Assembly: GCA_035548175.1 (NCBI GenBank) | Contig: DASZTO010000073.1 | Location: 581 to 64,580 of the forward strand | Reading direction: 5' to 3' | DNA from: Phycisphaerae bacterium | Lineage (GTDB): Bacteria > Planctomycetota > Phycisphaerae > WQYP01 | DNA: 64,000 nt | Part shown: positions 1 through 64,000 of the stretch, piece after piece | Layout: each line of letters begins with the position of its first letter | Position numbering within the stretch: position 1 is the stretch's first letter | Made by a program: the position numbers and the translations under genes | The notes under the pieces: generated by a model | What the model saw: only the letters and a program-made list of their open reading frames with translations | What the model was told of the DNA's origin: nothing | Database searches by the model: none

Positions 1-4
1 GCAG

Positions 5-670
5 GTGTATGACGCCCGTTACAGCCCGATGGACATGAGCGGGGCCGGGGTACTTTCGCCGGTGGGCGCATGGAAGGGGCCGGTAACGCTGTTCAACGGG
101 GCGGTGGTGGTTGATCCGACGGGGCACACCACGATGGACAGCAGCGCGGCGCCGCAGATTCTGATCAATTCGCATGAGATGATCGAGCGCATGCCGGGCA
201 CGCCGACGATGCCGCTGACGAAGGCCCCGCTGATCAAGGATTTCGTGCCGCCGGCGGGACAGGTGAAGCGGATCGACGGGGCGGCGATCCAGGCGCTGGT
301 GGCGCAGCGTCGCGGGGTGTTGCTCTTTACGCTCTGGGCGGCGGGCTTCATCAGCAAGCTGGTGGGCGAGACGCTGTGGGCGACGATCACGATATTCCTG
401 ATCAGCCCGATGGTGTCGATCGGGGCGGCGGTGGGCGGGAGGCGGCTGCTGATTCCGCGGCGCGTGGCGCATCGGATCGCGGGGGCGGTGGTGGTGCCGC
501 TGATCGTTTTCGGCGGGGTCATGCAGGGTTGCGGCTATCCGCTGTCGGACGCGATCGGGCTGGAGCCGGCGCTGATCGTCTGGTTCCTGGCGGCGTCGGC
601 GATGGCGGCGTGGGCGGGGGTGTTGGCGCGGCGGATGTACATGCCGGACAAGGGGAGGGCGCGCTCGTGA
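5..670 (+). CDS. Membrane protein, C-terminal part; 5' end lies upstream of the window. Hypothetical.
   Basis: The ORF runs from the window edge. The translation has several hydrophobic helices (LLFTLWAAGFISKLV, ITIFLISPMVSIGAAV, VVVPLIVFGGV, LIVWFLAASAMAAWAGV). The stop overlaps the GTG start of kdsB by 4 nt. Confidence 0.4.
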   Translation: MYDARYSPMDMSGAGVLSPVGAWKGPVTLFNGAVVVDPTGHTTMDSSAAPQILINSHEMIERMPGTPTMPLTKAPLIKDFVPPAGQVKRIDGAAIQALVAQRRGVLLFTLWAAGFISKLVGETLWATITIFLISPMVSIGAAVGGRRLLIPRRVAHRIAGAVVVPLIVFGGVMQGCGYPLSDAIGLEPALIVWFLAASAMAAWAGVLARRMYMPDKGRARS

Positions 671-1431
671 GGGCGGTGATCGTCATTCCCGCGCGGTATG
701 GATCGACGCGTTTTCCGGGCAAACCGCTGGCGCGTCAAACGGGCAAGTATCTGATCGAACATGTGGTGGAGCAGGCGCGCAAGGCGCGCGGGGCGGCGGA
801 GGTGGTGGTGGCCACGGACGATGCCCGGATCGCGGCGGCGGCAAGCAGTTTCGGTGCGCGGGCGGTGATGACATCCGCGGCGCATCCATCGGGCACCGAC
901 CGGGTCGCGGAGGTGATGAGGCACGGGGAGTTCGCGGGGATGGACATCGCGATCAACGTGCAGGGCGACGAGCCGGAGATCGATCCGGCGATCATCGAGA
1001 ATTTGATCGGCGCGTGCGGGCGTCCGGGGGTGGAGATGGCGACCGTGAGCGCGCCGTTCGAGCATCACGGGGAGGTGGAGAATCCGAACATCGTCAAGGT
1101 GGTGACCGACCGAGCGGGGTTTGCGCTGTATTTTTCCCGTGCGGCGATTCCGTTCAATCGTGATGGGGGCGCGGCCGGGCCGTTGCCGCGCTACCACAAG
1201 CACCTGGGGATTTACGGCTATCGGCGGGAAGCGCTGCTGACGCTCGCGTCGTCTGCGGTGTGCGACCTGGAGCGGGCGGAAAAGCTGGAGCAGCTTCGGG
1301 CGCTGTACCTGGGCATGCGCCTATACGTCCACGATGCGGTCCGCGCCCCTCACGGCATCGACACGCCCGAGGATTATGCGGCTTTCGTGAAGCGATATAA
1401 TGCGACGGCGGGTGCGCCGGCGGCGGTGTGA
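667..1431 (+). CDS. kdsB: 3-deoxy-manno-octulosonate cytidylyltransferase (CMP-KDO synthetase)
   Basis: The translation VIVIPARYGSTRFPGKPL...AAEVVVATDD...HPSGTDR...NVQGDEPEIDP matches the KdsB motifs. I chose the GTG at 667, in frame within ORF 376..1431, giving about 254 aa. Synteny with pyrG downstream supports the call. Confidence 0.85.
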   Translation: MRAVIVIPARYGSTRFPGKPLARQTGKYLIEHVVEQARKARGAAEVVVATDDARIAAAASSFGARAVMTSAAHPSGTDRVAEVMRHGEFAGMDIAINVQGDEPEIDPAIIENLIGACGRPGVEMATVSAPFEHHGEVENPNIVKVVTDRAGFALYFSRAAIPFNRDGGAAGPLPRYHKHLGIYGYRREALLTLASSAVCDLERAEKLEQLRALYLGMRLYVHDAVRAPHGIDTPEDYAAFVKRYNATAGAPAAV

Positions 1432-1505
1432 AAACAAGCGGGCGTGGTGTATAAAGCGGCGGGTCGGAACGCTCCGCAGGGATGTACTAACAGAGCGAGA
1501 TCGCG

Positions 1506-3326
1506 ATGGCTGAAGACTCAAACGAACTGCTGGCCTCCATCGGTCATACCAGCGACGAAACCGAATTTTACTCGCCGATGCCCCCCGGCTACGTCAAAGG
1601 CAAAACCAAGTACGTGGTCGTCGTGGGCACGGTGATGTCGGGGCTGGGCAAGGGCATTTTCGCGTCGTCGCTGGCCAAAATCCTCAAGGACAAAGGCCTC
1701 ACCGTCGCTCCGATCAAAATGGAAGGCTACCTCAACCTGGATTCGGGCACGCTCAACCCGTTCCGCCATGGCGAAGTTTTCGTGCTTGAAGACGGCATGG
1801 AAACCGACATGGACCTGGGGACCTACGAGCGGATGCTCAACGAAAATCTCAACCGCCACAACTTCACGACCAGCGGGCAGATTTTTACCCGCGTCCTGGA
1901 TCGTGAACGCCACGGCGGTTATCTCGGCCGCGACGTGCAGATGATTCCGCACGTGACCGGCGAGGTGAAGCGCCTGCTGCGCGATCTGGCCGCCACCAGC
2001 CAGGCGGACGTGGTGTTCATCGAAGTGGGCGGCACGGTGGGCGATTACGAAAACGGCTACTTCATCGAAGCGCTGCGCGAGCTGCGCTATGAGGAAGGGG
2101 AGGAAAGCGTGTGCGTCGTCGCCCTCACGTATGTGATGGAGCCCAAGACGCTCGGGGAGCAAAAGAGCAAGGCGGCGCAACTGGGCTTGCGCCAGGTGAT
2201 GGAGGCGGGGCTGGTGCCGGATATCGTGGCGTGCCGGTGTCCCAGCCCGGTGACGGAGAAGGTGAAGCAGAAAATCTCGATGTTTTCCAACGTGTCGCTG
2301 CGGCGGGTTTTTTCGATGCACGATGTCGACAGCATTTACCTGGTGCCGGAAATGCTCCGCGAAGCCGGGATGGACCGTGAAGTGCTCACCATCCTGGGCC
2401 TGCACGACCGGGTGAACCAGCGTTCCGAAGACGTCGCCCGCCGGCGGTGGGTCCGCTTCGTCGACGACCTGCTGGCGCCCAAGGAGAAGGAAGTGGTGAT
2501 CGGGATTGCGGGCAAATACACGGCCATCCGCGACGCCTACGCCTCCATCGACAAGGCCCTCGAACATTGTTCGGCGCACGCCCATTGCCGGGTCACCATC
2601 GACTGGATCGACACGACGGAGCTCACGCCGCGCAACGCGGGCGAACGCCTGAAGCATCTGCACGGCATCATCGTGCCGGGCGGGTTTGGCAATCGCGGGG
2701 TCGAGGGAAAAATCGCGTGCGTCCAGTACGCCCGGGAGAACAAGCTGCCGTTCCTGGGGATTTGCCTGGGCTTCCAGATGGCGGTGATCGAGTTCGCGCG
2801 CAACGTGTGCCATCTGGAAGACGCCAACTCCACCGAGTTCGCCCCGCGCTGCAAGAACCCCGTGATCGATATTCTGCCCGAGCAGAAAAAGATCGAAGGC
2901 CTCGGCGGCAACATGCGGCTGGGGGCGAAGGAAATCGACATCAGGCCCGGCTCGCTGCTGTCACATCTTTACGGCGATGCCACCAGCACCACGCTGCGTT
3001 TCCGGCACCGCTACGAAGTCGATCCCCGCTACATCGAAACCCTCACCAGCCACGGGCTGATTTTCAGCGGCCAGCATCCGACGCAGCCGATCATGCAAAT
3101 GCTCGAACTCCCGCAAGCCACGCATCCTTATTTCGTCGGCACGCAGGCCCACCCGTGCCTGACCAGCCGGCCGCTGACGCCGGACGGCATGTTCCTGGGC
3201 CTGGTGAAGGCCGCGCTTGCCCGCGCCTACAACCAGGGCACGCTCATCGAGAACGTGGGCCCCGCGAAGTCCAACGGCAACGCGGCCGCCGCCTCATCGC
3301 CGGCCATGGCGATGACGGGCAAATAA
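1506..3326 (+). CDS. pyrG: CTP synthase (glutamine-hydrolysing)
   Basis: N-terminal synthase motif KYVVVVGTVMSGLGKGI; C-terminal class-I glutamine amidotransferase motifs GIIVPGGFGNRG and GICLGFQ. There is a short N-terminal extension, so the alternative start at 1578 is possible. Confidence 0.9.
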   Translation: MAEDSNELLASIGHTSDETEFYSPMPPGYVKGKTKYVVVVGTVMSGLGKGIFASSLAKILKDKGLTVAPIKMEGYLNLDSGTLNPFRHGEVFVLEDGMETDMDLGTYERMLNENLNRHNFTTSGQIFTRVLDRERHGGYLGRDVQMIPHVTGEVKRLLRDLAATSQADVVFIEVGGTVGDYENGYFIEALRELRYEEGEESVCVVALTYVMEPKTLGEQKSKAAQLGLRQVMEAGLVPDIVACRCPSPVTEKVKQKISMFSNVSLRRVFSMHDVDSIYLVPEMLREAGMDREVLTILGLHDRVNQRSEDVARRRWVRFVDDLLAPKEKEVVIGIAGKYTAIRDAYASIDKALEHCSAHAHCRVTIDWIDTTELTPRNAGERLKHLHGIIVPGGFGNRGVEGKIACVQYARENKLPFLGICLGFQMAVIEFARNVCHLEDANSTEFAPRCKNPVIDILPEQKKIEGLGGNMRLGAKEIDIRPGSLLSHLYGDATSTTLRFRHRYEVDPRYIETLTSHGLIFSGQHPTQPIMQMLELPQATHPYFVGTQAHPCLTSRPLTPDGMFLGLVKAALARAYNQGTLIENVGPAKSNGNAAAASSPAMAMTGK

Positions 3327-3339
3327 CAGCGGCGTCGTT

Positions 3340-5358
3340 TCATGCCTCGACGCCCGCCGGCGCGCCCTGGCACGCATCCGCGGGCTCGAAGATTTCACGT
3401 CCGTCGGCCACCTCCACCGACCATCCCGCGCCGCACCTGCCGCAGGCCGCCGGGAGTATTTCCCGAGTTCCGCCGCAACGCGCACAGCGCTCTCTTCCGC
3501 GGCCGGTGTAGAGGCCCAGCATCACCACCACGCCGGCGGGCCCGAGCAGCAGATTCCCGACGATCCAGCCGCTGGTCGTGCCGGCGCCCATGCGATAGCG
3601 CCGCGCGACCCAGAACGTGACGGCGGCCGCCAGAACCGCGCCGGCCGCGATGCCTGCATCGAACACCTGGGCGAATTCCATCGTGCGAATGTCGAGCACC
3701 CGATCGAGGACCCACGTCGGGCACAGCGGGCGCGCCGCGAGGGGAAAGATCAAGCCGAACATCGCGGTCTCGGTGACCTTTGGGCTGCGATAATCCGGCT
3801 GGCGCGGAAACGCCGTTTCCCGCAGCAGCTTCCCGTCCTGGTCATACTCCCAGAGCGCGGCCTGCAGTTCGGGATGCGTCGGGAGCGGCTCGGTCTCGAG
3901 CAGCAGGTGGTGATTCGCGAGGATCGCCGGGGCGATCTCATAGGCCGCGGGATCGACGGACATGGGGACGTCAAACAGCGTTTCGCCGGTCGGCCGCAGC
4001 GCGTAGAGCCTGCGGCGCGTGCTGACGACGATGGCGGGATTCTGCGGCGGCGCGAGTTGGGCCGCATAGAGGACCGGGTCATCCTGCGCCGCCGTGAACA
4101 CCCGGCGCACCCGCCGCTGATCGAGTTCGATCCAATAGACCACAGAAGGAAAGGCAATGGCCCGGCCCATGGCGAGGGACGCCAGATTCAGGGGCGTTCC
4201 GGAAAATCGCTCCGTGGGCGCCGTGCCGACCGCGGAAAATCCGGCCGGACCGACGCTCCCGAGCTTGCGATGCGATACCGGATCGATCAACTCGATGAGC
4301 CGCTGGGGGACATCGTAGAGGGACAGGAAGGGCACCCGCACTCCCGGCGGCGCCACGGAGGACAACCTCGCGACGCCCGGAGTGGGGCTGCGATAGTCGT
4401 CGGACTCGAACTTACGGGCGGCCCATGGGAGCGCGGGCGGATCGACGAGGAAGGCGTTGAAGCGGACGAAAATTCCCGCATAGGCCGGGTCATTCGGATC
4501 GACGTGCTCATATTGCGGCAAGGGCTTTCCGGCGACATCGTCGAAGGCGAACGTGCGGTCGGCGTCGGCGATTGTTTCGGTGACGCGCACGATGTTTCCG
4601 TCGCGGTCGACCTGGTAATACTGCCAATGGCCGCCGACGTTGAAGCTGGTGCTCAGTCCCAGGATGAACATGCCGAGGGCGAGCGCGCCGGGATACATCA
4701 TGGCGCCGAGTGCGCCGCGCGTGACGGCCGGTCCGTCCATTTCGCCGTTGCTGGAGAAGACTCCCCATGCGGCGGTCGCCCCGATGGCCTGGATGGCGAG
4801 CAGGACGGCCGCCGCCGCCGCGAATCCGGGGATGAGGAGGTAGGCGGCGACGGTCCCAAAAACGGCCAGGCCCAGGGGAAGGAGGCGCGTGCCGTGCCAG
4901 CGTGCCCGCCGGAGCAGGAGCACCATACCGGCAAAGTAGTAACAGCCGGCGCTGAGGACGTCGGCGGTGAGGGGCAGGGCCATCCGCCACTGGAAGGGCA
5001 GGGCCACGTGTCCGGGCCAGGCCGCCCATGCCGCAGTGAGCGCGCAGGGAAGCCCCAGCGCCCCGTACAGGAGCCCCAGCCCGGCGGCGCACTTCGCGGC
5101 GAATATCCGGCCGCGGCGCACCGGGCGATGCACCACGAAGGCCCAGTTGTCCGGCCGCACCTCGAACATGGCCTGCGCCGCGCCCATCAGGAGCCCCGCG
5201 ATCGCCGCCAGAAAAGGGGTCGTCGCCTGGGCCAGCGCATACAGCAGCATCGCCGACGCATCGCGCATGCCATGCACGCAGATCGCCAGCAGCACCACGA
5301 AAATGACCGCCGCCCACTTGAGGTTTTCGCGCAGCTCGCGCACAAACACGCCCATCAT
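3340..5358 (-). CDS. ABC-2-type transporter permease with a large extracytoplasmic domain and a C-terminal cysteine zinc-ribbon tail
   Basis: The ATG at 5358 overlaps the ATPase stop as ATGA. About six N-terminal TM helices are followed by a roughly 350-aa soluble domain, one more TM, then CARCGGTREILPAACGRCGAGW. The upstream 5'-extension of the 895-aa ORF overlaps the ATPase gene and is rejected. Confidence 0.6.
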   Translation of the reverse strand: MMGVFVRELRENLKWAAVIFVVLLAICVHGMRDASAMLLYALAQATTPFLAAIAGLLMGAAQAMFEVRPDNWAFVVHRPVRRGRIFAAKCAAGLGLLYGALGLPCALTAAWAAWPGHVALPFQWRMALPLTADVLSAGCYYFAGMVLLLRRARWHGTRLLPLGLAVFGTVAAYLLIPGFAAAAAVLLAIQAIGATAAWGVFSSNGEMDGPAVTRGALGAMMYPGALALGMFILGLSTSFNVGGHWQYYQVDRDGNIVRVTETIADADRTFAFDDVAGKPLPQYEHVDPNDPAYAGIFVRFNAFLVDPPALPWAARKFESDDYRSPTPGVARLSSVAPPGVRVPFLSLYDVPQRLIELIDPVSHRKLGSVGPAGFSAVGTAPTERFSGTPLNLASLAMGRAIAFPSVVYWIELDQRRVRRVFTAAQDDPVLYAAQLAPPQNPAIVVSTRRRLYALRPTGETLFDVPMSVDPAAYEIAPAILANHHLLLETEPLPTHPELQAALWEYDQDGKLLRETAFPRQPDYRSPKVTETAMFGLIFPLAARPLCPTWVLDRVLDIRTMEFAQVFDAGIAAGAVLAAAVTFWVARRYRMGAGTTSGWIVGNLLLGPAGVVVMLGLYTGRGRERCARCGGTREILPAACGRCGAGWSVEVADGREIFEPADACQGAPAGVEA

Positions 5359-6299
5359 GGCACGCCTCCCGGCAATTCCACGCGCTTGCTCGATTCCTCG
5401 GCACGCACGGTTTCCATGCTGCCCCCGAGATAACTCACGAACGCATCCTCGAGGCTGATCGGGGCCTCGCGCATGTCCACGGGGCCCATCCGGCGCAGTA
5501 CCGACAGCGTCTCTTGGGTCACGTTCACCAGCGTGAGGCGCAGCTCCCTTCCCCGAACGACGCATTGGATCAAGCCGCGAATCGCCGGCGGCGCCGGAGG
5601 CGGCGAGGAGAAGCTCAGCACGAAGCACTGGACGCAGCTGCGGAACGTATCGAGCGAACACTGGGCCCGGAGCACGCTGTAATCCAGGATGGCGATGTGG
5701 TCCGCCATCCGCTCGATATCCGCCAGCAGATGCGAGGAAAATACGATGGTTCGATCGGCCTTGCGCGACGCATGCACCATCGACTCGAGGAGCGACCGCC
5801 GCGCCACCGGATCGAGCCCGATCGCGGGGTCGTCCAGTATCAGGAGGTCCGGCTCCGGCGCCAGGGTCATCGCCAGGCACAGCCCGGCCCGCTCTCCGCG
5901 CGACAGGTTCCGCGCCCGCGTCCTGGGGTCCACACGGAAGAACTTCAGCACTGAATAAAACAGGTCTGAATTCCAATGGGGATAGAATTGCGACTGATAG
6001 GCGTGGGCGTCGGCCACGCGCATCCATCCGTAAACCGGATGGCCCTCGGCGAGGTATCCGATCCGCGCCCGCGTTTCAGGCGACAACCGCCCGCTCTCCT
6101 GGCCGAGCACCCAGCTCTTTCCCCAGCTGGGCGCCAGCAGCCCGAGGATCATCCGCAGGCTGGTCGTCTTCCCCGAACCGTTCCGCCCGAGCAAGCCGAA
6201 CACCGATCCGCGCGGCACGCTCAGGTTCACATCGAAGACGATGCGTTTGGTTCCGAAATACCGCGTCAGATGCTCGGTCCTGATGACGCACTCAGTCAC
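5355..6299 (-). CDS. ABC transporter ATP-binding protein
   Basis: Walker A GLLGRNGSGKTT, ABC signature LSRGERAGLCLAM, Walker B LLILDDP. Confidence 0.85.
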   Translation of the reverse strand: MTECVIRTEHLTRYFGTKRIVFDVNLSVPRGSVFGLLGRNGSGKTTSLRMILGLLAPSWGKSWVLGQESGRLSPETRARIGYLAEGHPVYGWMRVADAHAYQSQFYPHWNSDLFYSVLKFFRVDPRTRARNLSRGERAGLCLAMTLAPEPDLLILDDPAIGLDPVARRSLLESMVHASRKADRTIVFSSHLLADIERMADHIAILDYSVLRAQCSLDTFRSCVQCFVLSFSSPPPAPPAIRGLIQCVVRGRELRLTLVNVTQETLSVLRRMGPVDMREAPISLEDAFVSYLGGSMETVRAEESSKRVELPGGVP

Positions 6300-6705
6300 G
6301 GCCGACCCCCTTTCCGCTGGCCGCCTCGAGCCGCTGCAGCTTGCGATCGAGCACTTCGCGCAACTCGTCGGGGGTGAATCCCAGGTGCAATCCGTCGGAA
6401 ACGAAGGCTTCGAGCCGGCCGTCCAGGCGCCGCAGCCGCTCGGCTTTGGTGTAAATGGTTCGGCGCTGGGCGACGAACACGCCCTTGCCCTGCTGTCCGT
6501 CGAGGGCTCCTTCGCGGATCAGCTCCGCGTAGGCACGGCCGACGGTATTGGGATTGAGCACGAGCTCCTCGGCGAGCGCCCGCACGCTGGGGAGCTGCTC
6601 GCCCGCGGAAAGCTGTCCGGTGGCGATGGCCCGGCAGATCTGGTCGCAGATCTGCCGGTACATCGGGACCGTGCTCCCGGTCGCAAGTACGATATCGAGC
6701 CCCAT
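6292..6705 (-). CDS. GntR-family (YtrA-like) transcriptional regulator
   Basis: Winged helix-turn-helix motif LPSVRALAEELVLNPNTVGRAYAEL. It is 137 aa and overlaps the downstream ABC ATPase start by 8 nt, the classic ytrA-ABC arrangement. Confidence 0.8.
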   Translation of the reverse strand: MGLDIVLATGSTVPMYRQICDQICRAIATGQLSAGEQLPSVRALAEELVLNPNTVGRAYAELIREGALDGQQGKGVFVAQRRTIYTKAERLRRLDGRLEAFVSDGLHLGFTPDELREVLDRKLQRLEAASGKGVGRD

Positions 6706-6797
6706 GCCGCTCTCCTACTGTACCAAATCACTTAATACAGTAGACACAGCGACCGCCGGCCTGTCAACATAATTCCGGAAATTCCGCGCCGCCCCCG

Positions 6798-6807
6798 CCC
6801 CCCCCCC
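6798..6807. repeat. Homopolymeric C10 tract in the GntR-ABC operon upstream region
   Basis: CCCCCCCCCC at 6798-6807, preceded by C5 at 6792-6796, about 90 nt upstream of the GntR start. Confidence 0.6.
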
Positions 6808-6833
6808 GCGCCCGCCCCGGCGCCCGCGGACCC

Positions 6834-7925
6834 TCAGAAATCCAGCGTCAGCGACAGCGACACGCGGGAATCGTTCCGCTTGCGGCCCTGCGACGGCTGG
6901 TTTTCATAATCGTCGTTATAGGCCAGCTTCAGCCCCAGGCCGCGTTCCACGTCGAGCTTGTAGTTCAGGGCGGTCTCGGAGTGAATCCGCCAGACATCCT
7001 GATCCAGCAGCGAGGTGGTGTAGGTGGTTTCATGCGTGGCGCTCAGGTGGGAGTTGATGGCGTATGACATGCGGATGCCGGCCTCGCCCGAGGGCGCCAC
7101 GTCCGACTTGCCGTCGAAGGTCTTGAGGTACTCCACGCCCGGTCCGCCGCGCAGGTCCAGCTTGAAGCGATCGCCGCGAAAGAGGTAATAGCCCAACCCG
7201 CCGGAACCCTGGGCCTGGAGCGAAATGCCCTTGATCTCATCGTAGCGCACGTCGTCCGAGGCATAGGCGTACCATTTTTGGGTGAGGTCGTGGCGATAGA
7301 CCGTGTTCTGATCGACGAGCCCCGCGGTCTGCGAGCCGTTGGACGTGCCGTAGAGCGCTTCGAACTTTTCCGTCAATTCCTCGGTGTTTTTCTGATAATG
7401 CAGGGTGAGGTCGGCGTTGAAGGAGGTGGTCTCGTCATTGCCCGCCGAGTTGACGGCGCCGATGGCCAGCGTGTTTTTCCAGTTGGGCCCGAAATCGAGG
7501 TAGTGTGTGAAGCGCCTGGGCGTCTCCGGGGTCTTGACGGGAGTCACCACCGCGGGCGCGGGGGGCGTGCCCGTCGGCGGGATGTTGGGCGTCTGGGTTT
7601 CCAGCCAGCCGACCGCCGCCGCCTGCGTGGCCGCGCCGCTTGCCGGCTGCGTGCCCGGCTGGGTGGGCGCGAGGGGGGAGAGATAGCGCTCCTGCGTGTT
7701 TCCGTCCGCCCGCACCACCGCCACCGGATGATCCGATTGAAGCGTGCGCACGGCGCTGCGCTCGATCTTCAACGTGCCCGCGTAGGGCGTCGATAGCGTG
7801 ATCGCCCGCGGCGACACTTCCGTGATGTTGCCCGTGATCTTGTCCCCGTTCTTCAACGTCACGGTATCGGCGAGCGCGGAACTGGCCGCCAGCAATAAGA
7901 CCATCGCGGGGAGCATGCGCATCAT
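6834..7925 (-). CDS. DUF481-family outer-membrane beta-barrel protein
   Basis: Signal peptide MMRMLPAMVLLLAASSALA from the ATG at 7925. The protein has alternating-hydrophobic beta-strand character, ends in F, and carries the YdiY-like YxxxxxDxxxY pattern. Confidence 0.55.
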   Translation of the reverse strand: MMRMLPAMVLLLAASSALADTVTLKNGDKITGNITEVSPRAITLSTPYAGTLKIERSAVRTLQSDHPVAVVRADGNTQERYLSPLAPTQPGTQPASGAATQAAAVGWLETQTPNIPPTGTPPAPAVVTPVKTPETPRRFTHYLDFGPNWKNTLAIGAVNSAGNDETTSFNADLTLHYQKNTEELTEKFEALYGTSNGSQTAGLVDQNTVYRHDLTQKWYAYASDDVRYDEIKGISLQAQGSGGLGYYLFRGDRFKLDLRGGPGVEYLKTFDGKSDVAPSGEAGIRMSYAINSHLSATHETTYTTSLLDQDVWRIHSETALNYKLDVERGLGLKLAYNDDYENQPSQGRKRNDSRVSLSLTLDF

Positions 7926-8085
7926 CAAAATCCTTTCGTAGAGCGGCAGCGGGGGGAAAACAGACAGTACGACCGATGCCGCGGCGCGGTTCCATGTTGC
8001 GGCGATTCGCGAACAAAAAAGCGCCTGGGCGTGCTGTCCCTTTAACATGACTGATGCACAATGGACAACCCCGCCGCCCTGCTGG

Positions 8086-9162
8086 TTAGCGGGCGGGCAG
8101 CGGAATCGCCACGCCCGCGGCCTGCCGGCAGATGGAGCCGAACTGCTCCAGCGTGCGCGCCATCGAATGCCGATCGCGAATGAACTGCTGGGCCTTTCGG
8201 GCGATCGCCGCCGCCCGCGGACGGTCCTGCGTCATCTCCCGCAGCACCTCGTGCCACGCATCGGCGGTCTGCGGTCCCACCACCCGGCAGGTCTGGTTAT
8301 CCAGCAGGTAGTCCGCGGCATGATTGGGCGTGGTGATCACCGCCAGTCCGCGGCCCATCGCCTCGAGCGTGCGATACTGCACCCGCGACGCCGGCAATAT
8401 GTGAATGTACAGATCGCCATGCAGCAGCAGCGGCTCGGTGTCGTGCTGGTAGGGCACGAACGAAAAGCGATCGAGGATGTTCAATTGCTCGGCCACCCGC
8501 CAGATCGCATACTCCGCCTGGCCCGTGTCATATGCGAACAGGAGAAAATCCTGGTTCGTATCCACGAGCATCCGGCAGGCCTTGATCAACGCCTCGTAGG
8601 CCGACTTATCCTCCAGCGGGTCCAGCGACACCAGACAGGGCAGCTGTCCCTCGACGTCGTAGCAGGCGACCGTTTCTTCCGTGTATGTGCCGGGGTGAAT
8701 GACGGTCACGGGCGTCGCATAATTGGCGGGCAAGCGCGATGCGATGGGCACGGACGACGCAATGATCTGCCGGATCGCCGGCAAGCGCGCCAGCGGGGAA
8801 AACAACTCCGAAGCATCCCAGGCCCACAACACCATCGGCAGCGCCGGCACCGCATCCGCGAGCGCCCCGACGATGGCCGCGTCCGCCGAGCCCCACACGA
8901 CCAGCACGTCCGGCGGATTGTCGGCGAGCGTCCGCGACAGCCCGTTGAGCCGCAGCTTCTGGAGGACCGGCAGCCGCTCCCATCCGTTCCAGCGGTAGGT
9001 GAGGCAGCGCGATCCCAGCGTCGGCAACTGCGACAGGTCCATGTCGCTGCGCGCCAGAAACGTGACCTGCTGCCCTTCGGCCTTGAGGCCCATCACCAGA
9101 TGCCGCACAAACGCGGTCTCTTGCGCGAGCTGCACATCGTCAAGCCAGAAGGCAATGTCCAT
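8086..9162 (-). CDS. Glycosyltransferase family 4 (GT1-type fold)
   Basis: N-terminal MDIAFWLDD and C-terminal LEAMGRGLAVITT, a GT4 EX7E-like region. Confidence 0.7.
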   Translation of the reverse strand: MDIAFWLDDVQLAQETAFVRHLVMGLKAEGQQVTFLARSDMDLSQLPTLGSRCLTYRWNGWERLPVLQKLRLNGLSRTLADNPPDVLVVWGSADAAIVGALADAVPALPMVLWAWDASELFSPLARLPAIRQIIASSVPIASRLPANYATPVTVIHPGTYTEETVACYDVEGQLPCLVSLDPLEDKSAYEALIKACRMLVDTNQDFLLFAYDTGQAEYAIWRVAEQLNILDRFSFVPYQHDTEPLLLHGDLYIHILPASRVQYRTLEAMGRGLAVITTPNHAADYLLDNQTCRVVGPQTADAWHEVLREMTQDRPRAAAIARKAQQFIRDRHSMARTLEQFGSICRQAAGVAIPLPAR

Positions 9163-9460
9163 TGCGGAATCCTGTGTGGTGGACGGGGCGGTTCGCGTCA
9201 GGCGGCGATGCCAATCCGTCGAAGGGCCGGGGCGCGGCTGATTGTAATGAGCGGGCGAAAGCGCGCCTATCGGGGAGCGGCGGGGGCGATGGCGATCGGC
9301 GGGATGGAGTTTCTCGGGACTACCAGCGAGCGGGACCTGGTGAACGCGCCGGCGACGGCGGCGCTGGATTTGTCCAACGATCCCTTGCAGCGGCAGATCG
9401 AGGCGGATGCGGCGGCGCTGCGGGGTCGGGAGGAGGCGCCATGAGGGCGTGGCGGGGATG

Positions 9461-9490
9461 AAAAAGCCCCGGCGCGGGGCCGGGGCTTTG
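9461..9490 (-). terminator. Rho-independent terminator downstream of clpC
   Basis: AAAAAGCCCCGGCGCGGGGCCGGGGCTTTGG: a GC-rich 9-bp stem with a GCGG loop. The T-run lies on the minus strand as AAAAA at 9461-9465. Confidence 0.6.
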
Positions 9491-9538
9491 GTAGGTGTTG
9501 GGGTGATACCGCCTCGTTGCGGTCTGCCGGGGGACGTC

Positions 9539-12049
<2,511 letters not shown>

Positions 12050-12211
12050 TAGGGTCTCCTGTGGAGTTTCGTGGTGAATTGTACGAGTGCAGGTGCGCGG
12101 TTATCAAGTTGAGGGCGAGCGGAGCTGAGGGCGTGGCGGGAGAGTGCGACCGGGGGAGGAGTGGGTGTGATGCGAGGGGAGATGTGGGGTTTTGCTCGTA
12201 GATTTCGAAGA

Positions 12212-12276
12212 TTTTGCAAAAAACGTTGAGTTTTTGCCGTTGTGTTTTTGCAAACGTGGGGTTTTTGCCGTTGTGT
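12212..12276 (-). promoter_or_regulatory. AT-rich clpC upstream region with two direct-repeat pairs; candidate promoter or operator
   Basis: TTTTTGCCGTTGTGT at 12231-12245 and again at 12262-12276. TTTTGCAAA at 12212-12220 and again at 12246-12254. The region is locally AT-rich in a GC-rich genome and lies 160-230 nt upstream of the clpC start. Confidence 0.4.
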
Positions 12277-12433
12277 ATCGGGGTTTTGGTAAAATTCGAC
12301 ACAGCCTGATCCTCCTGGACCTCAGTACGAAGGCGCGAAGGGATGAAGGACACGAAGGGCCAGGAAGGGTTTTTTGAGTTTTTGGTCATGGCGCAATGGT
12401 CCTTTCGTCCATCAAGGGGGGTCGCGCCCACTT

Positions 12434-12443
12434 TGTGCGCACA
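12434..12443. promoter_or_regulatory. Perfect 10-bp palindrome TGTGCGCACA, candidate operator
   Basis: Exact palindrome located 385 nt upstream of clpC in the non-coding stretch. Confidence 0.25.
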
Positions 12444-12704
12444 CAGAGCGGGGTGATTTGCGGTAAGGGTTTGTGGAGGTGAGGGTTGGGATGGAAATTT
12501 TTTGGGTTGCAGGCGCGCGCTGCGTGCCAGGTTGTGCGCGCGGCTGCGGAACCGCGGGTGGGATGGCGGCGTGGGGCGGTGGATGAGGGGTGGCGGCGCG
12601 GGTCAGGGGGAGCTGAGGAGTTCGATTTGGCGGCGGATTTCGTAGCGGGTGGGGGTTCCGGGTTGGGTGAGGGCGGGGTCTTTGCAGGGGCGTTCGAGGA
12701 CGAG

Positions 12705-12802
12705 GAATTAACCACGGAGGAGACGGAGAGCACGGAGGTCCGACGGCGACGCCCCCCTTACGACGACGTAAATGGCCACGAAAGGCACGAAAAACACGAA
12801 AG
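12705..12802 (+). repeat. Interspersed intergenic repeat, copy R1 (CACGGAG heptads plus TAAATGGCCACGAAAGGCACGAAAAACACGAAAG core)
   Basis: About 85% identical to 17124-17220. The GAATTAACCACGGAGGAGACGGAG head is shared with 23955-23988. The reverse-complement core matches 63565-63610. Confidence 0.7.
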
Positions 12803-12986
12803 TTGCGATGTGAAAAATGTTGCGGCGCGAAGAAATTGGCGCAGTAGTCATAGGAAAGGCAGGAGACGGATTGGTTTTGGAATGGTAGCGCGGGAGAGGC
12901 ACTTTTGGGAATGTTAAAAAAAGTATTGGGTTCCGTATCGGGGTCCGCAGGCGGTATGGGAGAATGGATTTATGGAGGATGCGACG

Positions 12987-13190
12987 ATGGATGTGCAGCC
13001 CATCAAGACCGAACGGGACTATGAGGCGACGCTCAAGCGGATCGACGCGCTGATGGATGCGCGGGCCGACACGGCGGAGGGGGATCGGCTGGGGGTGCTG
13101 GTGACGCTGGTGGAGGCGTGGGAGGCGAAGCATCATGCGATCGAGGCGCCGGACTCGGTCGGAGGTGAGCGGGGGCACGCTGAAGCGTGA
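12987..13190 (+). CDS. HigA-family antitoxin N-terminal domain only; the helix-turn-helix (HTH) domain is missing, so a probable orphan remnant
   Basis: MDVQPIKTERDYEATLKRIDALMDARADTAEGDRLGVLVTLVEAWEAKHHAIEAPD is the diagnostic HigA N-terminal motif. GGAGG sits 8 nt upstream of the ATG at 12987. The ORF stops after PDSV, where the HTH would begin. No higB-like gene is adjacent. Confidence 0.45.
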   Translation: MDVQPIKTERDYEATLKRIDALMDARADTAEGDRLGVLVTLVEAWEAKHHAIEAPDSVGGERGHAEA

Positions 13191-13220
13191 ACTCCGGACG
13201 CGCTTGGGCGGATCGAGGGG

Positions 13221-14585
13221 TTATTCGCTGGTGCGGGCGGTGACGGATTGGGCGTGGGCGTCGAAGGATTCGGTGTGGGCGAAATCGATGATGGGTTGGG
13301 CGAGGGTGGCGAGGGTGGGCTGGTCGAATTCGATGAGTGAGGTGCGTTTGCGGAAGGAGTCGGCGGAGAGGCCGGAGAAGAAGCGTGCGGTGCCGGAGGT
13401 GGGCAGGACGTGGGAGGGTCCGGCGAGGTAGTCGCCGGCGGCGACGGGGGTGAAGGGTCCGATGAAGATGGCGCCGGCGTTCTGGATGGCGCGGGCGTCT
13501 TCGCGGGCGGTGGCGGTGGAGATCTGGAGGTGCTCGGGGGCGAAGGAATCGACGAGCTGGAGGGCGTGCTGGTGGGAATCGGTGACGATGAGAGCGCTGC
13601 CGAATTGGAGGGATCTGCGGGTGAGGTTTTCGCGGGAGAGCTGGGGGAGTTGTTGCTCGAGTTCCTGCTGGACGGCCTGGGCGAGTTTGAGGCTGGGGGT
13701 GATGAGGAGGCAGGAGCCGGGGGCGTGCTCGGCCTGGGCGAGGAGCTCGGCGGCGACGTGGCGAGGGGCGGCGGTGTCGTCGGCGAGGACGATGACTTCG
13801 GAGGGGCCGGCGAAGGAGTCGATATCGACGAGGCCGTAGAGTTCTTTTTTGGCGAGTTGGACATAGGTGTTTCCGGGTCCGACGATTTTGTCGACGGGCA
13901 TGATGGTGGCGGTGCCGAAGGCCATGGCGGCGATGGCTTGCGCGCCGCCGACGGCGAAGATTTCGGTGATGCCGAGCTTGGCGGCGGCGATGAGGACGGC
14001 GGGGGCGATGAGGCCGTCGCGCAGGGGCGTGCAGAGGCAGAGTTCTTTGACGCCGGCGACCTGTGCTGGGATGGCGGTGTGGAGGACGGAGGAGGGGTAG
14101 GCGGCGGCACCGCCGGGGACGTAGAGGCCGACGCGGCGGAGGGGGGTGAATTTCATGCCGAGCTTGCCGCCCCCACCGCTCTGGGGTTTGCCGTCTTTGG
14201 CTGGGGGGGGGGGGAGGGCGGGGATGGGTTTGGGATCGGGGGTGAGCATGGCTTGCTGGTAGCGGCGGATGTTGGCGATGGCGATATCGAGGGCGTTGAG
14301 GAAGGAGTGGGGGGCGGCGCCGAGGGCGGTGGTGATGACTTCCTGGGGGACGCGGAGGGTGTCGGGGGTGAGGGTGGCTTTGTCGAATTTTTCGGTGTAG
14401 CGGAGGAGTGCGGGGTCGCCTTCGCGCTGGATGTCGCGGAGGATTTGGCGGACGGTGGCGAATTTGGAGGTGGCGGTTTCGTCGCCCTCGTCAAGGCCTT
14501 CGAGAAGCAACGGTTTGAGGGAGAGCTTGGCGCGGAGTGCGTTGACTTGGGGGGCGTCTTTCCGTGCGTCTAAGATGGGCAACAT
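13221..14585 (-). CDS. hisD: Histidinol dehydrogenase
   Basis: Motifs GLYVPGGAAAYPSSVLHTAIPAQVAGV, AGPSEVIV and the HE...H metal site; 454 aa. Confidence 0.9.
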   Translation of the reverse strand: MLPILDARKDAPQVNALRAKLSLKPLLLEGLDEGDETATSKFATVRQILRDIQREGDPALLRYTEKFDKATLTPDTLRVPQEVITTALGAAPHSFLNALDIAIANIRRYQQAMLTPDPKPIPALPPPPAKDGKPQSGGGGKLGMKFTPLRRVGLYVPGGAAAYPSSVLHTAIPAQVAGVKELCLCTPLRDGLIAPAVLIAAAKLGITEIFAVGGAQAIAAMAFGTATIMPVDKIVGPGNTYVQLAKKELYGLVDIDSFAGPSEVIVLADDTAAPRHVAAELLAQAEHAPGSCLLITPSLKLAQAVQQELEQQLPQLSRENLTRRSLQFGSALIVTDSHQHALQLVDSFAPEHLQISTATAREDARAIQNAGAIFIGPFTPVAAGDYLAGPSHVLPTSGTARFFSGLSADSFRKRTSLIEFDQPTLATLAQPIIDFAHTESFDAHAQSVTARTSE

Positions 14586-14705
14586 TTTCCAGCTCGCTTT
14601 TCTGATGGCTCCCGGTCACCGCTGTTGCGGGCCCTTCAATGTACCCTGGCCATTGGGTAGGATAAACAGGGCAAGGGGGGATTTCCTGGGTGCGGAGTGC
14701 GTGAG

Positions 14706-15056
14706 ATGCAGATTTTTCGGCTGGCGCTGCGGGCGGTGTTGTACCAGGATGCGGGGCGGTGGCTGGCGCATTGCCTGGAGATGGATTTGATTGGGGAGGG
14801 GGTGACGCGGGAGGAAGCGCTGGATTCGCTGTCGGAAAGCATCCACATGCAGGTGGAATTCAGCGTGGAAAACAACAATGTAGCGAACATTTTTCAGCCG
14901 GCGGACGCGCGGTATTTGCAGATGTTCGCCGCGGGCCAGGATTTGCCGCATGCGCAATTCCGTGTGGAGGCGTTCAGCGATCAGAATCTACGGATTGATC
15001 GGCTGGAGGCGCGGGAATACTCGGGAAGCGACGCGTTGCTGGCGGCGGCCAATTGA
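14706..15056 (+). CDS. hicB: HicB-like antitoxin (UPF0150 / HicB_lk_antitox fold)
   Basis: MQIFRLALRAVLYQDAGRWLAHCLEMDLIGEGVTREEALDSLSESIHMQVEF fits the HicB N-terminal pattern (GGxWxAxC..L....G.T.EEAL). GGAG lies 8 nt upstream of the start. Its stop is 4 nt before the hicA ATG. Confidence 0.6.
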   Translation: MQIFRLALRAVLYQDAGRWLAHCLEMDLIGEGVTREEALDSLSESIHMQVEFSVENNNVANIFQPADARYLQMFAAGQDLPHAQFRVEAFSDQNLRIDRLEAREYSGSDALLAAAN

Positions 15057-15060
15057 AGCG

Positions 15061-15309
15061 ATGTCTGACGTTCCTCTCAAGCTTCGAGAGCTTCGACGAA
15101 TTCTGACGAGATTCGGTATTGCCGAGGATCCTTCGCGCGGGAAAGGGTCGCATACGCTGTTTCATGCCACGATTGACGGGCGAGCGGTCTCCTTTCCGTT
15201 GCCCACGTCGCGCGACGATATCAATGCCGCGTACATTCGAGCGGTTCGGAAGAAGTTTCATCTTACACCGCAGTTTGGCGTTTCGGACCGGGAGTTTTAT
15301 CACGGCTGA
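15061..15309 (+). CDS. hicA: HicA-family mRNA interferase toxin
   Basis: LKLRELRRILTRFGIAEDPSRGKGSHTLFHATIDGRAVSFPLPTSRDDINAAYIRAVRKKFHL is the YcfA/HicA dsRBD-like fold with the catalytic GSH motif; 82 aa from the ATG at 15061. Confidence 0.7.
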   Translation: MSDVPLKLRELRRILTRFGIAEDPSRGKGSHTLFHATIDGRAVSFPLPTSRDDINAAYIRAVRKKFHLTPQFGVSDREFYHG

Positions 15310-15377
15310 CAGGGAGATGCCGAGACTTCCCCCCACCGAGCAACACATCGCAGCGCCACCGTGCGTGGTCGAGTACA

Positions 15378-16199
15378 TTATGCGGCGATGGTGACGGTTT
15401 GGTGAGAGTGGAGGTAGGTGATGGCGGCTTGGAAGATGGGGAGGCCGTCGGGGTGGGCGGCGTTGCGGGAGGCGAGGGGGTGGGTGGCGGGGTCGACGAT
15501 TCGTTCGGGGTGGGGCATGAGTCCGAGGACGCGGCCGGTGGTGTCGCAGATGCCGGCGATGGCGTTGGAGGAGCCGTTGGGGAGGGCGGGGTAGGTGGTG
15601 GCGGGATTGCCGTGGTCGTCGACGTATTGGAAGGCGATCTGGTCGTTGGCTTTGAGGGCATCGAGGATTTCGGGGGTTCGGGTGACGAAGCGGCCTTCGC
15701 CGTGGGCGATGGGGAGGTCAAGGAGGGTTCCCGCGGGGGGGAGCCATTTGCAGAGGGAGGAGGTGGCTTTGACTTTGATCCAGCGGTCTTCGAATTTGCC
15801 GGAGGTGTTGTAGGTGAGGGTGGCGGGGTGCCAGTCGTCGGGCCCCCCCCCAGTGAGCTGGGGCATGGGGCCGGGGAGGAGGCCGGATTTGACGAGGACC
15901 TGGAAGCCGTTGCAGACGCCGAGGATGAGTTTGCCATCGTCGACGAACTGGCGGAGGGGTTGGCGGAGGTGGTGGATGAGCTGGTTGGCGAGGATTTTTC
16001 CGGAGGCGATGTCGTCGCCGTAGGAGAAGCCGCCGGGGAGGGCGAGGATCTGGTGGTTTGCGAATTGTGTGGGATCGGCGAGAAGGGCGTTGATGTGGAG
16101 GGGGGTGACGGTTGCGCCGACGAGTTGGAAGGCGTGGGCGAGTTCGCGGTCGCAGTTGGTGCCGGCGGTGCGGAGGATGAGGACGGAGGGAGCGGGCAT
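15378..16199 (-). CDS. purQ: Phosphoribosylformylglycinamidine synthase subunit PurQ (glutaminase)
   Basis: MPAPSVLILRTAGTNCDREL...LPGGFSYGDD...GVCNGFQVL...HGEGRF...MPHPER; 273 aa from the ATG at 16199. The rest of the 621-aa ORF is read-through over repeat sequence. Confidence 0.9.
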   Translation of the reverse strand: MPAPSVLILRTAGTNCDRELAHAFQLVGATVTPLHINALLADPTQFANHQILALPGGFSYGDDIASGKILANQLIHHLRQPLRQFVDDGKLILGVCNGFQVLVKSGLLPGPMPQLTGGGPDDWHPATLTYNTSGKFEDRWIKVKATSSLCKWLPPAGTLLDLPIAHGEGRFVTRTPEILDALKANDQIAFQYVDDHGNPATTYPALPNGSSNAIAGICDTTGRVLGLMPHPERIVDPATHPLASRNAAHPDGLPIFQAAITYLHSHQTVTIAA

Positions 16200-16294
16200 G
16201 GGGGTCTCCGGAGCGAAAGGGGCATTATAGGGAGCGGGGCGGGTGGGGGCGATGCGGTGGGGTAATTGGTAAATAGTCATTGGTAATTGGGGGG

Positions 16295-16726
16295 TTAGGG
16301 TTGGGATTGTGCGGGTTGGGGGGCGATGGTGGCGGCGGAGGCCCATTGGACGACGTCGTTTTCGACGATCATGGCGACGTAGGAAATTTGCGGAGAGGAA
16401 AGGGGTTTGATGACGGTGATGCGGATGCCGGAGAACTGGGTGGCGAGGGCGCCGGCGGGGGTGGTTTTGGGGGTCTGGGTACCGATGGCCACCTCGGCTC
16501 TTTGGCCGTTTTCGATCTGGAGGAAGGGGCGTGAGAGGACATCGTATTTGCCGTCGGCCTGGAGGCGCATCAGGACGAATTTCACGAGATAGGTGTTGCC
16601 GGATTGTTTGGCGGTGGCGTTGATGGTGTAGAGGGCAGGGGCGGGTTGCGAGGCGGGGGGCACGGGAGCGGGGGCGGCGGCGAGGAGGAGGGGGAGGAGG
16701 GCGGCGACGGTGAGGGGGCGGCGCAT
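16295..16726 (-). CDS. Small secreted protein of unknown function
   Basis: Signal peptide MRRPLTVAALLPLLLAAAPAP from the ATG at 16726; 143 aa; no recognised domain. Confidence 0.5.
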   Translation of the reverse strand: MRRPLTVAALLPLLLAAAPAPVPPASQPAPALYTINATAKQSGNTYLVKFVLMRLQADGKYDVLSRPFLQIENGQRAEVAIGTQTPKTTPAGALATQFSGIRITVIKPLSSPQISYVAMIVENDVVQWASAATIAPQPAQSQP

Positions 16727-17080
16727 GGGCGGTCCTTTCAGAAAGCGGGTTAGATGCTGAGGGAGGTGTGGGTGAGACGGATGGATTGGAGTTCGTTGGA
16801 GGTGATGAAGGTGGCGGGGCCGGCGGGGGTGGAGACGGCGGATTGGAGGGCGCGGTCGAGGGTGGAGGCGGGGAGGAAGGTGGGGGAGGCGGCGAAGCCG
16901 ATGGTTTGGCCGGTGGGGAGGGAAGCGATGATGGTGGGCGGGGTGAGTTGGGGGTAGACGTTGGGGTCGGCGATGAAGAGGGAGCAGTGGAGGGTGTCGC
17001 CGGAGGGGAGGGGGATGTAGCGGATGGGGATTTCGCGGTAACCGTGGTGGTGGGAGGGGCAAATTTCGCGATGGGGGGGG

Positions 17081-17270
17081 ACGGTAAATGGCCACGAAAA
17101 ACCGGGCGCGGCGAAGCGCAAAAGATTAAACACGGAGCACACGGAGAGCACGGAGGAACGACGACGGTCTCCCCCCCAACGACGACGTAAATGGCCACGA
17201 AAGGCACGACAAGCACGAAAGACGGCGGACGGGACTTGTCCACGAATGCACACGAATTTACACGAATGGA
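17081..17270 (+). repeat. Interspersed intergenic repeat, copy R2 (the longest copy, with a CACGAATG tail)
   Basis: GATTAAACACGGAGCACACGGAGAGCACGGAGG...ACGACGACGTAAATGGCCACGAAAGGCACGACAAGCACGAAAG...TCCACGAATGCACACGAATTTACACGAATG. It contains two TAAATGGCCACGAAA cores, and the reverse complement of 63530-63620 matches its tail. Confidence 0.7.
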
Positions 17271-17478
17271 CGTGGTGGGATTGGATGGAGCGGGAAGGGG
17301 CCACCGATGGGCGCCGACGATTGAATTGCGGCGGCATGAAAGGGGTTGGGATTCTTAAGGGGACAGGCGGTGCGGGATGCGCGGGGTATGGAGATTTTAC
17401 AGATATTTGTAAATCTTTTTCTGGGGGGTGAGCGTGTCATGGGTGTGCAGGCGGTGGGCGCGGCGGTGCAGGTGTGGG

Positions 17479-18111
17479 ATGCTGGCGATGTTGGTGGATG
17501 CAGGAAACGGAGTTGGCTGCGTGGAGGCGAGGGTGCCGGAGTCGGATGATGAGGCGCGGGCGGATCGAGCGGCGTTGGAGCGGCTGCGGGCGGGGGATCT
17601 TGGGGGGTTCGACGGGTTTGTGGATCGGTACAAGCAGCGGTTGTTCCGGTATTTGCTGGCGCGGGTGGAGTCGGTGCAGACGGCAGAGGATTTGACGCAG
17701 GACGTTTTTTTGAAGGCGATCCGGAATCCGCCAGGGGATGCGGGGGCAGGGCGGGTGTCGACGTGGCTGTTCACGGTGGCGCAGCGGTGTCTGCAGGATC
17801 ATCAACGGTGGCGGCGGCGTCGGGCGCAGCATGCGGAGGCGGTGATGGCGGCGCGGCCTGCGGGAAGGAGCGTGGATCCGGCGGCGGCGGCGAGCGCGGA
17901 GGAGGAGCGGGTGCGGCTGGCAGCATTGCTGGGGAAGCTGCCGGAGGAACAGCGGGATGTCCTGACGCTGCGGCTGCTGGGGGATTTGTCGATAGCGGAG
18001 ATTGCGGCGGTGACGGGGGCGCCGGAAGCGACGGTGAAATCGCGATTGAAATATGGATTGGAAAAGCTGGCGCGGAGCGTGCCTGGAGCGCTGAAGGAGG
18101 ACCGGCGATGA
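17479..18111 (+). CDS. RNA polymerase ECF-type sigma-70 factor
   Basis: Region 2 (RAGDLGGFDGFVDRYKQRLFRYLLARV...AEDLTQDVFLKA) and region 4 (LPEEQRDVLTLRLLGDLSIAEIAAVTGAPEATVKSRL). The start is taken as the ATG at 17479 inside the longer GTG-initiated ORF. Confidence 0.8.
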   Translation: MLAMLVDAGNGVGCVEARVPESDDEARADRAALERLRAGDLGGFDGFVDRYKQRLFRYLLARVESVQTAEDLTQDVFLKAIRNPPGDAGAGRVSTWLFTVAQRCLQDHQRWRRRRAQHAEAVMAARPAGRSVDPAAAASAEEERVRLAALLGKLPEEQRDVLTLRLLGDLSIAEIAAVTGAPEATVKSRLKYGLEKLARSVPGALKEDRR

Positions 18112-20849
18112 GCAAACCGTTGCCTGCGGACGTAGTGGAATTGGCGGAGACGGCGGAGGAGCGGGAGCTGTTGGAGCGCGCTGCGGGGGCGGCGCGGACA
18201 GATGTGGAACTGGCGGGGGGATTCAACGATCGGCTGCATGAGCGGTTGACGGCACCGGTGGGACGGGCAGGGCGTGAGCGCCGGTGGCGGCAGGTGGCGG
18301 GTCTGGCGGCGATGCTGCTGGTGGGCGCGTGGCTGGGGGCGACGTTGTTTTCACGGGGAGGAAATCCGTTGGTGGGCGGGGTGGCGTGGGCGGATGTGGT
18401 GCGGGCGGTGAATCATGTGCAGCAGTTGCACGTGCTGGCGTATCAGGAGTCGCCGCAGTCGGGGGGAAACATGCCGCCGTTGTCGCGGTTGGATTTGTAC
18501 TACCAGGCGCGGGCGGGAGCGGCGGGAATGTGGCGGGCACAGGGGCTGGGGCACGTGCAGTTTTTGACACCGGGGGAGAAGCCGGAATCGCGGACGTGGT
18601 CGGTGGCGGAGAAGCAATGGACGACCCGGGACAACGTGCGGCTGATTCCGCAGGGGATGACGGGAAAGGTGGAATCGGGAGATTTGCTGGAGGTGGTGCT
18701 GACGTGGATTTTTCATGGGGCGGCACCGGAGGCGCAACCGGTGAAGAACGACGCGCTGACGGGGGCGGGGATCGATGTGTTTGACTATGCAACGGACGCG
18801 GCGTCGCCGTGGGCGCGGATATGGGTGACGCGGGATTCGCGGTTGCCGGTGCGGATCAAGATGTACGCGCCGGCGTCGGATGGCTTTTTGCTGCTGGAGT
18901 TTGATTACGGGGAGGCTGAGCCGGCGGATTTTTTCAATCCAGAGGCGTTTGAGGCGGGGATGGGGCGGTTGGATGCGGAGGCGGCAACGCGACCGGCGCG
19001 GGCGTACGAGATGGGGGCGGCGCCGGTGGACAACCTGCGGCCGCAGACGGCGCGACAGATTCACACGGTGCAGCCGGAGGCGGTGGCGCCGAAGGTAATT
19101 TCGGCGACGCGTCTGGCGTCGGGGGACATCGTGCTGGTGACGACTTCGCCACGGAACGTGAATGCGGGGGGCAGTGCGGATGAATTCGAGTTACACGATG
19201 TGGTGGACGACCAGGGAACGCGATATGCGGCGGAGTGGTTCAGCGAAGGGGTGCATGTGAATGAGGAATCGCCGCGGACGACGTGGCTGATTCCGGTGAG
19301 CGCGCCCGTCGGGGAAGTGAAGTCGGTGAAAGCGCGGGTGTTCACGCGGGCGGCGGAGGCGCAGGAGCTGGGGGAACTGGAAGCGGCGGTGACGGAAGGA
19401 AGCGTGCCGTCTGCGCGTGGTCCGACGGCGGAGGGGCGGTTTGCGGCGTTGCGTGCGTATTGGCAGAACGGGACGGTGGCAGAGCGGCGGGCGTTTGTGG
19501 AGCGGGCGCTGGCGGAGCATCCCCATGATGCGGGGGCGGTGCGGGCGAAGATGGAGTTGCTGTTTGAGCTGGGGAAACGGGAAGAGGGATGGGCGCTGTA
19601 TGAGCAGGAGATGCTGCCGGAGGCGCTGGAGACGCTGCTGGATGATGAGGCGAACGTAACGTTGTTTGCGGGGTATGTGCTCTGGCTGGAGAACCAGGGG
19701 CGCGGGACGGAGGCGAAAGTGCTGACGGAGAAGGGGCGGAAGGTTGTGGAGGAAGCGGCGTTTGGGAAGGATGCGCGGCGGAAGGCGGCGGCGATGCAGG
19801 CATTGCGGCCGGAGGAGTGGAATCTGTTTGGGAAGGTGCTGAAACTGCCGGAATTGGAGTCGTGGGTGGTGGGATCCAACAAGCCGGTGGTGAAGCAGAT
19901 GATTGTGGGAGAGGATGGGGTGGTGGTGGTGCAGGTGGCGTTGCCGGGGAATCTGCCGGCGTCGGTCATGGGGCCGGTGCGCGGTGGCTCGATGGCGGCG
20001 GATTATGCGTTGTGGGCCGGGATGACGGCGGCGGATGTGACGGCGGAGGGACGGGCGGTGTGGCGACAAACCGGGGCGGCGTACGATCCGGCGACACACA
20101 CGCTGGCGCTGGGGTTTCGCGGGAGCGGGAAAAAGTTGACGCTGACGAAGCAGATCACGCTGCTGCAGGATGCGTATCCTTCGGCGGCGGGGGATTTGCA
20201 ATATGCGTGGAAGCTGGCGGTGGCGACACCGGCGGCGTCGACGGAGAGCGCGGCGGCGTGGTGGGCGAAAAATGTGCCGGCAGATCCGAGCAAGTGGTGG
20301 GCGGACCAGCGGCCAGTACCCTCGCCGTTTGATGCGTCGCAGATAGTGGCGGAGGAGGCGTTGCGGGCGGGCCGGAACGCGGAGGCGGCGGGGTTGTATG
20401 GGGAGTTGATCAGAACGCTGGATCGGGCGGGTCCGCCGCCGGGGGTGACGGGGGATAATGCGGTGGCCTTGCGGGATAGTTTGGAGGAGGGGCGCGTGGA
20501 GGCACTGACAGGCGCCGGGGATTTAACGGGGGCGGAGAAGGCTTTGCGGGCGTGGGAGGAAGAGCTGCCGGGGGCGCCGGATTTTCACAAGCGGTTTGTG
20601 GTGGAGCGGTATGAGAAGGTCAATGGGGCGGGGGCAAAGCTGGCGGAGGCATTGATGGATGCGGGGGAGGCGGAGGCGGCGCGGAGGGTGCTGGATGGGC
20701 TGGAGAAAGCGCGGCCGGATTTGAAGGATGAGGTGGACGTGCTGGTGCGGGAGGCGGGGAATGGCGGGGTGTGGTGGTATGTGGGAGAGAATCGGGGGGC
20801 GTGGGTGGCGGTGGATCGGGCACGGTGGCGGATGATGAAGAGCGAGTGA
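18108..20849 (+). CDS. Anti-sigma factor; 913 aa, single-pass membrane protein with a large extracytoplasmic TPR-like domain
   Basis: The ATG at 18108 overlaps the sigma-factor stop as ATGA. The N-terminus is cytoplasmic, followed by a TM helix (VAGLAAMLLVGAWLGATLF) and a roughly 800-aa extracytoplasmic region with TPR-like helical repeats at the C-terminus. Confidence 0.6.
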   Translation: MSKPLPADVVELAETAEERELLERAAGAARTDVELAGGFNDRLHERLTAPVGRAGRERRWRQVAGLAAMLLVGAWLGATLFSRGGNPLVGGVAWADVVRAVNHVQQLHVLAYQESPQSGGNMPPLSRLDLYYQARAGAAGMWRAQGLGHVQFLTPGEKPESRTWSVAEKQWTTRDNVRLIPQGMTGKVESGDLLEVVLTWIFHGAAPEAQPVKNDALTGAGIDVFDYATDAASPWARIWVTRDSRLPVRIKMYAPASDGFLLLEFDYGEAEPADFFNPEAFEAGMGRLDAEAATRPARAYEMGAAPVDNLRPQTARQIHTVQPEAVAPKVISATRLASGDIVLVTTSPRNVNAGGSADEFELHDVVDDQGTRYAAEWFSEGVHVNEESPRTTWLIPVSAPVGEVKSVKARVFTRAAEAQELGELEAAVTEGSVPSARGPTAEGRFAALRAYWQNGTVAERRAFVERALAEHPHDAGAVRAKMELLFELGKREEGWALYEQEMLPEALETLLDDEANVTLFAGYVLWLENQGRGTEAKVLTEKGRKVVEEAAFGKDARRKAAAMQALRPEEWNLFGKVLKLPELESWVVGSNKPVVKQMIVGEDGVVVVQVALPGNLPASVMGPVRGGSMAADYALWAGMTAADVTAEGRAVWRQTGAAYDPATHTLALGFRGSGKKLTLTKQITLLQDAYPSAAGDLQYAWKLAVATPAASTESAAAWWAKNVPADPSKWWADQRPVPSPFDASQIVAEEALRAGRNAEAAGLYGELIRTLDRAGPPPGVTGDNAVALRDSLEEGRVEALTGAGDLTGAEKALRAWEEELPGAPDFHKRFVVERYEKVNGAGAKLAEALMDAGEAEAARRVLDGLEKARPDLKDEVDVLVREAGNGGVWWYVGENRGAWVAVDRARWRMMKSE

Positions 20850-21159
20850 GCGCGGAAGTTTTCGTTGGTGGATGCGGGATGCGTTTTGAGGTGCGAGGCT
20901 GGGATTAGAGGGTTTGTGGATGGCGGGCGTGCGGCGCAGGATGAGGAGGAGGGCGAGGGGGATTGGGGCGGCGAAGAGGGGGGAGGGGAGCGGGGTGGAC
21001 ATGGTGAGGTTGAAGGTGGCGGTCTGTAGGAGCGGGAGGTGGGGCGCCTGACGATACGGGACAAGTGGACGAAGGGAGTTGGGTTGGGGTGGGGGTCCCG
21101 TCGGTGATCTAATTAGGGACTTGCCGGGCGGTCGGGGGGTTGTTGTGCCGGCGCTGACG

Positions 21160-22326
21160 CTACGGGTTCCCTTGGGGGAGGTCGTGGAAGGATTTGGTGG
21201 TGGGGAGGGGCAAGGGGAGGCGTTCGAGGATTTTGAGGAGGCGGGAGGCGGCGTGGCCGTCGCCGTAGAGGTTTTTGCGTTGGGCGATTTTTTTGCGGAA
21301 GGGTTTGTTGGTGAGTGCGAAGCGGATGGCGGATTGGATGGGGCGGAGGGAGGCGGGCGAGACGCCCGCGGTACGAGACCAGGGGACGTCGAGGATGTTG
21401 GGGTTGCGTTCGCGGCCTTTCTGGCGGTCGCCGAGGTTGATGACGGGGAGGGCGAAGGAGGCGGCTTCGATGATGCCGGCGGAGGAGTTGCCGATGAGGA
21501 GCGAGGCCTGGGTGAGGAGCTGCCAGAAATCGGGTTGGGAGAGGGACATGGTGAGGGGGATTTTGGCGGCGGTGTAGGCACGGAGGATGCCGGTGTGGCC
21601 GGGGTCGTTGTTGGGGCCGATGGCGGTGAAGGGGATGTTGGCGGCGCGGAGGGCGCGGAGGAGGAGGGAGGTGCGTTTTTGTTCGAGGGCGTCGTCTGGG
21701 GAGGAGGGGTGGAGAAGGAGTAGGGCGGAAGGGTTTGACAAGGTGACAGGGTGACAAGGTGACGAGGTGAGGAAGGCGGCGAGGGTGTCGAGGGCGGGGG
21801 CGCCGATGACGTGGATCGTTTTGGGATCTTCGCCCATTTGTTGGATGCGTTGGGCGGCGCGATTGGTGGCGGGGAAGTGGCGGTGGGCGAGTTTGGTGAT
21901 GGCGTGGCGGATTTGTTCGTCCCAGGTGCCGGGTGCGGTTTCGCCGCCGTGGAGGTGGGCGATGGGGATGTGGGAGACGAGTGCGGCGTTTGCGGCGGCG
22001 AGCATTTCGAGGCGGTCGCCGAGGAGGAGGAGGAGGTCGGGTTTGAGGACGGCGAGTTCTGCGCCGAGCCTGGTGACGGCGTGTCCGAGTGATGCGGCGG
22101 GAGGATCGTCGGGACGGTACATGTCGACGACGGCTTCGATGGGGATGCCGGAAGCTTCGACGTCGCGGATGGTGTAGCCGAACTGCGGTTGGAGGTGCAT
22201 GCCGGTGACGATCAATTGGGGGCGGAGATTTTTGGATTTTTGGAGGGCGTGGAGGATGGGGGTCCAGATGCCGAATTCGGCGCGGGTACCGGTGAGGATA
22301 GCGATATTGCGAAGGGAACTAGCCAC
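21160..22326 (-). CDS. neuC: UDP-N-acetylglucosamine 2-epimerase (hydrolysing), NeuC type
   Basis: IAILTGTRAEFG, LIVTGMH, LLLGDRLEMLAAANAA, IPIAHLHGGE and HPVTL all match NeuC/SiaA. GTG start at 22326. Confidence 0.85.
   Translation of the reverse strand: MASSLRNIAILTGTRAEFGIWTPILHALQKSKNLRPQLIVTGMHLQPQFGYTIRDVEASGIPIEAVVDMYRPDDPPAASLGHAVTRLGAELAVLKPDLLLLLGDRLEMLAAANAALVSHIPIAHLHGGETAPGTWDEQIRHAITKLAHRHFPATNRAAQRIQQMGEDPKTIHVIGAPALDTLAAFLTSSPCHPVTLSNPSALLLLHPSSPDDALEQKRTSLLLRALRAANIPFTAIGPNNDPGHTGILRAYTAAKIPLTMSLSQPDFWQLLTQASLLIGNSSAGIIEAASFALPVINLGDRQKGRERNPNILDVPWSRTAGVSPASLRPIQSAIRFALTNKPFRKKIAQRKNLYGDGHAASRLLKILERLPLPLPTTKSFHDLPQGNP
21734..21770. repeat. Imperfect GGTGACAA octamer tandem array inside neuC; a 30-nt segment is 29/30 identical to 26184-26213
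   Basis: TTTGACAA GGTGACAG GGTGACAA GGTGACGA GGTGA. It is in frame and encodes TSSPCHPVTLS. Confidence 0.6.
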
Positions 22327-22365
22327 GAATGCTCACAAATGGACACGAATGAATGTAAATGATTC
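22321..22365 (+). repeat. Repeat-family fragment R3 (CACGAATG / CACAAATG words) in the neuB-neuC spacer
   Basis: GCCACGAATGCTCACAAATGGACACGAATGAATGTAAATG matches the tail of R2. Confidence 0.45.
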
Positions 22366-22368
22366 CGA

Positions 22369-23415
22369 TCAGGCGATGTCGTTGGGGGTGAGGGTGGTGT
22401 TGGCGGGGAGGGGACGGGTGAGTGTTTTGCCGAGGGTTTGTTGGTAGAGGGCGGCGGGGATGCCGGTGCCGGGGCGTTTGACGGTGAGCATGTCTTTGGT
22501 GAGGAGGGCGCCCTTGGGGAGGGGTTTGGTAGTGGTGAGGGATTGGCGGGTTTGTTGGCGGATTTGGCGTTCGCGGGGTTGGGGGGATTTTTCGTAGGGG
22601 CCGCGCATGGCGTGGGCGGTGGCGGCGAGGCGGATGTAGTCGGCGAGTTGGGGGGGGTCGAGAGAGGCGGCGTGGTCTGGGCCTTTGCGGGTGCGGTCGA
22701 GGGTGAGGTGCTTTTCGAGGACAGACGCGCCGGCGGCGACGGCGAGGGCGGCGGTGAGGGTTTCCATGGTGTGGTCGGAATAGCCGATGGGAATTTGCGG
22801 GTAGCGGTTACGCATGACGGTGATGGCGGCGAGGGTGGCGTGGTTGGGGGGCGTGGGGTAGCTGCTGACGCAGTGGAGGAGGATGGTGCGGTCGAGGGCT
22901 AGCGCATCGGCGAGCCAGCCGCGGGTGCGGTCGATTTCTTCGAGGTCGGCGGCGCCGGTGGAGAGGATGAGGGGGAGGTTGGTGGCAAGGGCGGCTTCGA
23001 GGAGGGGGAGATTAACGAGGTCGGGGCTGGCGAGCTTGATGGCGTCGACGTGCATGTCGACGCAGGCGGGGACGAGCTCGGGGGAGAAGGGGGTAACGAT
23101 GGCGGCGAGGTTGAGGGCGTGGGCGCGGGCGACGAGGGGGGCCATTTTTTCGGGGGGGAGTTCGAGGGGCTTGAGGAGGTCGTCTGCGCCGGCGCCGGAT
23201 TCCACGCTGGATTTCTGGTAGTCGACGAGGGCGGCGCTTTGGGCGAGGAGGCGGTCGGCTTCGAAGAGCTGGAATTTGACGGCGTGGGCGCCGGCGCGGT
23301 GGGCGGCGTCAACGAGCTGGGCGGCGATGTCGGGTGAGCCGTCGTGGTTGACGCCGATCTCGGCGAGGATGAAGGGCGGGCCGTCGCGGGTGATGTCGGT
23401 TGTTCTGATTTGCAT
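22369..23415 (-). CDS. neuB: N-acetylneuraminate synthase with a C-terminal sialic acid synthase antifreeze-like (SAF) domain
   Basis: ILAEIGVNHDGS, AVKFQLF, ILSTGAADLEEI, GYSDHT and a C-terminal SAF domain (LLTKDMLTVKRPGTGI). Confidence 0.9.
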   Translation of the reverse strand: MQIRTTDITRDGPPFILAEIGVNHDGSPDIAAQLVDAAHRAGAHAVKFQLFEADRLLAQSAALVDYQKSSVESGAGADDLLKPLELPPEKMAPLVARAHALNLAAIVTPFSPELVPACVDMHVDAIKLASPDLVNLPLLEAALATNLPLILSTGAADLEEIDRTRGWLADALALDRTILLHCVSSYPTPPNHATLAAITVMRNRYPQIPIGYSDHTMETLTAALAVAAGASVLEKHLTLDRTRKGPDHAASLDPPQLADYIRLAATAHAMRGPYEKSPQPRERQIRQQTRQSLTTTKPLPKGALLTKDMLTVKRPGTGIPAALYQQTLGKTLTRPLPANTTLTPNDIA

Positions 23416-23444
23416 GGCTGCTTAACACAAAGGAGACGGAAAAA

Positions 23445-23530
23445 TTGTCCACAAAAGCACACGAACGGACACGAATTTATCTAATTTGGCGTCTATTTGT
23501 GTTCATTTATGAGCATTTGTGGACGCGTGG
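23445..23530 (+). repeat. Repeat-family fragment R4 spanning the neuA 3' end and the neuA-neuB spacer
   Basis: TTGTCCACAAAAGCACACGAACGGACACGAATTT...TTTGTGTTCATTTATGAGCATTTGTGG. The last 11 codons of neuA (TRPQMLINEHK) are encoded by repeat sequence. Confidence 0.45.
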
Positions 23531-24332
23531 GGTTTTGCTGGGCGCGAAGCATGGCTTCGGCGAGGTAGAGGTCTTTTTCGGTGTCGATGTCGACGGAGTC
23601 TTCGGGGGAGACGATAAGGCCGCGGCGATCGGCGCCGAGGAAGGCGTGGGGGTCTTCGGGGTGGTTTTCGGCTTGCATGAGGACGCCGGTTTTCATGACG
23701 TAGACGGCGCCGGTGGGGGAATAGAGCGGGGGGAGGTCCTGGCGGCGGAAGATGGTGTTGGGGATGTGCTTTTGGATTTGATTTGAGTTGGGGTTGAGGT
23801 CGAACATCCAGTAGGGGTGGAATTTGCCCACAGATGCGATGGTTTGGACGGAGTCGGCGCCGGTGTCGAGCAACATTTGGATGCAGCGGTCGATCATGTT
23901 GTCCGTGCGGATGGGGACGTTGCCGTAGAGCATGACGATGGCGCGCGGAAGATCAGAATTAACCACGGAGGACACGGAGGGCACGGAGATTGGATTTTTG
24001 ATTTTCTCTGCCTCCGTGTTCTCCGTGGTTTCAAAGGAATGCGGATAGAGCGAGCGGACGGCGTGGCGGAGGACGGGGTCGGTGGCGCTGGCGGCGGTCG
24101 CGAGCTCGGGGGGGCGGAGGAGGGTTTCAAAGCCTTCGGAGTGGGCGAGGGCGAGGATGTCGGGGGAATCGCTGCTGACGATGGTGCGGGTGATAAGGGT
24201 GGATTGGCGGGCGTGGTCGAGGGTGTAGGCGAGGACGGGTTTGCCCAGGAGGGGCCGGAGGGATTTGTTGGGCAGGCCGACGGAGCCGGCGCGGGCCATG
24301 ATGACGGCGAGGATGTGAGGCGCGGTGGCCAT
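23493..24332 (-). CDS. neuA: N-acylneuraminate cytidylyltransferase (CMP-Neu5Ac synthetase) carrying an in-frame palindromic-repeat insertion
   Basis: ILAVIMARAGSVGLPNKSL...GKPVLAYTL...IVSSDSPDI...AIVMLYGNVPIRT (the QPTSPLR-equivalent motif). ATG at 24332. A roughly 30-aa loop (FETTENTEAEKIKNPISVPSVSSVVNSDL) is encoded by repeat R5. Confidence 0.8.
   Translation of the reverse strand: MATAPHILAVIMARAGSVGLPNKSLRPLLGKPVLAYTLDHARQSTLITRTIVSSDSPDILALAHSEGFETLLRPPELATAASATDPVLRHAVRSLYPHSFETTENTEAEKIKNPISVPSVSSVVNSDLPRAIVMLYGNVPIRTDNMIDRCIQMLLDTGADSVQTIASVGKFHPYWMFDLNPNSNQIQKHIPNTIFRRQDLPPLYSPTGAVYVMKTGVLMQAENHPEDPHAFLGADRRGLIVSPEDSVDIDTEKDLYLAEAMLRAQQNPTRPQMLINEHK
23955..24030. repeat. Palindromic repeat-family copy R5 inserted in frame within neuA
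   Basis: Arms AACCACGGAGGACACGGAGGGCACGGAG and CTCTGCCTCCGTGTTCTCCGTGGTT flank an AT-rich 17-nt loop. The head is about 90% identical to R1 12705-12738. Confidence 0.65.
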
Positions 24333-24334
24333 GG

Positions 24335-24724
24335 TTAACGAGGTCCAGGAAATGCGACGAAGTTTTCGACAAATACCAGAAATAGAGCGAAGGCGAGAGC
24401 ACAGAGGAGATGAAAGAGGCTGATGAGGATAGCGGCGATGGGAAAGGCGAAGCCGTGCCATTGATCGGGGTGTTTGCGAATTTGGTAAATAGTGAGGACC
24501 GCGATGATCAGGCACGCCAGGGGAGCGACAATGAATCCCGTTATCGCAATGATCGTGAAGGCAGTGGAGGCGCCCTCGGGAAGCAGATACGTCGAGAGGT
24601 AAGCGAGTTCAGGAACGAAGGCGAAAATGAAACAGGGGATGGCGCGGGGATGTCGCCGGGAGCGCGTGGTTGCGTAGGGGAGGAGGGGGTCAGGGGCGAG
24701 GGGTTGTGAGGGTTGAGAAGTCAT
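24335..24724 (-). CDS. Small integral membrane protein of unknown function
   Basis: The ATG at 24724 overlaps the upstream stop as ATGA. 129 aa with three predicted TM helices. Confidence 0.5.
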   Translation of the reverse strand: MTSQPSQPLAPDPLLPYATTRSRRHPRAIPCFIFAFVPELAYLSTYLLPEGASTAFTIIAITGFIVAPLACLIIAVLTIYQIRKHPDQWHGFAFPIAAILISLFHLLCALAFALFLVFVENFVAFPGPR

Positions 24725-26400
24725 GCGCGGTGCCACTCCGTGCAGGTGGTGCAGGGGGTGGGGTAGGAGGCGTCGGCGTGCTGTTGGCGGAGGGTGGTGA
24801 GGGCGGGGCTGGTCCAGAGCTGGGCGAGGGAGTGGGAATCGATGTTGCCCAGGGGCAGGGTGTCGTGAGGGTCCTGGTCGCAGGGGACGGCGGTGCCGTT
24901 GGAGCGCAGGAGGAGGCGGTCCCAGAGGCGGCGGCAGGGGCGGCGTTTGGGGGGGGCCATGTCGATGACGGCGGTGGGCGGGAGTGTGCCGGCGCGGGTG
25001 GTGGGAGAATCGATGACGGCCCAACCGGCCTGGGAGATCCAGGTATCGAAGAAGGGTTCGAGTTCGGGGATGGTGTCGCGGACTTTGAGGAGGCGCGGGA
25101 TGACGAGGGGAAGGCCGTGGTTGGCGCGGGTGGCGGCGGCGAGTTGGAGGAGGTTGGCGGAGAATTTTTCGTGGAAGGAGGTGTTGGAGACTTTGTTGTA
25201 GGTTTGGGGCGTGTGGCCGTAGGTGGTGATGGTGAGGATGTCGAGGAAGTTTTCGGAGATGGCGGTGAGGAGGGGGTCGAGGTTGTCGGCGAGGAGGTCG
25301 GTTTGGAGGCAGATGCTGAGGGGTTTGGCGTTGCGGGCGGCGCGGAGGACGGCGAGGAGGTGGGGATAGAGGAGGGGGTCGCCGTCGCCGGCGAAGGTGA
25401 GGAGGAGGTCGTCGGGGAAGTGTTGTGAGGCGAGCCAGCGGGTCCAGTGGACGGGGTCGAGGTGGCCGCGGGCCTGGCGGATGATTTGCGGGACGGAGCC
25501 GGGGGGGTTGGTGAGGCGGTTGGGGGTGAGTTCGATTTCGAGTTCGCGCGGGGCGGTGTGGGTGCGGGAGAAGTCGGTGACGCCGGGGGCGACGGAGCGT
25601 GCGGCTTCGAGGGCGAGAGCGGCGGGGGAGATGGAAATGACTCCTGACCCCTTTTCTCGTGAAGGGGAAGTAGAAATGACTCCTGACCCCTTTTCTGGCC
25701 AGGCGCGGTCGGTGTCGAGGAGGAAGCGGTTGGGGATTTTGGAGAGGGCGGGGTCGACTTGCATGCAGGCGTCGCGGATGAGGGTGTCGAACTGGGGGTT
25801 GGCGGGGTCGTAGGCGAGGAGCTGCCAGGGCATGACTTTTTTGTCGCCCATTTCGAGGGCGATGTCGGCGCGGAGCATGAAGCCGGTGAGGCCGGGGGCG
25901 GCGGGGGTGTAGGTGATGCGCATTTCGTGGTTTTTGTGGAGGTGGTGATGGAGGAGGGCTTCGGTGAGGGGGACGTCGAGGAAGGCGGCGTGGGAGTGGA
26001 TGGCGAGGATGTGGTCGGCGTTGAAGGTGCGCGCGGCGTGGGCGATGGCGGCGGGATGGTACTCCTCGTCGAAGACGGTGAACTGGCCGGCGCCGCCGCG
26101 CCAGGAGAGGAGGTTCCAGGGACGGGCGGCGCGGATGCGGGCGGAGATGGCTTCGGGGCGGGCGATGAGCGGTGTGGTGGACACGGTGACAAGGTGACAA
26201 GGTGACGAGGTGAATTGTTGGGCGAGGGGGAGTTGGGGTTCGGGGGCGGCGAGGAGGATGTGGGTGAGGCCATGGACTTGCTGGAGGCGGTCGAGGACGT
26301 GAGTGAGGATGGGTTTTCCGGCGAGGGGGTCGCGGAGGCGGGAGCGCGTGCCGATGGCGGTTGTGTCGAAATCGCAGCAGATGACGGCGAGGATGTTCAT
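24721..26400 (-). CDS. Fusion of a NeuA/SpsF-like cytidylyltransferase domain with a degenerate radical-SAM-like core (no CxxxCxxC) and a SPASM-like Cys-rich C-terminus
   Basis: N-terminus MNILAVICCDFDTTAIGTRSRLRDPLAGKPILTHVLDRL is nucleotidyltransferase-like. The middle has ELEIELTPNRLTNPP where radical-SAM enzymes carry CxxxCxxC, plus a GGEPLL-like FAGDGDPLLYP. The C-terminus is PCRRLWDRLLLRSNGTAVPCDQDPHD...LGNID...PCTTCTEW. It contains a perfect 39-nt tandem duplication and the shared octamer segment. Confidence 0.5.
   Translation of the reverse strand: MNILAVICCDFDTTAIGTRSRLRDPLAGKPILTHVLDRLQQVHGLTHILLAAPEPQLPLAQQFTSSPCHLVTVSTTPLIARPEAISARIRAARPWNLLSWRGGAGQFTVFDEEYHPAAIAHAARTFNADHILAIHSHAAFLDVPLTEALLHHHLHKNHEMRITYTPAAPGLTGFMLRADIALEMGDKKVMPWQLLAYDPANPQFDTLIRDACMQVDPALSKIPNRFLLDTDRAWPEKGSGVISTSPSREKGSGVISISPAALALEAARSVAPGVTDFSRTHTAPRELEIELTPNRLTNPPGSVPQIIRQARGHLDPVHWTRWLASQHFPDDLLLTFAGDGDPLLYPHLLAVLRAARNAKPLSICLQTDLLADNLDPLLTAISENFLDILTITTYGHTPQTYNKVSNTSFHEKFSANLLQLAAATRANHGLPLVIPRLLKVRDTIPELEPFFDTWISQAGWAVIDSPTTRAGTLPPTAVIDMAPPKRRPCRRLWDRLLLRSNGTAVPCDQDPHDTLPLGNIDSHSLAQLWTSPALTTLRQQHADASYPTPCTTCTEWHRA
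25634..25711. repeat. Perfect 39-nt in-frame tandem duplication (24/24 identical core) of lower GC content
   Basis: GAAATGACTCCTGACCCCTTTTCT at 25634-25657 and again at 25673-25696. It encodes EKGSGVISTSPSR / EKGSGVISISPAA. Confidence 0.7.
26184..26213. repeat. GGTGACAA octamer array inside the cytidylyltransferase/rSAM-like gene; 29/30 identical to the neuC segment
   Basis: CGGTGACAAGGTGACAAGGTGACGAGGTGA. It is in frame and encodes TSSPCHLVTVS. Confidence 0.6.
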
Positions 26401-28520
26401 CGTGCGGCTCCGGCGACTTCGCGCGGCCAGGGCTTGTTTTGTTGGAGGGCGTCGCGCTGGCGGTGGAGGCGGGCGAGGGCTTCGTCGAGGACGGCGAGGA
26501 GGCGTTCGGCGCCGGTTTGCAGGTTCTGCACGTAATCGATGTCGCGCAGGAGCTGGCGTTTCTGGCGGTCGAGGGAATCGGCCTTGGCGGTTTTGACGGA
26601 GAGGTCGGCGTTGAAGCGGCGGAGCTCGCCGATGGTGTTGAGGAAGACGACCATGTCAAAGGTCTGGGGATCGGTGTTGACCTTGGCGCGCTGGCGATCA
26701 ATTTCGGCGAAGAGGCGGTGCATGGCGGCGGGGTCGGTCTGCTTTTCGATCATCTCGTGGAGCAGGGGGATGGTGCGCTCGCAGGTTTCCTTCATGTCAG
26801 CGGCTGAGAGGCGGCGGGATTCGAGGGCGGCGATGGTGGTTTCGAGGGCGCGGGGTTGGTCGGTCGTCCAGGCTTTCCAGGGAGCGTTTGCCGGTAATGG
26901 GTAACTGGTAATTGGTAATTGGCAGTATTGGTCGATGGCGTCGCGCAGGGTCATGCGGGTGACGTGCTGTTTTTTGGCGCCGCCTTCGGTGGCGTCGATG
27001 ACGGTGTGGCGGCTGGCGGCGAAGTCGCGTTCGAATTGCTGGAGGTAGACGAAGAATTGTTCTTCGGTGTACATGGGGTGGCCGTGGATGTCGGGGATTT
27101 TGCGGAGGATGGTTTTGGAGCGGGCGATGCGTTCCCACTCCTTGGTTTCGAGGGTGTTGAAGCGGGAGAGTTCGGGCGACCACGTTTCGTGGATGGCGGT
27201 GCCGGGCTTGTAGTAGAGGCCGTCGACGAAGCCGAGGTCCTGGCCGATGAGGATGATGGGGTTGCAGCCGAGGAATTCGGCGAGGTAGAAGGAGAGGTGG
27301 GCGACGGTGGCGCCGGCTTTGAGACCGGCGCGGGTGGGGAAGGCGTCGCGGAGGAGTTTGGCGGCGAAATCGTTGTGCAGCAGCGTGATCCCCCCCCCAC
27401 CGCCGGAGCCGGAAAAAGTGTCGAGGACGTTCCAGTTGGCTTTGGCTTCAGCGACGAGGTGGAGGCGGTGCAGCGGGCCGCCGGCGCTTTCTTCGAGGTT
27501 TTCGAAGAAGCGTGTGGAGACGGTGTTGTAGTCGAGGGAGGTGACGAAGTCGGGCTCGATGCCGGCGGCGAGGAGGGGTTTGAGCATCGTCTGGACGGCG
27601 ATGATGACGGCTTTCCGGCCACGGCCGTCTTGGTCGCCTTTGATTTCGTGGAGCAGGTGCATGTTTTTCTGGAGGCTGGGGCCGGCGGCGACGAGGATGG
27701 CGGGAACGTTGGGGTAGGCGTTTTGCAGGAGGTCGAGGGTGGGAGTCGTGGCGTAGCGGCCGATGTTGTTGGCGACGTTGCGGCAGGTGGCGACGTTGTT
27801 GAGCATGAGGGTGAGGAAGCCGGTGCGGGTGAAGGAGACGAACTCGGTGATGAGTTTCTGGAAGGCGGAGAAGAAGCCGGCGGCATCGGCCTGGATGCTG
27901 GCGGGGTGGGCGGCGAAGAGGGTTCCCGCGCCGGCGGTGAAGAGGACGGAGCGGGGTTCAAGGCGGTCGACGAGGTGGCCGCGATCGAGGGAGGTGAAGA
28001 TCAGGAGGCGTGCGGTGCGGAGGGGTTCGGCGAGATCGGCGACGGAGAGAGCGGCTTTGAGGAGGGGGAGGTTGGGTTCGGCGACGATGAGGAGTGCGTC
28101 GTGGGGCATGCGGTCGAGGAGGGCGCGGATGTGGTGGCCGAGGCCGAAGCCGGAGACGGCGACGACGTAGCGGTCTTCGCAGGCGACGGCGGCGGCCCAG
28201 TTTTCGGCTTCGTGAAGGGGGCGATAGCGGGAGTGGAGGTAGACCTGGCGGCCCCCCGGCCCCCCCCCACCGGTCGGGGCGGCGAGGGGCCCGGGTCCCG
28301 ATTGCGCTGGGGGAGTTGTCATGACGCGGACGGTCGGGTATCCATCCTTAGCGGTCTCGAGGACCGGCACATCTGCGGGATGCACCGCGTCGATCGCCAT
28401 GGCGAGGCGGGCATCGGTCTGAAAAAGCGCCGAAAGGTTGCGAACATAGGTGGCGTGTGCGTCCGTAAGGAAGGGCGCAGGCGTATCGGGCGCGGCGGCG
28501 AGGGCAGCGGCGTCGGTCAT
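26397..28520 (-). CDS. Motility-accessory-factor (Maf) / DUF115 (MptE-like) family protein; putative nonulosonic-acid glycosyltransferase
   Basis: DUF115 core NVPAILVAAGPSLQKNMHLLHEI...AVIIAVQTMLKPLLAAGIEPDF with a long helical C-terminus. The ATG at 28520 is preceded by AGGAGG; the stop overlaps the next gene as ATGA. Confidence 0.7.
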   Translation of the reverse strand: MTDAAALAAAPDTPAPFLTDAHATYVRNLSALFQTDARLAMAIDAVHPADVPVLETAKDGYPTVRVMTTPPAQSGPGPLAAPTGGGGPGGRQVYLHSRYRPLHEAENWAAAVACEDRYVVAVSGFGLGHHIRALLDRMPHDALLIVAEPNLPLLKAALSVADLAEPLRTARLLIFTSLDRGHLVDRLEPRSVLFTAGAGTLFAAHPASIQADAAGFFSAFQKLITEFVSFTRTGFLTLMLNNVATCRNVANNIGRYATTPTLDLLQNAYPNVPAILVAAGPSLQKNMHLLHEIKGDQDGRGRKAVIIAVQTMLKPLLAAGIEPDFVTSLDYNTVSTRFFENLEESAGGPLHRLHLVAEAKANWNVLDTFSGSGGGGGITLLHNDFAAKLLRDAFPTRAGLKAGATVAHLSFYLAEFLGCNPIILIGQDLGFVDGLYYKPGTAIHETWSPELSRFNTLETKEWERIARSKTILRKIPDIHGHPMYTEEQFFVYLQQFERDFAASRHTVIDATEGGAKKQHVTRMTLRDAIDQYCQLPITSYPLPANAPWKAWTTDQPRALETTIAALESRRLSAADMKETCERTIPLLHEMIEKQTDPAAMHRLFAEIDRQRAKVNTDPQTFDMVVFLNTIGELRRFNADLSVKTAKADSLDRQKRQLLRDIDYVQNLQTGAERLLAVLDEALARLHRQRDALQQNKPWPREVAGAAR

Positions 28521-28583
28521 GGGACCTCCTGCCGGTGCAGGCGGGGGGCGGAAAGTTGACGGCGGCATCTTTCAAGGGGCAGC

Positions 28584-29285
28584 ATGATGGAGATTATCGG
28601 TCAGGTGGCGGGTGCCGCATTCACCCTTTTCAGCCAGGGAGGGGGGCTGGGGGGGATGGTGCTGGGGTTAATCCGGGCGCCGGCGCTGCCGGAGTCAATG
28701 GAAGCGTTCCTGTTTGAGAATCATTGGCTGTATTGGGCGATCGGCCTGGCGCTGGGTCTGACGCTGGCGTATCGGGGCCGGACGCTGACGAACCAGGGGA
28801 TGCTGCGGGTGGGGGTGGCGATCGCGGCGGTGGCGGTGTTGTGGGGGGGAGCGGCGCTGCTGGTGGATACGCCGGCGGAGCGGTTGTACGCGGCGCACAA
28901 GGGGATGGCGGCGGCAGCGGCGGCGGGGGATGTCGACAAGCTGGTGGGGTATCTGGCGAACAACTTCACCTGCCCGCAACTGGACATTGAGGACGCGCGC
29001 GATTCCCGGGAGGCGCTGGAGGCGGCGCTCAAGGCGAATGGCATAAAGGGAAGCACGATCACGAGTTATCACAGTACGATCAACCACGGCGTGGCGCAGG
29101 TGTCGCTGACGCTTTTGACGGAGACGCAGGGGGGAGCGGTCAAGACAAACTGGCGGCTGACGTGGGCGGATGTTCCGGGAGAGGATTGGCGGATACAGGA
29201 GGCGGAGTTGGAGGCGGTGGACGATCAGCCGGTGAACAGCGATTTTCGCATTCCTAAACAGGGGGGCGAGCTGCCGGGGTTTTGA
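28584..29285 (+). CDS. Membrane protein of unknown function
   Basis: Three to four TM helices at the N-terminus (AIGLALGLTLAY, GVAIAAVAVLWGGAALLV) and a soluble C-terminal half; SD AAGGGG. Confidence 0.45.
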   Translation: MMEIIGQVAGAAFTLFSQGGGLGGMVLGLIRAPALPESMEAFLFENHWLYWAIGLALGLTLAYRGRTLTNQGMLRVGVAIAAVAVLWGGAALLVDTPAERLYAAHKGMAAAAAAGDVDKLVGYLANNFTCPQLDIEDARDSREALEAALKANGIKGSTITSYHSTINHGVAQVSLTLLTETQGGAVKTNWRLTWADVPGEDWRIQEAELEAVDDQPVNSDFRIPKQGGELPGF

Positions 29286-29372
29286 GCGGGCGGAGAGCGG
29301 GGAGTGCGGGGGGTTAAGGGATTGGAGTGAAGGACCGATAGAGTGGGTAACGAACTCCAGAGGAGACCCACC

Positions 29373-30260
29373 ATGTCGCAGGCCGACGTGCCAGTCGCAC
29401 CCGCCAAGGACCCGCAGGCGATCATCAACGACGCGATCAACGCGGTGTCGCACATTGCGACGCTGCCGGAGATCACGGTGAAGATCATCCAGTTGGTGGA
29501 GAATCCGAAATCCACCGCGCAGGATCTGCACAAGCTGATCTCGAACGATCCGGCGCTGGTGGCGCGGATTCTGAAGGTGGTCAACTCGGCGTTTTACGGG
29601 TTGCCGGGGCAGATCGGGTCGATCAACCGTGCGATCGTGCTACTGGGTTTGAACGCGGTGAAGAACATCGTGATCGCGGCGTCGCTGGCGAAGCTGTTCA
29701 GGGGCGGACGGGTGTCGGCGCAGTTCTCGGCGAAGGAATTGTGGTCGCACTCGGTGGGCGTGGGCGTGATGGCGAAACTGATCACCGGCAAGCTCAATGG
29801 GCAGCTTCCGGATGAAGCGTTCCTGGCGGGACTGATTCACGACATCGGCATCCTCGTGGAATTGCAGTCGATGCGGGAGTCGCTGGTGGAAGTGGCGGAG
29901 AAGGCGACGCGCGAAGAACGGCGGTATATCGACATCGAGACGCAGGTGATCGGAGTGGATCACCAGGCGCTGGGCGCGGGGCTGACGGCGAAGTGGAAAT
30001 TCCCGCGCAGCTTCCAGTATGTGACGGGGCATCATCACCACCCGATGGCGCTGGCGATGGAGTGCCGGTGGCTGGCGTGCGTGGTGCACGTGGCGGACCA
30101 CGTGTGCACGCGCGAGAACATCGGGTATTCGCTGACGTGCAAGGGGGAGGCGCTGGATCCGGCGGTGCTGGAGGAGTTGAAGCTGCCGATGGAAACGGTG
30201 AACGAGCTGGCGAAGCAGTTGCCCGAGGCGCTGAAGGAAACCGAGGCGCTGTTGTCGTGA
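29373..30260 (+). CDS. HDOD-domain (HD-related output domain) signalling protein
   Basis: LPEITVKIIQLVENPKSTAQDLHKLISNDPALVARILKVVNSAFYG...LWSHSVGVGV...LAGLIHDIG. The ATG at 29373 has AGGAG 7 nt upstream. Confidence 0.7.
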   Translation: MSQADVPVAPAKDPQAIINDAINAVSHIATLPEITVKIIQLVENPKSTAQDLHKLISNDPALVARILKVVNSAFYGLPGQIGSINRAIVLLGLNAVKNIVIAASLAKLFRGGRVSAQFSAKELWSHSVGVGVMAKLITGKLNGQLPDEAFLAGLIHDIGILVELQSMRESLVEVAEKATREERRYIDIETQVIGVDHQALGAGLTAKWKFPRSFQYVTGHHHHPMALAMECRWLACVVHVADHVCTRENIGYSLTCKGEALDPAVLEELKLPMETVNELAKQLPEALKETEALLS

Positions 30261-30263
30261 GGG

Positions 30264-30584
30264 CTATTTGGTGGGGTTTGGCGGGGCGGGGGAAGCGGGG
30301 GGCGGGGTGCCGGCGGGAGCGGTGGCGGGCGTGGCGGCGGGGGCGGAAGCCGGCGCCTGGGAGGGAGCGGGGGCGGCGGATTTGAGACCGGCGGATTGCG
30401 TATTGTAAATCTCGACCTGATTTTTCAGGATGTCGAGGTTGGGGGTGGCGGCCGGTGGCGGGGCGACGCCGTCGAGATGGGGATCGTAAGTAATGGTATC
30501 GGATTCGCTGGGGCCGCAGCCTGCCATCATGCCGGCGACCAGCACTGCCGCGGGAACCAGGACGCACGCAACCGCTCGTTTCAT
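30264..30584 (-). CDS. Small lipoprotein with a Pro/Ala-rich C-terminus
   Basis: MKRAVACVLVPAAVLVAGMMAGCG lipobox; GAGGAG SD; 106 aa. Confidence 0.5.
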   Translation of the reverse strand: MKRAVACVLVPAAVLVAGMMAGCGPSESDTITYDPHLDGVAPPPAATPNLDILKNQVEIYNTQSAGLKSAAPAPSQAPASAPAATPATAPAGTPPPASPAPPNPTK

Positions 30585-30639
30585 CCGCGAACTCCTCAAA
30601 AGTGATTCCTGCCCCCCCACCGCACCACGCATGGGAAGC

Positions 30640-32601
30640 CTACCCCTCTTTGGCGGCAGCGCCAAGATAGGCGGCGATGACGGCGGGATTTCGGCGGATC
30701 TGGTCGGGGGTTCCGGTGGCGATGGTTTTGCCGTAATCGAGGACGACGATGCGTTCGCAGACGCCCATGATGACTTTCATGTCGTGTTCGATGAGGAGGA
30801 TGGCGAGTCCGAAGCGTTGGCGGAGGGAGCGGATCATGTCCATGAGGGAGCGTTTTTCGGTGGGGTTCATGCCTGCGGCGGGCTCGTCGAGGAGGAGGAT
30901 GCGGGGTCGCGTGGCGAGGGCGCGGGCGATTTCGAGGCGTCGCTGGTCGCCGTAGGAGAGGGAGCTGGCGCAGGCGTCGGCGAGGTGTTCGAGGTGGAAG
31001 AGGGCGAGGTATTCGAGGGCGTTTTTGCGGGACTTGTCTTCTTCGCGGAAGAAGGCGGGGGTGCGGAGGATGGCGGCGGGGATGCCTTGCTTGTGGTGCA
31101 TGTGCTGGGCGATCTGGACGTTGTCGAGGACGGAGAGATTGGCGAAGAGGCGGATGTTCTGGAAGGTGCGGGCGACGCCGCGCTTGGAGATGGAGTGGGG
31201 GCGGAGGTGGCGGGCGGAGTGGTCGGCGATGGCGACACGTCCGGCGGTGGGTCGGTAGACGCCGGTGAGGACGTTGAAGACGGTGGTTTTGCCCGCGCCG
31301 TTGGGGCCGATGAGACCGACGAGTTCGCCGGGTGCGAGTGCGAGGGAGAAGTCGTCGACGGCTTTGAGGCCGCCGAATTGCATGGTGACATCGCGCGCGG
31401 AAAGAAGCGGAGTGCTGGGTGTTGCGTGTTGAGGACTGAGGGGAGAGGGCTGAGTCCTGAGTTCTGAATCCTGAGTTGTGGGGGGTCGGCGGCTATTGAG
31501 GAAGGGGGCGAAGAGGTCGGTGATTTCGTAGCGGCCGAAGATGCCGTGGCGCATGAAGAGCATGGCGAGGATGATGAGGAGGGCGTAGGCGACGGGCCGC
31601 CATCGTTCGGTGATGTCGGTGGGGACGAGGGTGTTGCGTTCGAGGATGGGGGGTATGACGGTGAGGAAGATGGCGGCGAGCGCGGAGCCGGTGATGGAGC
31701 CTTGTCCGCCGAGGATGACGTAGAGGACGATCATGGTGGAATACATGAAGCGGTAGCTGTTTGGGTTGAGGTCGCCGTACTGGCTGTAGAGTGCTCCGGC
31801 GAGTCCGGCGAGAGCGGCGCCGATGACGAAGGCGGCGATTTTGTAGCGGGTGGTGGGGATGCCGACGGCTTCGGAGGCGATGGGGTCTTCGCGGATGGCC
31901 AGGAGCGCCCGGCCGGTGGTGGAGTACTTGATGTTGCGGACGATGAGGATGGTGACCAGGACGGCCAGGAGCATCCAGAAGGAGGAGATGAAGTAGAGGG
32001 TGTTGTTGTTGTAGGCGATGACGTCGGGGCCGAAGGGGGTGTTTTTGCCGCCCTCGGCCCACCAGAGTTGTCGCATGTTGTCGATGCGGAGACCGAAGGT
32101 GCGGCCGAGGTATTCGCTGTTGCCGATGACGGTGGCGACGATTTCGCCGAAGCCGAGGGTGGCGATGGCGAGGTAATCGCCGCGGAGGCGGAGGGTGGGG
32201 AGTCCGACGAGCAGGCCGAGGAAAGCGCAGAGGAGCATGGCGGCGAGCATTCCGGCGACGGCCATGCAGGTGAAGGAGGCGGTGACGGAGAGGCCGAGGT
32301 GGGCGTGCCAGAAGGTGAGTTGTGGGAGGAAGAAGCCGGGTTTTCCGGTGATGACGGCGGCGGTGTAAGCGCCGACGGCCATGAATCCGGCGTGGCCGAG
32401 GGAGAATTGTCCGGTGAGGCCGAGGATGAGGTTGAGGCTGACGGCGAGGATGACGGCGATGCAGCAGTCGTAGAAAGTGTTGTGGGTGAGGGAGGACATG
32501 AGGAGGCGGGGATTGTCGAGGGCTGGGGAGACGGCGGCGATGAGGCCGATGAGGACGGCGATTGTCGCCAGGTGAAACCAGGAGCGCGTCGCGGGGGTCA
32601 T
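30640..32601 (-). CDS. In-frame fusion of branched-chain amino-acid ABC permease (LivM-like) and ATPase (LivG-like)
   Basis: The N-terminal 360 aa is a polytopic permease. The C-terminal 255 aa has GLIGPNGAGKTT, LSYGDQRRLEIARAL and LLLDEP. They are joined by the PTTQDSELRTQPSPLSPQHATPSTP linker, encoded by CTGAGTCCTGAGTTCTGAATCCTGAGTTGTG repeats at 31450-31480. No livF-like second ATPase follows. Confidence 0.8.
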   Translation of the reverse strand: MTPATRSWFHLATIAVLIGLIAAVSPALDNPRLLMSSLTHNTFYDCCIAVILAVSLNLILGLTGQFSLGHAGFMAVGAYTAAVITGKPGFFLPQLTFWHAHLGLSVTASFTCMAVAGMLAAMLLCAFLGLLVGLPTLRLRGDYLAIATLGFGEIVATVIGNSEYLGRTFGLRIDNMRQLWWAEGGKNTPFGPDVIAYNNNTLYFISSFWMLLAVLVTILIVRNIKYSTTGRALLAIREDPIASEAVGIPTTRYKIAAFVIGAALAGLAGALYSQYGDLNPNSYRFMYSTMIVLYVILGGQGSITGSALAAIFLTVIPPILERNTLVPTDITERWRPVAYALLIILAMLFMRHGIFGRYEITDLFAPFLNSRRPPTTQDSELRTQPSPLSPQHATPSTPLLSARDVTMQFGGLKAVDDFSLALAPGELVGLIGPNGAGKTTVFNVLTGVYRPTAGRVAIADHSARHLRPHSISKRGVARTFQNIRLFANLSVLDNVQIAQHMHHKQGIPAAILRTPAFFREEDKSRKNALEYLALFHLEHLADACASSLSYGDQRRLEIARALATRPRILLLDEPAAGMNPTEKRSLMDMIRSLRQRFGLAILLIEHDMKVIMGVCERIVVLDYGKTIATGTPDQIRRNPAVIAAYLGAAAKEG

Positions 32602-33569
32602 CAGACTTTCTCCGGGACGGCTTTGCCGAAGATGCCCTCGGGACGGACGAGGAGGACGAGGATGAGGATGAGGAAGGCGGCGGCGTCCTGGTACTCGCTC
32701 CAGCCGAAGTAGGCGACGAAGGCTTCGACGAGGCCGAGGATAATGCCGCCGACGGCCGCGCCGGGGATGTTGCCGATGCCTCCGATGACGGCGGCGATGA
32801 AGGCCTTGAGGCCGGGGATGACGCCCAGGAGCGGCGTGATGGAGCGATAGCGGAAGCCGTAGATCACCCCCCCTACCGCGGCGAGCGCGCTGCCGAGGAT
32901 GAAGGTGAAGGAGATGATGCGGTCGATGTGGATGCCCATGAGGCGTGCGGCGTCGTAGTTGACGGAAACGGCGCGCATGGCTTTGCCGGTGCGGGTGAAA
33001 CGGACGATGTAAAAGAGGAGTGCGAGGCAGAAGAGCGTGGCGCCGAAGGTGAGCAGGTCGTTGCCGGAGACGCTCAGGCCGGTGGCGTTTTTGATGGAGA
33101 GGATGGCCTGGTCAAATTCGTAACGGCCGATGGCGATTTTGGGGACGGCGGTGGGGGTGGGACCGAAGAAGCGGTTGCCGTGGAAGTGCCATTCGATCTG
33201 GAGGAGGTATTCGAGGAAGAGGGAGACGCCGATGGCGGTGATGAGGGAGGCGAGGCGGGAGGCTTTTCGCAAGGGGCGGTAGCAGAGGCGTTCGATGGCG
33301 TAACCGAGTGCGCCGCAGGCGAGCATGGCGGCGAGCATGGAGAGGGCGGCGGTGGCGACGGACTGGTCGGCGACATCGGAAAGGCCGAGGCGTTGCTGAA
33401 TGAAGCGAGTGGTGTAGCAGCCGACGAAAGCGCCGACCATGAAGACGTCGCCGTGAGCGAAGTTGATGAGTCGGAGGACGCCGTAGACCATGGTGTAGCC
33501 GAGGGCGATGAGCGCGTAGGTGGAACCGACGGCGAGGCCGTTGAGCAACTGTTGCAGCAGATCGGTCAT
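32601..33569 (-). CDS. Branched-chain amino-acid ABC transporter permease (LivH-like)
   Basis: LLNGLAVGSTYALIALGYTMVYGVLRLINFAHGD and nine TM helices. Confidence 0.85.
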   Translation of the reverse strand: MTDLLQQLLNGLAVGSTYALIALGYTMVYGVLRLINFAHGDVFMVGAFVGCYTTRFIQQRLGLSDVADQSVATAALSMLAAMLACGALGYAIERLCYRPLRKASRLASLITAIGVSLFLEYLLQIEWHFHGNRFFGPTPTAVPKIAIGRYEFDQAILSIKNATGLSVSGNDLLTFGATLFCLALLFYIVRFTRTGKAMRAVSVNYDAARLMGIHIDRIISFTFILGSALAAVGGVIYGFRYRSITPLLGVIPGLKAFIAAVIGGIGNIPGAAVGGIILGLVEAFVAYFGWSEYQDAAAFLILILVLLVRPEGIFGKAVPEKV

Positions 33570-33600
33570 GGGCCACAGGGAATCAGAGGGCGCGGGCGTG

Positions 33601-34830
33601 TCAGTGGGCGGGTGCGGAGGCGGCGGATTCGCCGACGCGCGCCACCATTTTCAGTTTACCGTTGTCGATTTCCAGGACGACGCCGGGCTTTTTGGCGTTG
33701 CGGTTGGCGTCGATGGTGATGTTGCCGGTGACGCCGGGGAAATTGGTCGTTTTCGCGAGAGCTTCGCGGATGTCACGGCCGTCGGTGGAATCGGCGCGCT
33801 GGATGGCGGCGAAAAGGATATTGGCGGCATCGTAACCGAGGACCGCCATGGCGTCGGGAGTTTCGCCATCATATTTCTGCTGGAATTTCTTGACGAAGGC
33901 CTGGACGCGGGGGTTGGGGTCGTCGGGAGCGTAGTGGTTGGTGTAGTAACAGCCGTTGACGGCGTCGCCTCCCTGCTTGAGGGTGACGTCGGAGTCCCAG
34001 CCGTCGCCGCCGATGAAGGGGACGTTGAGGCCGAGCTTTCGGGCCTGGGGGAGGATTTTGACGATGTCGGTGTAGTAGCCGGGGAGAAAAACGAGCTGGG
34101 GGTCGGCGGCGCGGATGTTGGTGAGCTGGCTTTGGAAGTCCTGGTTTCCGCCGGCGTAATTTTCGTGGATGACGATGGCGCCGCCGGCGGCGGTGAATTC
34201 CTTGTCGATGACCTTGGAAAGGCCTTCGCTGTAGGGGTTCTGGGAATCGGTGAAGATGGCGGCCCTGGTGAGGTGGAGGTTTTGGGCGGCGAAGTCCGCG
34301 ATCCATTTGCCCTGCTGGGCGTCGGTGAAGCAGGAGCGGAAGATGTAGTCGCCGAGATCGGTGATGTCGTTGCGCGTGGAGGCGGGCGAGAGCAGGGGGA
34401 TTTTGTTGCGCTGGCAGTCGGGGGCGGCGGCGGCGGTGCGCCCCGAGGCGACCTCTCCGAGGATGGCGCAGACGTGGTCCTGCTCGATGAGCTTAAGGAC
34501 GGCCTGGCGGACCTGGGAGGCCTGGGACTGGTCGTCGGCCTGGACGATGTCGATTTTTTTGCCGAGGATGCCGCCCTGGGCGTTCTGCTCCTCAGCCGCG
34601 AGAAGGATGCCCTTGTTGGAGGATTGCCCGAAGGTGCTGGTGTCGCCGGTGGTGGATTGGAGGCTGCCGATTTTGATGGTGTCGCCGGAGCCGCCCCCGC
34701 CGCCGGTCTGGGTGGTGCTTCCGCCGTCGCCGCCGCCGCAGGAGGAGAGCGATCCGAGCGAAGCGAACGTGAGGGTGGCGGCGGTTGCCGCCAACAGGCA
34801 GCGGCGGGTCATGCGCTGGGTCATGGTCAT
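33601..34830 (-). CDS. Leu/Ile/Val-binding periplasmic substrate-binding lipoprotein (LivJ/K-like)
   Basis: Signal and lipobox MTMTQRMTRRCLLAATAATLTFASLGSLSSCGG; type-I periplasmic-binding fold motifs; AAGGGAG SD. Confidence 0.8.
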   Translation of the reverse strand: MTMTQRMTRRCLLAATAATLTFASLGSLSSCGGGDGGSTTQTGGGGGSGDTIKIGSLQSTTGDTSTFGQSSNKGILLAAEEQNAQGGILGKKIDIVQADDQSQASQVRQAVLKLIEQDHVCAILGEVASGRTAAAAPDCQRNKIPLLSPASTRNDITDLGDYIFRSCFTDAQQGKWIADFAAQNLHLTRAAIFTDSQNPYSEGLSKVIDKEFTAAGGAIVIHENYAGGNQDFQSQLTNIRAADPQLVFLPGYYTDIVKILPQARKLGLNVPFIGGDGWDSDVTLKQGGDAVNGCYYTNHYAPDDPNPRVQAFVKKFQQKYDGETPDAMAVLGYDAANILFAAIQRADSTDGRDIREALAKTTNFPGVTGNITIDANRNAKKPGVVLEIDNGKLKMVARVGESAASAPAH

Positions 34831-34861
34831 CTCCCTTCGTGACGTGTTCGAACCCTGGCGA

Positions 34862-35548
34862 TCAACGGGCCGGCGAGGTGTCCGGCGGCGCAGTGGGCAG
34901 CAGGAACGGGCTGGGAAAGGTCGTCGGCTGTGAGGCGGGGGCGGGGCCGGTCGCCGGGGGCACGGGGGCGAGGGCGGTTTCGCGGGATTTGGCGAAGAAA
35001 TCCTGTTGTGCCTGATGGAGTGCGTCGGCAGCGCGGACCTGGTCGAAGAGGGCGTTGACGTTGCCGCGAATGCGCGCCCGGCCGATGTTGTCCTGGAAAT
35101 TGGAGGAGGCCTGAGTGAGGCGGAGGTCGCCATCCATGATGCGAGCGGGGAGGCGATGCTTGCCATTTTTGCCGAAGAGGCGGACAAAGCCTGCGCCTTC
35201 ATAGAGGCCGACGGAGTTGGGGGTCATGAGGGCGTAGCGGTAGGTGGCGTTGAGGGCGGTGTTGTCGAGGGAGGTTTTGCCGCCGATGGGCCGCCAGAAG
35301 ACGCGGAGGGTGAATATCTGGTCGACGGGCTGGTGGGTGGTTCGGTCGACGGTGTGGGAGCGGAGGATGTAGTAGAGGGTGTTGTCGCGGTCGGCGTAGT
35401 AATAGGCCTGGCTGAAGCGCGGGGAGATGACGTAACCGCGGGTTTTGGCGGATTCGATTTGCAGCGGGCGATAGGCGGCACACCCCGTGAGCAGGGGGGC
35501 GAGAACAAGCGCGAGCAGGAGCCACAGCGGGGCGAGTCGATGATTCAT
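34862..35548 (-). CDS. Lipoprotein of unknown function
   Basis: MNHRLAPLWLLLALVLAPLLTGCAAY lipobox; 228 aa. Confidence 0.5.
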   Translation of the reverse strand: MNHRLAPLWLLLALVLAPLLTGCAAYRPLQIESAKTRGYVISPRFSQAYYYADRDNTLYYILRSHTVDRTTHQPVDQIFTLRVFWRPIGGKTSLDNTALNATYRYALMTPNSVGLYEGAGFVRLFGKNGKHRLPARIMDGDLRLTQASSNFQDNIGRARIRGNVNALFDQVRAADALHQAQQDFFAKSRETALAPVPPATGPAPASQPTTFPSPFLLPTAPPDTSPAR

Positions 35549-35591
35549 ATGGGCGGTAGTGTAGCGGGCGAGTATGCGACCGGCCAGCGCG

Positions 35592-35918
35592 TCAGGAAGG
35601 GGGCTGTTCGTGGGCGAGGCGGTCGGCGAGTTGGCGGAGGTAGACGAAGGTGTAAATGCCGGCGGCGTGGCGGTCGGACCAGGCGATGCGGAGGGCGTAG
35701 TTGCCGACGAGTTCGGCGGAGAGGGCGGTGATGGGGCCATCGTAAGAGGTTTTGACGATCGGCAGGTGGGTGCGGCCGAGGATGTCGCGTTCGCCCTGGC
35801 AGCCGGCGCAGGGGCAGTTTTTGCGGAGGAAGCGCAGGGGGAGGGAGGTGGCGGCGCCGTCGTCCCAGGTGATGTCCAGGGATTCGGCTTTCCGGAGGTG
35901 GATGTCGGTGGGCTGCAT
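35592..35918 (-). CDS. DUF971-family protein
   Basis: The pattern ...DGAATSLPLRFLRKNCPCAGCQ...GPITALSAELVGNYALRIAWSDRHAAGIYTFVYLR is typical of the gamma-butyrobetaine hydroxylase-like N-terminal domain (DUF971). Confidence 0.55.
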   Translation of the reverse strand: MQPTDIHLRKAESLDITWDDGAATSLPLRFLRKNCPCAGCQGERDILGRTHLPIVKTSYDGPITALSAELVGNYALRIAWSDRHAAGIYTFVYLRQLADRLAHEQPPS

Positions 35919-35974
35919 ACGGTTAAATTAGGGGATTGGTGAAGCAGGTTCAATTGGAGGAGGCGGGATTGCGT

Positions 35975-36880
35975 TCAGGGACCGGTCGGATGGTTGAGCA
36001 GCGATGTGCGCGGGGCGAGGGCTTCGTGCGGCGGGAGGCGGCGGGAGAGCAGGGCGAGGAGGCGGTAGGAGAGGAGTTGGAGGAAGGAACCGTGCTTGGC
36101 GAAGTAGCGGAGGGTGCCGCGGGCGGCATATCGCTGGACCTCTGGTCGAGGGGAGCGTGCGGCGTTGGGGGAGTGATGGGTGACGGCGGCGGCGGGGAAG
36201 AACCAGGATTCGCGGCCGGCGTTGCGGAGCCGGCGGAGCAGATCGACTTCCTCCACATAGAGGAAGAAATGATCGTCGAACCCCCCTACCGCGTCGAAGG
36301 CGTCCTTGCGTAGGAGGAGGCAGGCGGCCATGGCCCAATCGATGGGCTGCGCGACGGTGGGCTGGGGATGGAGGTACTTGCGGTGTTCGCGTGTGCGGAA
36401 TTGATCGGCGATGAGATCGCGGATGGTGAAGAAGCGGCCGACGGAGGGCTGGGTGGAGCCGTCGGGGTTCATGAGGCGCGGGATGATGCAGGCGGCGCGA
36501 TCGAAGGGGGGCTCCTGGGCGGCGAGAGGATCGAGGAAGGCGGCGGCGAAATTATGGGGGAAGGTGAGGTCGGGATTGCACAGGAGGATGTGGGTGGCGT
36601 CAGGTGCGGCGGCGATGGCGTGGTTGGCGGCGGGGCCATAGCCGAGGTTGCCGAGCGGGAGGAGGCGCGCGGCGGGGGCGGCGCGTGCGGCGGCATCGTG
36701 GGTGTCGTCGGAGGAGCCGGAGTCGGCGATGATGGTGCGGCAGTGCAGGTGCCTGGCGCGCGAGGAGGCGGCGAGGGTATCGCGCCAGGTGGCGAAGAAT
36801 GCAGGCAGCCAGCGTGAGCTGTTGTGCGTGATGACCACCAGGGCGAGGGATGGGGATGGGGTCCCGGACATCGGGGGCAT
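35975..36880 (-). CDS. Glycosyltransferase family 2
   Basis: LALVVITHNSSRWLPAFFATW...IIADSGSSDDT... with DxD-like motifs and a GT-A fold. Confidence 0.7.
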   Translation of the reverse strand: MPPMSGTPSPSLALVVITHNSSRWLPAFFATWRDTLAASSRARHLHCRTIIADSGSSDDTHDAAARAAPAARLLPLGNLGYGPAANHAIAAAPDATHILLCNPDLTFPHNFAAAFLDPLAAQEPPFDRAACIIPRLMNPDGSTQPSVGRFFTIRDLIADQFRTREHRKYLHPQPTVAQPIDWAMAACLLLRKDAFDAVGGFDDHFFLYVEEVDLLRRLRNAGRESWFFPAAAVTHHSPNAARSPRPEVQRYAARGTLRYFAKHGSFLQLLSYRLLALLSRRLPPHEALAPRTSLLNHPTGP

Positions 36881-36903
36881 GATAGCGGGGCGGGCGTCGG
36901 CGG

Positions 36904-38046
36904 TCAGGTGTCGAGAAGGCGGTCGAGCAGGTCGCGAGCTTCGGAGAGCGCGGGGACGAGAGCGAGCGCATCGAGGATGTCGCGGTGCCGTTCGGCGAAG
37001 GCGAAGGGTTCGTCCTCACGAATGGCCTCGAGGCCGAGGCGGCGCAACACGGCGGCCATCAGGTCTTCGAGGTGGGCGCGCTTTTTGGCGGACACGGCGA
37101 CGGTTTCGATTCCGGCGGCGACCTGCGGCGGGGTCTGGAGCAGATCGCACTTGTTGAGGGCGATGAGCTGGGGGCGGGCGTCGCGGCCGGAGGCGAGCGC
37201 TGCGGTCCACGCAGCGGGATCGGCGGCATCGAGAACCAGGACGACGAGGTCGGCGTCGCGCGCCTGGCCGTGGGTGCGGTGAATGGATTCCTGTTCGAGC
37301 GGGTCGGCGGTTTCACGGATGCCGGCGGTATCGACGAGGATGATGGGGGCGTGGATGGTTGCGGCGGTAAAGGTGGTGGGGGCGTCGACCCAGTCGCGGG
37401 TGGTGCCGGGGAGATCGGAAGTGATGGCGATGGGGCGTCCGAGGAGGGCGTTGGCGAGGGTGGATTTACCGGCATTTGGCGGTCCGATGAGTGCGATGCG
37501 TGCGGGGATGAGGAGGCGCTGGAGTTCGCGTGCGCGTGCGAGCAGCCATTGGCACTGGGAATGGAGTTGCCAGAGATTGTGCGGAGCGGCGTTTTGGCGC
37601 CAGTGGGCGGTCCAGGCGGCGAGACCGCCGTGGGCCTGGACGGCGAGGAGGCGTGCGCCGGTCATGGTGGCGGCGCGGGGCAGGGCGAGCAGGATATCGG
37701 CGGGAATGCCGCGGGAATCTGTGGCGACGGCGGGCGCTTCGGAGGGCAGGATTTCCTTCGCCCCGGAGCGCCTTAGCGCCGCAAGGACGGCGTCGACCAC
37801 TGCGGTGCCGCCATGGAGGTGCAGTTCGAAGGATTCGTCGGCAATGCAGACCAGCAGGGCGTCGTCGAGGGATTCCTCGCCCTCCGCCAATTGGACGCGG
37901 GCCGCCTCGCCGGGACGGAGTAATTGGGCGCGGGATGCCGCTTTGCCGGAGAAGCGGGCGACGGTTTGCCGGGACGCGGAACCGGAGATGCGCAGGACGG
38001 CGATGGCCCCCATGCCCGGCGCGGTCATGCGCATCACGAGGGTCAT
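36904..38046 (-). CDS. MnmE/TrmE-like GTPase, C-terminally short (no CIGK tail)
   Basis: N-terminal TrmE_N domain (GAIAVLRISG...) and G domain (IALIGPPNAGKSTLANALLG...DLPGTTRD...DTAG...NKCD). It ends ...LLDRLLDT without the conserved C-terminal CxGK. It overlaps the MqnA stop as ATGA. Confidence 0.55.
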   Translation of the reverse strand: MTLVMRMTAPGMGAIAVLRISGSASRQTVARFSGKAASRAQLLRPGEAARVQLAEGEESLDDALLVCIADESFELHLHGGTAVVDAVLAALRRSGAKEILPSEAPAVATDSRGIPADILLALPRAATMTGARLLAVQAHGGLAAWTAHWRQNAAPHNLWQLHSQCQWLLARARELQRLLIPARIALIGPPNAGKSTLANALLGRPIAITSDLPGTTRDWVDAPTTFTAATIHAPIILVDTAGIRETADPLEQESIHRTHGQARDADLVVLVLDAADPAAWTAALASGRDARPQLIALNKCDLLQTPPQVAAGIETVAVSAKKRAHLEDLMAAVLRRLGLEAIREDEPFAFAERHRDILDALALVPALSEARDLLDRLLDT

Positions 38047-38924
38047 GCCGGGATATCCAGATAGGCCAATTCGCGGCGGCGCGGGACCAGGCCGGCGCGA
38101 TCGGCCATGTCGAAGAATCTGGCCAGGCCGGCGCGCGCACGGTCGGTGACTTCATACCGGAGGAACTCGGTGAAATAGCGGCGCGCGAGTTCGGGGGGCC
38201 AGCGTTTCTCCTGCGCATAACGGCGGACGAGGTCATCGGTCATGTCGGCCCCGCGGCGCCGCGCCGCCGCGAGGAGTGCGGCGAGTTCCGTGCTCTGCTG
38301 ATCGCGCCGCATCATCCACATGGCGAACACGAAGGGCAAGCCGGTGAGGTGTTTCCATTCTTCGCCGAGGTCGAGCTGGTGCGGGTAGAGGGCGGCATCG
38401 GGGGCGGCGTTGACGACTTTGTCGCCGATGAGCAGCATGGTTTCGGGCGCATCCTGCTGCGTGCGCCTGGCGGCGTCTGCGAAGGGGACCAGTGGCGCGC
38501 GATTGCCGTAGCGCTCTTGGAGGATCAGGCGAGCGAGCACGACGCTGGTGTGGCTGTCGGTGTCGCCGTGGATTTCGCGGATGCGTTCCGGAGCGACGCG
38601 CGAGAAGACGCGGACGGTGAGCGTCGGGCCATCGCAGCCGATCATGCCGGCAGGCACGAGCAGGAGGTCGTGGCGTGCGAGCTGAAAATCGACCACGGAA
38701 AGCAGCGCGGTGGAGACGCGGTCGGTTTCGACCCATTCGAGCAGGCGGGAAGGCACGGCGAATTCGATGCGGACATCGGGCCGGGCGAGGAGGGGATCGA
38801 TCAGGGGCTTGGAATTGAGGAAGGAGACGCAGCCGACACGATGCTTGGCCCCCCCATAATCGTGGGCGCCGGGACGCGGGGCGTGGTCACGGGCCGGGGT
38901 GTGTGGGTGCGTCACGTGATCCAT
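38043..38924 (-). CDS. MqnA/MqnD-family protein (futalosine-pathway menaquinone biosynthesis)
   Basis: VGCVSFLNSKPL is the MqnA signature, within a periplasmic-binding-protein-like fold. Confidence 0.6.
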   Translation of the reverse strand: MDHVTHPHTPARDHAPRPGAHDYGGAKHRVGCVSFLNSKPLIDPLLARPDVRIEFAVPSRLLEWVETDRVSTALLSVVDFQLARHDLLLVPAGMIGCDGPTLTVRVFSRVAPERIREIHGDTDSHTSVVLARLILQERYGNRAPLVPFADAARRTQQDAPETMLLIGDKVVNAAPDAALYPHQLDLGEEWKHLTGLPFVFAMWMMRRDQQSTELAALLAAARRRGADMTDDLVRRYAQEKRWPPELARRYFTEFLRYEVTDRARAGLARFFDMADRAGLVPRRRELAYLDIPA

Positions 38925-39022
38925 GGCAGTGTTTCAACTCTGTCATTCAAATGTTTCAAAACTCATTGAAACATTATAGGGGGGCCGGCGGGGAAAGTCA
39001 CGTGCGGGGCGGTTCATTTAGT

Positions 39023-39709
39023 TCAGGCGGAGGGCCTCAGTTCGGCGACGGTCGCGGTGTCGGTCGTCGGGCGGTCTCCGGAGAGCAGCGCGAAATCGAT
39101 GAGGCTCAGGAGGTAAAAGTAGTCCACGCGCCACTGCAGCACGGCGACGATGCCGTTGGACAGCGAAAAGCGCCGCGGCCGGCCCTCGGGAATGTCCAGC
39201 GTGTGATAGAGGGCGCGGGCGACCACGCCGCCGTGGGTGGCGACCAGGACGTCCTGATCGGCATGGAGCTCGGAAATGCGGCGCAGGCAGGGATCGATGC
39301 GAGCCCATAACTGCGCCTCGGTTTCGATGCCCGGCATGCCGGTCCAGTCGGCCAGGTCGCCGGTTTGCGGCAGGCCCAGGGCGGTGCGGGCATCGCGCAC
39401 GTCGGCGGAGGTCTTGCCTTCATAGACGCCGAAAGAGCGTTCGCGAAGGTCGGGGGTTTGCTGGACGGGAATTTTTCGCCCGGCGGCGAGGATGTCCGCG
39501 GTTTCGGCGGCGCGCGGCAGGTCGCTGGCGTAAATGGCGGCGAAGTGTTTGGAGGCCAGCGCCGCGGCGAGGGCCCGGGCCTGCGCGCGGCCGCGCTCGT
39601 TGAGGCTGGTGGGCGTGTGCCCCTGGACGCGCCCCTGGGCGTTCCAATCGGTTTGTCCATGCCGCACCAGCCAGAGCCGCGCACCGGTAAACGCCATCAT
39701 GACCTCCAT
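39023..39709 (-). CDS. Histidine phosphatase family protein (phosphoglycerate-mutase-like)
   Basis: LWLVRHGQTDWN catalytic RHG motif; SDLPRAAETA; C-terminal H (ATHGGVV). The true start may be the ATG at 39697. Confidence 0.75.
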   Translation of the reverse strand: MEVMMAFTGARLWLVRHGQTDWNAQGRVQGHTPTSLNERGRAQARALAAALASKHFAAIYASDLPRAAETADILAAGRKIPVQQTPDLRERSFGVYEGKTSADVRDARTALGLPQTGDLADWTGMPGIETEAQLWARIDPCLRRISELHADQDVLVATHGGVVARALYHTLDIPEGRPRRFSLSNGIVAVLQWRVDYFYLLSLIDFALLSGDRPTTDTATVAELRPSA

Positions 39710-39849
39710 AAGTTGCGGGGATTGTAGCGTGTTCGCCGGCGGCGTGCGTGCCGCGCGGGGTGTCGGGCGGCGGCGTTGGAGGGCGCGCGGCGACTATCGA
39801 CGCCGCGCGCGTTGGCGTATACTCCCGGTCCCTCGAACGCAGGAGTATC

Positions 39850-41001
39850 ATGACCCAAGGACGCCCCGCACCCTCGCCACGCGGTCCCTCTCCTCTCCCG
39901 GCGGACTTCATCGCCCGGCGCCTGGAGCGCGTCCGCCAGGCGCTGGAAAAAGCGAAGGCGCCGGCGCTGCTGGTGACGAGTTTCACGGATGTCTCGTGGC
40001 TGACGGGGTTCGAGGGGGACGATTCGCACGCGATCGTGACGCCGGAAAAATTGATCCTGATTTCCGACCATCGCTATGAAGAGCAGATCACCCGTGAAGC
40101 GCCCTGGGCCGCCACGGTGATGCGCAAGAAAACCATCTGGCAGGAGACTGCCAACCAGCTCAAGCGGCTGAAGGTGAAAAAGGTCGCGGTGCAGGCGGAA
40201 GCCTTGACGTTGCGCGGCCAGGCGACCCTCCACGAATTCCTCAAGAAGGCCAAAACGAAGCTGCGCATGGCGGCGGTGGCGGACATGATCGTGGAGCTTC
40301 GGCATATCAAGGACGAGCACGAAATCGGCATCATCGAGGAGGCCATTCGCATCGCCGAGGGGGCGTTCGAAGCGCTCCAGCGGCAGATTCGCCGGGGGAT
40401 GACCGAGAACGATCTCGCCGGCCGGCTTGGCTATGAAATGCGGAAGCGGGGGGCGCTCAATTCGTCGTTTGATTCCATCGTGGCGGCGGGGGCAAACGGA
40501 TCGCTGCCGCACTATCGGCCCGGCGAGGCGAGGCTGGAGGCGAACAGCCCGCTGCTGGTGGACTGGGGGGCGCGTTATCGCGGGTATTGCTCGGACCTGA
40601 CACGGGTGGTGTTCGCGGGCGAGGTGAGCGGCAAGATCCGGGAGATTTACCAGATCGTGCTCGAGGCGCAGCTGGCCGCCATTGCCGCGATTCGGCCGGG
40701 CGCCCACGGCAAGAAGGTTGACCGGGCGGCGCGCGATATCATTGAAAAGGCCGGATATGGCGAACAGTTCGGCCATGGCACGGGCCACGGCATCGGCCGG
40801 GACATCCACGAGGCCATCTCCCTTTCCAAGCTCTCGACCACGCGGTTGAAGCCCGGGATGATCGTGACGGTCGAGCCGGGAATTTACCTGCCGGGGTCAG
40901 GCGGCGTGCGTATCGAGGACGATGTCCTGGTGACGCCGGAGGGCCACCGCGTGCTGAGCAAGCTGCCCAAGGACCTGGCCTCAGCGAGTCTTTCCATTTG
41001 A
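39850..41001 (+). CDS. Xaa-Pro aminopeptidase (M24 family)
   Basis: Pita-bread fold metal ligands (D..D..H..E..E) within [14 protein letters not shown] and VRIEDDV. The ATG at 39850 has AGGAG upstream. Confidence 0.85.
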
Positions 41002-41040
41002 TAGTATTAACGGACGTCTCGATCCGGAGAATTTGGCATC

Positions 41041-41547
41041 ATGGCAAAGAAACCTACCTCAAGCCCCGCGGGCGCCGCCTTTACGGATACGCGGCGCGTC
41101 GAAGAGCTCGTGCAGCTGATGGCGGAGAACGGGTTGACGGAAATCGAGCTGGTGGAAGACAAGTCGCGCATTCTTTTGCGCCGCGGACCTGTTGGCGGCG
41201 CGGCGGCGCAGGCGGCGCCGGCGCACATGCCGGCGCACCATTCGGCGCCGCCGCACCACACCGCTCCGCCCGCCGGCGCACCCGCCGCGCCCGCTGAAGA
41301 CGCGAGCCTGACGCCGATCAAATCGCCCATGGTGGGCACCTTTTACACCGCCCCCAACCCGGATTCCGACGCGTACGTTTCCATCGGGTCCAACGTCGAT
41401 GAAAAGTCGGTCGTCTGCATCATCGAGGCGATGAAGGTGTTCAACGAAATTCACGCCGAAGTCCGCGGGACGATCACCAAGGTTCTGGTTTCCAACGGCC
41501 AGGCGGTGGAGTATGGGCAGCCGCTGTTTATGGTCAAGCCGGAATGA
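41041..41547 (+). CDS. accB: Acetyl-CoA carboxylase biotin carboxyl carrier protein
   Basis: Biotinylation motif EAMKVFNEI, Ala/Pro-rich linker, and the C-terminal lipoyl-like domain. Confidence 0.85.
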
Positions 41548-41668
41548 AGCGCACTGGTCATGGGTGATTTGCAGTTGAGCCGGTGGCTGCCGCGCAGTGG
41601 AGCTTTCCGGCGGCGCCGCGGCGACGATCGACCGCCGATCACCGACACTCCTTCCCACCGAGGTTCAC

Positions 41669-43015
41669 ATGTTTCAACGGATTTTGATCGCCAATCGCGG
41701 AGAAATCGCCCTGCGGATCATCCGCGCGTGCAAAGAACTGGGCGTCGAGACCGTCATCGTTTATTCGGAGGCCGACAGGAACGCCGCGTATCTGCAGCTT
41801 GCCGACCAGGCGATCTGCATTGGCCCGGGTCCGGCGGCGGAGTCTTATCTGAACATTCCGCGGATTATTTCGGCGGCGGAAATCGCCGACGTGCAGGCCA
41901 TCCATCCGGGCTTCGGGTTTCTCTCTGAGAACGCACATTTCGCGGAGGTGTGCCGGAGCTGCAAGATCGAGTTCATCGGTCCGAGCGTGGAATCGATGCA
42001 GATGCTGGGGTCGAAGCTGGCGTCGAAGGAGCTTGCCAAGAAGTGCCATGTGCCTTTGACGCCGGGCTCCAATGGCGCGATTTCGGAGGAGGAAGAAGCG
42101 GTTGAAGTGGCGCAGCGCATCGGCTATCCGGTGATCATCAAGGCCAGCGCCGGCGGCGGGGGACGCGGGATGCGGGTGGCGCACAACGACATTTCGCTGC
42201 GCTCGAGCATCAAGGCCGCGCAGTCCGAAGCGGAGGCGGCCTTCAAGGACGGCACCGTCTTTATTGAAAAGTATCACGAAGAGCCCCGGCATGTGGAAGT
42301 GCAGATTCTGGGGGATAAGCATGGGCACGTCGTACATTTGTGGGAGCGCGACTGCACGCTTCAACGCCGGCACCAGAAGCTCGTCGAGGAATCCCCGTGC
42401 CCGGTGATCGACCAGAAAACGCGCGAAGAACTATGCAGCGCGGCGGTGCGCCTGGCCAGGGAGGCCGGTTATTATTCCGCCTGCACGTGCGAATTCATCA
42501 TGGACAAGAATCGGAAGTTCTACTTCCTGGAAGTGAACACGCGCATCCAGGTGGAGCATCCGGTGACGGAACTGGTGACCGGGGTGGACCTGATCAAGTG
42601 GCAGCTCCGCATCGCGGCGGGCGAGAAGCTCACGCTGCAGCAGAAGGACATTCCGCAGAACGGCTGCGCCATCGAGTGCCGGATCAACGCCGAGGACCCG
42701 GAGCGCAATTTCGCGCCTTCGCCGGGAACGCTGGAGGAATTCATTCCGCCGGGCGGGCCGCACGTGCGGCTGGAGACGCACGCGTTCCAGGGCTACCGCG
42801 TGCCGCCGAACTACGATTCGATGATCGCCAAGCTGCTGGTGCACGGGGCGACGCGCGAGGAAGCGATCACGACGATGCGTAGGGCGCTGGACGAATTCCG
42901 CGTCGGGCCGATCAAAACCACGATCCCGCTGCACAAGCAGATCATGGCGAACCAGAACTTCCGCAACGCAACCGTCGACACCGGGTGGATCGAGCGGACT
43001 TACCGCAAAGGATAA
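41669..43015 (+). CDS. accC: Acetyl-CoA carboxylase biotin carboxylase subunit
   Basis: [24 protein letters not shown]-grasp motifs, GGGGRGMRV; 448 aa from the ATG at 41669. Confidence 0.9.
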
Positions 43016-43187
43016 AAGGGGGCGTTTTTCGCGGCGGCTCCGCAACCTGAGGCCGCCCATGTTTCCGCCCGCCTTGCTCGGGCGCCGCCCATCCCGTACA
43101 ATTCCCGATTCAAATTGCCAGTAGGCCCCGCGCCGGCTGCTTGTTGCGGCTGGCGGAAGCCTGTACCAATTTCGAGGTTCCCCCTCC

Positions 43188-43454
43188 ATGATCGCTGTTG
43201 AGAAGAAAAAGACCGTCATCGAATCGAATCGCACGCACGAGAAGGATACCGGTTCGCCGGAGGTGCAGATCGCGATTCTCACCGAACGGATCAACGAACT
43301 CACCGACCACCTCAAGACGCATAAGAAGGATTTCTCCAGCCGGCGCGGCCTGCTGAAGATGGTGGGCAAGCGCAACAGTCTGCTGAAATACCTGACGCAG
43401 ACCGATCGCGAGCGCTACCAGAAGATCATCACCAAGCTCGGACTGCGCAAGTGA
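43188..43454 (+). CDS. rpsO: 30S ribosomal protein S15
   Basis: ...[41 protein letters not shown]...; 88 aa. Confidence 0.95.
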
Positions 43455-43476
43455 TGCGAGAAGCAGGGGGCGAGCA

Positions 43477-43540
43477 CCAGGAAGGGCGCGACGCCGGAAC
43501 TTCCTGGTTCTGAATTCCGATTTTTCATTCTTTTTTCAGG
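43477..43540 (+). terminator. rpsO-pnp intercistronic hairpin with a T-rich tail (attenuator / RNase III-type processing site)
   Basis: CCAGGAAGGGCGCGACGCCGGAACTTCCTGG is an 8-bp perfect outer stem, followed by TTCTGAATTCCGATTTTTCATTCTTTTTT. Confidence 0.55.
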
Positions 43541-43591
43541 CGGCAAAATAACGTATCGGCAGGCAAAGATATTTAGAAAGGCAAGGTCTCT

Positions 43592-45799
43592 ATGGCAGTC
43601 GTCACCATCTCCCGCAACATCGGCGGCAAAGAACTCAAGATTGAAACCGGTCTGCTGGCCAAGCAGGCCGACGGCGCAGTCACCGTCACGTACGGCGAAA
43701 CCGTCATCCTGGCGACGGTGGTCTCTTCCGACCCGCGCCCGGGCACGGATTTTTTCCCGCTCACCGTGGATTACCGCGAAAAAACCTCCGCGGCCGGCAA
43801 GTTTCCCGGCGGCTTCATCAAGCGTGAAGGCCGTCCCACCACCAAGGAAACGCTCACCGCCCGCATGATAGACCGGCCGATCCGGCCGCTGTTTCCCTTC
43901 GGCTATTTTGACGAGGTGCTCATCCAGGTCCTCGTGCTCTCCGCCGACGGCCAGAACGACCCGGACATCCTCTCGATGATCGGCGCCTCGGCCGCCCTGT
44001 CGATTTCGTCGGTTCCGTTCGAAGGCCCGATCGGCGCGGTCCGGGTGGCGCGCGTCGATGGCCAGTTCAAGGTGATGCCGATGGTTTCGGATCTGGACAT
44101 GTCGGATCTGGACCTGCTGCTGTCGGGCACCGATGAAGCGGTGAACATGATTGAAGTGGGCGCGCGGGAGCTGCCCGAGGACGTGGTGCTCGAAGCGATC
44201 AAGACCGGCCACGGCGTGATCCGCGAGATCACGGGGATGATCCGGGAGCTGCAGCAGAAGGTCGGCAAGGAAAAGTTCGGCAAGCTGAACAAGCCGTCCG
44301 ACGATTTGGTGAACCGGATTCAGAGCAAGTATGGCCAGGAGCTGTTGGCCGCCAAGAACACCGTCAAGAAGCACGAGCGCCAGGACGCCGTGCGGGCGGT
44401 CAAGGAGAAGATCAAGGCGGAGTTTCTGCCGATCGATCCGGCGACCCAGAAACCGCTCAACGATCCGTTCCATGTCGCGCTGGCGGTTTCCGTTATTGAG
44501 GAAAAGCTGATCCGTGAAATGATTCTGACGGCCAAGCGTCCCGACGGCCGCGACACCAAGACGATTCGCCCGCTCATGAGCCAGGTCAGCCTGCTGCCCC
44601 GCACCCACGGCTCGGCGCTGTTCCAGCGCGGCGAAACCCAGGTGCTGACCACCTGCACGCTGGGCACCGGCGAGGACGAGCAGATCGTCGATGGCCTGGG
44701 CGATGAGTACGCCAAGAAGTTCATGCTCCACTATAACTTCCCGCCGTTTTCGACGGGCGAGGTGAAGCGCATCATGGGACCCGGGCGGCGCGAGATCGGG
44801 CACGGGGCGCTGGCGGAGCGGTCGCTGGAAGCGGTGCTGCCGACGCCGGACGTTTTCCCGTACGTGGTGCGGCTGGTGTGCGATGTGATGGAATCGAACG
44901 GCAGCTCGTCGATGGCGTCCGTGTGCTCGGGCACCCTGGCGCTGCTCGATGCGGGCGTTCCCATCCTTCGCCCCGTCGCCGGCATTTCGATCGGCCTGGT
45001 GAAGGAAGGCGACCGCGAGGAACTGCTGACGGACATCATCGGCGAGGAAGATCACTACGGCGACATGGACTTCAAGGTCTCGGGCACGACCGAAGGCATC
45101 ACGGGCATCCAACTCGACCTGAAGATTCGCGGGCTTTCGTTCGACATCATCGAGCGCACGTTCGCACGGGCAAAAGATGCGCGTCTGTTCATCCTTGGCG
45201 AGATGGCCAAGACCATCTCCACCCATCGGGACCAGATTTCTCCCTACGCTCCCCGACTTCTCACGATGCGCATCAATCCGGAAAAGATCGGCAAGATCAT
45301 CGGGCCCGGCGGCAAGACGATCAAGGCGATCGTCGAGCGCACGGGCGCGAAGATCGACATCGAGGACGACGGCACGGTGTTCATCGCCGCCATGGGCATG
45401 GAAGCCGCCGAGAAGGCCCGCGAGGAGATCGAGCGGCTTTCGGAAGAGGTGAAGGTCGGCAAGATTTACACCGGCAAAGTCACCAGCATCAAGGACTTCG
45501 GCGCGTTCATCGAGGTGATTCCCGGCCAGGACGGCCTGTGCCACATTTCGGAGCTTTCCGACCGCTTCCTCAAGACGGTCGGCGAAGAGGTGAAGTTGGG
45601 CCAGACGGTGCGCGTGAAGGTGATTGCGATCGACGATCAGGGCCGGATCAAGTTGTCGCGCAAGCAGGCCATGCGGGAAGAGAATCCGCAGCCGCCGCGG
45701 CCCGCGCAGCCGGGCGGCCAGGGCGGACCTCCGGCGGGCGGCCAGGGCCAATCTCCGGCCCCGCAGCCGATGCAGCCCGCTCCGGCCGGTCAGGCGTGA
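43592..45799 (+). CDS. pnp: Polyribonucleotide nucleotidyltransferase (PNPase)
   Basis: Two RNase PH domains, KH and S1 domains, and a Gly/Pro/Gln-rich C-terminal tail; 735 aa. Confidence 0.95.
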   Translation: MAVVTISRNIGGKELKIETGLLAKQADGAVTVTYGETVILATVVSSDPRPGTDFFPLTVDYREKTSAAGKFPGGFIKREGRPTTKETLTARMIDRPIRPLFPFGYFDEVLIQVLVLSADGQNDPDILSMIGASAALSISSVPFEGPIGAVRVARVDGQFKVMPMVSDLDMSDLDLLLSGTDEAVNMIEVGARELPEDVVLEAIKTGHGVIREITGMIRELQQKVGKEKFGKLNKPSDDLVNRIQSKYGQELLAAKNTVKKHERQDAVRAVKEKIKAEFLPIDPATQKPLNDPFHVALAVSVIEEKLIREMILTAKRPDGRDTKTIRPLMSQVSLLPRTHGSALFQRGETQVLTTCTLGTGEDEQIVDGLGDEYAKKFMLHYNFPPFSTGEVKRIMGPGRREIGHGALAERSLEAVLPTPDVFPYVVRLVCDVMESNGSSSMASVCSGTLALLDAGVPILRPVAGISIGLVKEGDREELLTDIIGEEDHYGDMDFKVSGTTEGITGIQLDLKIRGLSFDIIERTFARAKDARLFILGEMAKTISTHRDQISPYAPRLLTMRINPEKIGKIIGPGGKTIKAIVERTGAKIDIEDDGTVFIAAMGMEAAEKAREEIERLSEEVKVGKIYTGKVTSIKDFGAFIEVIPGQDGLCHISELSDRFLKTVGEEVKLGQTVRVKVIAIDDQGRIKLSRKQAMREENPQPPRPAQPGGQGGPPAGGQGQSPAPQPMQPAPAGQA

Positions 45800-45860
45800 A
45801 ACACCCTAAAAGGGCCGCTGAAATCCCTTGACCGTTCGGTTTATACTTGGATAAGATACC

Positions 45861-45900
45861 CCGCCGTGAAAGTCCGCTTTCGCGGCGGTTTTTTTCTTTT
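45861..45900 (+). terminator. Rho-independent terminator after pnp
   Basis: CCGCCGTGAAAGTCCGCTTTCGCGGCGG is a 12-bp stem with one mismatch, followed by TTTTTTTCTTTT. Confidence 0.75.
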
Positions 45901-46110
45901 GGAGAAGGAGGATCGCGCTTCGCGCGGTCCTCATCGCAGGCGAGATCCCTTTTGTGCTTGCCGCCGGGTTTGCAGTGCGGCGGTTTTGTTCTCTCGCTTT
46001 GCTCCCACGGACCATCGTTCTGTGTGTGTGCCAGACATGTGTGGCGGTCCGACCAACGGCTTCCGGGTAGCTCTATTGCCCGCGCGTGTGGTCCTCGCCG
46101 AGGTGTCTGT
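45901..46110 (+). promoter_or_regulatory. Long 5' leader of the cold-shock gene (candidate cspA-type thermosensing UTR)
   Basis: About 210 nt separate the pnp terminator from the csp ATG with no ORF. Cold-shock genes typically carry long structured 5' UTRs. Confidence 0.35.
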
Positions 46111-46338
46111 ATGCCGGTTGGCATCGTCAAGTGGTTCGATTGCAAAAAAGGGTTTGGCTTCATCATGGACGCCGCCGGGGCCGATGTGTTCGTCCATTTT
46201 TCGGTCATCGAAGGCGACGGATTTCGCCGCCTGCGCGACGGTGAGCAGGTCGAATATGAAATCACCAACGGGCCCAAGGGACTGCTCGCCTCACGCGTCC
46301 GCCGGCTCGAACCCGATCCCCCCGGCCCGCCGGCCTGA
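46111..46338 (+). CDS. Cold-shock protein (CspA family)
   Basis: MPVGIVKWFDCKKGFGFI...DVFVHFSVI... with RNP1/RNP2 motifs; 75 aa. Confidence 0.85.
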   Translation: MPVGIVKWFDCKKGFGFIMDAAGADVFVHFSVIEGDGFRRLRDGEQVEYEITNGPKGLLASRVRRLEPDPPGPPA

Positions 46339-46474
46339 TCGACCGGGCAATCGGGGAACCCTGGACGGGGCGCTCTGGTCGGTTTGCCCGCTTTGGGTCG
46401 GCTGACGAGTTCGAATTTGCGTATCAAGCGGGTGCCCGGCCGTAGCCGATAACGGTGGAAACGGGAGGCCCGCC

Positions 46475-46696
46475 ATGAGCGCGCAGCACACAACATCCGG
46501 CAAGATTTACGACCCGGTCTTTCTGTTCATGCTCGTGGCGGTGTTCCTGGCCTTGGCCAGCAGCTTTGCGCTGCGGGCGGTGGTCTCGGGCGTCGGACCA
46601 AAGGCGGCGCGCGCGGCATCGGTGACCGACGGCCAATCGCGCGACAGCGGCGCCGCCGACCAGCTTCAGGACAGCCCCGACGATAACCAGCCCTGA
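46475..46696 (+). CDS. Small single-TM protein of unknown function
   Basis: GGGAGG lies 6 nt upstream of the ATG. TM helix VFLFMLVAVFLALASSFAL, then an acidic tail. Confidence 0.35.
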   Translation: MSAQHTTSGKIYDPVFLFMLVAVFLALASSFALRAVVSGVGPKAARAASVTDGQSRDSGAADQLQDSPDDNQP

Positions 46697-47067
46697 GCGC
46701 GGGAGCGGCGGCTGGCGGATGGGATCAGCGCGTGGGGCGGGAAGGATGCCAAGACACCAATGCATGACAGCGCGACGTGAAAGATCGCGCCGGTGACCGT
46801 CGCCCGGGGGCTTCTTCGCGCGCGGCGCGTCTGGAAAATGAACTGGCCCTCCCCTAAACTTGTCCCGTCATCAGCCCCCCACCAACACCGGCTCGCCCCA
46901 ACCGGGTCACGAGCCTTCGGGAGTCGCACATGTCGCCCCCCCCCGCTTCGGACGGTACCGGTGATTCCATTGCCGGGTCGTTCTCCCTTCCGCAGTTTTC
47001 CGCCTCCCCACGTCCTATTCCCCCCCCCGCCTCCCCCCTCTCCCACGCTGATTCGCCATTCTCCGGC

Positions 47068-48519
47068 ATGCCCATCGAGGTGCTCTCCGATCTGACCGGC
47101 GAAAAGAAGGAAAAGTGCGGCATCTTCGGCATCGCCGGCCCGACGGACGCCGTGGAGCGCTGCTATTACGGCCTTTACGCGCTGCAGCATCGCGGCCAGG
47201 AATCGGCGGGCATCGCGGCGTCGGACGGCTCCGTGATCAATGCGCACTCCGGCCTGGGGCTCGTCGCGGATGTATTCCGGAAAGATGCGCTGCGCGAACT
47301 CGACGGATCGCTGGCCATCGGTCACGTGCGCTATTCCACCGCCGGCTCCAACCGCAAGTGCAACGCCCAGCCGATCCTCGAGGAATACATCGGCGGCCAG
47401 GTGGCGGTGGCGCACAACGGCAACCTCGTCAACGCGGCGCGCATCAAGGCCGAGTACCAGAAGTTCGGCCACATCTTCTATTCCACCTCCGATACCGAAG
47501 TCGTCCTGCACATGCTCGCCAAGCCGACGCACCAGGAGAAGTCTGATCCGCTCGCCCACGTGCTGCGGCATCTGCAGGGGGCTTTTTCGTTTTTGTTCCT
47601 TTTCAAGGACCGCATCGAGGCGTGCCGGGATCCGTGGGGATTTCGGCCGCTGGTGATCGGGCAGACGCGCGACGGATTCTATTGTTTCGCATCCGAAACC
47701 TGCGCGCTCACGAGCATCCAGGCGACCTATATCCGGGAAGTCGAGCCGGGGGAAATCGTCACGGTGGATCACACCGGCACGCAGATGACCAGCCGCTATT
47801 TCACCGAGTCATTTCCGCAGCGGCCGTCGCACTGCGCCTTCGAGCACGTCTATTTCGCCAGCCCTTCGAGCACGCTGTTCGGGGATGTGGTGATGAACGT
47901 GCGACAGCGCATGGGCCGGCAACTGGCGATCGAAGCGCCGGTGGACGCGGACATCGTGATGCCGATCCCCGATTCGGGCCGATCCGCGGCGCTGGGATAC
48001 GCCAAGCAGTCGGGCATTGCGTTTGAGGAAGGCATCGTGCCCAACCGCTACGTGGGCCGCAGTTTCATTCAGCCCAGCCAGCACATGCGCGATCTGGCGG
48101 TGCAGATGAAATTGATCGTGATCCCGGAAATCGTGCGCGGCAAGCGCATCGTGGTGGTGGAGGATTCGATCGTTCGAGGCACCACGACGCGCGGGAAGAT
48201 GCTCGCCCTGCGCCGTGCCGGCGCCAGCGAAATCCACATGCGCGTGAGCTGCCCGCCCATCCGCCATCCCTGTTTCTTCGGCATTGATTTCCCCACCCCC
48301 ACCGAGCTGATCGCCAACGGCCGAACCGTGGAGCAGATTCGCGATTTCATCGAAGTGGATTCGCTGGCCTACCTGTCGCTCGAAGGCATGCTCGCCAGCA
48401 TGGGCAAGCCGCCCGAAAATTACTGCACCGCCTGCTGGTCCGGACAGTATCCGATCCCGGTCGATCACCAGCTCAGCAAGTTCGGGCTGGAGCGGCACCA
48501 GATGAAGATGTTCGACTGA
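47068..48519 (+). CDS. purF: Amidophosphoribosyltransferase
   Basis: Ntn Cys at CGIFGIAG preceded by a 16-aa propeptide (MPIEVLSDLTGEKKEK). PRTase motif VVVEDSIVRGTT. C-terminal 4Fe-4S cysteines. ATG at 47068. Confidence 0.9.
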   Translation: MPIEVLSDLTGEKKEKCGIFGIAGPTDAVERCYYGLYALQHRGQESAGIAASDGSVINAHSGLGLVADVFRKDALRELDGSLAIGHVRYSTAGSNRKCNAQPILEEYIGGQVAVAHNGNLVNAARIKAEYQKFGHIFYSTSDTEVVLHMLAKPTHQEKSDPLAHVLRHLQGAFSFLFLFKDRIEACRDPWGFRPLVIGQTRDGFYCFASETCALTSIQATYIREVEPGEIVTVDHTGTQMTSRYFTESFPQRPSHCAFEHVYFASPSSTLFGDVVMNVRQRMGRQLAIEAPVDADIVMPIPDSGRSAALGYAKQSGIAFEEGIVPNRYVGRSFIQPSQHMRDLAVQMKLIVIPEIVRGKRIVVVEDSIVRGTTTRGKMLALRRAGASEIHMRVSCPPIRHPCFFGIDFPTPTELIANGRTVEQIRDFIEVDSLAYLSLEGMLASMGKPPENYCTACWSGQYPIPVDHQLSKFGLERHQMKMFD

Positions 48520-48712
48520 TACCCGCGAAACCCCGCCCCGACGCCGCGCAACGCCGCCTTCTCGCTGCGAGTTGCTCCCTTTTCTTCGCTCCCGCTCCCC
48601 GTCCGCGCCGCGCCCTCTTCGTTGTGCCCTCTTCGCCGCGCTCATGGCGTCGAGTATCATTTCTCCGGGGCGCTTCGGCTCCTGTTTTCGGTTTACGGGC
48701 ACCTTCCGCAGC

Positions 48713-49354
48713 ATGTATCGCCACATCCCCAACCTCATCACGATCGCCCGGCTGGTGCTGACGGTCGTCTTTTTCGCCGTGCTCAACGTCAACGAGCGCG
48801 ACACCTTCACGCGGCAGATGTGGACCGGCTTCGGGGTGTTTCTCGTGGCCGTGGGCACCGATTTTCTGGACGGCTATCTGGCGCGGGCGTGGAAAGTCGA
48901 ATCCGCCTTCGGCCGCGTCGTCGATCCGTTCGTCGACAAAATTCTTATTTGCGGGGCGTTCATTTTCTTCTCGTCCAACCACTTCATCAGCGTCGCCGCC
49001 AAAGACCTTTTTCCCGACATCGAGGCCCATGGGCGGGCCGGCGAATCGCTGGGGACCGTCACCGGGGTCCTGCCCTGGATGGCCGTCGTGCTGATCGGCC
49101 GTGAGTTTCTCATCACCTCGATCCGCGGCCTCGCCGAATCGCGCGGCATCGACTTCCGCGCGGACTGGGCCGGTAAAATCAAAATGTTCACGCAAAGCTT
49201 CGCCGTCGGAGCGGTCATGGTGGACCTGGCGCTGCTTCAGAAAGTCGCGTGGGTGCATCTGGTCAGGGACATTTTCATCTGGGTGACCATCGTGGTGACG
49301 GTGCTCTCCGCGACGACTTACATTGTGCGGGCGCGCAAGATGCTCATGGAGTAG
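48713..49354 (+). CDS. pgsA: CDP-diacylglycerol--glycerol-3-phosphate 3-phosphatidyltransferase
   Basis: CDP-alcohol phosphatidyltransferase motif DFLDGYLARAWKVESAFGRVVDPFVDKI; ATG at 48713. Confidence 0.8.
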   Translation: MYRHIPNLITIARLVLTVVFFAVLNVNERDTFTRQMWTGFGVFLVAVGTDFLDGYLARAWKVESAFGRVVDPFVDKILICGAFIFFSSNHFISVAAKDLFPDIEAHGRAGESLGTVTGVLPWMAVVLIGREFLITSIRGLAESRGIDFRADWAGKIKMFTQSFAVGAVMVDLALLQKVAWVHLVRDIFIWVTIVVTVLSATTYIVRARKMLME

Positions 49355-49394
49355 CTCGTTGGGCCACAAATCGAACCAGGAACTGGCCCAGCGG

Positions 49395-49919
49395 GTGGCG
49401 TCGCTGGAAACTCCGCCGCAACGCTGGCCGCGGTGGATCGTCTCCGGCGGAGGCCCGGGATTTCTGCGGCCGGCGCCCGGATCGTGGGGCACCGCGGCTC
49501 CCGCGGCGGTGATGTGGATCCTGATGGCCAACGGCGCCCGCCAGGCGACGTGGACCGCCGTGCTGCTGGCGATCGGCGCGGTGGCTTCCCTCCTGCTGGT
49601 CATCTACGGCAAATGGGCCGCGGCGTACTACCGTGAACCCGATCCGGGCACCGTGGTGCTGGACGAATATGCGGGCTTTGCCGTCACCGCGCTGGTCGTT
49701 CCCGTGCCCCCCTGGTGCGCCGCGCATGGCGCCCCGGGAGCGTTCGCGTATGTCGCCGGCCTGTACATCCTCTTTCGCGCGACCGACACCCTCAAGCTGC
49801 CTCCGGCCAATTGGCTCGAACGCCTTCCCTGGGGTTGGGGCGTCCTGTGCGACGATCTGGCAGCCGGGGTCCAGGCGAACCTGATTGCGCAGGCGGTGGT
49901 GCGGCTGCTGTTGCGCTAG
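49395..49919 (+). CDS. pgpA: Phosphatidylglycerophosphatase A
   Basis: IVSGGGPGFLRPAPGSWGT is the PgpA signature. The start is uncertain: either the GTG at 49395 or the upstream TTG at 49323. Confidence 0.6.
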   Translation: MASLETPPQRWPRWIVSGGGPGFLRPAPGSWGTAAPAAVMWILMANGARQATWTAVLLAIGAVASLLLVIYGKWAAAYYREPDPGTVVLDEYAGFAVTALVVPVPPWCAAHGAPGAFAYVAGLYILFRATDTLKLPPANWLERLPWGWGVLCDDLAAGVQANLIAQAVVRLLLR

Positions 49920-50047
49920 GAATCGCCGCGGGCCCGCATTCATTCAGGCTTCATCTGCAAAAAGCATGAAGCGCCGCCCGCCGGACCGATAGACCCTCTT
50001 TCCGCTTTCGAGTACCTTCCCGCGTTTCGTTTTCGGGAGTTCCCCGC

Positions 50048-50914
50048 GTGCATGCGTATCTCCTCTCGCTGATCCTGGGCGTTATTGAAGGCATCACGGA
50101 ATTCCTGCCGGTGTCATCCACCGCGCACCTGCGCATTGCCGAAGCATTCGCCCGCATTGATTTCGAATCCGGCTACTGGCAGATGTATTCGATCGTTATC
50201 CAGCTTGGCGCGATCCTCTCGGTGCCCCTGCTTTTCCGCGACCGCATCGCCAAGTTCCTTCGCACGTTTCCCAACGGCGAGGCCGGCAACAAGACCTGGT
50301 GGAACCATCCTGTGTCGCTGGTGCTCATCGGCTTTCTGGTGACCGCCGGGCCCTGCTATCTGGCCGACAAGCTCATCGCGAAAAACCTCAACAACCTCAC
50401 GGTGATGGCCTCTTCCCTCATCGTCGGCGGGGTCATTATGTGGCTCGTCGATGCGCTCTTCACGCGGCCGACGGTCCAGCGGGTGGAGGAGATGAGCGTG
50501 ATTGATGCCGTGTGGATCGGCGCGGTGCAGATCCTGTCGGCGGTGTTTCCCGGCACGTCCCGCAGCATGTCGACCATCGCCGCCGGCCAGGTCTTCGGCC
50601 TGTCGCGCTCGGCGGCGCTCGAATACTCCTTCTTCCTGGCGATTCCCACCATGCTCGCGGCGACCGGCTACAAGTTTCTTCAGGCGATCGTGCATCGGCC
50701 CAAAACGACGGAGCAGATTGCCGCCTATCACGCCCCGGCGCATCAGTGGGTGGTCCTGGGCATCGGCTTCGTCGTGTCGTTTTTCGTGGCCTGGGCTGTC
50801 AACGCCTGGTTCGTCGCGTGGGTGCGCCGCCGGGGCTTTGTGCCCTTTGCCGTCTATCGCATCCTCTTCGGCATCGGCGTGCTCATCTGGATTTTCTCCG
50901 CCCGGCCTCAGTGA
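50048..50914 (+). CDS. uppP: Undecaprenyl-diphosphatase
   Basis: LGVIEGITEFLPVSSTAHL ... PGTSRSMST. GTG start at 50048. Confidence 0.85.
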   Translation: MHAYLLSLILGVIEGITEFLPVSSTAHLRIAEAFARIDFESGYWQMYSIVIQLGAILSVPLLFRDRIAKFLRTFPNGEAGNKTWWNHPVSLVLIGFLVTAGPCYLADKLIAKNLNNLTVMASSLIVGGVIMWLVDALFTRPTVQRVEEMSVIDAVWIGAVQILSAVFPGTSRSMSTIAAGQVFGLSRSAALEYSFFLAIPTMLAATGYKFLQAIVHRPKTTEQIAAYHAPAHQWVVLGIGFVVSFFVAWAVNAWFVAWVRRRGFVPFAVYRILFGIGVLIWIFSARPQ

Positions 50915-51558
50915 GAGATGGGGGAATCCGCGGCGGAGCCCCCGGTCGCCTCCGGACGCGGGCGCCTCATGTGCAGCCAGAACCACGCGACCACCACCAC
51001 CACCAGAGACGCCGCCACCGACACGTCAATCGGCGTGCGATACTTCAGCACCGTCTCCCACTGGCTTTCAAGCTTCCATCCGATCCACAGCAGGAAGCTG
51101 TTCCACAGGGTCGCGCCCACGACCGTGTACAGCATGAACTTCACGATGTTCATGCGCGCCGTGCCCGCGGGAATCGAGATGAAGTGCCGCACCACCGGGA
51201 TGAAGCGGCTGAGGAACACCGTGCCGCCCCCCCACCGGTGGAACCAGCGTTCGGTCAGCTCGAGGTGATGCTGGTTCAAAAAGACCCACCGGCCGGCCTT
51301 GAGCACGAGCGGTTTGCCGCCGAAATAGCCGGCGTAGTAGGAAATCAGGGATCCCACCAGGCTGCCCAGCGAGGTGATGGCCATGGCCGGTCCCAGGGCG
51401 AAACGGCCCTGATGGACGAGCATGCCCACGGGCGGCATCACCAGCTCGGAGGGCACGGGCAGGATCATGCTTTCCAGGGCCATCAGCCCCGCGGCGCCGC
51501 TGTATCCAAAGTGATCGATCGTCCAGAGCGCCAGATCGCGCAGATGTTCAACAGCCAT
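50908..51558 (-). CDS. DedA-family membrane protein
   Basis: LESMILPVPSELVMPPVGML ... VFLSRFIPVVRHFISIPAG. GAGGG SD before the ATG at 51558. Convergent 7-nt overlap with uppP. Confidence 0.7.
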   Translation of the reverse strand: MAVEHLRDLALWTIDHFGYSGAAGLMALESMILPVPSELVMPPVGMLVHQGRFALGPAMAITSLGSLVGSLISYYAGYFGGKPLVLKAGRWVFLNQHHLELTERWFHRWGGGTVFLSRFIPVVRHFISIPAGTARMNIVKFMLYTVVGATLWNSFLLWIGWKLESQWETVLKYRTPIDVSVAASLVVVVVAWFWLHMRRPRPEATGGSAADSPISH

Positions 51559-51713
51559 AGTTGCCCTCGTTTTGGGAAGGGGCACTATAGCAGGCCGGGG
51601 GTGCGATTGCAGGGGAGCGCCATCGGTGGAAATGCGGAGCCGATTGCCAAGCGGGGTGCGTCCCTTACAATTTCAGCCGTTCACCCCACCGCATCATTTC
51701 CGGGAGGCCCTCG

Positions 51714-52838
51714 ATGGGCAAACGCGTGCTGATCCTGTCCGCATCCGCCGGCGCCGGACACGTGCGGGCCGCCGAAGCGCTGCTCAAAGATTTTCAGCGG
51801 CATCCGGCGGTGGATGATGTGCAACACTGGGACATCCTCAAATACACCAACGCCGTGTTTCGCACCATCTATTCGCGCGTGTATCTCGACCTCGTCAATC
51901 GCGCGCCCTGGCTCCTGGGAATGGTCTACAAGCACACCGACAAGCCCTGGAAGGAGGGCGCGGCCCAGGCCTTTGAAAAATTCAACGCGCGGCCCTTCAT
52001 CAAGGCGCTCACTCACTATCAGCCCGACCTCGTCGTCTGCACGCACTTCACGCCGCCCAATATCATTTCCTGGCTCAACGCCCGCAAAAAACTGAAGCTC
52101 GATCCGGCGATCGTCGTGACCGATCTCGACTGCCACGCCATGTGGCTCACGCGCTCCTACTCCCATTACTTCGTATCCCTCCCCGAAACCCAGATGTACC
52201 TCGAACGCATGGGCATCGACCACGACAAAATCTCCGTCAGCGGGATTCCCGTCGATCCCGTCTTCCGCGAAGTCAAGGACAAGGCGGCCGCGAGGCGGAC
52301 GCTCGGCCTGCGCGACGGCGTGTTCACCGTCCTGGTTTCGGCCGGCGGATTCGGCGTCGGACCTGTCGAAATTCTCATCCACGAGCTGCTCTCGATGAAG
52401 CTGCCGGCGCAGGTCGTCGCGATCGCCGGACGCAGCGACGAGCTCAAGGCCAAGCTCGAACGACTCGCCAAAAAATCCGATCCGCAGACGCGCGTCACGA
52501 TTCATCCGGTCGGCTTTACCAAACAGATGGACGAGTACATGGCGGCCTCCGATATCCTGATCTCCAAGCCCGGCGGTCTGACCACCAGCGAGGCGATGGC
52601 CCGCGGCCTGCCCATGTGCGTCGTCAATCCGATCCCCGGACAGGAGGAGCGCAACAGCGATCATCTGCTGGAGGCCGGCGTCGCCATCAAGTGCAACAAT
52701 CCGCCCACTCTGGCCTGGAAGCTCGAACGCCTTGCCGAGGACACCGAACGCCTCCACGACATGCGCCGGCGCGCCGCGGCTTTCGGCCGCCCGCGGGCCG
52801 GAGAGGAAATCGTCGCCCGCCTGCTCGGACACGTCTGA
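51714..52838 (+). CDS. Monoglycosyldiacylglycerol synthase-like glycosyltransferase (GT28, MGD/UgtP family)
   Basis: N-terminal domain KRVLILSASAGAGHVRAAEAL; C-terminal GT-B motif ISKPGGLTTSEAMARGLPM; GGGAGG SD. Confidence 0.7.
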   Translation: MGKRVLILSASAGAGHVRAAEALLKDFQRHPAVDDVQHWDILKYTNAVFRTIYSRVYLDLVNRAPWLLGMVYKHTDKPWKEGAAQAFEKFNARPFIKALTHYQPDLVVCTHFTPPNIISWLNARKKLKLDPAIVVTDLDCHAMWLTRSYSHYFVSLPETQMYLERMGIDHDKISVSGIPVDPVFREVKDKAAARRTLGLRDGVFTVLVSAGGFGVGPVEILIHELLSMKLPAQVVAIAGRSDELKAKLERLAKKSDPQTRVTIHPVGFTKQMDEYMAASDILISKPGGLTTSEAMARGLPMCVVNPIPGQEERNSDHLLEAGVAIKCNNPPTLAWKLERLAEDTERLHDMRRRAAAFGRPRAGEEIVARLLGHV

Positions 52839-52881
52839 CCGCCCGAACATCCCCCGCCGCGCCCCTTTCAGGAGTACCCCC

Positions 52882-53286
52882 ATGGGACAGTTCATCATGC
52901 GCCAAGTCAGCCAGACGGCTCTGGAAATGCAGGGCGGCCACCCGCAAAACCCCTGGACGGTGCGCCTCGATGTCCCCGGCGATTCCACCACCGCCAGCGG
53001 CCCAACGCCCACGCAGCTTTTCGCCTGCGCGCTCGCCGGTTGCAAGGCCGTCGCGGCCATGCGTTACGCGGCGCGCAAGCAGGCCGCGCTTCGTGGCGTG
53101 ATTGCGGAAGTTTCTTACGAAACTGCCGACAATCCGCGGCGCATTTCGACAATCAATATCCGCTTCAAAGGCGTCAAAGAGCAAGTCGACAACGAAACGC
53201 TCACGCGCGTCATCGCCGCCATGGAAGCCTGCACCATTTCCAACACGCTCAAGATTCCTCCGGTGGTAAAAATACACATGGAATAG
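52882..53286 (+). CDS. OsmC/Ohr-family peroxiredoxin
   Basis: Conserved Cys pair (FACALAGC ... MEACTISN); 134 aa; AGGAG SD. Confidence 0.8.
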   Translation: MGQFIMRQVSQTALEMQGGHPQNPWTVRLDVPGDSTTASGPTPTQLFACALAGCKAVAAMRYAARKQAALRGVIAEVSYETADNPRRISTINIRFKGVKEQVDNETLTRVIAAMEACTISNTLKIPPVVKIHME

Positions 53287-53387
53287 TGCTTTTTTGTTTG
53301 TATTACCCTGCAGCGGCGCGTTAAGTTGCGGCGATACCAGAGGGGGGGCCATGTCTTGCTCTGGTAGCGATACAACTTGGAGGCCGT

Positions 53388-53894
53388 ATGCAGCCGCGAC
53401 TGTCGCTGTGTGCTTCATGCCTGGTGCTTTTCGCCCTGCCGGCTTTTTCCGGTTGCGGAAGAAGTCTCTCCCGTTCTCCCACCATCCGATTTGGTCCCCA
53501 GCAAGACGATACCCGCCGTCGCCTCGGCCTGCCCACCGTCGATTCCCATTGGATCGCCACCACCTTCAACAACAGCGTCCTCTGGAGCGCGCCCGAAGAA
53601 GTCCGCGACGGTCCCCCCATGCACTTCAGCAAAATCGTGACCTACGACGGGACCCACCTCATCGAGGAATCCGATTTCTATTCCAACGGCAAATCCTTCG
53701 AGGTGCGCACTCCCGGCCGACCGCCCGAGCGCCGCACCGTCGATGTCGTCGTTCAGTTCAACTACGAACGGGCGGCGGCGGGCCAATCGCCGTGGAGCTG
53801 CGCCCTCTGCCAAAGCGCGACGGACGAGGAAATCAGCCTGCCGCAGGCGGAGAAGGTGCTCGCTTCCTGGGGACTTCAGCGTCTCAACTACTGA
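53388..53894 (+). CDS. Lipoprotein of unknown function
   Basis: MQPRLSLCASCLVLFALPAFSGCG lipobox; GGAGG SD. Confidence 0.5.
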   Translation: MQPRLSLCASCLVLFALPAFSGCGRSLSRSPTIRFGPQQDDTRRRLGLPTVDSHWIATTFNNSVLWSAPEEVRDGPPMHFSKIVTYDGTHLIEESDFYSNGKSFEVRTPGRPPERRTVDVVVQFNYERAAAGQSPWSCALCQSATDEEISLPQAEKVLASWGLQRLNY

Positions 53895-54163
53895 GTCGCG
53901 TGCTCCAGCCCCGACCCCACTTCCGCCCTCCGCCGCGCCTGCTCCCCCGACATCTCCTTGCAGCGGCACTGCCACGCGGCGGCCAGCACCAGATGCCGCA
54001 GCCGCTCCGTGTCGCACGCCTTCAGAAACGCCTCGGAAAAATCGAGCGGAAATCCCGGATGCAGTTCCCCCAGGCGACGCAGCAACGCCTCCCGCCCCAG
54101 CGGCGCCAATTCGACGATCAGCGATTCGTAGACCTCGGCGGTGCTCACGGCCGCGCCTCGCAA
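53888..54163 (-). CDS. Hypothetical protein (weak call; TTG or GTG start)
   Basis: 91-aa ORF downstream of and co-oriented with 54201..54506. No ATG start and no recognisable domain. Confidence 0.25.
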   Translation of the reverse strand: MRGAAVSTAEVYESLIVELAPLGREALLRRLGELHPGFPLDFSEAFLKACDTERLRHLVLAAAWQCRCKEMSGEQARRRAEVGSGLEHATQ

Positions 54164-54200
54164 CTGGCCGGCCGCCCCTTCACCCCGCGCGATGCCCGCG

Positions 54201-54506
54201 CTATCCCAGGTGATTCAAAGCGCCCGACCAGAAGGAGCTATCGGCGAATTGCGGCACGCGCTTGGCCGCGGTTTTGCCGTTGCGATTTATCGGGCGATAT
54301 GACCAGTGAAACGCCGCGGGGGCCAGCAGCACATCCCGCCGCGCCCCACCCTGTGGCCGTTCGGGCGCCTGAGGCGGCGGCCGATAGCGACCCGACCCGG
54401 GCGCATCCGACGACGCGCTGCCGCTCGTTTCCACGCTCCGCGACCGCGAAAGCACCCGCGCGAACTGCACCGCCGTCATCGCTGTGTTGACACCTTCGAT
54501 CGCCAT
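54201..54506 (-). CDS. Hypothetical basic protein, 101 aa
   Basis: GGAGG lies 8 nt upstream of the ATG at 54506. Composition is basic and Ser/Arg-rich; no known family. Confidence 0.35.
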   Translation of the reverse strand: MAIEGVNTAMTAVQFARVLSRSRSVETSGSASSDAPGSGRYRPPPQAPERPQGGARRDVLLAPAAFHWSYRPINRNGKTAAKRVPQFADSSFWSGALNHLG

Positions 54507-54630
54507 GGCGGATATTCCTCCACCAGGCCCTGTTGCAAAGCCCATGGCAGGCGAGGCGGCCGCGAAAAATAGCGCGCAACCTCCCGAAGCACTGGTATTT
54601 GCCGTCGATCCATGAACACACGGTTTGTAA

Positions 54631-54708
54631 CGGTTGTAGCGATGTCCCAGAAAACCAGACCCAACGTCATCGCAGGCCGTGGCTTGTTTTCCACAGCCGC
54701 TACAACCG
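54631..54708. promoter_or_regulatory. 11-bp perfect inverted repeat (CGGTTGTAGCG / CGCTACAACCG) enclosing a 56-nt loop in the queA divergent promoter region
   Basis: Arms at 54631-54641 and 54698-54708, 65-140 nt upstream of queA. The region has no ORF and is moderately AT-enriched. Confidence 0.35.
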
Positions 54709-54772
54709 CTTCGCTCCGCACACGCCCGACTAATCCTGCGGCCCGCGCGCACGCTCCGGCTCGAGGCCGCCC

Positions 54773-55852
54773 ATGCGCATGAGCGAACTCGATTACCACC
54801 TCCCGCCCAACCTCATCGCCGCCCACCCCGTCGAACCGCGCGATCAGAGCCGCCTGATGGTGCTCCACCGCGCCGCCGACCGCCTCGAGCATCGCCGATT
54901 CGCCGACCTTCCTGATTACCTGCTTCCCACCGACTTGCTCGTCGTCAACGACACGCGCGTTCTGCCCGCAAAGCTCGAGCTGCGAAAAACCACCGGCGCC
55001 GCCATCCCGGGACTCTTCGTCCGAGAACGCGCCGCCGGGCAATGGGAGGTCCTCCTCCGCAGCCGCGGCAAAGTCCATCCCGGCGACCAGCTCCTCCCCG
55101 CCGGCGCGGGACCATCCCCCTACCGCTTTCTCCTGGATGAGCGTCTGCCCCGCGAAAAAGGCATGTGGCTTGTGACCGTCTCGCCGCCTGATCCCGCCCG
55201 GGAGATTCTCGCGCACATCGGCCGCGTCCCACTGCCGCCCTACATCGAAAAGATGCGCCGCCACGCGCCCGAAGATGATGAAGCGCTCGACCGCCGGAGT
55301 TATCAGACCGTCTACGCCCGGCAGGGCGCCAGCCTCGCAGCCCCCACCGCAGGACTGCACTTCACGCCCGGGCTCCTCGAACGCCTCGACGCCCTCGGCG
55401 TGCGCCGCGCGGCGGTCGAACTCGATGTCGGCCTCGGAACTTTCCTGCCCGTGGAAGCCGACACCATGGAAGCTCACCGCATGCACACCGAAACCTATGC
55501 CGTGCCCGGCGAAACCGTTCACGCCCTGCGCGCGCAGCGGGCGGCGGGTGGACGCATCGTCGTCGTGGGCACCACCGCCGTGCGCACCCTTGAAACCACC
55601 GCCCCGGAAATCCTCGCCCCCGACCCGCCACCCACCGATCTCCGCGGCGCCACGGACCTCAAAATCATGCCCGGCTTCCAGTTCCGCCTCACCGACGCAC
55701 TCATCACCAATTTCCACCTCCCGCGCAGCACCCTCATGGCCCTCGTCGCCGCCCTCATCGGCCTCGACCGCCTCCACACGCTCTATCGCCTCGCCATCCG
55801 CGAAAACTACCGCTTCTACTCCTACGGCGACGCCATGCTCATCCTGCCGTAG
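54773..55852 (+). CDS. queA: S-adenosylmethionine:tRNA ribosyltransferase-isomerase
   Basis: MSELDYHLPPNLIAAHP...VVNDTRVLPA...GTTAVRTLE...ITNFHLPRSTL; 359 aa. Confidence 0.9.
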   Translation: MRMSELDYHLPPNLIAAHPVEPRDQSRLMVLHRAADRLEHRRFADLPDYLLPTDLLVVNDTRVLPAKLELRKTTGAAIPGLFVRERAAGQWEVLLRSRGKVHPGDQLLPAGAGPSPYRFLLDERLPREKGMWLVTVSPPDPAREILAHIGRVPLPPYIEKMRRHAPEDDEALDRRSYQTVYARQGASLAAPTAGLHFTPGLLERLDALGVRRAAVELDVGLGTFLPVEADTMEAHRMHTETYAVPGETVHALRAQRAAGGRIVVVGTTAVRTLETTAPEILAPDPPPTDLRGATDLKIMPGFQFRLTDALITNFHLPRSTLMALVAALIGLDRLHTLYRLAIRENYRFYSYGDAMLILP

Positions 55853-55874
55853 GTCCCCCCGCTCCGCGCCGCCC

Positions 55875-56447
55875 TCAATACTTCGGCTCCCACCGATGGG
55901 CATAAAACAGCGAGTCCGCGGCGCGCGGCCCGATCATGTGCACGCTCAGCGCCTGATCCAGCCCGTGCGCCCGGTACAACGACAGCAGATGCGCCGCCGC
56001 CGCCACCTGCGCCGCTATGTTCGCATCGATCGCCGACGACGCATGCGCCGCCAGCAGCGCCTGCCGCGCGTAACTCCACCGCGGCTCCAGACGCACCAGC
56101 AGGTTGTGCTCCGACCAGTCGATCGGATACCCCAGCACCGGCCCGCTGCGCGCGTAAGGGGCATAAAACCAGAAGCACAAATAGCGATCCTTCACCACCG
56201 CCCCGCCCGCTTCCGCCGCCTCCCGCGACATCTTCACCCCCGCAAAAAGCTCCGCATGATGCAGCTCTATCGCCGGCCGCGACAGATCGTTCCGCGCCGC
56301 ATACGCCTTCCGACGCCGCACGTCATACAGCCCGATATGCGAAAAAGCCGCCGGCAAACGCATCAGCACCCGCCCCGCATCCACCTCCGCCGTTTTCGCT
56401 CGTGCGCCCATAACGGGCCACGAGTGTACAAGCCCGCCAGCCCCCAC
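55875..56447 (-). CDS. Hypothetical protein
   Basis: 190-aa ORF with coding-like composition; no recognised motif. It is convergent with queA. Confidence 0.35.
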   Translation of the reverse strand: MGAGGLVHSWPVMGARAKTAEVDAGRVLMRLPAAFSHIGLYDVRRRKAYAARNDLSRPAIELHHAELFAGVKMSREAAEAGGAVVKDRYLCFWFYAPYARSGPVLGYPIDWSEHNLLVRLEPRWSYARQALLAAHASSAIDANIAAQVAAAAHLLSLYRAHGLDQALSVHMIGPRAADSLFYAHRWEPKY

Positions 56448-56514
56448 GCGAATGCATGCTTCGCAATCCCACGGCGTTTATCCCTCACACCTCTTTGCTC
56501 AGGAGCTTCGCCTC

Positions 56515-58374
56515 ATGAAAATGCCTTCCTCCTCAATCCTCCTCGCCGCCGCCGCCTGCCTCGCCGCCCTGCCCAGCGCCCGCGCCGCCGATCCCGTCCA
56601 GCTTCTCATGAACGGCCAGCCCGCCAAAACCGGCGATTTCAAATGCGACGACATCAAGTCCCTGGTCATCTCCAACGGCCTTGTCTCGCTGACCTTCGGC
56701 AAGGATTCCCTCGGCGATTTCAGCGCCACCTCCGTCAAAAAAGGCGATGAGGAACTCGGCCATAATCTCAACGGCGTCAACCCGCGCGATGTCGACCGCC
56801 TCCGCACCTTCTACTACGAATACGGCGCCAGCCAGGGACGCCTCTGGGCCACCCAAATCAAAATCATCAAGGCCGCCCCCGATTTCGTTCACTTCGCCGT
56901 CATCGACGACGGCGCCAGCGCCGACGCCGGCTACTCCGACAAACCCGCCAACGCCCCCGGCCTCCAGGGACGCGGCCGCGGTCGCCTCGCCCTCGAAGAG
57001 CACTTCGTCATGCTCCCCGGCGTCAGCGGCATCTATTCCTACGCCATCGTCAACACCCCCAACGCCGGCGGCGAGATGCGCACCATGTACCGCTTCGACC
57101 GCTCCATCCTCGATCACGCCTGGACCGTCGAACACGTCGGCGTCCAGCCCACTTACGCCGCCCTCGAACAAATGCCCAAGCTCCAGGATGAAACCTGGCA
57201 GCTCCCCGATGGCGCCATCTATCAGAAATACGACTACGTCGCCTACTTCAGCGAGTCACCCATGTGGGGCCACTTCGGCCACGGTTACGGCGCATGGTTC
57301 ATCCCCGTCTCCACCGAGTATTACGCCGGCGGCCCCTACCGCGAAGAACTCATCGTCCACCAGGACGCACTCATCCTCAACTACCTCGGAGGCGGACACT
57401 TCGGCGGCGGCGGCGCGGCCACGACCGGCAAACCCAAAATGTTCGGACCCTGGCTCGTCTACCTCAACAACGCCCCCACCGAAGACGCCCTCGTCGCCGA
57501 CGCCAAACGTCAGGCCTCCGACGAACAAGCCAAGTGGCCCTATCAGTGGGTCAATGAGCCCCTCTATCCCACCCAGCGCACCACCGTCACCGGCAAACTC
57601 CACCTCGCCGACCCCGGTCCGCACCAGACCGCCGCCAACGCCTGGGTCTGCCTCGCCAAACCCGGCGACGATGTCTACCGCCAGAGCGGCGACTTCATCT
57701 TCTACACCAAGGCCGACCAAAACGGGAATTTCTCCCTCCCCCACGTCCGCGCCGGCACCTACGCCCTCTACGCCTGGCCGCGCGAAGGAGCCATCACCGA
57801 CGAACTCGAACAAGACGGCATCACCGTCAAGGAGGGCCAAGGCGCCATGGACCTCGGAACCGTCGACTGGAAAACCACCAGACACAACCAGTTCCTCTGG
57901 CAGATCGGAAAATCCGACGGCCTCGCCGAGGAATTCAAATTCGGCGACCAGCCCCGCAACGTCAAATGGATCGAACAGGTCCCCGCCGATCTCACCTTCA
58001 CCATCGGCAAAAGCAAAGACGCCGACGACTGGTATTTCGCCCAGGGCAAGGTCGGTCACTGGGACATCAACTTCGACGTCAACAAACCCGTCGGGGCCAA
58101 CGCCTACCTCACCATCGCCATCGCCGGCGGCGGCGGCGGACCACGCATGCAGGCACAGGTCAATGGCCAGAACGTCGGCCAACCCATCGCCCCGCCCAAC
58201 GACTCCGCCACCTACCGCTCCTCCAACCGCTCCGGCGTCTACCACCTTCAGACCATCACCTTCCCCGGAAACCTTCTCAAACAAGGCGCTAACACCGTCC
58301 GCCTCGACATGACCGCCAACGGCGGCCGCTGGCACGGCCTCATGTACGACACCATCATCCTCGAAGCAGACTGA
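56515..58374 (+). CDS. Rhamnogalacturonan lyase-like protein (polysaccharide lyase family 4 architecture), secreted
   Basis: Signal peptide MKMPSSSILLAAAACLAALPSARA; AGGAG SD. The three-domain beta-sandwich layout and the C-terminal NTVRLDMTANGGRWHGLMYDTIILE resemble PL4 RG lyases. Confidence 0.6.
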   Translation: MKMPSSSILLAAAACLAALPSARAADPVQLLMNGQPAKTGDFKCDDIKSLVISNGLVSLTFGKDSLGDFSATSVKKGDEELGHNLNGVNPRDVDRLRTFYYEYGASQGRLWATQIKIIKAAPDFVHFAVIDDGASADAGYSDKPANAPGLQGRGRGRLALEEHFVMLPGVSGIYSYAIVNTPNAGGEMRTMYRFDRSILDHAWTVEHVGVQPTYAALEQMPKLQDETWQLPDGAIYQKYDYVAYFSESPMWGHFGHGYGAWFIPVSTEYYAGGPYREELIVHQDALILNYLGGGHFGGGGAATTGKPKMFGPWLVYLNNAPTEDALVADAKRQASDEQAKWPYQWVNEPLYPTQRTTVTGKLHLADPGPHQTAANAWVCLAKPGDDVYRQSGDFIFYTKADQNGNFSLPHVRAGTYALYAWPREGAITDELEQDGITVKEGQGAMDLGTVDWKTTRHNQFLWQIGKSDGLAEEFKFGDQPRNVKWIEQVPADLTFTIGKSKDADDWYFAQGKVGHWDINFDVNKPVGANAYLTIAIAGGGGGPRMQAQVNGQNVGQPIAPPNDSATYRSSNRSGVYHLQTITFPGNLLKQGANTVRLDMTANGGRWHGLMYDTIILEAD

Positions 58375-58377
58375 AAG

Positions 58378-58462
58378 CCATTGCCCATTGCCAAATTGCC
58401 CATTGCCAATTGACGGGACGCTCCCTTCTCAATTGGCAATCGGCAATCGGCAATCGGCAATT
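58378..58462. terminator. Composite inverted repeat built from ATTGCC / GGCAAT hexamer arrays between convergent genes; bidirectional terminator candidate
   Basis: GCCATTGCCCATTGCCAAATTGCCCATTGCCAATTG ... CAATTGGCAATCGGCAATCGGCAATCGGCAATT. It sits exactly between the stop at 58374 (+) and the stop at 58465 (-). Confidence 0.55.
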
Positions 58463-58464
58463 CC

Positions 58465-61400
58465 TCAATTCCCCCTGAACGTCCCCATCACCTGCCCCGT
58501 CAAACTCACCGTCCGGTTCACGCGCGACCGCGGATCGCTCCCGCCGTTCTCCAGCGCATGCTGCAATTCCGCCACCCGCTGCATCGCCGCTTCCTGCTTC
58601 GGATAACGCACATCCCGGTATCCCGTCACCGGCTCCGGCGATTTGAAAATCTCCAGCCACAGCGAATACTTCTGCGCATCATGCGGCGCGTGCAGGTCGC
58701 ACGCATCCACCAGCCCCGTGTACCACGCCCGGAACGCCTTCTCCTTCGCATGCCACGACGGCAAAATCGTACGCAGCCACCGGCAATGACGCAGCACCCG
58801 CACCTGCCAGTCCCGGCTCTTCCAGTGAAACTTCACGTGCTTCCCCCCCAGCACGAACTCCGGCCGGTTCAAATGCACATACGTGATCTTGTCCCCGTTC
58901 GCCGGGTTCACGTTGAACCGCCGCCGGTCCCGCTTGTACTTCTCCGGACTCGTGTACAGCATCGACACGTACACTTCATCCTTGATCATCATCACCTTCG
59001 CCAGGTTCCATATGACCGCCCGCGTGATCGAAAAATTCCGCTCCGGCGTGTCCTGCGCATACGTCTTCACGATCCGCGACGCATACTGCCGCCCATATTT
59101 CAGCGTCCCCCACTGCACCGCATCAAACAGCCGGATCACATAATCCCGCCGCGCCCCCTCCTCCAGCCCAGGCATCTGCGTCAGCGTCTCCCGGCAAATC
59201 TTCTTGTATTCCTCCGCGTTCTTCTTGCCCCATATGCTGCTCACCTTCAGGATGTTCGCCTTCCGCTCCAGCGCCTGCTCCGCCGACTCCAGCTCCTTGC
59301 GCACCCCCACCCCGAACAAATCCGGCCGCAGCACGATCTTCCGCCCGATGTTGAACGCGCGATAGTTCCGCTCGAACTCGCGCCCCACCGCATGCCGGAT
59401 CGCCAGCGTCAAACTCTTGTACGACAGCGGAATGAACCCCAGCTGATACGCCACCCCCAGCATCATGATGTTCGCATACAGCTTCGAATCCAGCAGCCGC
59501 TCGCACAAATCCCCCACGTTGAACGAGAAGAACTGCCCCGGTCGGCACTGGCTCTTGATGATCCCCGCCAGCTCCTCCGGCTCAAAATCGTCCCGCCCCA
59601 TCAGCGTCAGAATCGTCGGCGTCTTGCCCGTGTTCACCACCGCGTGCGTGAACTTCGGGCTCGCCACACGCAACACATCCTGCGGCGAACACGCCCGCGC
59701 CGCCTCCAGCGCATCCACCCCGATCAGCAAATCCGCCTTGCCCCACGGCATCACCGGCGAGCCCCCGATCGGATGCTTGCTCAACTGAATCTGCGAGAAC
59801 ACCCCCCCGTTCCGGATCGCCAGCCCCTTCTTGTCGATGAACCCGACATACAAGCCATCCTTATGCGCCGCGCGCACCAGGATGTCTCCCGCCACCCCGA
59901 TCCCCATGCCTCCCACGCCCGCCATGTAGCACCGCCACACGTCGTTCTTCGCCCACACATCGCCCAGCACCGACGGCGGCTCCGGCATCCCCTGCAAATC
60001 CACCACCTCATCCGGCAACCGCGGCGGCCGCTTGCGCGTCACGATCACCTGCTCAAAGCTCGGGCACGCATCGATCCGCGCGCACGCCCCATCGTTCACG
60101 CACGCCGTGAAGTCCGTCTGCATCTTCTTGCCGTAATCCGTGTCCACGTGCTTCAGCCCCGGACACCCCGTCTGCGTCGTGCACTCCAAACAGTATTCGC
60201 ACACCTCCTCCGACACGTTCATGTACGTCTTTTCCCGCACAAACCCCACTTCCTTCTTCTCCGCCTGCTCCGCACGCCGACGCCGCCGGTGGAACGTGAT
60301 CCCGCACTCCTTGTCCGCGATCACGATCTTCACCCCATCCTCCAGTATCACCTTCTCCAGCATCTCCTTGTAATTGTCCCGGCTCGCCGGATTCATCCGG
60401 ATCACCCGCGCCCGCGGAACTTCCTTCGTCTCCCGCGCGTTCGTCCCCAGCGGCCCCGCCGCATCCGGAATCAGGCTCCGCACGATCCGCTCGATATCGT
60501 GCGACAAAATCTTGTTCCCCATGATGTCTTCTTCCAGCGTCGGGTTCGGCTGGTGCCCCGTCATCGCCGTCGTCCGGTTCTCCAGGATGATGAACGTGAT
60601 GTCCTGCTGCTGCGTGATCGCATTCGCGATCGCCACGCTCCCCGAATGGAAAAACGTTCCATCCCCCATGAACACGATCTGCTTGTTCGTGATGAACGGA
60701 TCCGCCCCCGCCCCCGTCGCCCCGCCCAGTCCCATCCCGCTGTAATTGTGCATCAACGGCTTGTTCGGCTCGAACATCATCATCGTGTAGCAGCCCGTGT
60801 CCCCATGCGCCACCAGATCCATCGGCCCCTTCCCATACGCCGTCTGCATGTACTGCGGATCCAGCATCCGCTTGCGAATCTCCAACAACGCGCTCGACGA
60901 ATCCCGGTGCGGACACCCCGGGCAATACGCCGGCGTTCGCACCGGCACCACCGTCCCAAACCGACCCGCCTTCTCGATCGTGTCCAGCTCCTCCGACAGC
61001 CGCCCGTTCGCCAGCTCGTGCGGCATCCCCGGCGTGTCCCGCAAAAGCTCCGTCAGCTTCTGAATCAGCAGCGACGGATGCAGCCCGCGCGTGCTCGGTA
61101 TCCCCGCCCGATTCCCCGGAAATTTCTTGCCCCACAACTGCGTCTCCGCCGCACCGTTCCCCTGCCCGCCGCCCCCCCCGCTCTGCCGCAGGTTGTTCAA
61201 GTGCTCCGCGATCTGCTTCTCGATAAAACTCCGCCGCTCCTCCACCACCACCAGCCGCTCGCACATCCCCCCGATCTCATCCACCAGCCCCATATCCACC
61301 GGATACGAAAGCGCCAGCTTCAACATCGGAAATTCCCCCAGCAGCCCCATCTCGCGCAGCGCATCGCACAGCATCGCAAACGATGGCCCGCTCGACACAA

Positions 61401-62214
61401 ACCCGATCGGCGCACGCTGGCACCGCCCGCCCCGCCAGCTCCGCTCGATCGGATACAAAATCCGGTTCAATCCCAAATCCCGGCACCGCTTCAACAGCAC
61501 CTTGAACCGGTCCTCAAACGTCAATTCCTGCTTCCACGTCCGCGGCGGCAGCAGCACCGTCTGCTCCACCGGAATCTTCGTCGTGTCGATCGCCACCTGC
61601 TGCTTCGTCGATATCGCCGGCCACTGGTTCGGCCGGCATTCCACGGTCCCCCCCCCATCCGCCAGCATCACCGTCACCCCCAGCCCCACATACAGCTTCG
61701 CATGCACGCTCAGATCGAACGCGTGCCCCACCCAGTCCTTCAATTCCTGCGAATTGCTCGGCTCCAGCACCGGCACACGCATGTGCTCGAACAAAAAACG
61801 TGAATCCGCCGGCACCTGCGTCGATTCGCTCCACGGATCGTCACCGCTCACGATCACCGCCCCGCCCGACTCAAACGGCACCCCCGCCAGGTTCCCCAGC
61901 GCCAACGCATCCGACGCCACATGCAATCCCACGCTCTTGAACACCGCGATCCCCTTCACCCCCACCATCTGCGCGCCATTCAGCATGGCGACAGACAGCG
62001 CCTCGTTGTTCGCCATCTTCGCCGCCACCCCCTTCTCCGCCAGCAGCCCCGCAATGTCGTGGCACGCATCAAAAAACCCCGCCACCGGACTCCCCGGATA
62101 CCCCGTCAACAACCCCACTCCCCCCGGCGTCTCCAGGCACCCTTTGAGCAGCAGCTCCGCCCCCGTGTAAATTTCCGAGCCGCTCTCAACCAAAAATCGG
62201 GGATCAATACGCAT
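58465..62214 (-). CDS. Indolepyruvate:ferredoxin oxidoreductase family protein (fused IorA/IorB)
   Basis: MRIDPRFLVESGSEIYTGAELLLKGCLE...LTGYPGSPVAGF N-terminus, thiamine pyrophosphate (TPP)-binding GDG motif, ferredoxin-like Cys clusters (CPGCPH, CEYCLEC), and a C-terminal IorB-like region. 1249 aa from the ATG at 62214. Confidence 0.8.
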   Translation of the reverse strand: MRIDPRFLVESGSEIYTGAELLLKGCLETPGGVGLLTGYPGSPVAGFFDACHDIAGLLAEKGVAAKMANNEALSVAMLNGAQMVGVKGIAVFKSVGLHVASDALALGNLAGVPFESGGAVIVSGDDPWSESTQVPADSRFLFEHMRVPVLEPSNSQELKDWVGHAFDLSVHAKLYVGLGVTVMLADGGGTVECRPNQWPAISTKQQVAIDTTKIPVEQTVLLPPRTWKQELTFEDRFKVLLKRCRDLGLNRILYPIERSWRGGRCQRAPIGFVSSGPSFAMLCDALREMGLLGEFPMLKLALSYPVDMGLVDEIGGMCERLVVVEERRSFIEKQIAEHLNNLRQSGGGGGQGNGAAETQLWGKKFPGNRAGIPSTRGLHPSLLIQKLTELLRDTPGMPHELANGRLSEELDTIEKAGRFGTVVPVRTPAYCPGCPHRDSSSALLEIRKRMLDPQYMQTAYGKGPMDLVAHGDTGCYTMMMFEPNKPLMHNYSGMGLGGATGAGADPFITNKQIVFMGDGTFFHSGSVAIANAITQQQDITFIILENRTTAMTGHQPNPTLEEDIMGNKILSHDIERIVRSLIPDAAGPLGTNARETKEVPRARVIRMNPASRDNYKEMLEKVILEDGVKIVIADKECGITFHRRRRRAEQAEKKEVGFVREKTYMNVSEEVCEYCLECTTQTGCPGLKHVDTDYGKKMQTDFTACVNDGACARIDACPSFEQVIVTRKRPPRLPDEVVDLQGMPEPPSVLGDVWAKNDVWRCYMAGVGGMGIGVAGDILVRAAHKDGLYVGFIDKKGLAIRNGGVFSQIQLSKHPIGGSPVMPWGKADLLIGVDALEAARACSPQDVLRVASPKFTHAVVNTGKTPTILTLMGRDDFEPEELAGIIKSQCRPGQFFSFNVGDLCERLLDSKLYANIMMLGVAYQLGFIPLSYKSLTLAIRHAVGREFERNYRAFNIGRKIVLRPDLFGVGVRKELESAEQALERKANILKVSSIWGKKNAEEYKKICRETLTQMPGLEEGARRDYVIRLFDAVQWGTLKYGRQYASRIVKTYAQDTPERNFSITRAVIWNLAKVMMIKDEVYVSMLYTSPEKYKRDRRRFNVNPANGDKITYVHLNRPEFVLGGKHVKFHWKSRDWQVRVLRHCRWLRTILPSWHAKEKAFRAWYTGLVDACDLHAPHDAQKYSLWLEIFKSPEPVTGYRDVRYPKQEAAMQRVAELQHALENGGSDPRSRVNRTVSLTGQVMGTFRGN

Positions 62215-62437
62215 TCGCGTTCCGGAAAATAGATGCAAAGTTAGGTCCGCTATTTTACCAAAGGCACTCCGCGAAAACGACCAATAACTTTCAGAACTCT
62301 CGGGCTCCCTCTCCCATTTTCCCGGAAATCCCCGCGTTTTCCACCCTCCGCCCCCTCCAAGCCCTCCCCATCCATTATCCCGCCAACGCGAAAATCTCCC
62401 TTGAGCCTCACGATTCCCGCGGTATGCTTCTTTACCT

Positions 62438-63406
62438 ATGCTCAAAAAACTCCTCATCCCCGGCACCTCCCTCCGCGTCTCCGAAATCTCCCTCGGCACC
62501 GCCCCCTGGGGCAGCCGAACCCCGCAAGCCACCGTCACCCAACTCTATGACCTCTACCGCGCCGCCGGCGGCAACGTCCTCGACACCGCCCACGTCTACG
62601 CCTCCTGGCTTCCCAATGGCAACGGCGCCAGCGAACGCTCCATCGCCCAGCTCCTCGCCACGCGCAACGACCGCCGCCAGATCGTCCTCGTCTCCAAGGG
62701 CGGCCATCCCACCTTCGAAGGCTATCCCCGCCCCGACCGCTACATGGACCCCGCCCTTGTCCGCCAGGACCTCCGCGAAAGCCTCCAGCGCCTCGCCGTC
62801 GACACCATCGATCTCTACTTCCTCCACCGTGACGACCGGCGCGTCCCCGTCGGCGAAATCATCGACGCCCTCAACGACGCCGTCGCCGACGGCCAAATCC
62901 GCTACTTCGGCGCCAGCAACTGGTCCACCGCTCGCATGGAAGAAGCCAACCGCTACGCCGCCAACCTCTCCAACGCCGGCGCCGAAAAAATGGGCTTCGT
63001 CGCCTCCCAACCCGAATTCAGCCTCGCCCACCCCAACGCCCCCGAGCCCACCGCCGAACCCGCCAACCGCTTCCTTCGCCCCGCCGATCTCGCCTGGCAT
63101 ACTCAAACCGGCATGCCTGCCTTCTGCTACACCCCCGCCGCCCAGGGCTACTTCGGCTCCAACGGCCAGAAAGGCGCCAAAGCCTTCGACAACCCCACGT
63201 CCCAGGCCCGCCTCGCCCGCGCCAAGGAACTCGCCGGTAAACTCCGCGCTACCCCCGCCCAAATCGCCCTCGCCTACGTCCGCAGTCAACCTTTCCCCGC
63301 CATCCCCATCGTCGGCACCGAAAACCCCCAGCACCTCCAGGAATCCCTCGACGCCGCCAACATCACCCTCACCCCCGACCAACTCACCTGGCTCACCGAC
63401 GGCTGA
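62438..63406 (+). CDS. Aldo/keto reductase
   Basis: ISLGTAPWG...LDTAHVY...IDLYFLHRDD...IRYFGASNW... AKR fold motifs. Confidence 0.85.
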   Translation: MLKKLLIPGTSLRVSEISLGTAPWGSRTPQATVTQLYDLYRAAGGNVLDTAHVYASWLPNGNGASERSIAQLLATRNDRRQIVLVSKGGHPTFEGYPRPDRYMDPALVRQDLRESLQRLAVDTIDLYFLHRDDRRVPVGEIIDALNDAVADGQIRYFGASNWSTARMEEANRYAANLSNAGAEKMGFVASQPEFSLAHPNAPEPTAEPANRFLRPADLAWHTQTGMPAFCYTPAAQGYFGSNGQKGAKAFDNPTSQARLARAKELAGKLRATPAQIALAYVRSQPFPAIPIVGTENPQHLQESLDAANITLTPDQLTWLTDG

Positions 63407-63410
63407 CTAC

Positions 63411-63620
63411 GGAACCATCCACAAATCCACACAAATCCCCACAAATGCGCTGCGCCCAATCCACCTCCCCACCGTAAAGATCAACCCCGCCTCTCAAAAA
63501 AAACATCGCCGCATTCCCCGCCCGCCCGCATGAAAGCCCACATCATTTGTGAACATTTGTGTAAATTTGTGGATACTTCCCGTCGTCCTTTCGTGTCCTT
63601 CGTGTTCTTCGTGGCCATTT
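63411..63620 (-). repeat. Repeat-family copy R6 (reverse orientation; CACAAAT words plus the TAAATGGCCACGAAG core)
   Basis: The reverse complement of 63565-63610 is AAATGGCCACGAAGAACACGAAGGACACGAAAGGACGACGGGAAG. CCACAAATCCACACAAATCCCCACAAATG occurs at 63419-63447. Confidence 0.6.
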
Positions 63621-64000
63621 ATTCGCACCATTCCCGCCACAGTGCCCGATACGCCCCCTCAATGTCCCGCGCAAACGCCTCCACATCCGTCAACGCCGAC
63701 CCCCGCATCCGCTCCCGCAACGTCCGCCGCTCCTCCGCCAGCCCCGCCAGATCCCCCGCCAGCCCCGCCGCAATCTCCACATACTCTTCCGCCCTGCGCG
63801 CCACCCACCGCTCCCGGCCCAGCACCCGCAAAATGCTCCATCCACCCCGGCTCGTCCCCGGCATCTCCGCACCCCCCGCCAGCGTCACCACCGGCACCCC
63901 CATCCACAACCCATCGCACGTCGTCGTCCCCCCCACATACGGAAATGGATCCAACGCCACATCCATCCGCTCATGCACCGCCAGGTACCCCTCCAGATTC
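63619..64000 (-). CDS. C-terminal end of a TPR / GT41-like (O-GlcNAc-transferase-family) glycosyltransferase; the rest lies beyond the window
   Basis: The C-terminal tail FPYVGGTTTCDGLWMGVPVVTLAG...AEEYVEIAAGLAGDLAGLAEERRTLRERMRGSALTD...AYRALWREW is characteristic of bacterial SPINDLY/OGT-like proteins. Confidence 0.5.
   Translation of the reverse strand, partial: NLEGYLAVHERMDVALDPFPYVGGTTTCDGLWMGVPVVTLAGGAEMPGTSRGGWSILRVLGRERWVARRAEEYVEIAAGLAGDLAGLAEERRTLRERMRGSALTDVEAFARDIEGAYRALWREWCE

Follow-up and report, generated by a model that had tools for sequence, protein, structure and literature searches.

Modular tandem-repeat arms in a Phycisphaerae genome and their possible place in a cross-phylum class of very small insertion elements

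Background

Rickettsia palindromic elements (RPE) are palindromes that lie in-frame within protein-coding genes, where they add a tolerated peptide segment. To our knowledge, RPE are restricted to Rickettsia, are unrelated in sequence to the repeats described here, and have no arms built of tandem units. In cyanobacteria, the STRR heptamers and the small dispersed repeats of Nostoc are reportedly short tandem heptamers dispersed in intergenic DNA; they are said to be very small, often in hairpin contexts, with insertion shown by comparison and an unknown mobilising mechanism. The STRR heptamers are contiguous, have other unit sequences and come from another host phylum than the present repeats.

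Another described system is the class 2 global regulator binding sites of Geobacter metallireducens, which consist of three tandem repeats of the consensus TCTCCGTS[Y] (= CTCCGTG) at a 9-bp period and form opposite-strand pairs at variable distance, with 21 pairs in the genome (PMC2700814). Sister classes are made of octamers (GTTGCTYN x4) or heptamers (MTYCTGA x5; GGACCGG x4, the latter both intergenic and intragenic), and the insertion sequences ISGme8/9 lie at a fixed distance from class 1 sites (PMC2700814). That study (2009, BMC Microbiol 9:109) covered one genome, presented the sites in supplementary figures only, and read them, without a test, as sites for IHF/HU or a regulator (PMC2700814).

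Architecture of the repeats

A sequence-only reading of the 64-kb window (the whole stretch of DNA analysed here) had placed repeats at six loci, and all six are present with the contents it described (Table 1). The repeats are modular. An arm consists of three 7-nt cores spaced at 9 bp (CACGGAG, CACGAAA) or 10 bp (CACGAAT/CACAAAT); the heads of the arms are TTnAC, TAAATGGC or (G)TC. Arms are found singly, chained, or as inverted pairs, and the inverted pairs give strong predicted hairpins. Threefold CAC[AG][AG]A[N] arrays occur nine times in the window and in none of 200 dinucleotide-preserving shuffles, and the 34-nt core is absent from all 100 shuffles.

Table 1. Repeat modules and related arrays in the window
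Feature	Positions	Strand	Structure	Context
M1 arm	12713-12738, 17131-17155, 23964-23988		(A)TTAA[C/A] + CACGGAG x3, 9-bp period	
Inverted partner of the 23964-23988 M1 arm	24003-24027			
M2 arm	12769-12802, 17188-17221, 63588-63621 (minus)		TAAATGGC + CACGAA[A/G] x3, 9-bp period	
M3 arm	17241-17267, 22324-22350		CACGAAT/CACAAAT x3, 10-bp period	
M3 inverted pairs	23450-23476/23496-23525 and 63420-63446/63545-63571			
Composite A, M1 arm	12705..12738	+	AATTAAC + CACGGAG ga GACGGAG ag CACGGAG	single, unpaired
Composite A, spacer	12739..12768	+	C-run between ACGACG flanks	conserved in composite B (alignment)
Composite A, M2 arm	12769..12802	+	TAAATGGC + CACGAAA x3, 9-bp period	
GGTAATT array, second copy	16261-16290			
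Truncated M2 prefix	17085..17100	+	TAAATGGCCACGAAAA, single unit	
Composite B, M1 arm	17124..17155	+	ATTAAA + CACGGAG x3	
Composite B, M2 arm	17188..17221	+	2 mismatches vs copy A	
Composite B, M3 arm	17241..17267	+	CACGAATG x3, 10-bp period	
Octamer array, same class	21736..21770	+	GGTGACAA x4	read in-frame in neuC
Solo M3-type arm	22324..22350	+		43-nt spacer, neuB stop to neuC start
M3-type hairpin	23450..23525		arms 23450-23476 + 23496-23525	between neuA and neuB
M1-type hairpin, 78 nt	23957..24034		encodes ...ETTENTEAEKIKNPISVPSVSSVVNS...	in-frame in neuA
Octamer array, second copy	26180-26213		GGTGACAA unit	within SPASM-domain gene
Heptad array, same class	26893..26922	+	GGTAATT x4	read in-frame in MptE-like gene
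Heptad array, same class	31450..31476	+	CTGAGTC/CTGAATC x4	intergenic
Heptad hairpin, same class, other unit	58378..58461		CCATTGC x4 / GCAATCG x4	between two convergent genes
CACAAAT-type hairpin	63420..63571		arms 63420-63446 + 63545-63571, 98 nt apart	directly 3' of aldo/keto reductase stop codon
M2 arm	63588..63621	-	TAAATGGC prefix; layout as composite B	17 nt outside the 63420..63571 hairpin

The two long copies, which had been estimated as about 85% identical over roughly 100 nt, share 86.7% identity over 98 nt (copy A, 12705-12802; copy B, 17124-17221), and the M1-spacer-M2 composite is duplicated as one unit at this identity. Copies B and F are 74.7% identical over ~82 nt. The CACGGAG arms of copies A and B are unpaired; that of composite B occupies a spacer flanked by two divergent genes, one for an amidotransferase (GATase_5 domain, minus strand) and one for an ECF sigma factor (17428-18111, plus strand). 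What had been taken for head-only and tail-only fragments of one element are separate modules, and the proposed single family of 100-190 bp gives way to several arm modules that belong to a cross-phylum superfamily. Further arrays of the same class, which the earlier reading had missed, are present at 16261, 21736, 26180, 26893, 31450 and 58378-58461; the heptads at 31450..31476 can be read as a match to the Geobacter class 3 consensus MTYCTGA.

The genes that adjoin arrays in the window have no common function. Arrays are spread throughout the two regions of the window with strong GC skew (10-38 kb and 52-64 kb), and the copies are too few for the claim that they are enriched near the neu island and the TA/sigma region. 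Their orientation is uniform: the G-rich strand of all 11 single arrays is the locally G-rich strand, which could reflect function or replication bias instead of random insertion.

Turnover at orthologous sites

Copies lie, as had been described, in intergenic spacers, at the 3' end of neuA and in a loop within neuA. In an AlphaFold2 model, the neuA insert forms a low-confidence surface loop (residues 101-130), modelled as disordered. The loop, bounded by DPVLRH and MLYGNVP, measures 78-93 nt where it is empty; other Phycisphaerae lineages carry unrelated in-frame elements in it, including CACGGAG, CACAGAG, a GACAGAT-type 9-mer hairpin, CGAAACT x4 and other palindromes. The stop codon of neuA (23493-23495) lies inside the hairpin between neuA and neuB. 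The window shares this hairpin with L269; L271 lacks it, and there neuA and neuB overlap. In the neuB-neuC spacer, L269 has an orthologous M3-type copy and L271 has a CACGGAG hairpin instead.

L269 is colinear with the window over 13.2 kb at 88.7% DNA identity. Between the two, different elements occupy two sites and another site differs by exactly one 9-nt unit. The neuC GGTGACAA site (21736..21770) has a different palindromic insert in L269, and at the intergenic site 31450..31476 L269 carries GAAAATC x4. The presence/absence polymorphism that the sequence-only reading had proposed to look for is thus found, together with replacement, at orthologous Phycisphaerae sites.

Five of the arrays are retained at sites that are orthologous between the window and L269, and for these a selected cis function fits as well as recent common descent. 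Such conservation would be expected if the arrays were cis binding sites of a chromosomal "global" DNA-binding protein (a nucleoid protein or regulator), kept because they regulate or organise neighbouring genes, a hypothesis with precedent (PMC2700814). Three cores at a fixed 9-10-bp period, conserved while the spacers are free, would suit a binding site, as would the positions at gene boundaries (including the divergent promoter region of composite B) and an orientation that is uniform relative to strand. However, this explanation predicts neither the in-frame copies in enzyme loops, nor nesting, nor the exchange of one unit for an unrelated one at sites shared with an 89%-identical relative, nor identity across more than ten phyla and in phages. 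In addition, the neighbouring genes share no function, and no candidate protein is known. A binding-site array for a known regulator was an outcome that the earlier reading had named as refuting its interpretation; neither a known regulator motif nor any Rfam family accounts for the repeats. We consider binding sites of this kind an unlikely account.

Spread across phyla and viruses

The CACGGAG arm is not lineage-specific. A scan of contigs, with each species represented by a single genome, found exact matches to the CACGGAG x3 arm in at least 119 DNA stretches from more than ten phyla, the isolate Dokdonella fugitiva being among the carriers. Viral contigs carry the arm in at least 120 stretches; the chance expectation, by an arithmetic estimate, is ~0.3. 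The usual layout is TTnAC-arm, 15-300 nt, arm-GTnAA, and nested forms also occur. Among the matches listed across phyla, 86 of 152 arms have an inverted partner, mostly 15-300 nt away. On phage contigs, where arms are mostly unpaired, they also enclose genes of other kinds, ssb being one example. Unit sequences have a long tail of rare forms, and the core families differ by transitions only.

The cross-phylum identity of the arm largely refutes a local origin, in which replication slippage and template switching would generate quasi-palindromes at fragile sites with no transferable element involved. Slippage cannot yield an identical 25-nt arm with its TTnAC flank in more than ten phyla, and it leaves unexplained the composites duplicated together with their non-repetitive spacer. 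It would account for the exact 9-nt changes in unit number seen between close relatives, for recurrence at the same sites and for the long tail of rare unit sequences, and for the unit-number changes it is plausible; as an origin of the repeats it is highly improbable.

The possibility that the copies are ordinary MITEs of a conventional DDE-type IS with heptad subterminal repeats, whose parent lies elsewhere in the genome, must also be weighed. Inverted arms, small size and many copies are all typical of this arrangement, and in one Rhodocyclaceae genome there is a whole-element family of ~150 bp, with ends that reach ~20 bp past the heptads and with 5-6-bp direct repeats, candidate target-site duplications, flanking four copies. 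The position of Geobacter ISGme8/9 at a fixed distance from the related class 1 sites points the same way, although these IS elements target the sites and do not share their ends. Against a conventional parent, no recognisable target-site duplication was found at any window copy, the sequence beyond TTnAC is not conserved between genomes, and an unsystematic look at ~2 Mb of loci noticed no transposase beside arms. Within the window, a Pfam scan of ~30 ORFs detected no transposase or integrase, in agreement with the earlier reading, and no RAYT gene. We regard a DDE-type parent as quite unlikely.

Predicted structure and RNA-level roles

The palindromic copies fold better than shuffled sequences, as the sequence-only reading had suggested might be checked: the neuA copy has a predicted energy of -38.9 kcal/mol (z -7.1), and the neuA-neuB spacer copy and the 63.4-kb copy have z scores of -3.9 and -2.9. 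Single arms show no predicted folding. Terminator scans found no canonical intrinsic signal and no enrichment of terminator-like sites at elements, only weak partial matches (23977-23963 and 17243-17225), and the hairpin loops are 15-98 nt, compared with the short loop of a Rho-independent terminator. A search of Rfam 15 gave no matches at the gathering score, only chance hits to miRNA-precursor hairpins (E 0.3-0.7). The cores are conserved, and the spacers that separate them hardly covary from one arm to the other (47% Watson-Crick pairing versus 35 +/- 4% in shuffles), which points to recognition of the sequence rather than of a mere stem.

These results bear on an RNA-level role, modelled on 23S rRNA intervening sequences, in which stems of paired arms would be processed by an enzyme such as RNase III, act as stabilisers or insulate one cistron from the next, and single arms would be decayed halves. 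This role is compatible with mobility. Besides the strong predicted hairpins, it would account for the rarity of paired elements in open frames (26% versus 71% of controls, with about three quarters at gene boundaries), for core families separated by transitions alone, a kind of change that G-U pairing can absorb, for small genes in operons bracketed by arms, and for a short T-run after the neuA-neuB hairpin on the sense strand. Yet the mismatches of that same hairpin are A-C on the sense RNA, and G-U pairs would arise only on the antisense strand; many of the copies are lone arms that cannot fold, and a stem needs no identical core sequence kept across phyla. Together with the barely covarying spacers and the terminator and Rfam results, this makes a primary role in RNA seem improbable.

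GxxExxY cassettes

Genes for GxxExxY proteins (TIGR04256 / PF13366, PDDEXK_3) are bracketed by tandem-repeat arms at 11 of 12 loci that had been picked independently, on the protein only, and at 4 of 4 within loci selected by arms. CACGGAG x3 arms flank such genes in three loci (L005, L083, L109), a Bacteroides finegoldii gene has TTCAC-CACAGAG/CGCAGAG/CACGGAG arms, and another (L265) is flanked by CACAAAG/CACGAAG arms; a truncated cassette is seen in L022. In Sphingomonas parapaucimobilis, relative to S. paeninsulae, one cassette with its arms is inserted between fabD and fabG. GxxExxY is the only gene found between such arms, and it is not a known transposase; no activity is known for PDDEXK_3 (PMC3424549).

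In sequence type, the window arms agree with the arms found beside GxxExxY genes. A tblastn search detected no GxxExxY gene in the window or across 303 kb from related Phycisphaerae, and none was found in the 120 arm-carrying viral loci listed; the window copies are at most ORF-less relatives of the cassettes. Since GxxExxY proteins that are only ~48% identical share CACGGAG flanking arms, specificity between arm and protein is unproven.

A tentative extension, which we put forward as a possibility rather than an expectation, is that heptad hairpins and GxxExxY genes make up one unrecognised cross-phylum selfish system, in which a ~120-aa minimal PD-(D/E)XK nuclease moves both in a REPIN/RAYT-like manner. 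If so, this small protein would recognise threefold core arrays, or their cruciform or stem, and would move or copy its own cassette as well as the far commoner ORF-less hairpins. It would target intergenic spacers, among other sites, and protein loops where the reading frame is kept, and phages would be one vehicle between phyla.

A model for the elements

Taken together, these findings favour, with a probability of roughly 0.55, the view that the window contains complete, half and chained representatives of a widespread group of very small, non-autonomous insertion elements. On our best reading they resemble MITEs or REPINs and belong to an under-described superfamily, with a mobility that we infer from comparisons of sequence and a mobilising mechanism that is a proposal. 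Tiny hairpin-forming elements of this class occur in many bacterial phyla, turn over among close relatives and can occupy in-frame sites.

In the proposed mechanism, the inverted arms would be arrays of three recognition units, each a 7-nt core with a 2-3-nt variable spacer. The conserved cores are most likely bound by a multimeric protein supplied in trans, for which the GxxExxY cassette, with arms of the same kind, is the best candidate, or at least a candidate for the parent "full-length" element. Elements would insert into intergenic spacers and be replaced there; those landing in-frame in tolerant protein loops would survive, since the purine-rich cores are free of stop codons in all six frames. 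New elements would tend to land in or beside existing hairpins, and consequently nested and chained composites such as M1-M2-M3 would arise. Unit numbers would drift through 9-nt slippage and core types through transitions.

Comparison with known systems

The intervening sequences of 23S rRNA likewise place a small, selfish-looking ORF in the loop of a long stem, with inverted-repeat flanks, in a host transcript; they differ in that their ORF family is a four-helix bundle, their host site is in rRNA, and excision by RNase III has been shown there. With RPE the resemblance lies in the in-frame neuA copy only and is one of analogy, not of membership by sequence or lineage; only a minority of the present elements are intragenic. 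GGTAATT x4 is contiguous like STRR, whereas the CAC family has a 7-nt core with a 2-3-nt spacer and exactly three units.

The MITE- or REP-like character proposed by the sequence-only reading holds in part. The elements are small, non-coding and partly palindromic and differ in presence between relatives; in the window they show no recognisable target-site duplication and no GTAG/CGTC head, they are not strictly extragenic, and neither a cognate transposon nor a RAYT gene was found there. As in MITEs, the hairpins at 23450-23525, 23957-24034 and 63420-63571, but not the single arms, are non-coding elements of less than ~500 bp with inverted ends, and there are multiple copies with presence/absence differences. 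Unlike MITEs, the window copies have no known parent IS, their arms are internally repetitive, and many arms are single. As with REPs and REPINs, the repeats are short, palindromic, numerous and non-autonomous and come as singlets or inverted doublets, and the GxxExxY cassette parallels a small single-domain protein gene flanked by repeats. The candidate protein, however, has a PD-(D/E)XK fold and not the HUH Y1 transposase fold of RAYT, and REP families are species-specific whereas CACGGAG-type arms cross phyla. The repeats also depart from REP proper: the arms are tandem arrays with other heads, not single 20-40-bp palindromes with GTAG/CGTC, and elements are not strictly extragenic, given the in-frame neuA copy and the read-through arrays in the neuC, SPASM-domain and MptE-like genes.

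The Geobacter class 2 sites are matched by triple repeats at 23964-23988, 12713-12738 and 17131-17155 (on the other strand, nnCTCCGTG x2-3), and their opposite-strand pairs by the neuA copy (23964-23988 + 24003-24027). The sister classes are tandem octamers and heptamers, as in the window, but the Geobacter classes lack its M2 and M3 cores (CACGAAA with the TAAATGGC prefix; CACGAAT/CACAAAT). Beyond that earlier description (PMC2700814), the present comparison adds spread across phyla, turnover at orthologous sites, in-frame copies in protein loops and a link to GxxExxY genes.

Anatomy of the repeats

The sequence-only reading had described one interspersed family at six loci, and direct reading finds the described sequence at every one of them. 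The two full copies, put there at about 85% identity, are 86.7% identical over 98 nt (copy A, 12705-12802, against copy B, 17124-17221), a figure that takes in non-repetitive spacer. The unit of the family is a seven-base core, CAC[AG][AG]A[N], with exactly three repeats per arm. The cores fall into modules: CACGGAG (M1) and CACGAAA/CACGAAG (M2), both with 9 bp spacing, and CACGAAT/CACAAAT (M3), with 10 bp spacing; a constant prefix, TAAATGGC, stands before M2. Copy A has the form M1-spacer-M2; in copy B, the M2-spacer-M3 portion matches 63541-63621, read as the reverse complement, at 74.7% identity. Nine threefold arrays are observed, against none in 200 dinucleotide-preserving shuffles, and the 34-nt core of M2 does not occur in 100 shuffles. 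The M2 arm with the TAAATGGC prefix has no match in viral contigs, and the prefix was not found in 25 related neuA loci or in loci L269-L272 from other genomes; the composite is therefore lineage-specific.

RNA structure, which had been proposed as a check on the palindromic copies, is predicted at three loci with inverted pairs of arms, which fold far better than shuffles (Table); it is not predicted at single arms. Because inverted pairs fold and single arms do not, what had been called head-only and tail-only fragments are instead separate modules. Tandem Repeats Finder and direct reading revealed further arrays of 7-8-nt units in the window. Arrays are read in-frame within four genes: neuA (as a hairpin), neuC, a SPASM-domain gene and an MptE-like gene, using gene calls from the relative L269.

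Table. Hairpins and further short-unit arrays in the window
Feature	Position	Arrangement or setting	Folding
Hairpin	23957-24034	inverted pair	-38.9 kcal/mol, z -7.1 vs shuffles
Hairpin	23450-23525	inverted pair	z -3.9 vs shuffles
Hairpin	63420-63571	inverted pair	z -2.9 vs shuffles
CCATTGC x4 / GCAATCG x4 hairpin	58378-58461	between two convergent genes	
GGTAATT x4	16261 and 26893	heptad array	
GGTGACAA x4	21736 and 26180	7-8-nt-unit array	
CTGAGTC/CTGAATC x4	31450	heptad array	

Copy A lies in a stretch of about 870 bp (12100-12970) that holds no convincing gene. This stretch also contains a decayed CTTCGTG-like array on the minus strand (about 12326-12358) and, at 12224-12276, a repeat of 14-nt period with small palindromes. 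It is followed on the plus strand by a 72-aa ORF (12972-13190) that has no Pfam match and may be similar to the N-terminal part of a HigA-like antitoxin. A small ORF beginning at TAA ATG GCC ACG AAA (MATK...) was considered and rejected; its frames stop after 13 to more than 45 codons and show no conservation.

Genome setting

The window has a G+C content of 62-69%, and a Pfam scan of approximately 30 of its ORFs shows housekeeping genes, including ClpB-like, hisD, amidotransferase, ECF sigma factor, branched-chain ABC transport, trmE, PNPase and queA genes and the neuA-neuB-neuC cluster. Neither a transposase, whose absence had been stated from the sequence, nor an integrase is among them. 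GC skew is extreme, at +0.3 to +0.49 between 12 and 38 kb and -0.2 to -0.42 between 54 and 64 kb; it is about 0 between 38 and 52 kb, where its sign switches. At 10000-38000 and 52000-64000 the skew follows the strand rather than gene direction. Plus-strand genes of the G-rich part have 69% G at third codon positions (for example, the ECF sigma factor gene at 17428-18111), a minus-strand oxidoreductase gene of the C-rich part (58465-62544) has 65%, and opposite-strand genes in the skewed parts have 70-78% C at these positions. Since the skew is unbroken over the 4.4 kb between copies A and B, the idea that they once formed a single hairpin, which an inversion then broke in two, is ruled out. 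The CACGAAT-to-CACAAAT changes would fit the strand-specific loss of C that the skew implies.

Turnover at orthologous sites

Comparison with related loci, proposed earlier as a search for presence/absence polymorphism, does reveal differences, at the NeuA loop and in the neuA-neuB and neuB-neuC spacers. In an alignment of 24 NeuA homologues (59-87% identity), TTEDTExTE...SVSSVSSVV peptides occur at one loop in many and are missing there in nine; in the DNA of 25 metagenomic neuA loci, the DPVLRH-MLYGNVP stretch measures 78-93 nt when empty. When filled, the loop carries in-frame CACGGAG hairpins (the window, L269), CACAGAG hairpins (L120, L123 and the relative L271), a GACAGAT-type 9-mer hairpin (L130), CGAAACT x4 (L124) or unrelated palindromes (L121/L127, L122, L126). 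In L271, L120 and L123 all cores of both arms are CACAGAG, where other lineages have CACGGAG, and the L271 loop still has 'aaaaatcc' in common with the window. For such a swap, either all six cores changed in concert or a sister element took the place of the earlier one. AlphaFold2 gives a good overall model of NeuA (mean pLDDT 83, pTM 0.81), in which both the insert (residues 101-130) and the tail at the C-terminus (pLDDT below 50) are low-confidence surface coil.

The copies that had been placed inside neuA and at its 3' end are indeed an in-frame loop hairpin and a second, downstream hairpin that encodes the C-terminal tail. The latter supplies the last ~13 codons at 23493-23530, ending in NPTRPQMLINEHK and the stop codon, and several NeuA homologues likewise end in peptides of CACGAAG-type arms (RRHEGTKAQR, RRHEDTKGHEGGTK).

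In L271, whose NeuA is 79% identical, neuA and neuB overlap and the element of the neuA-neuB spacer is consequently absent, while its neuB-neuC spacer has a CACGGAG hairpin where the window has a single M3 arm. L269 and the window are colinear over 13.2 kb, with 88.7% identity. Five arrays have orthologues there, set apart by point changes and, in one case, by a deletion of exactly 9 nt; at two sites, 21736 (in neuC) and 31450, L269 has a different element in the same place. Local slippage alone would produce a length change of this kind and is a weaker explanation of the family. Colinearity stops exactly at the neuC end (window 21175), and a sigma/anti-sigma-like block together with copies A and B lies in the non-syntenic part (window 17428-20849 against L269 13168-17798).

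Target-site duplications, another suggested check, are not visible at the window copies. In one Rhodocyclaceae genome, there is a whole-element family of about 150 bp whose ends reach about 20 bp past the heptads, and four copies have flanking direct repeats (TTCAT/TTCAT, TTGAAT/TTGAAT, TTGAAT/TTGATG, TGCAA/TTCAA), which are candidate target-site duplications. These repeats are what ordinary MITEs mobilized by an unseen IS would leave, and none are visible at the window copies; this explanation, too, is weaker than the one preferred below.

Spread across phyla and viruses

The exact pattern CACGGAGNNCACGGAGNNCACGGAG was scanned in contigs, one genome per species, and was matched in at least 119 stretches of DNA, where our own arithmetic (21 fixed bases, ~1.2e12 positions) gives a chance expectation of about 0.3. 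The matches listed are from Acidobacteriota, Beta- and Gammaproteobacteria (including the isolate Dokdonella fugitiva), Verrucomicrobiota, Planctomycetota, Gemmatimonadota, Spirochaetota, Bacteroidota, Chloroflexota, Myxococcota, Kiritimatiellia, Cloacimonadota and Acidimicrobiia. Some matches (Streptomyces, Planotetraspora and the Chthoniobacter locus L059) were rejected as elements, being HGDHGD-type coding repeats.

The common layout is TTnAC-CACGGAG x3, a variable middle and CTCCGTG x3-GTnAA; an inverted partner is present in 86 of 152 matches among those listed, mostly at 15-300 nt. In nested forms (L006, L010, L094, L102, L065), a pair with one core type surrounds a pair with a different one. 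The flanks also contain the core types CACAGAG, CACGGGG, CACGAAG, CGCGAAG and CGCAGAG, which differ from CACGGAG by transitions only and keep the 9-bp period throughout. On inspection of all six frames, the purine-rich cores are free of stop codons. In an uncultured planctomycete (L024, 5040-5400), a nested multi-family composite has CACGGAG x3, then CATAGGG/CGTAGGG x5 heptads and further arrays, with complementary arrays ~300 nt away on the far side.

The arm also occurs in at least 120 stretches of viral contigs, mostly unpaired (106 of 129 among the matches listed). The 42.6-kb contig IMGVR_UViG_3300009185_000039 (L167, L169, L183, L207) carries at least seven nearly identical single arms, TTTAAC-CACGGAG x3, several of which lie within long ORFs or at their 3' ends; one closes its ORF with TTENTESTEGKK and a stop that overlaps the next start (ATGA). 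The related viral contigs L174 and L215 carry these arms too.

Probable recognition of the arms

In 24 elements whose two arms each have three exact cores, Watson-Crick complementarity between the 2-nt spacers of opposite arms reaches 47% of positions, against 35 +/- 4% for shuffled pairings; thus, the cores are constant and the stem between them is not. This pattern favors the view that the threefold array is recognized by its sequence, rather than that a hairpin as such is selected. That the arms are RNA stems for processing or stabilizing is a weaker reading, one compatible with mobility. The inverted pairs do fold. Rfam gives no relevant family match, at gathering score or in permissive searches. 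Of the paired elements, only 26% fall within a frame that stays open over 150 nt to either side, against 71% of control intervals, so most sit at the boundaries of genes and the smaller share is in-frame. Arrays bound by a chromosomal regulator would likewise have sequence-specific cores, but this reading is also weaker, as the arm recurs in many phyla and in viral contigs. Consensus scans show no enrichment of terminator-like or promoter-like sites at the elements. To our knowledge, no likeness to a DnaA box, Shine-Dalgarno sequence, ECF promoter or integron attC fits all core families.

The GxxExxY gene as a candidate partner

Among the matches listed, the only gene between or beside the arms in arm-selected loci encodes a GxxExxY protein of ~120 aa (TIGR04256, E 1e-43; PF13366 PDDEXK_3, E 2e-41), in L005, L083 and L109 and as a truncated copy in L022. 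Starting instead from the protein, 12 loci (four viral contigs, plus eight records from cultured bacteria, each a plasmid or a chromid) were examined by comparing the 160 nt upstream with the 160 nt downstream of the gene, with z of at least 5 taken as significant. A significant inverted repeat flanks the gene in eight of the 12 and a direct repeat in five, so that 11 have one or the other. The arms are once more short tandem units: TTCAC-CACAGAG-ga-CGCAGAG-ga-CACGGAG ... CTCTGTG x3-GTGAA in Bacteroides finegoldii, CGCGAAG units in Sphingomonas and A+T-rich 8-12-mers in low-G+C hosts. The genes are co-oriented within housekeeping operons (e.g. radA-X, ade-X). In S. parapaucimobilis (L276, NZ_CP155749.1), the gene and its CGCGAAG/CTTCGCG arms lie between fabD and fabG; in S. 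paeninsulae (L281) these genes are only 32 nt apart, and therefore the whole S. parapaucimobilis cassette is an insertion. Its annotated ORF runs through the right arm, with the tail IASSRLRVNQRIGG before the stop.

Counting against the link, other phage genes are likewise bracketed by arms, and the same arm type flanks GxxExxY proteins that are only ~48% identical. The gene was not found in the window, in 303 kb of related Phycisphaerae DNA or in the 120 arm-carrying viral loci listed. In an automated search for other cargo, which in G+C-rich DNA was too noisy to be of use, only GxxExxY cassettes and a few phage genes stood out. Sequence search finds no GxxExxY relative among solved structures, and literature on GxxExxY/PDDEXK_3 is limited to passing mentions, one of which describes PDDEXK_3 as lacking a known function and as having a phylogeny with 'multiple transfers' (PMC3424549).

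Interpretation and significance

The repeats themselves are a solid observation. The best-supported reading, to which we give a probability of roughly 0.55, is that the copies in the window belong to a cross-phylum superfamily of tiny insertion elements in which the arms are threefold arrays for recognition; the window members have no ORF, and some are halved or chained. Such elements would insert into intergenic spacers and tolerant protein loops and be replaced there; once inserted, they would decay by unit slippage and transitions. A protein presumably reads the cores, and GxxExxY may be that protein or a marker of the parent element; the way of insertion can likewise only be surmised.

The comparative evidence opens the question to experiment. 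A 25-nt arm is nearly identical in Acidobacteriota, Proteobacteria, Verrucomicrobiota, Planctomycetota, Bacteroidota, Spirochaetota, Myxococcota and phages; together, turnover of arms between 89%-identical genomes and their repeated in-frame occurrence in one enzyme loop lead to three testable questions: what reads the heptad arrays, whether the large, function-less GxxExxY/PDDEXK_3 family is the mobilizing enzyme, and what share of protein-loop and intergenic variation in these phyla such elements have made. Annotation and assembly can be misled by them, as they give spurious ORFs (TTEDTE..., SVSSV... and FVFFV... peptides) and lengthen real ones, such as the NeuA C-terminus in the window.

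Comparison with known systems

Environmental bacteria often carry dispersed repeats of very short length, and we know of no mechanism for most of them. In the paper on the G. metallireducens genome (Aklujkar et al., PMC2700814), class 2 sites, TCTCCGTS[Y] in three tandem repeats, form 21 opposite-strand pairs at variable distance. This site is the same arm as CACGGAG x3. A literature search by literal arm sequences gave no other paper. Sister classes there consist of four octamers GTTGCTYN, five heptamers MTYCTGA and four heptamers GGACCGG, the last at 49 sites, intergenic and intragenic; the authors guessed, without a test, that IHF/HU binds (PMC2700814).

Unlike REP/REPIN sequences, the window elements have no GTAG/CGTC head and are not strictly extragenic, and no RAYT gene was found among the window ORFs scanned. 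Of the features that define MITEs, neither a target-site duplication nor a parent transposon was found here. The elements match the Geobacter class 2 sites, whose function is undescribed, and they would work in a manner like that of MITEs and REPINs.

Follow-up and report, generated by a model that had tools for sequence, protein, structure and literature searches.

A conserved Phycisphaerae cassette combining a Maf-type protein, a cluster-less radical-SAM-fold partner and nonulosonate biosynthesis genes

Analysis of a 64,000-nucleotide stretch of Phycisphaerae DNA (termed the window) identified a native, lineage-conserved gene cassette that, on balance, probably decorates a protein with a sialic-acid-like nine-carbon sugar, with a Maf protein working together with a large partner protein. 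The partner is the new part of the cassette, the sugar genes being ordinary, and the Maf-partner module is an undescribed variant.

The sequence-only reading had proposed an operon of six minus-strand genes. All six ORFs were found in the order claimed, profile searches agreed with the gene families as named, and the ATGA stop/start overlaps said to chain the first three genes were located at 26400-26397 (Maf/partner) and 24724-24721 (partner/small ORF). The genes of the cassette and two co-conserved neighbours were as follows.

26397-28520, minus strand: Maf (DUF115/MptE-like), a putative nonulosonate protein O-glycosyltransferase of 707 aa
24721-26400, minus strand: Maf partner, 559 aa, with cytidylyltransferase-fold, cluster-less radical-SAM and twitch domains
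24335-24724, minus strand: small ORF for a 129-aa membrane protein with ~3 hydrophobic helices; the start codon overlaps the partner stop (ATGA)
23493-24332, minus strand: neuA, NeuA-type CMP-nonulosonate synthetase with a surface-loop insertion of ~33 aa
22369-23415, minus strand: neuB, NeuB-type nonulosonate synthase with a SAF domain
21160-22326, minus strand: neuC, NeuC-type hydrolysing nucleotide-sugar 2-epimerase, with a GTG start inside a decamer repeat
28584-29285, plus strand: divergent membrane protein, 233 aa, with a weak DUF4440-like C terminus (0.006), a co-conserved neighbour of Maf
29343-30260, plus strand: HDOD-domain protein (HDOD, 2.9e-58), co-conserved with the cassette

The Maf start follows the public gene call, and an alternative, longer ATG at 28568 is possible. 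The neuA ATG lies 2 nt past the TAA of the small membrane ORF. No family match was obtained for this small ORF in profile searches, including Pfam; it had 87% identity in L002 and 29% in L003 (L numbers denote related loci), was missing from L005, L006 and L011 to L016, and is restricted to the closest relatives. The gene for the divergent membrane protein was present upstream of Maf in L002, L003, L005, L011, L013 to L015 and L018. The HDOD gene was upstream in L002, L003, L013 and L018, directly 3′ of NeuC in L006 and L014 to L016, and at the end of a NeuA-NeuB-NeuC-HDOD unit in L021.

A profile search matched the Maf protein to DUF115/MptE-like PF01973 at 2.4e-33 (115.7 bits against a cutoff of 34.6). 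The match to Maf_flag10_N was weak (18 bits against a cutoff of 23.5), and this domain is recorded for several close homologues. The score of 65.9 bits to PseD NF050051, for which the cutoff is 670, indicated homology only and not PseD itself. A full-length fold match to the solved Magnetospirillum Maf 5MU5 was detected at a sequence identity of ~15%, and the C-terminal tail WPREVAG was conserved. The central DUF115/MptE-like domain is common to this protein and to Campylobacter PseD/PseE, Aeromonas Maf1, Magnetospirillum Maf 5MU5 and the Maf proteins of Clostridium botulinum and Geobacillus. Known Maf flagellin nonulosonate glycosyltransferases adjoin CMP-nonulosonate biosynthesis genes, and the Maf gene likewise shared one operon with such genes here and in 12 related loci. 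The window Maf differs from these known systems, however, in lying outside a flagellar or flagellin locus and in always being paired with a large cytidylyltransferase/rSAM-fold partner, which is unreported for them. Maf enzymes are reported to be able to O-link Neu5Ac (bioRxiv 10.1101/2020.06.03.131540).

The second protein had been called a cytidylyltransferase plus pseudo-rSAM/SPASM fusion, a description borne out by a fold search that recovered both halves. The N-terminal cytidylyltransferase-fold domain (residues 1 to ~200) is followed by a linker (202-279) modelled at low confidence (pLDDT < 50) that bears the most conserved motif, CMQVDPALSKIPNRF. The middle of the protein is a radical-SAM-type barrel, a partial TIM-barrel fold with a GGE-type motif, in which GGDGDPLL is retained and CxxxCxxC is missing. 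At the radical-SAM position, CxxxCxxC was absent from all 21 aligned homologues and from all 216 partner relatives; the string occurred in 2 of the 216, both times in the SPASM region. Family-wide, GG(F/D)G(E/D)PL and CX12GX4C...CX2C were retained and the radical-SAM Cys triad was gone. The C terminus forms a twitch-like domain, CX12GX4C...CX2C, and the spacing CX12GX4C-(42-44)-CX2C was present in 168 of the 216 relatives, most of the others having close variants. Profile matches were detected to SPASM (Pfam, 2.4e-11) and to spiro-SPASM TIGR04321 (6e-26). The seven-cysteine SPASM motif was not found, the only invariant cysteines being C489, C507, C550 and C553, and the protein ends 6 residues past CX2C. 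The twitch-type pattern for one auxiliary cluster (CX9-15GX4C...CX2C) is present and marks a putative cluster site. As the partner, unlike twitch-domain radical SAM enzymes such as BtrN, has no SAM-cleaving CxxxCxxC cluster, radical chemistry is not expected.

The length class and C-terminal SPASM-type domain of the partner are those of spiro-SPASM TIGR04321, a name given by JGI to many of its Phycisphaerae homologues. The partner family, however, is from a planctomycete lineage, and its scores (91.1 bits for the window partner over model positions 276-506; 73 to 158 bits for six relatives over positions 80-506 of 510) all fell under the curated cutoff of 250 bits. The partner family comprised 988 cluster representatives at E ≤ 1e-30, and a literature search found no paper on the spiro-SPASM family TIGR04321.

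The tightest unit of the cassette is Maf plus partner. Both the closed genome CP070691.1 and L020 have the pair without neu genes, and in L021 it lies beside a separate NeuABC-HDOD unit. A 4-nt overlap of the two genes was observed in five lineages (the window, L002, L006, L019 and L021). Natural single-chain fusions of Maf and partner also exist, P0306 having 1224 aa and P0328 having 1209 aa, the latter with at least six full-length members on different contigs. Such fusions could in principle be an assembly error in which the stop codon at the ATGA overlap was lost; six or more independent copies argue otherwise. A cis-encoded downstream cofactor for Maf has a precedent in the tripartite flagellin sialylation system GlfM-Maf-2 (bioRxiv 10.1101/2023.12.03.569772), in which Maf has no TPR domain and the cofactor gene lies downstream; the same is seen here, with the partner gene directly downstream of maf, and in both cases split as well as fused forms are known or have been proposed. 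The GlfM cofactor is, however, a four-helix bundle, a fold that was not found in the partner, whose three domains (cytidylyltransferase, rSAM and twitch folds; 559 aa in all) contain motifs of the nucleotide-binding and Fe-S types. We infer that the partner may play a part analogous to that of GlfM, or of the TPR domain in other Maf systems, although the folds are not alike.

NeuA matched CTP_transf_3 in Pfam (1e-17), and its best solved match was the N. meningitidis CMP-Neu5Ac synthetase 1EYR (2e-19), which aligned to residues 7-97 before the insert and 131-263 after it; the CTP_transf_3 domain covers both NeuA halves. The score against the PseF equivalog was 100.6, below the cutoff of 205.7. 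NeuB matched Pfam NeuB (1.8e-65) and SAF, with 308.6 bits against TIGR03569, 211.9 bits against PseI, and solved matches to B. subtilis SpsE (2.6e-48), N. meningitidis NeuB (7.5e-38) and PseI (3.5e-28). NeuC matched Epimerase_2 (6.7e-67) and scored 335.9 bits against TIGR03568 NeuC_NnaA (cutoff 235.9), a score that probably cannot separate NeuC from LegG because LegG (5ZLR, 6.7e-57) was the top solved match. The catalytic-type motifs of NeuB and NeuC aligned with those of solved enzymes. As in the NeuC/NeuB/NeuA systems of N. meningitidis or E. coli K1 and in LegG/LegI/LegF, three enzyme families are combined in one operon, NeuB retains the SAF domain and NeuC is of the hydrolysing type. In contrast to these systems, the cassette has the order A-B-C, a NeuA with a hairpin-encoding loop insert and no polysialyltransferase, capsule export or LegB/C/H genes. 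Of the complete route from UDP-GlcNAc to CMP-Neu5Ac that had been proposed, the three enzyme families were confirmed, but the product may not be Neu5Ac, the best solved matches, LegG and SpsE, being legionaminic-acid pathway enzymes. The sugar made would fall in the Neu/Leg stereochemical class, within which Neu5Ac would be the most economical guess.

The earlier remark that no flagellar genes lie nearby was correct, since none was found when the 39 flanking ORFs of the 64-kb window were scanned against Pfam, and no flagellin or flagellar genes were present in the 10-kb flanks of the relatives. A flagellin encoded elsewhere would be the likeliest acceptor. In the proposed mechanism, NeuC would hydrolyse and 2-epimerise a UDP- or GDP-HexNAc-type precursor, NeuB would condense the product with PEP, NeuA would activate the resulting nonulosonate with CTP, and Maf would take the sugar off its CMP donor and attach it to Ser/Thr of the acceptor protein. 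Maf would not act alone, its partner being translationally coupled and, in some relatives, fused to it; the partner may be a non-radical subunit that binds the CMP-sugar or the acceptor and sets the specificity or activity of Maf. A more specific proposal is put forward tentatively: Maf and the spiro-SPASM-like partner could form an undescribed, obligate two-subunit protein nonulosonyl-transferase, in which a cytidylyltransferase-fold domain and a catalytically dead radical-SAM/twitch scaffold would give donor or acceptor specificity, and which may modify a non-flagellar surface protein in these Phycisphaerae under HDOD-linked control. Counted against the favoured explanation were the lack of flagellin in the 64-kb window and the relatives' flanks, the sub-threshold Maf_flag10_N score, the NeuB score under its cutoff, the divergent NeuA motif, and LegG and SpsE as top matches.

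The locus had been said to hold most of the local repeat insertions. This was an overstatement, as between a quarter and a third of the window's short tandem arrays (5 to 7 of ~20 to 22) fell within it. Its distinctive feature is that five arrays of the locus are in frame inside ORFs and are spread over four of the six ORFs. The main repeat features were as follows.

23955-24030, minus strand: palindromic repeat element with CACGGAGRA units on both arms, in frame inside neuA (motif matches and TRF)
21736-21770, minus strand: in-frame octamer array GGTGACAA x4.4 within the NeuC inter-domain loop (SSPCHPVTLS) (TRF, family D18)
25635-25693, minus strand: in-frame pair of AAAGGGGTCAGGAGTCATTT copies 39 nt apart within the disordered partner linker (EKGSGVIS x2)
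26893-26922, minus strand: in-frame heptamer array GGTAATT x4.3 within a variable Maf loop (QLPITSYPLP) (TRF)
22324-22351, minus strand: decamer array CACGAATGCA between neuB and neuC, extending over the neuC start (TRF)

The neuA palindrome is predicted to form an RNA hairpin of -38.9 kcal/mol (z, -6.4), and none of 200 shuffles was as stable. The ~33-aa NeuA insert was common to L002 and L003, different in L005 and absent in L006. The NeuC octamer array has a twin in the partner gene (26180-26213), and L002 carries a different 40-nt insert at the NeuC site. Other repeat-derived inserts were present at the same site in the partner linker of relatives. The Maf heptamer array also occurs in L002 and L018, with unrelated inserts there in other relatives. 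An array related to the neuB-neuC decamer was detected in the neuA-neuB spacer (~23440-23490).

The order Maf-partner-NeuA-NeuB-NeuC was conserved in 12 independent Phycisphaerae loci with partner identities of 37 to 88%, and the cassette was flanked by housekeeping genes, with hisD and purQ beyond neuC in both the window and L003, and liv genes beyond Maf. Its extreme GC3 skew (+0.67 to +0.85) was like that of hisD, purQ and livMG, its GC content matched that of the flanks, and only indels of ≤40 nt, mostly at repeat sites, distinguished it from the 90%-identical relative L002. The conserved order, housekeeping flanks, matching skew and small indels indicated that the cassette is native, conserved DNA. 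The suggestion of recently remodelled accessory DNA in the sequence-only reading was contradicted, on the criterion that this reading had itself set, by the order, the flanks, the matching skew and the small indels; a recently remodelled accessory island was, therefore, rejected. It is hence quite improbable that the locus is such an island, dedicated to Neu5Ac, whose Maf serves a non-flagellar acceptor, even though no flagellar genes lie within 64 kb, the locus has several micro-repeat arrays, some of which differ from L002, and in one relative a T2SSE-type ATPase comes after the Maf-partner pair, which may point to a pilus; the repeat inserts occupy variable loops and are partly common to relatives. 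The same inserts could be read as a sign of an operon decaying through inactivation of its genes, as five repeat arrays sit in frame within four of the six ORFs and the Pfam match of NeuA is confined to its N-terminal part (residues 8-82). Decay is, however, highly improbable: all ORFs are intact, all inserts lie in variable loops or linkers, the second half of NeuA aligns with 1EYR past its insert, and this insert is retained in relatives whose NeuA is 73 to 84% identical.

A further question was whether legionaminic acid or one of its derivatives, rather than Neu5Ac, is the sugar, with NeuC, NeuB and NeuA equivalent to LegG, LegI and LegF and the diacetamido-trideoxyhexose supplied by genes elsewhere. 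This is possible but is not the reading we favour. NeuC was closer to LegG than to the human GNE epimerase domain (7.8e-42), NeuB was closest to B. subtilis SpsE, which belongs to a legionaminic-acid pathway (PMC7439481), and fell under the NeuB equivalog cutoff of 399.65, and the sugar-side motif of NeuA was divergent (YGNVPIR versus QPTSPLR of 1EYR). The LegG match is not discriminating, however, since the solved matches included no bacterial NeuC specific for Neu5Ac, and no LegB/LegC/LegH-type dehydratase, aminotransferase or N-acetyltransferase gene was present in the window or in the flanks of ~14 relatives, although such genes may sit elsewhere in the genome. The 559-aa protein, for its part, might not be a Maf subunit but an enzyme in its own right, acting as a second nucleotidyltransferase or modifying a sugar. 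Consistent with this are the invariant N-terminal P-loop-like GTRSR, several invariant acidic residues, top fold matches that include DesII, BlsE and BtrN (radical-SAM enzymes with sugar substrates) and the lack of a NeuA gene adjoining the pair in L019 and L020. Independent catalysis is nevertheless unlikely, given the missing radical-SAM cluster motif in all 216 relatives, the lack of significant similarity to NeuA profiles and the strict pairing with Maf through 4-nt overlaps and natural fusions.

Environmental bacteria were already known to make nonulosonates, and Maf-type protein sialylation and the linkage of Maf to nonulosonate synthesis were likewise established; the operon in its original description is hence unsurprising. 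In this lineage, as the locus shows, short repeat elements can be retained in frame within enzyme loops. Its value lies in the partner, a member of a large family without a published function that is now tied to Maf by gene order, overlap and fusion. If the partner is a required subunit, it would represent a second kind of Maf cofactor beside GlfM, would provide a function for spiro-SPASM-like proteins and would be a case of the radical-SAM fold being reused without radical chemistry.

The locus consists of six open reading frames (ORFs) on one strand, confirming the operon proposed in the sequence-only reading:

21160-28520, minus strand, six ORFs head to tail: Maf (707 aa), the 559-aa partner protein (24721-26400), a small membrane ORF, neuA, neuB and neuC

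ATGA overlaps join the Maf stop to the partner start (26400-26397) and the partner stop to the start of the small ORF (24724-24721). The neuA start (24332) lies 2 nt past the TAA of the third ORF; neuB follows neuA after a spacer of 77 nt, and neuC follows neuB after one of 42 nt. Rfam and tRNA scans of the whole window returned no matches. NeuC scored above the NeuC_NnaA equivalog cutoff (336 versus 236 bits), while NeuB contained NeuB and SAF domains yet fell below the NeuB equivalog cutoff (309 versus 400 bits); NeuA is a CTP_transf_3 protein with meningococcal CMP-Neu5Ac synthetase as its top solved relative. The Maf gene was also considered as a possible MptE pterin kinase, a reading rejected because its fold over the full length, like its genomic neighbourhood, pointed to Maf.

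The NeuA, NeuB and NeuC families upheld, in broad terms, the earlier claim of a Neu5Ac biosynthesis operon as far as biosynthesis is concerned, but left the identity of the sugar as Neu5Ac unproven. All three proteins point to the Neu/Leg class over Pse, because NeuC is of the hydrolysing epimerase type, NeuB was matched better by the NeuB model than by PseI and NeuA is nearest to CMP-Neu5Ac synthetases. Within this class, the evidence is split. Neu5Ac has roughly an even chance of being the product. A Leg-type sugar is a distinctly less probable candidate, suggested by the best solved matches of NeuC (LegG; 6.7e-57) and of NeuB (SpsE at 2.6e-48 versus meningococcal NeuB at 7.5e-38), but no Leg-specific upstream genes were present beside the cassette in any locus compared. 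Other sugars would account for the remainder.

The locus had also been read as recently remodelled accessory DNA, a claim that proved wrong. When window proteins were compared with fetched loci by tblastn, the order Maf-partner-NeuA-NeuB-NeuC was detected in 12 independent Phycisphaerae assemblies, among which partner identity ranged from 37 to 88%. A comparison of GC3 skew (plus-strand orientation) indicated that the locus (+0.67 to +0.85 for the five large genes; +0.60 for the small ORF) resembles hisD and purQ (+0.81 to +0.87) and livMG (+0.79), and its GC content is close to the window average. The locus exhibited 90% DNA identity to a related locus, L002, and indels of at least 6 nt were all 40 nt or shorter and mostly at repeat sites; the accessory claim is, therefore, refuted by the criterion set out in the sequence-only reading itself. 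The cassette is conserved, native DNA.

The flanks of the cassette vary by lineage and consist of housekeeping genes, for example rpsP-trmD-rplS in the related locus L005 and purQ-hisD in another, L003. In the window, a conserved membrane protein, an HDOD protein and a liv ABC transporter lie upstream of Maf, an arrangement identical in L002 and L003, and an ECF sigma/anti-sigma pair, a secreted protein, purQ and hisD lie downstream of neuC. An HDOD gene adjoins the cassette in nearly every lineage, either upstream or immediately 3' of NeuC. The remaining window genes are of core metabolism (pyrG, clpC, trmE, mqnA, gpmA, accBC, pnp, purF, uppP and queA). The sigma factor and its 914-aa TPR-containing putative anti-sigma protein (17428-20849, plus strand) are located between neuC and purQ; the pair is missing at that place in L003, and in L002 a Sigma70_r2/r4 gene is found farther downstream of NeuC, past other genes, so that the region 3' of neuC varies between relatives. 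Between hisD and purQ, two small ORFs that overlap each other (14697-15309, plus strand) resemble a HicB/HicA toxin-antitoxin pair by eye, the second having a GKGSHTLFH-type motif; a Pfam search of ORF 14697-15056 gave no match. Upstream of hisD, a small ORF (~12987-13190, plus strand) resembles, again by eye, a truncated HigA-type antitoxin.

The window contains approximately 20 to 22 short arrays with units of 7-10 nt, 5 to 7 of them in the locus. Those outside the locus are clustered in intergenic DNA (at ~12.2-12.8, 16.3-17.3, 58.4 and 63.4-63.6 kb), with two further in-frame arrays in housekeeping genes elsewhere:

12200-12810, intergenic array cluster, 7-10-nt tandem units
16260-17270, intergenic array cluster, 7-10-nt tandem units
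58378-58461, intergenic array cluster, 7-10-nt tandem units
63420-63613, intergenic array cluster, 7-10-nt tandem units
11549-11585, in-frame tandem array in clpC, in the inter-domain linker of ClpC, encoding 13 residues
31450-31477, in-frame tandem array in the livM-livG fusion gene (30640-32601), in the inter-domain linker, encoding QDSELRTQPSPLSPQ

The intergenic units (CACGAAAGR, CACGGAGRA, CACGAATGCA, GGTAATT, CCATTGC, CAATCGG and CACAAATCCA) are of types identical to those within the neu and Maf genes, and some intergenic arrays form inverted pairs across the window (e.g., 12769-12802 with 63588-63621). QDSELRTQPSPLSPQ joins the permease and ATPase halves of the fused LivM-LivG, a fusion that L002 and L003 share. 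The locus stands out for its five arrays in frame within ORFs: one lies in the loop between the NeuC domains, one in a surface loop of NeuA, two at separate sites of the partner and one in a loop of Maf. All of these sites are either variable loops or linkers of low confidence, and other lineages have different inserts there. The neuA element is a palindrome (fold of -38.9 kcal/mol; z of -6.4) common to relatives with 73 to 84% identical NeuA. Pseudogenisation by repeats was rejected on account of intact ORFs and the confinement of inserts to loops; the in-frame arrays are tolerated loop insertions with no sign of decay.

Extreme strand asymmetry, regardless of gene orientation, was observed across the whole window (1-64000), with its strongest stretches at 12000-38000 and 55000-64000 and a GC skew of up to +0.54 per kb. 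Third-position skew was ~0 at 2-9 kb and ~+0.8 at 14-33 kb and then fell steadily, crossing 0 near 44 kb and reaching -0.8 at 63 kb, a smooth 20-kb gradient unlike the step expected at a replication origin or terminus. L002 and two further relatives' loci, L012 and L015, exhibited asymmetry of equal magnitude and either sign; the cassette orthologues are rich in C in the window and in G in L012, where their GC3 skew reaches +0.98, and their amino-acid composition is shifted. No paper on such strand asymmetry was found in the literature.

The new element is a conserved Maf-partner module. Maf and the partner are the tightest unit of the cassette, the two genes being joined by a 4-nt overlap in five lineages. 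The pair occurs by itself in L019, which is a closed Phycisphaerales genome of 3.79 Mb, and in another relative's locus (L020), and in a third (L021) it adjoins a convergent NeuA-NeuB-NeuC-HDOD unit. When 1.84 billion representatives were searched with a profile, 988 representatives of the partner family were detected at E <= 1e-30, two of which are colinear Maf-partner fusions (1224 and 1209 aa); the 1209-aa form was present in at least six full-length copies on different contigs. The best 150 representatives listed were all planctomycete-type, and a contig scan using family-specific peptide patterns gave matches in Phycisphaerae only. In L005 (7741-9792), gene calling gave two ORFs for Maf, one of 428 aa and one of 243 aa, and their junction aligns poorly with other Maf proteins. 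Either a frameshift or an assembly error could be the cause, or the gene could truly be split.

The structure prediction for the partner (pLDDT of 80.8; pTM of 0.84) has two halves. The CxxxCxxC triad was absent from all 21 aligned homologues, such strings being found in only 2 of 216 relatives and in both cases within the SPASM region. A GGE-type motif is kept as GG(F/D)G(E/D)PL, together with four invariant cysteines, CX12GX4C...CX2C, the arrangement seen in twitch domains with one cluster, such as that of BtrN. The earlier label of a cytidylyltransferase plus pseudo-rSAM/SPASM fusion was correct; a profile-profile comparison with NeuA gave no significant match, and the fold is the basis of the cytidylyltransferase assignment. 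The nearest curated family is spiro-SPASM (TIGR04321), of which relatives span model positions 80-506 of 510 but score 73 to 158 bits against a cutoff of 250; by these scores, the partner family is a related branch outside TIGR04321 itself. No relevant paper was found in the literature on spiro-SPASM/TIGR04321 or on SPASM together with Maf and flagellin. The strongest sequence motif of the partner, CMQVDPALSKIPNRF, sits in a stretch with a pLDDT of <50 and is a possible binding interface.

Cultured Phycisphaerae, such as Phycisphaera mikurensis, are flagellated. Maf enzymes have been described as flagellin glycosyltransferases, and a family co-conserved with flagellar genes has been reported in Phycisphaerae (PMC11607428); the default acceptor would, therefore, be a flagellin encoded elsewhere in the genome. 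No flagellar genes were linked to the cassette in ~15 loci, and hence the non-flagellar acceptor raised in the sequence-only reading is also possible. In L020 (12085-15616), a gene for a T2SSE-family ATPase (PilB/GspE type) comes after the Maf-partner pair, a single hint that could indicate a link to pili or secretion, not flagella.

In the most probable mechanism, NeuC, NeuB and NeuA would generate a CMP-nonulosonate, from which Maf is predicted to move the nonulosonate onto Ser/Thr, with the partner as a putative subunit of Maf. The nearest functional precedent is GlfM, a four-helix-bundle factor that is usually encoded 3' of Maf-2 and is needed for flagellin binding; split and fused GlfM/Maf forms are discussed by the same authors (bioRxiv 10.1101/2023.12.03.569772). 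GlfM and the partner are alike in gene layout and presumed role but differ in fold. Radical chemistry by the partner is not expected from its motifs; a nucleotide-binding fold is still present in the protein, as are a SAM-pocket-like motif and a single probable Fe-S site, features that would fit a donor-binding, acceptor-bridging or regulatory role.

Follow-up and report, generated by a model that had tools for sequence, protein, structure and literature searches.

Two in-frame octamer arrays in a Phycisphaerae flagellin-glycosylation operon are likely solo copies of a dispersed short-tandem-repeat element

The STRR sequences of cyanobacteria reportedly consist of tandem heptamer repeats, and Rickettsia palindromic elements (RPEs) are said to insert in frame at surface-exposed positions of proteins whose function is kept. 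The maf genes of Campylobacter carry poly-G tracts. Simple sequence repeat (SSR) contingency loci include the tetranucleotide to heptanucleotide repeats of Haemophilus (PMC2651432, PMC8262952), and the units of long simple sequence repeats (LSSRs) measure 5–11 nt (Mrazek et al. 2007, as summarised in PMC4679880). Direct repeats of the heptamer TAACTGA occur in Beggiatoaceae, Cyanobacteria, and Bacteroidetes (MacGregor 2015, PMC4679880), and the G-rich heptamers GGGNATC/GGGGAYT of Xanthomonas and Nostoc have a four-unit preference that was attributed to G-quadruplex formation (Rehm et al. 2015, PMC4692102). Within genomes, REP and REPIN sequences spread as small palindromic repeats (PMC3116915).

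Here, we describe a pair of octamer arrays in a window of 64,000 nucleotides (the whole stretch of DNA that was analysed) from a Phycisphaerae bacterium. They lie in two genes of a flagellin-glycosylation operon with the annotated order NeuC-NeuB-cytidylyltransferase-SPASM-Maf/PseD. One gene, neuC (21160..22326, minus strand), encodes a hydrolysing UDP-GlcNAc 2-epimerase of 388 aa (Pfam PF02350, 6.7e-67; TIGR03568, 2.5e-100), which is 100% identical to protein P0001 of a Phycisphaerae MAG. The other (24721..26400, minus strand) encodes a protein of 559 aa that is 100% identical to P0121 and combines an N-terminal nucleotidyltransferase-like part with a C-terminal SPASM domain (PF13186, 2.4e-11); its match to the spiro-SPASM model TIGR04321 is partial, scoring 91 bits where the cutoff is 250. 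Both segments lie in frame in real genes on the minus strand; the preliminary description had also placed them in frame there. The match that it reported between positions 21741-21770 and 26184-26213 is real as well, but comprises 28 rather than 29 of 30 nt. Extended to 21736-21770 and 26179-26213, the two copies are identical at 32 of 35 nt, lie in the same orientation, and have 4.4 kb between them.

Both sites are tandem octamer arrays, as had been proposed, and their identity resides at the DNA level, with no shared protein motif imposing it. Tandem Repeats Finder assigned a period of 8 to both, with 4.4 copies and 88% matches in neuC, and 4.2 copies and 92% matches in the SPASM gene. The neuC array (21736..21770, minus strand) comprises some 4.4 units of TCACCTTG on the coding strand and encodes (L)TSSPCHPVTLS at aa 186-197, while the SPASM array (26179..26213, minus strand) comprises some 4.2 units and encodes (F)TSSPCHLVTVS at aa 63-74. 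Their flanks are unrelated, and the identity ends at the array edges. Each copy is a single arm, that in neuC being without an inverted partner; the RNA fold energies (0 kcal/mol for neuC and -2.9 kcal/mol for SPASM) were no better than those of shuffles, and the arrays gave no Rfam matches. The added length is small (the SPASM protein gains 4 aa, and NeuC stays about equal in length). With single arms and so little added length, simple insertion is not demonstrated for the window copies.

The HPVT residues of the neuC array had been equated with a conserved epimerase motif, which proved mistaken. They occupy aa 192-195, and the true conserved pair, H206-P207, lies 14 residues downstream. Specifically, an alignment of 25 NeuC homologues placed the invariant His and near-invariant Pro at H206-P207 in LLLHPSS, where an archaeal homologue has QHPVV, while H192-P193 of the array falls in an unalignable variable stretch. 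TSSPCH and HPVT were absent from all 24 other aligned NeuC homologues, one of them 81% identical. Similarly, in the SPASM family the peptide is found at the array position only in the window and in the sister genome L001; three other homologues have it in a different linker. In AF2 models, the neuC array spans the end of helix 178-188 and coil 189-200, ahead of strand 201-204, and the SPASM array lies in coil 62-71 (pLDDT ~78), which links helix 54-61 to strand 72-77. Both linkers vary in content by genome. That of NeuC holds (TTCATCG) x4.4 in L123, x3.4 in L127 (a difference in unit number with a compensating indel), and an unrelated G-rich palindrome in L001; that of SPASM is occupied by octamer hairpins in some genomes and by a solo arm, a 23-nt element, or a palindrome in others. 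On these alignments, the TSSPCH peptide is not ancestral to either family, and sits in variable loops. The window arrays encode no functional motif, and are tolerated in frame in structurally permissive loops of NeuC and the SPASM protein.

A scan for GGTGACRRGGTGACRRGGTGA in one genome per species returned at least 120 loci. Among the matches listed, 52 were from Chloroflexota, 30 from Planctomycetota (including the isolate Zavarzinella formosa), 12 from Bacteroidota, 6 from Longimicrobia, 5 from Cyanobacteria, and the remainder from others; the pattern was also present in 59 IMG/VR viral contigs. For the genome of the window itself, the family was surveyed in 64 kb. The listed arrays had 3–17 units, with intergenic members reaching 12–17; stop-free ORFs of 250 aa or more contained 51% of the arrays, compared with 80% of random positions. 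In about one-third of the listed loci, a forward array was followed by a reverse array within 150 nt, and the resulting hairpins had fold energies of -71 and -53 kcal/mol in relatives in L002 and L123 (z ~ -10). Octamer copies were also found at other positions in related genomes' versions of the operon. Judged by this recurrence of the unit, the shared segment clearly belongs to a dispersed short-tandem-repeat family, (GGTGACAA)n. A literature search did not find the octamer 16-mer or its encoded peptides described.

The strand that reads TTGTCACC is stop-free in all frames and encodes the cyclic peptide LSPCHLVT, while the opposite strand has a TGA in every frame. Since the TTGTCACC strand carries no stop codon in any frame, the octamer element is able to sit inside genes, and both window copies present this orientation on the coding strand. 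The same stop-free orientation was seen for in-frame octamer hairpins in MnmG, HypF, and MoeA, which are insertions relative to the Pfam profiles. In all five in-frame hairpins examined, a point change was present in exactly the forward-arm unit that would otherwise read TGA.

Arrays of related classes recur throughout the operon. A heptamer array of the same element class, (CCAATTA) x4.3, lies in frame in the Maf/PseD-like gene (26893..26922, minus strand), where it encodes CQLPITSYPLP, and a degenerate second copy is intergenic (16261-16290). Between L001 and L127, the Maf array is identical at 33 of 33 nt in genes that are 72.8% identical (chance probability ~3e-5); it is made up of rare AT-ending codons, and its unit has changed in concert in L125. 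The neuA/PseF-like cytidylyltransferase gene contains an in-frame hairpin of 9-mer arrays (ACCACGGAG AACACGGAG ... CTCCGTG x3; 23958..24042, minus strand), which encodes TTENTEAEKIKNPISVPSVSSV and has a fold energy of -38.9 kcal/mol (z = -7.7). The Pfam CTP_transf_3 match stops at aa 144, just upstream of this hairpin. An independent Logan contig terminates exactly at the hairpin. Between neuB and neuC lies an intergenic 10-mer array (CATTCGTGAC x2.8; 22324..22351, minus strand), with related arrays at 17241-17268 and 63544-63571. In addition, a disordered linker of the SPASM protein (AF2 pLDDT <50 for aa 237-256) contains in frame two copies of a dispersed element of 20–23 nt (GAAAAGGGGTCAGGAGTCATTTC; 25635..25693, minus strand), which encode EKGSGVIS twice; L001 and L127 have single copies at the same linker.

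Arrays with units of 7, 8, or 10 nt occurred at 0.61/kb in operon genes of five related genomes and at 0.12/kb in flanking genes, a difference of about fivefold (Fisher p = 1e-4, with orthologous arrays counted more than once). The intergenic density was 1.31/kb, against 0.12–0.61/kb in genes, and nearly all intercistronic spacers of the operon contained arrays, usually of about 4 units or 25–35 nt. At the same site of the operon, different genomes carried different unit sequences. In Maf of L123, a complete array hairpin with its loop forms a clean insertion of 38 aa when compared with four orthologues, and the same element is present in an ABC-transporter gene of L127; the L123 insertion showed no target-site duplication.

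The preliminary description suggested that the neuC segment may have been copied into the other gene, a timing that the orthologues reverse. L001 carries an orthologous SPASM array of equal length (10187-10216), which is identical to that of the window at 29 of 34 positions, differing by 5 substitutions and no indel (~85% identity, with 91.8% for the whole gene). No orthologue, that of L001 included, has the neuC copy, which is found only in the window. As the SPASM copy is common to L001, whereas the neuC copy is window-only, the former is the older one, predating the split from L001 and having undergone only substitutions since. The two window copies share, at the same position, the rare unit GGTGACGA (4% of 506 units among the matches listed), and therefore probably derive from each other or from one local source. 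Both also have TCG where L001 has TTG, and their exact 21-mer, GGTGACAAGGTGACGAGGTGA, was found in only 2 of 120 other loci among the matches listed. The rare unit, the TCG, and the proximity, common orientation, and 32/35 identity of the copies would all fit a direct exchange between neuC and the SPASM gene, by non-allelic gene conversion or copying and with no wider repeat family involved. We consider this unlikely, however, as there is no flanking homology to act as a guide, the host proteins are unrelated and thus offer no paralogy, and neuC as donor conflicts with the distribution of the two copies. With the octamer array present at 120 loci or more in several phyla, there is no need to invoke an exchange private to these two genes; family members also lie elsewhere in the operon of other genomes, and a third-party source is equally possible. 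Chance or convergent similarity, driven by extreme codon bias and low-complexity composition, has a negligible probability. The coding strand is indeed very C-rich and G-poor (GC skew -0.42; third positions 69–79% C in the host genes), and the repeat finder reported many weak G-rich families. The 21-mer, however, has two exact matches in the window against 0.00 expected in 100 dinucleotide-preserving shuffles, the arrays oppose the codon bias, with 4 and 5 of 11 codons C-ending, and the identical unit recurs across phyla. Shuffles, codon-usage counts, and cross-phylum recurrence together refute chance similarity.

The arrays had further been put forward as candidates for phase variation, in which slipped-strand mispairing of 8-nt units would frameshift neuC and the SPASM gene, toggling flagellin glycosylation. 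What holds of this proposal is that the unit length is not divisible by 3 and that both tracts are within ORFs of an operon for surface glycans. The higher array density in operon genes (with orthologous arrays counted repeatedly), the shift of the NeuC-linker heptamer from 4.4 to 3.4 units between L123 and L127 over evolutionary time, and the concerted unit change of the Maf array in L125 would also fit. Direct support was lacking, however. The tracts are short and imperfect (4.2–4.4 units, 88–92% matches), the SPASM tract and its L001 orthologue differ by substitutions only, and six of six operons were in frame at every array. No unit-number change was seen at any such array within four near-identical assembly pairs (window/L129, L123/L124, L125/L126, and L127/L128). 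Anchored metagenome scans found nothing. Octamer arrays are also in frame in the housekeeping genes for MnmG, HypF, and MoeA, where switching makes little sense. We infer that the window arrays, at 4 imperfect units, are effectively stable, and a contingency switch seems unlikely. A functional RNA or DNA cis-element under selection, whether a periodic regulator-binding site or a rare-codon cluster that slows translation at domain boundaries, is more improbable still. It could account for the conservation of the Maf array in nucleotides despite its rare codons, for the arrays in nearly every intercistronic spacer, and for their consistent sizes, published heptamer repeats likewise preferring four units (PMC4692102). 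Yet the neuC array is lineage-specific, the SPASM array diverges slightly faster than the gene average (85% vs 92% identity), single sites carry different units in different genomes, and neither an Rfam match nor a known binding protein supports such a role.

Rather, we consider it likely that the shared segment represents two solo copies of a dispersed short-tandem-repeat element with the unit GGTGACAA (read TTGTCACC on the coding strand), tolerated in permissive loops. The element occurs as single arrays or as inverted array pairs that form long hairpins, mostly between genes. In this Phycisphaerae lineage, many arrays with units of 7–10 nt are found in intergenic spacers as well as in permissive protein loops and linkers, presumably having been inserted or ectopically copied, for which a related array-hairpin element provides a demonstrated case. 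The SPASM copy has decayed by point substitution without a change in unit number. The 33/33 identity of the Maf array and the approximately fivefold density in the operon are unexplained if the arrays are neutral relics, and hint at homogenisation, selection, or slippage. More speculatively, the octamer arrays and their 7–10-nt sister arrays might be the arms of an undescribed class of very small mobile element, a tandem-repeat-armed hairpin that is copied between loci, perhaps between phyla via phages, and recolonises the same permissive loops before being repaired into frame. In this lineage, it may also make the operon unusually mutable, with slippage as a low-frequency contingency mechanism.

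Taken together, the account of a conserved motif copied to build a phase switch is unsupported, and gives way to one of small dispersed repeats living in coding sequence. With arrays and hairpins of one 8-nt unit in Chloroflexota, Planctomycetota, Bacteroidota, Cyanobacteria, and viral contigs, and in MnmG, HypF, and MoeA, the family offers a tractable case for studying the movement of very small repeats. A stop-free orientation combined with a one-unit fix of TGA illustrates how proteins can absorb such insertions. The arrays also explain breaks of metagenomic assemblies at these sites. For annotation, peptides such as LSPCHLVT or GDKVTRRQG should be taken as marks of repeat-derived loops, not as motifs.

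With SSR contingency loci, the arrays share a unit length not divisible by 3 and a position within the ORFs of a locus for flagellin or surface-glycan modification. The window tracts are much shorter, however, and imperfect, with no length polymorphism seen between assemblies, and members of the family also lie within housekeeping genes and between genes in many phyla. The TAACTGA repeats (PMC4679880) resemble the octamer family in a patchy phylogeny that suggests horizontal spread without an evident mechanism, and in having stops in all frames of one orientation while the other turns up in ORFs, where it mostly encodes peripheral parts of the protein. They differ in their unit and in clustering just upstream of start codons, and in-frame hairpins in catalytic domains are not described for them. 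As with the GGGNATC/GGGGAYT repeats, the arrays here have about four units, but they are without G-tracts.

With the STRR and LSSR sequences, the family shares tandem arrays of 7–8-nt units, many dispersed copies per unit, a mainly intergenic location, a sporadic distribution across lineages, and no known function. Its unit is the octamer GGTGACAA rather than the heptamers of STRR1-3, however, and its hosts are Planctomycetota, Chloroflexota, and others. Unlike STRRs and LSSRs, octamer arrays often form inverted pairs with hairpins, and copies lie in frame inside conserved enzymes. This last feature is RPE-like, as seen in the in-frame hairpins of MnmG, HypF, MoeA, and the SPASM linker. As with RPEs and REPINs, the neuC and SPASM copies are present in some genomes and missing from others at orthologous sites, with a clean filled versus empty site for the related Maf hairpin. 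In contrast to RPEs and REPINs, the arms consist of tandem 7–9-nt units, the window copies are single arms, and the element crosses phylum boundaries. The kind of element is already known, namely STRR/LSSR-like repeats that insert in frame as RPEs do, and the octamer family adds a new member to it.

The two octamer arrays lie in a five-gene locus on the minus strand, which is a nonulosonic-acid flagellin-glycosylation operon. It comprises neuC (21160-22326; TIGR03568, 2.5e-100), neuB (22369-23415), a PseF/NeuA-like cytidylyltransferase gene (23493-24515), a gene at 24721-26400 whose 559-aa product is nucleotidyltransferase-like at the N-terminus, has a SPASM domain at the C-terminus and partially matches spiro-SPASM, and a gene for a Maf/PseD-like MptE protein (26397-28568). 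Gene bounds were taken from homology-supported ORFs and the gene calls supplied with the loci; a GC3-based caller erred on several genes, including the SPASM gene. The contig's origin from a Phycisphaerae MAG is borne out by 100% protein matches to the database proteins P0001 and P0121, and sequencing run SRR12170512 gives an identical contig. An Rfam scan of the entire window at gathering threshold gave no matches, and scanning the operon for promoters and terminators revealed no signal exceeding shuffles.

The near-identical 30-nt segments of the preliminary description are present at 21741-21770 in neuC and 26184-26213 in the SPASM gene, although we count 28 rather than 29 identical nucleotides; the longer segments 21736-21770 and 26179-26213 match at 32 of 35 nt. 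Both sites are octamer arrays, as had been proposed, with a period of 8 in Tandem Repeats Finder (TRF) at 4.4 copies (88% matches) and 4.2 copies (92% matches). Both sites contain an exact copy of the 21-mer GGTGACAAGGTGACGAGGTGA (expected 0.00 in 100 dinucleotide-preserving shuffles), and beyond the array edges the sites share no further similarity. Both arrays are contrary to host codon usage, with only 4/11 and 5/11 codons ending in C, versus 69-79% C at third positions of the host genes. Together with the shuffles, this rules out chance or composition as the source of the match. As a separate observation, the strands are extreme in composition: the plus strand has a GC skew of +0.3 to +0.5 at 12000-38000, with the sign reversed from about 52000; the coding strand of the operon genes (21160-28568) is therefore very G-poor, third codon positions holding 69-79% C and only 7-14% G. 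This bias is common to the sister genome L001 and the related genomes L123 and L125, weaker in L127, and not found in L002.

The encoded peptides are, as described earlier, TSSPCHPVTLS (NeuC residues 187-197) and TSSPCHLVTVS (SPASM-protein residues 64-74). The HPVT residues had been equated with a conserved epimerase motif. When 25 NeuC homologues are aligned, however, H192-P193-V194-T195 sits 14 residues upstream of the invariant His and near-invariant Pro, which are H206-P207 in LLLHPSS and align with archaeal QHPVV; the true motif thus rules out this reading. The stretch holding the array peptide varies in both sequence and length. TSSPCH is native to neither family: it occurs in none of the 24 other NeuC homologues, and in the SPASM family only L001 and the window have it at residues 64-74, where homologues at greater distance are 4 residues shorter. 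AlphaFold models place the NeuC peptide at the end of helix 178-188 and in coil 189-200, and the SPASM peptide in coil 62-71, flanked by helix 54-61 and strand 72-77; both peptides are predicted to be connecting loops.

The two copies differ in age. The SPASM array is orthologous in L001, with equal length, 29/34 identical positions and no indels in a gene that is 91.8% identical overall, so that this copy was in place before the window and L001 diverged and has changed through substitutions since then. For the neuC copy, L001 offers no counterpart: past the same TTC CTC boundary, neuC of L001 (GCA_035545015.1; 81%-identical) carries a wholly different, G-rich palindromic segment, 10 aa longer. 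The possibility that an octamer array in L001 has decayed and been interrupted by a nested palindrome was probed, and the neuC linker DNA of the two genomes proved unalignable. In both window copies the last full unit is GGTGACGA. Among the 120 other loci listed, this variant accounts for 4% of 506 units and 2% of last units, and only 2 loci contain exact GGTGACAAGGTGACGAGGTGA. This shared rare unit and rare 21-mer make the window copies closer to each other than a random pair from the family would be, which is consistent with one having been copied from the other, or both from one local source. The suggestion that neuC was the donor is wrong, since the SPASM copy is shared with L001 and the neuC copy is not; if copying took place between the two, it would likely have run from the SPASM gene to neuC.

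A scan for GGTGACRRGGTGACRRGGTGA with one genome per species found at least 120 loci, those listed lying in Chloroflexota (52), Planctomycetota (30), Bacteroidota (12), Longimicrobia (6), Cyanobacteria (5), Actinomycetota (4), and others; the listed Planctomycetota include an isolate, Zavarzinella formosa DSM 19928. Arrays among the listed loci range from 3 to 17 units, and in about a third of these loci a forward array is followed by a reverse array less than 150 nt away. Long arrays include 12.4 units at L123 3586-3684 (intergenic) and 17 units at 5137-5270 of the scan locus L090, versus about 4 in coding DNA. As several scan contigs start or end within arrays, these probably break short-read assemblies. 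The pattern was also found in 59 IMG/VR viral contigs, a few arrays or an inverted pair being present in some of them; these contigs could be vehicles for cross-phylum spread, or misclassified host DNA. A protein search with (LSPCHLVT)x5 returned only 3 tiny hypothetical proteins, composition filtering being the probable cause, and literature searches with octamer 16-mers and the encoded peptides found no paper in the collection covered.

An orientation rule follows directly from the repeat sequence: all frames of (GGTGACAA)n run into TGA within 21 nt, whereas (TTGTCACC)n has no stop in any frame and encodes the cyclic peptide LSPCHLVT. The coding strand of both window copies has the stop-free orientation. 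Long ORFs are depleted of octamer arrays but still contain many: 51% of the arrays, versus 80% of random positions, fall within stop-free ORFs of 250 aa or more. Complete octamer hairpins occur in frame in the conserved housekeeping enzymes MnmG/GidA (L100 5255-5353, Phycisphaerales), HypF (L105 4413-4557, Gemmataceae), and MoeA (L074 about 3360-3440, Chloroflexota), as 30-45-aa insertions relative to Pfam profiles. Three SPASM homologues carry LSPCHLVT-type peptides elsewhere in the protein, in a disordered linker around residues 240-275, and two of them also contain GDKVTRRQG, from the opposite repeat strand. In the L002 linker, (AAGGKGAC) x6.5 is followed, across a loop of about 20 nt, by a perfect (TCACCTTG) x4.6, entirely in frame; the L123 linker has (TGACAAGG) x4.4, a loop, and (TCACCCTG) x4.2; and that of L125 has a solo arm. 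In RNA folding the L002 and L123 hairpins reach -71 and -53 kcal/mol (z about -10), while the two window arrays are single arms without structure. The five in-frame hairpins examined all carry a point mutation in precisely the one unit of the forward arm that would otherwise supply TGA, changing it to AGA (L002, L123, L105), TGG (L100), or GAA (L074).

TRF found 4-17 arrays of 6-10-nt units in the genes and spacers of each of six syntenic operons (window, L001, L002, L123, L125, L127), usually with about 4.3 units for 7-/8-mers and about 2.8 for 9-/10-mers. Permissive sites are common to these genomes and hold different units from one genome to another. The NeuC linker holds TCACCTTG in the window and TTCATCG in L123 (x4.4) and L127 (x3.4, with a compensating indel); the cytidylyltransferase N-terminus holds AGAAGCC, TTCAGCA, CAGCCCT, or TCATCGC; and the SPASM linker holds a 23-nt element or a CATGGGCG...CGCCCATG palindrome in some genomes and octamer hairpins or a solo arm in others. 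The 23-nt element, GAAAAGGGGTCAGGAGTCATTTC, is a second small dispersed element with two in-frame copies at 25635-25693 encoding EKGSGVIS, and one copy at the same disordered linker in L001 (10774-10793) and L127 (7067-7086); the L001 linker also has a CATGGGCGTCCCGCCCATG palindrome encoding HGRPAHD.

An in-frame 9-mer-array hairpin lies at 23958-24042 in the neuA/PseF-like gene (-38.9 kcal/mol, z = -7.7); it breaks into the cytidylyltransferase domain, and the independent Logan assembly L129 stops exactly at the repeat. A hairpin of about 105 nt (AAGGCACT x4.5, a conserved 36-nt loop, CCTCAGTG x4.5) is common to L123 and L127, loop included, at different sites: Maf in L123 (8686-8790), where it forms a clean insertion of 38 aa that four orthologues lack, and an ABC-transporter gene in L127 (337-443). 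The L123 insertion in Maf showed no target-site duplication. This related element demonstrates mobility. An in-frame Maf heptamer array, (CCAATTA) x4 with rare AT-ending codons, occurs in the window (26893-26922), L001 (9475-9508), and L127 (5635-5664). The L001 and L127 arrays match at 33/33 positions in genes that are only 72.8% identical, which implies nucleotide-level homogenisation or selection. The site holds a homogenised CCAATCA version in L125 (9479-9508) and an equal-length non-repeat in L123.

Elsewhere in the window, composite intergenic elements of 9-10-mer arrays were observed at 12700-12810, 17125-17270, 22324-22351, and 63420-63613, with CTCCGTG-type, CTTTCGTG-type, and CATTCGTG/CATTTGTG-type units and a frequent terminal GGCCATTTA or GGTTAAT; their orientation relative to transcription is constant, and they also occupy operon intercistronic spacers in 6/6 genomes. 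At 58378-58461, the adjoining heptamer arrays CCATTGC x4.9 and CAATCGG x4.6 are arranged as an imperfect inverted pair, CTGAGTC x3.9 lies in frame at 31450-31476 in a permease/ABC-type ORF (30640-33111), and a degenerate CCAATTA array (16261-16290) separates a lipoprotein-like ORF from a purQ-like gene.

The arrays had been put forward as phase-variation switches, in which a change in unit number would shift the frame. The unit length is frame-shifting, the operon modifies a surface structure, and array density in operon genes is 0.61 per kb, about 5 times the 0.12 per kb of flanking genes, against 1.31 per kb in intergenic DNA (Fisher p = 1e-4, orthologous arrays counted more than once). The NeuC heptamer array has also varied in unit number during evolution, and the Maf heptamer array shows the identity and homogenisation noted here. 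The window tracts, however, have about 4 imperfect units, the SPASM tract shows no indel relative to L001, and every array of all six operons is in frame. Array length is unchanged in 4/4 near-identical assembly pairs (window/L129, L123/L124, L125/L126, L127/L128), and the octamer family also lies inside housekeeping genes. Flank-anchored variable-gap scans of a metagenome collection for length variants gave no hits for either the window neuC site or the L127 NeuC heptamer site. Phase switching at the two window tracts is unsupported and unlikely.

The segment is a dispersed short tandem repeat of a known kind, itself new; the wider pattern is of interest, and no mechanism is established for it. 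The closest described kinds include cyanobacterial STRR heptamers and long simple sequence repeats (summarised in PMC4679880). GGGNATC repeats, with their four-unit preference, are also among them, and TAACTGA repeats resemble the octamer arrays in their orientation and stop-codon logic, patchy cross-phylum distribution, and lack of a known mechanism. Among the closest kinds for the in-frame hairpins are the Rickettsia palindromic elements. REPINs (PMC3116915) likewise rank among the closest kinds for these hairpins.
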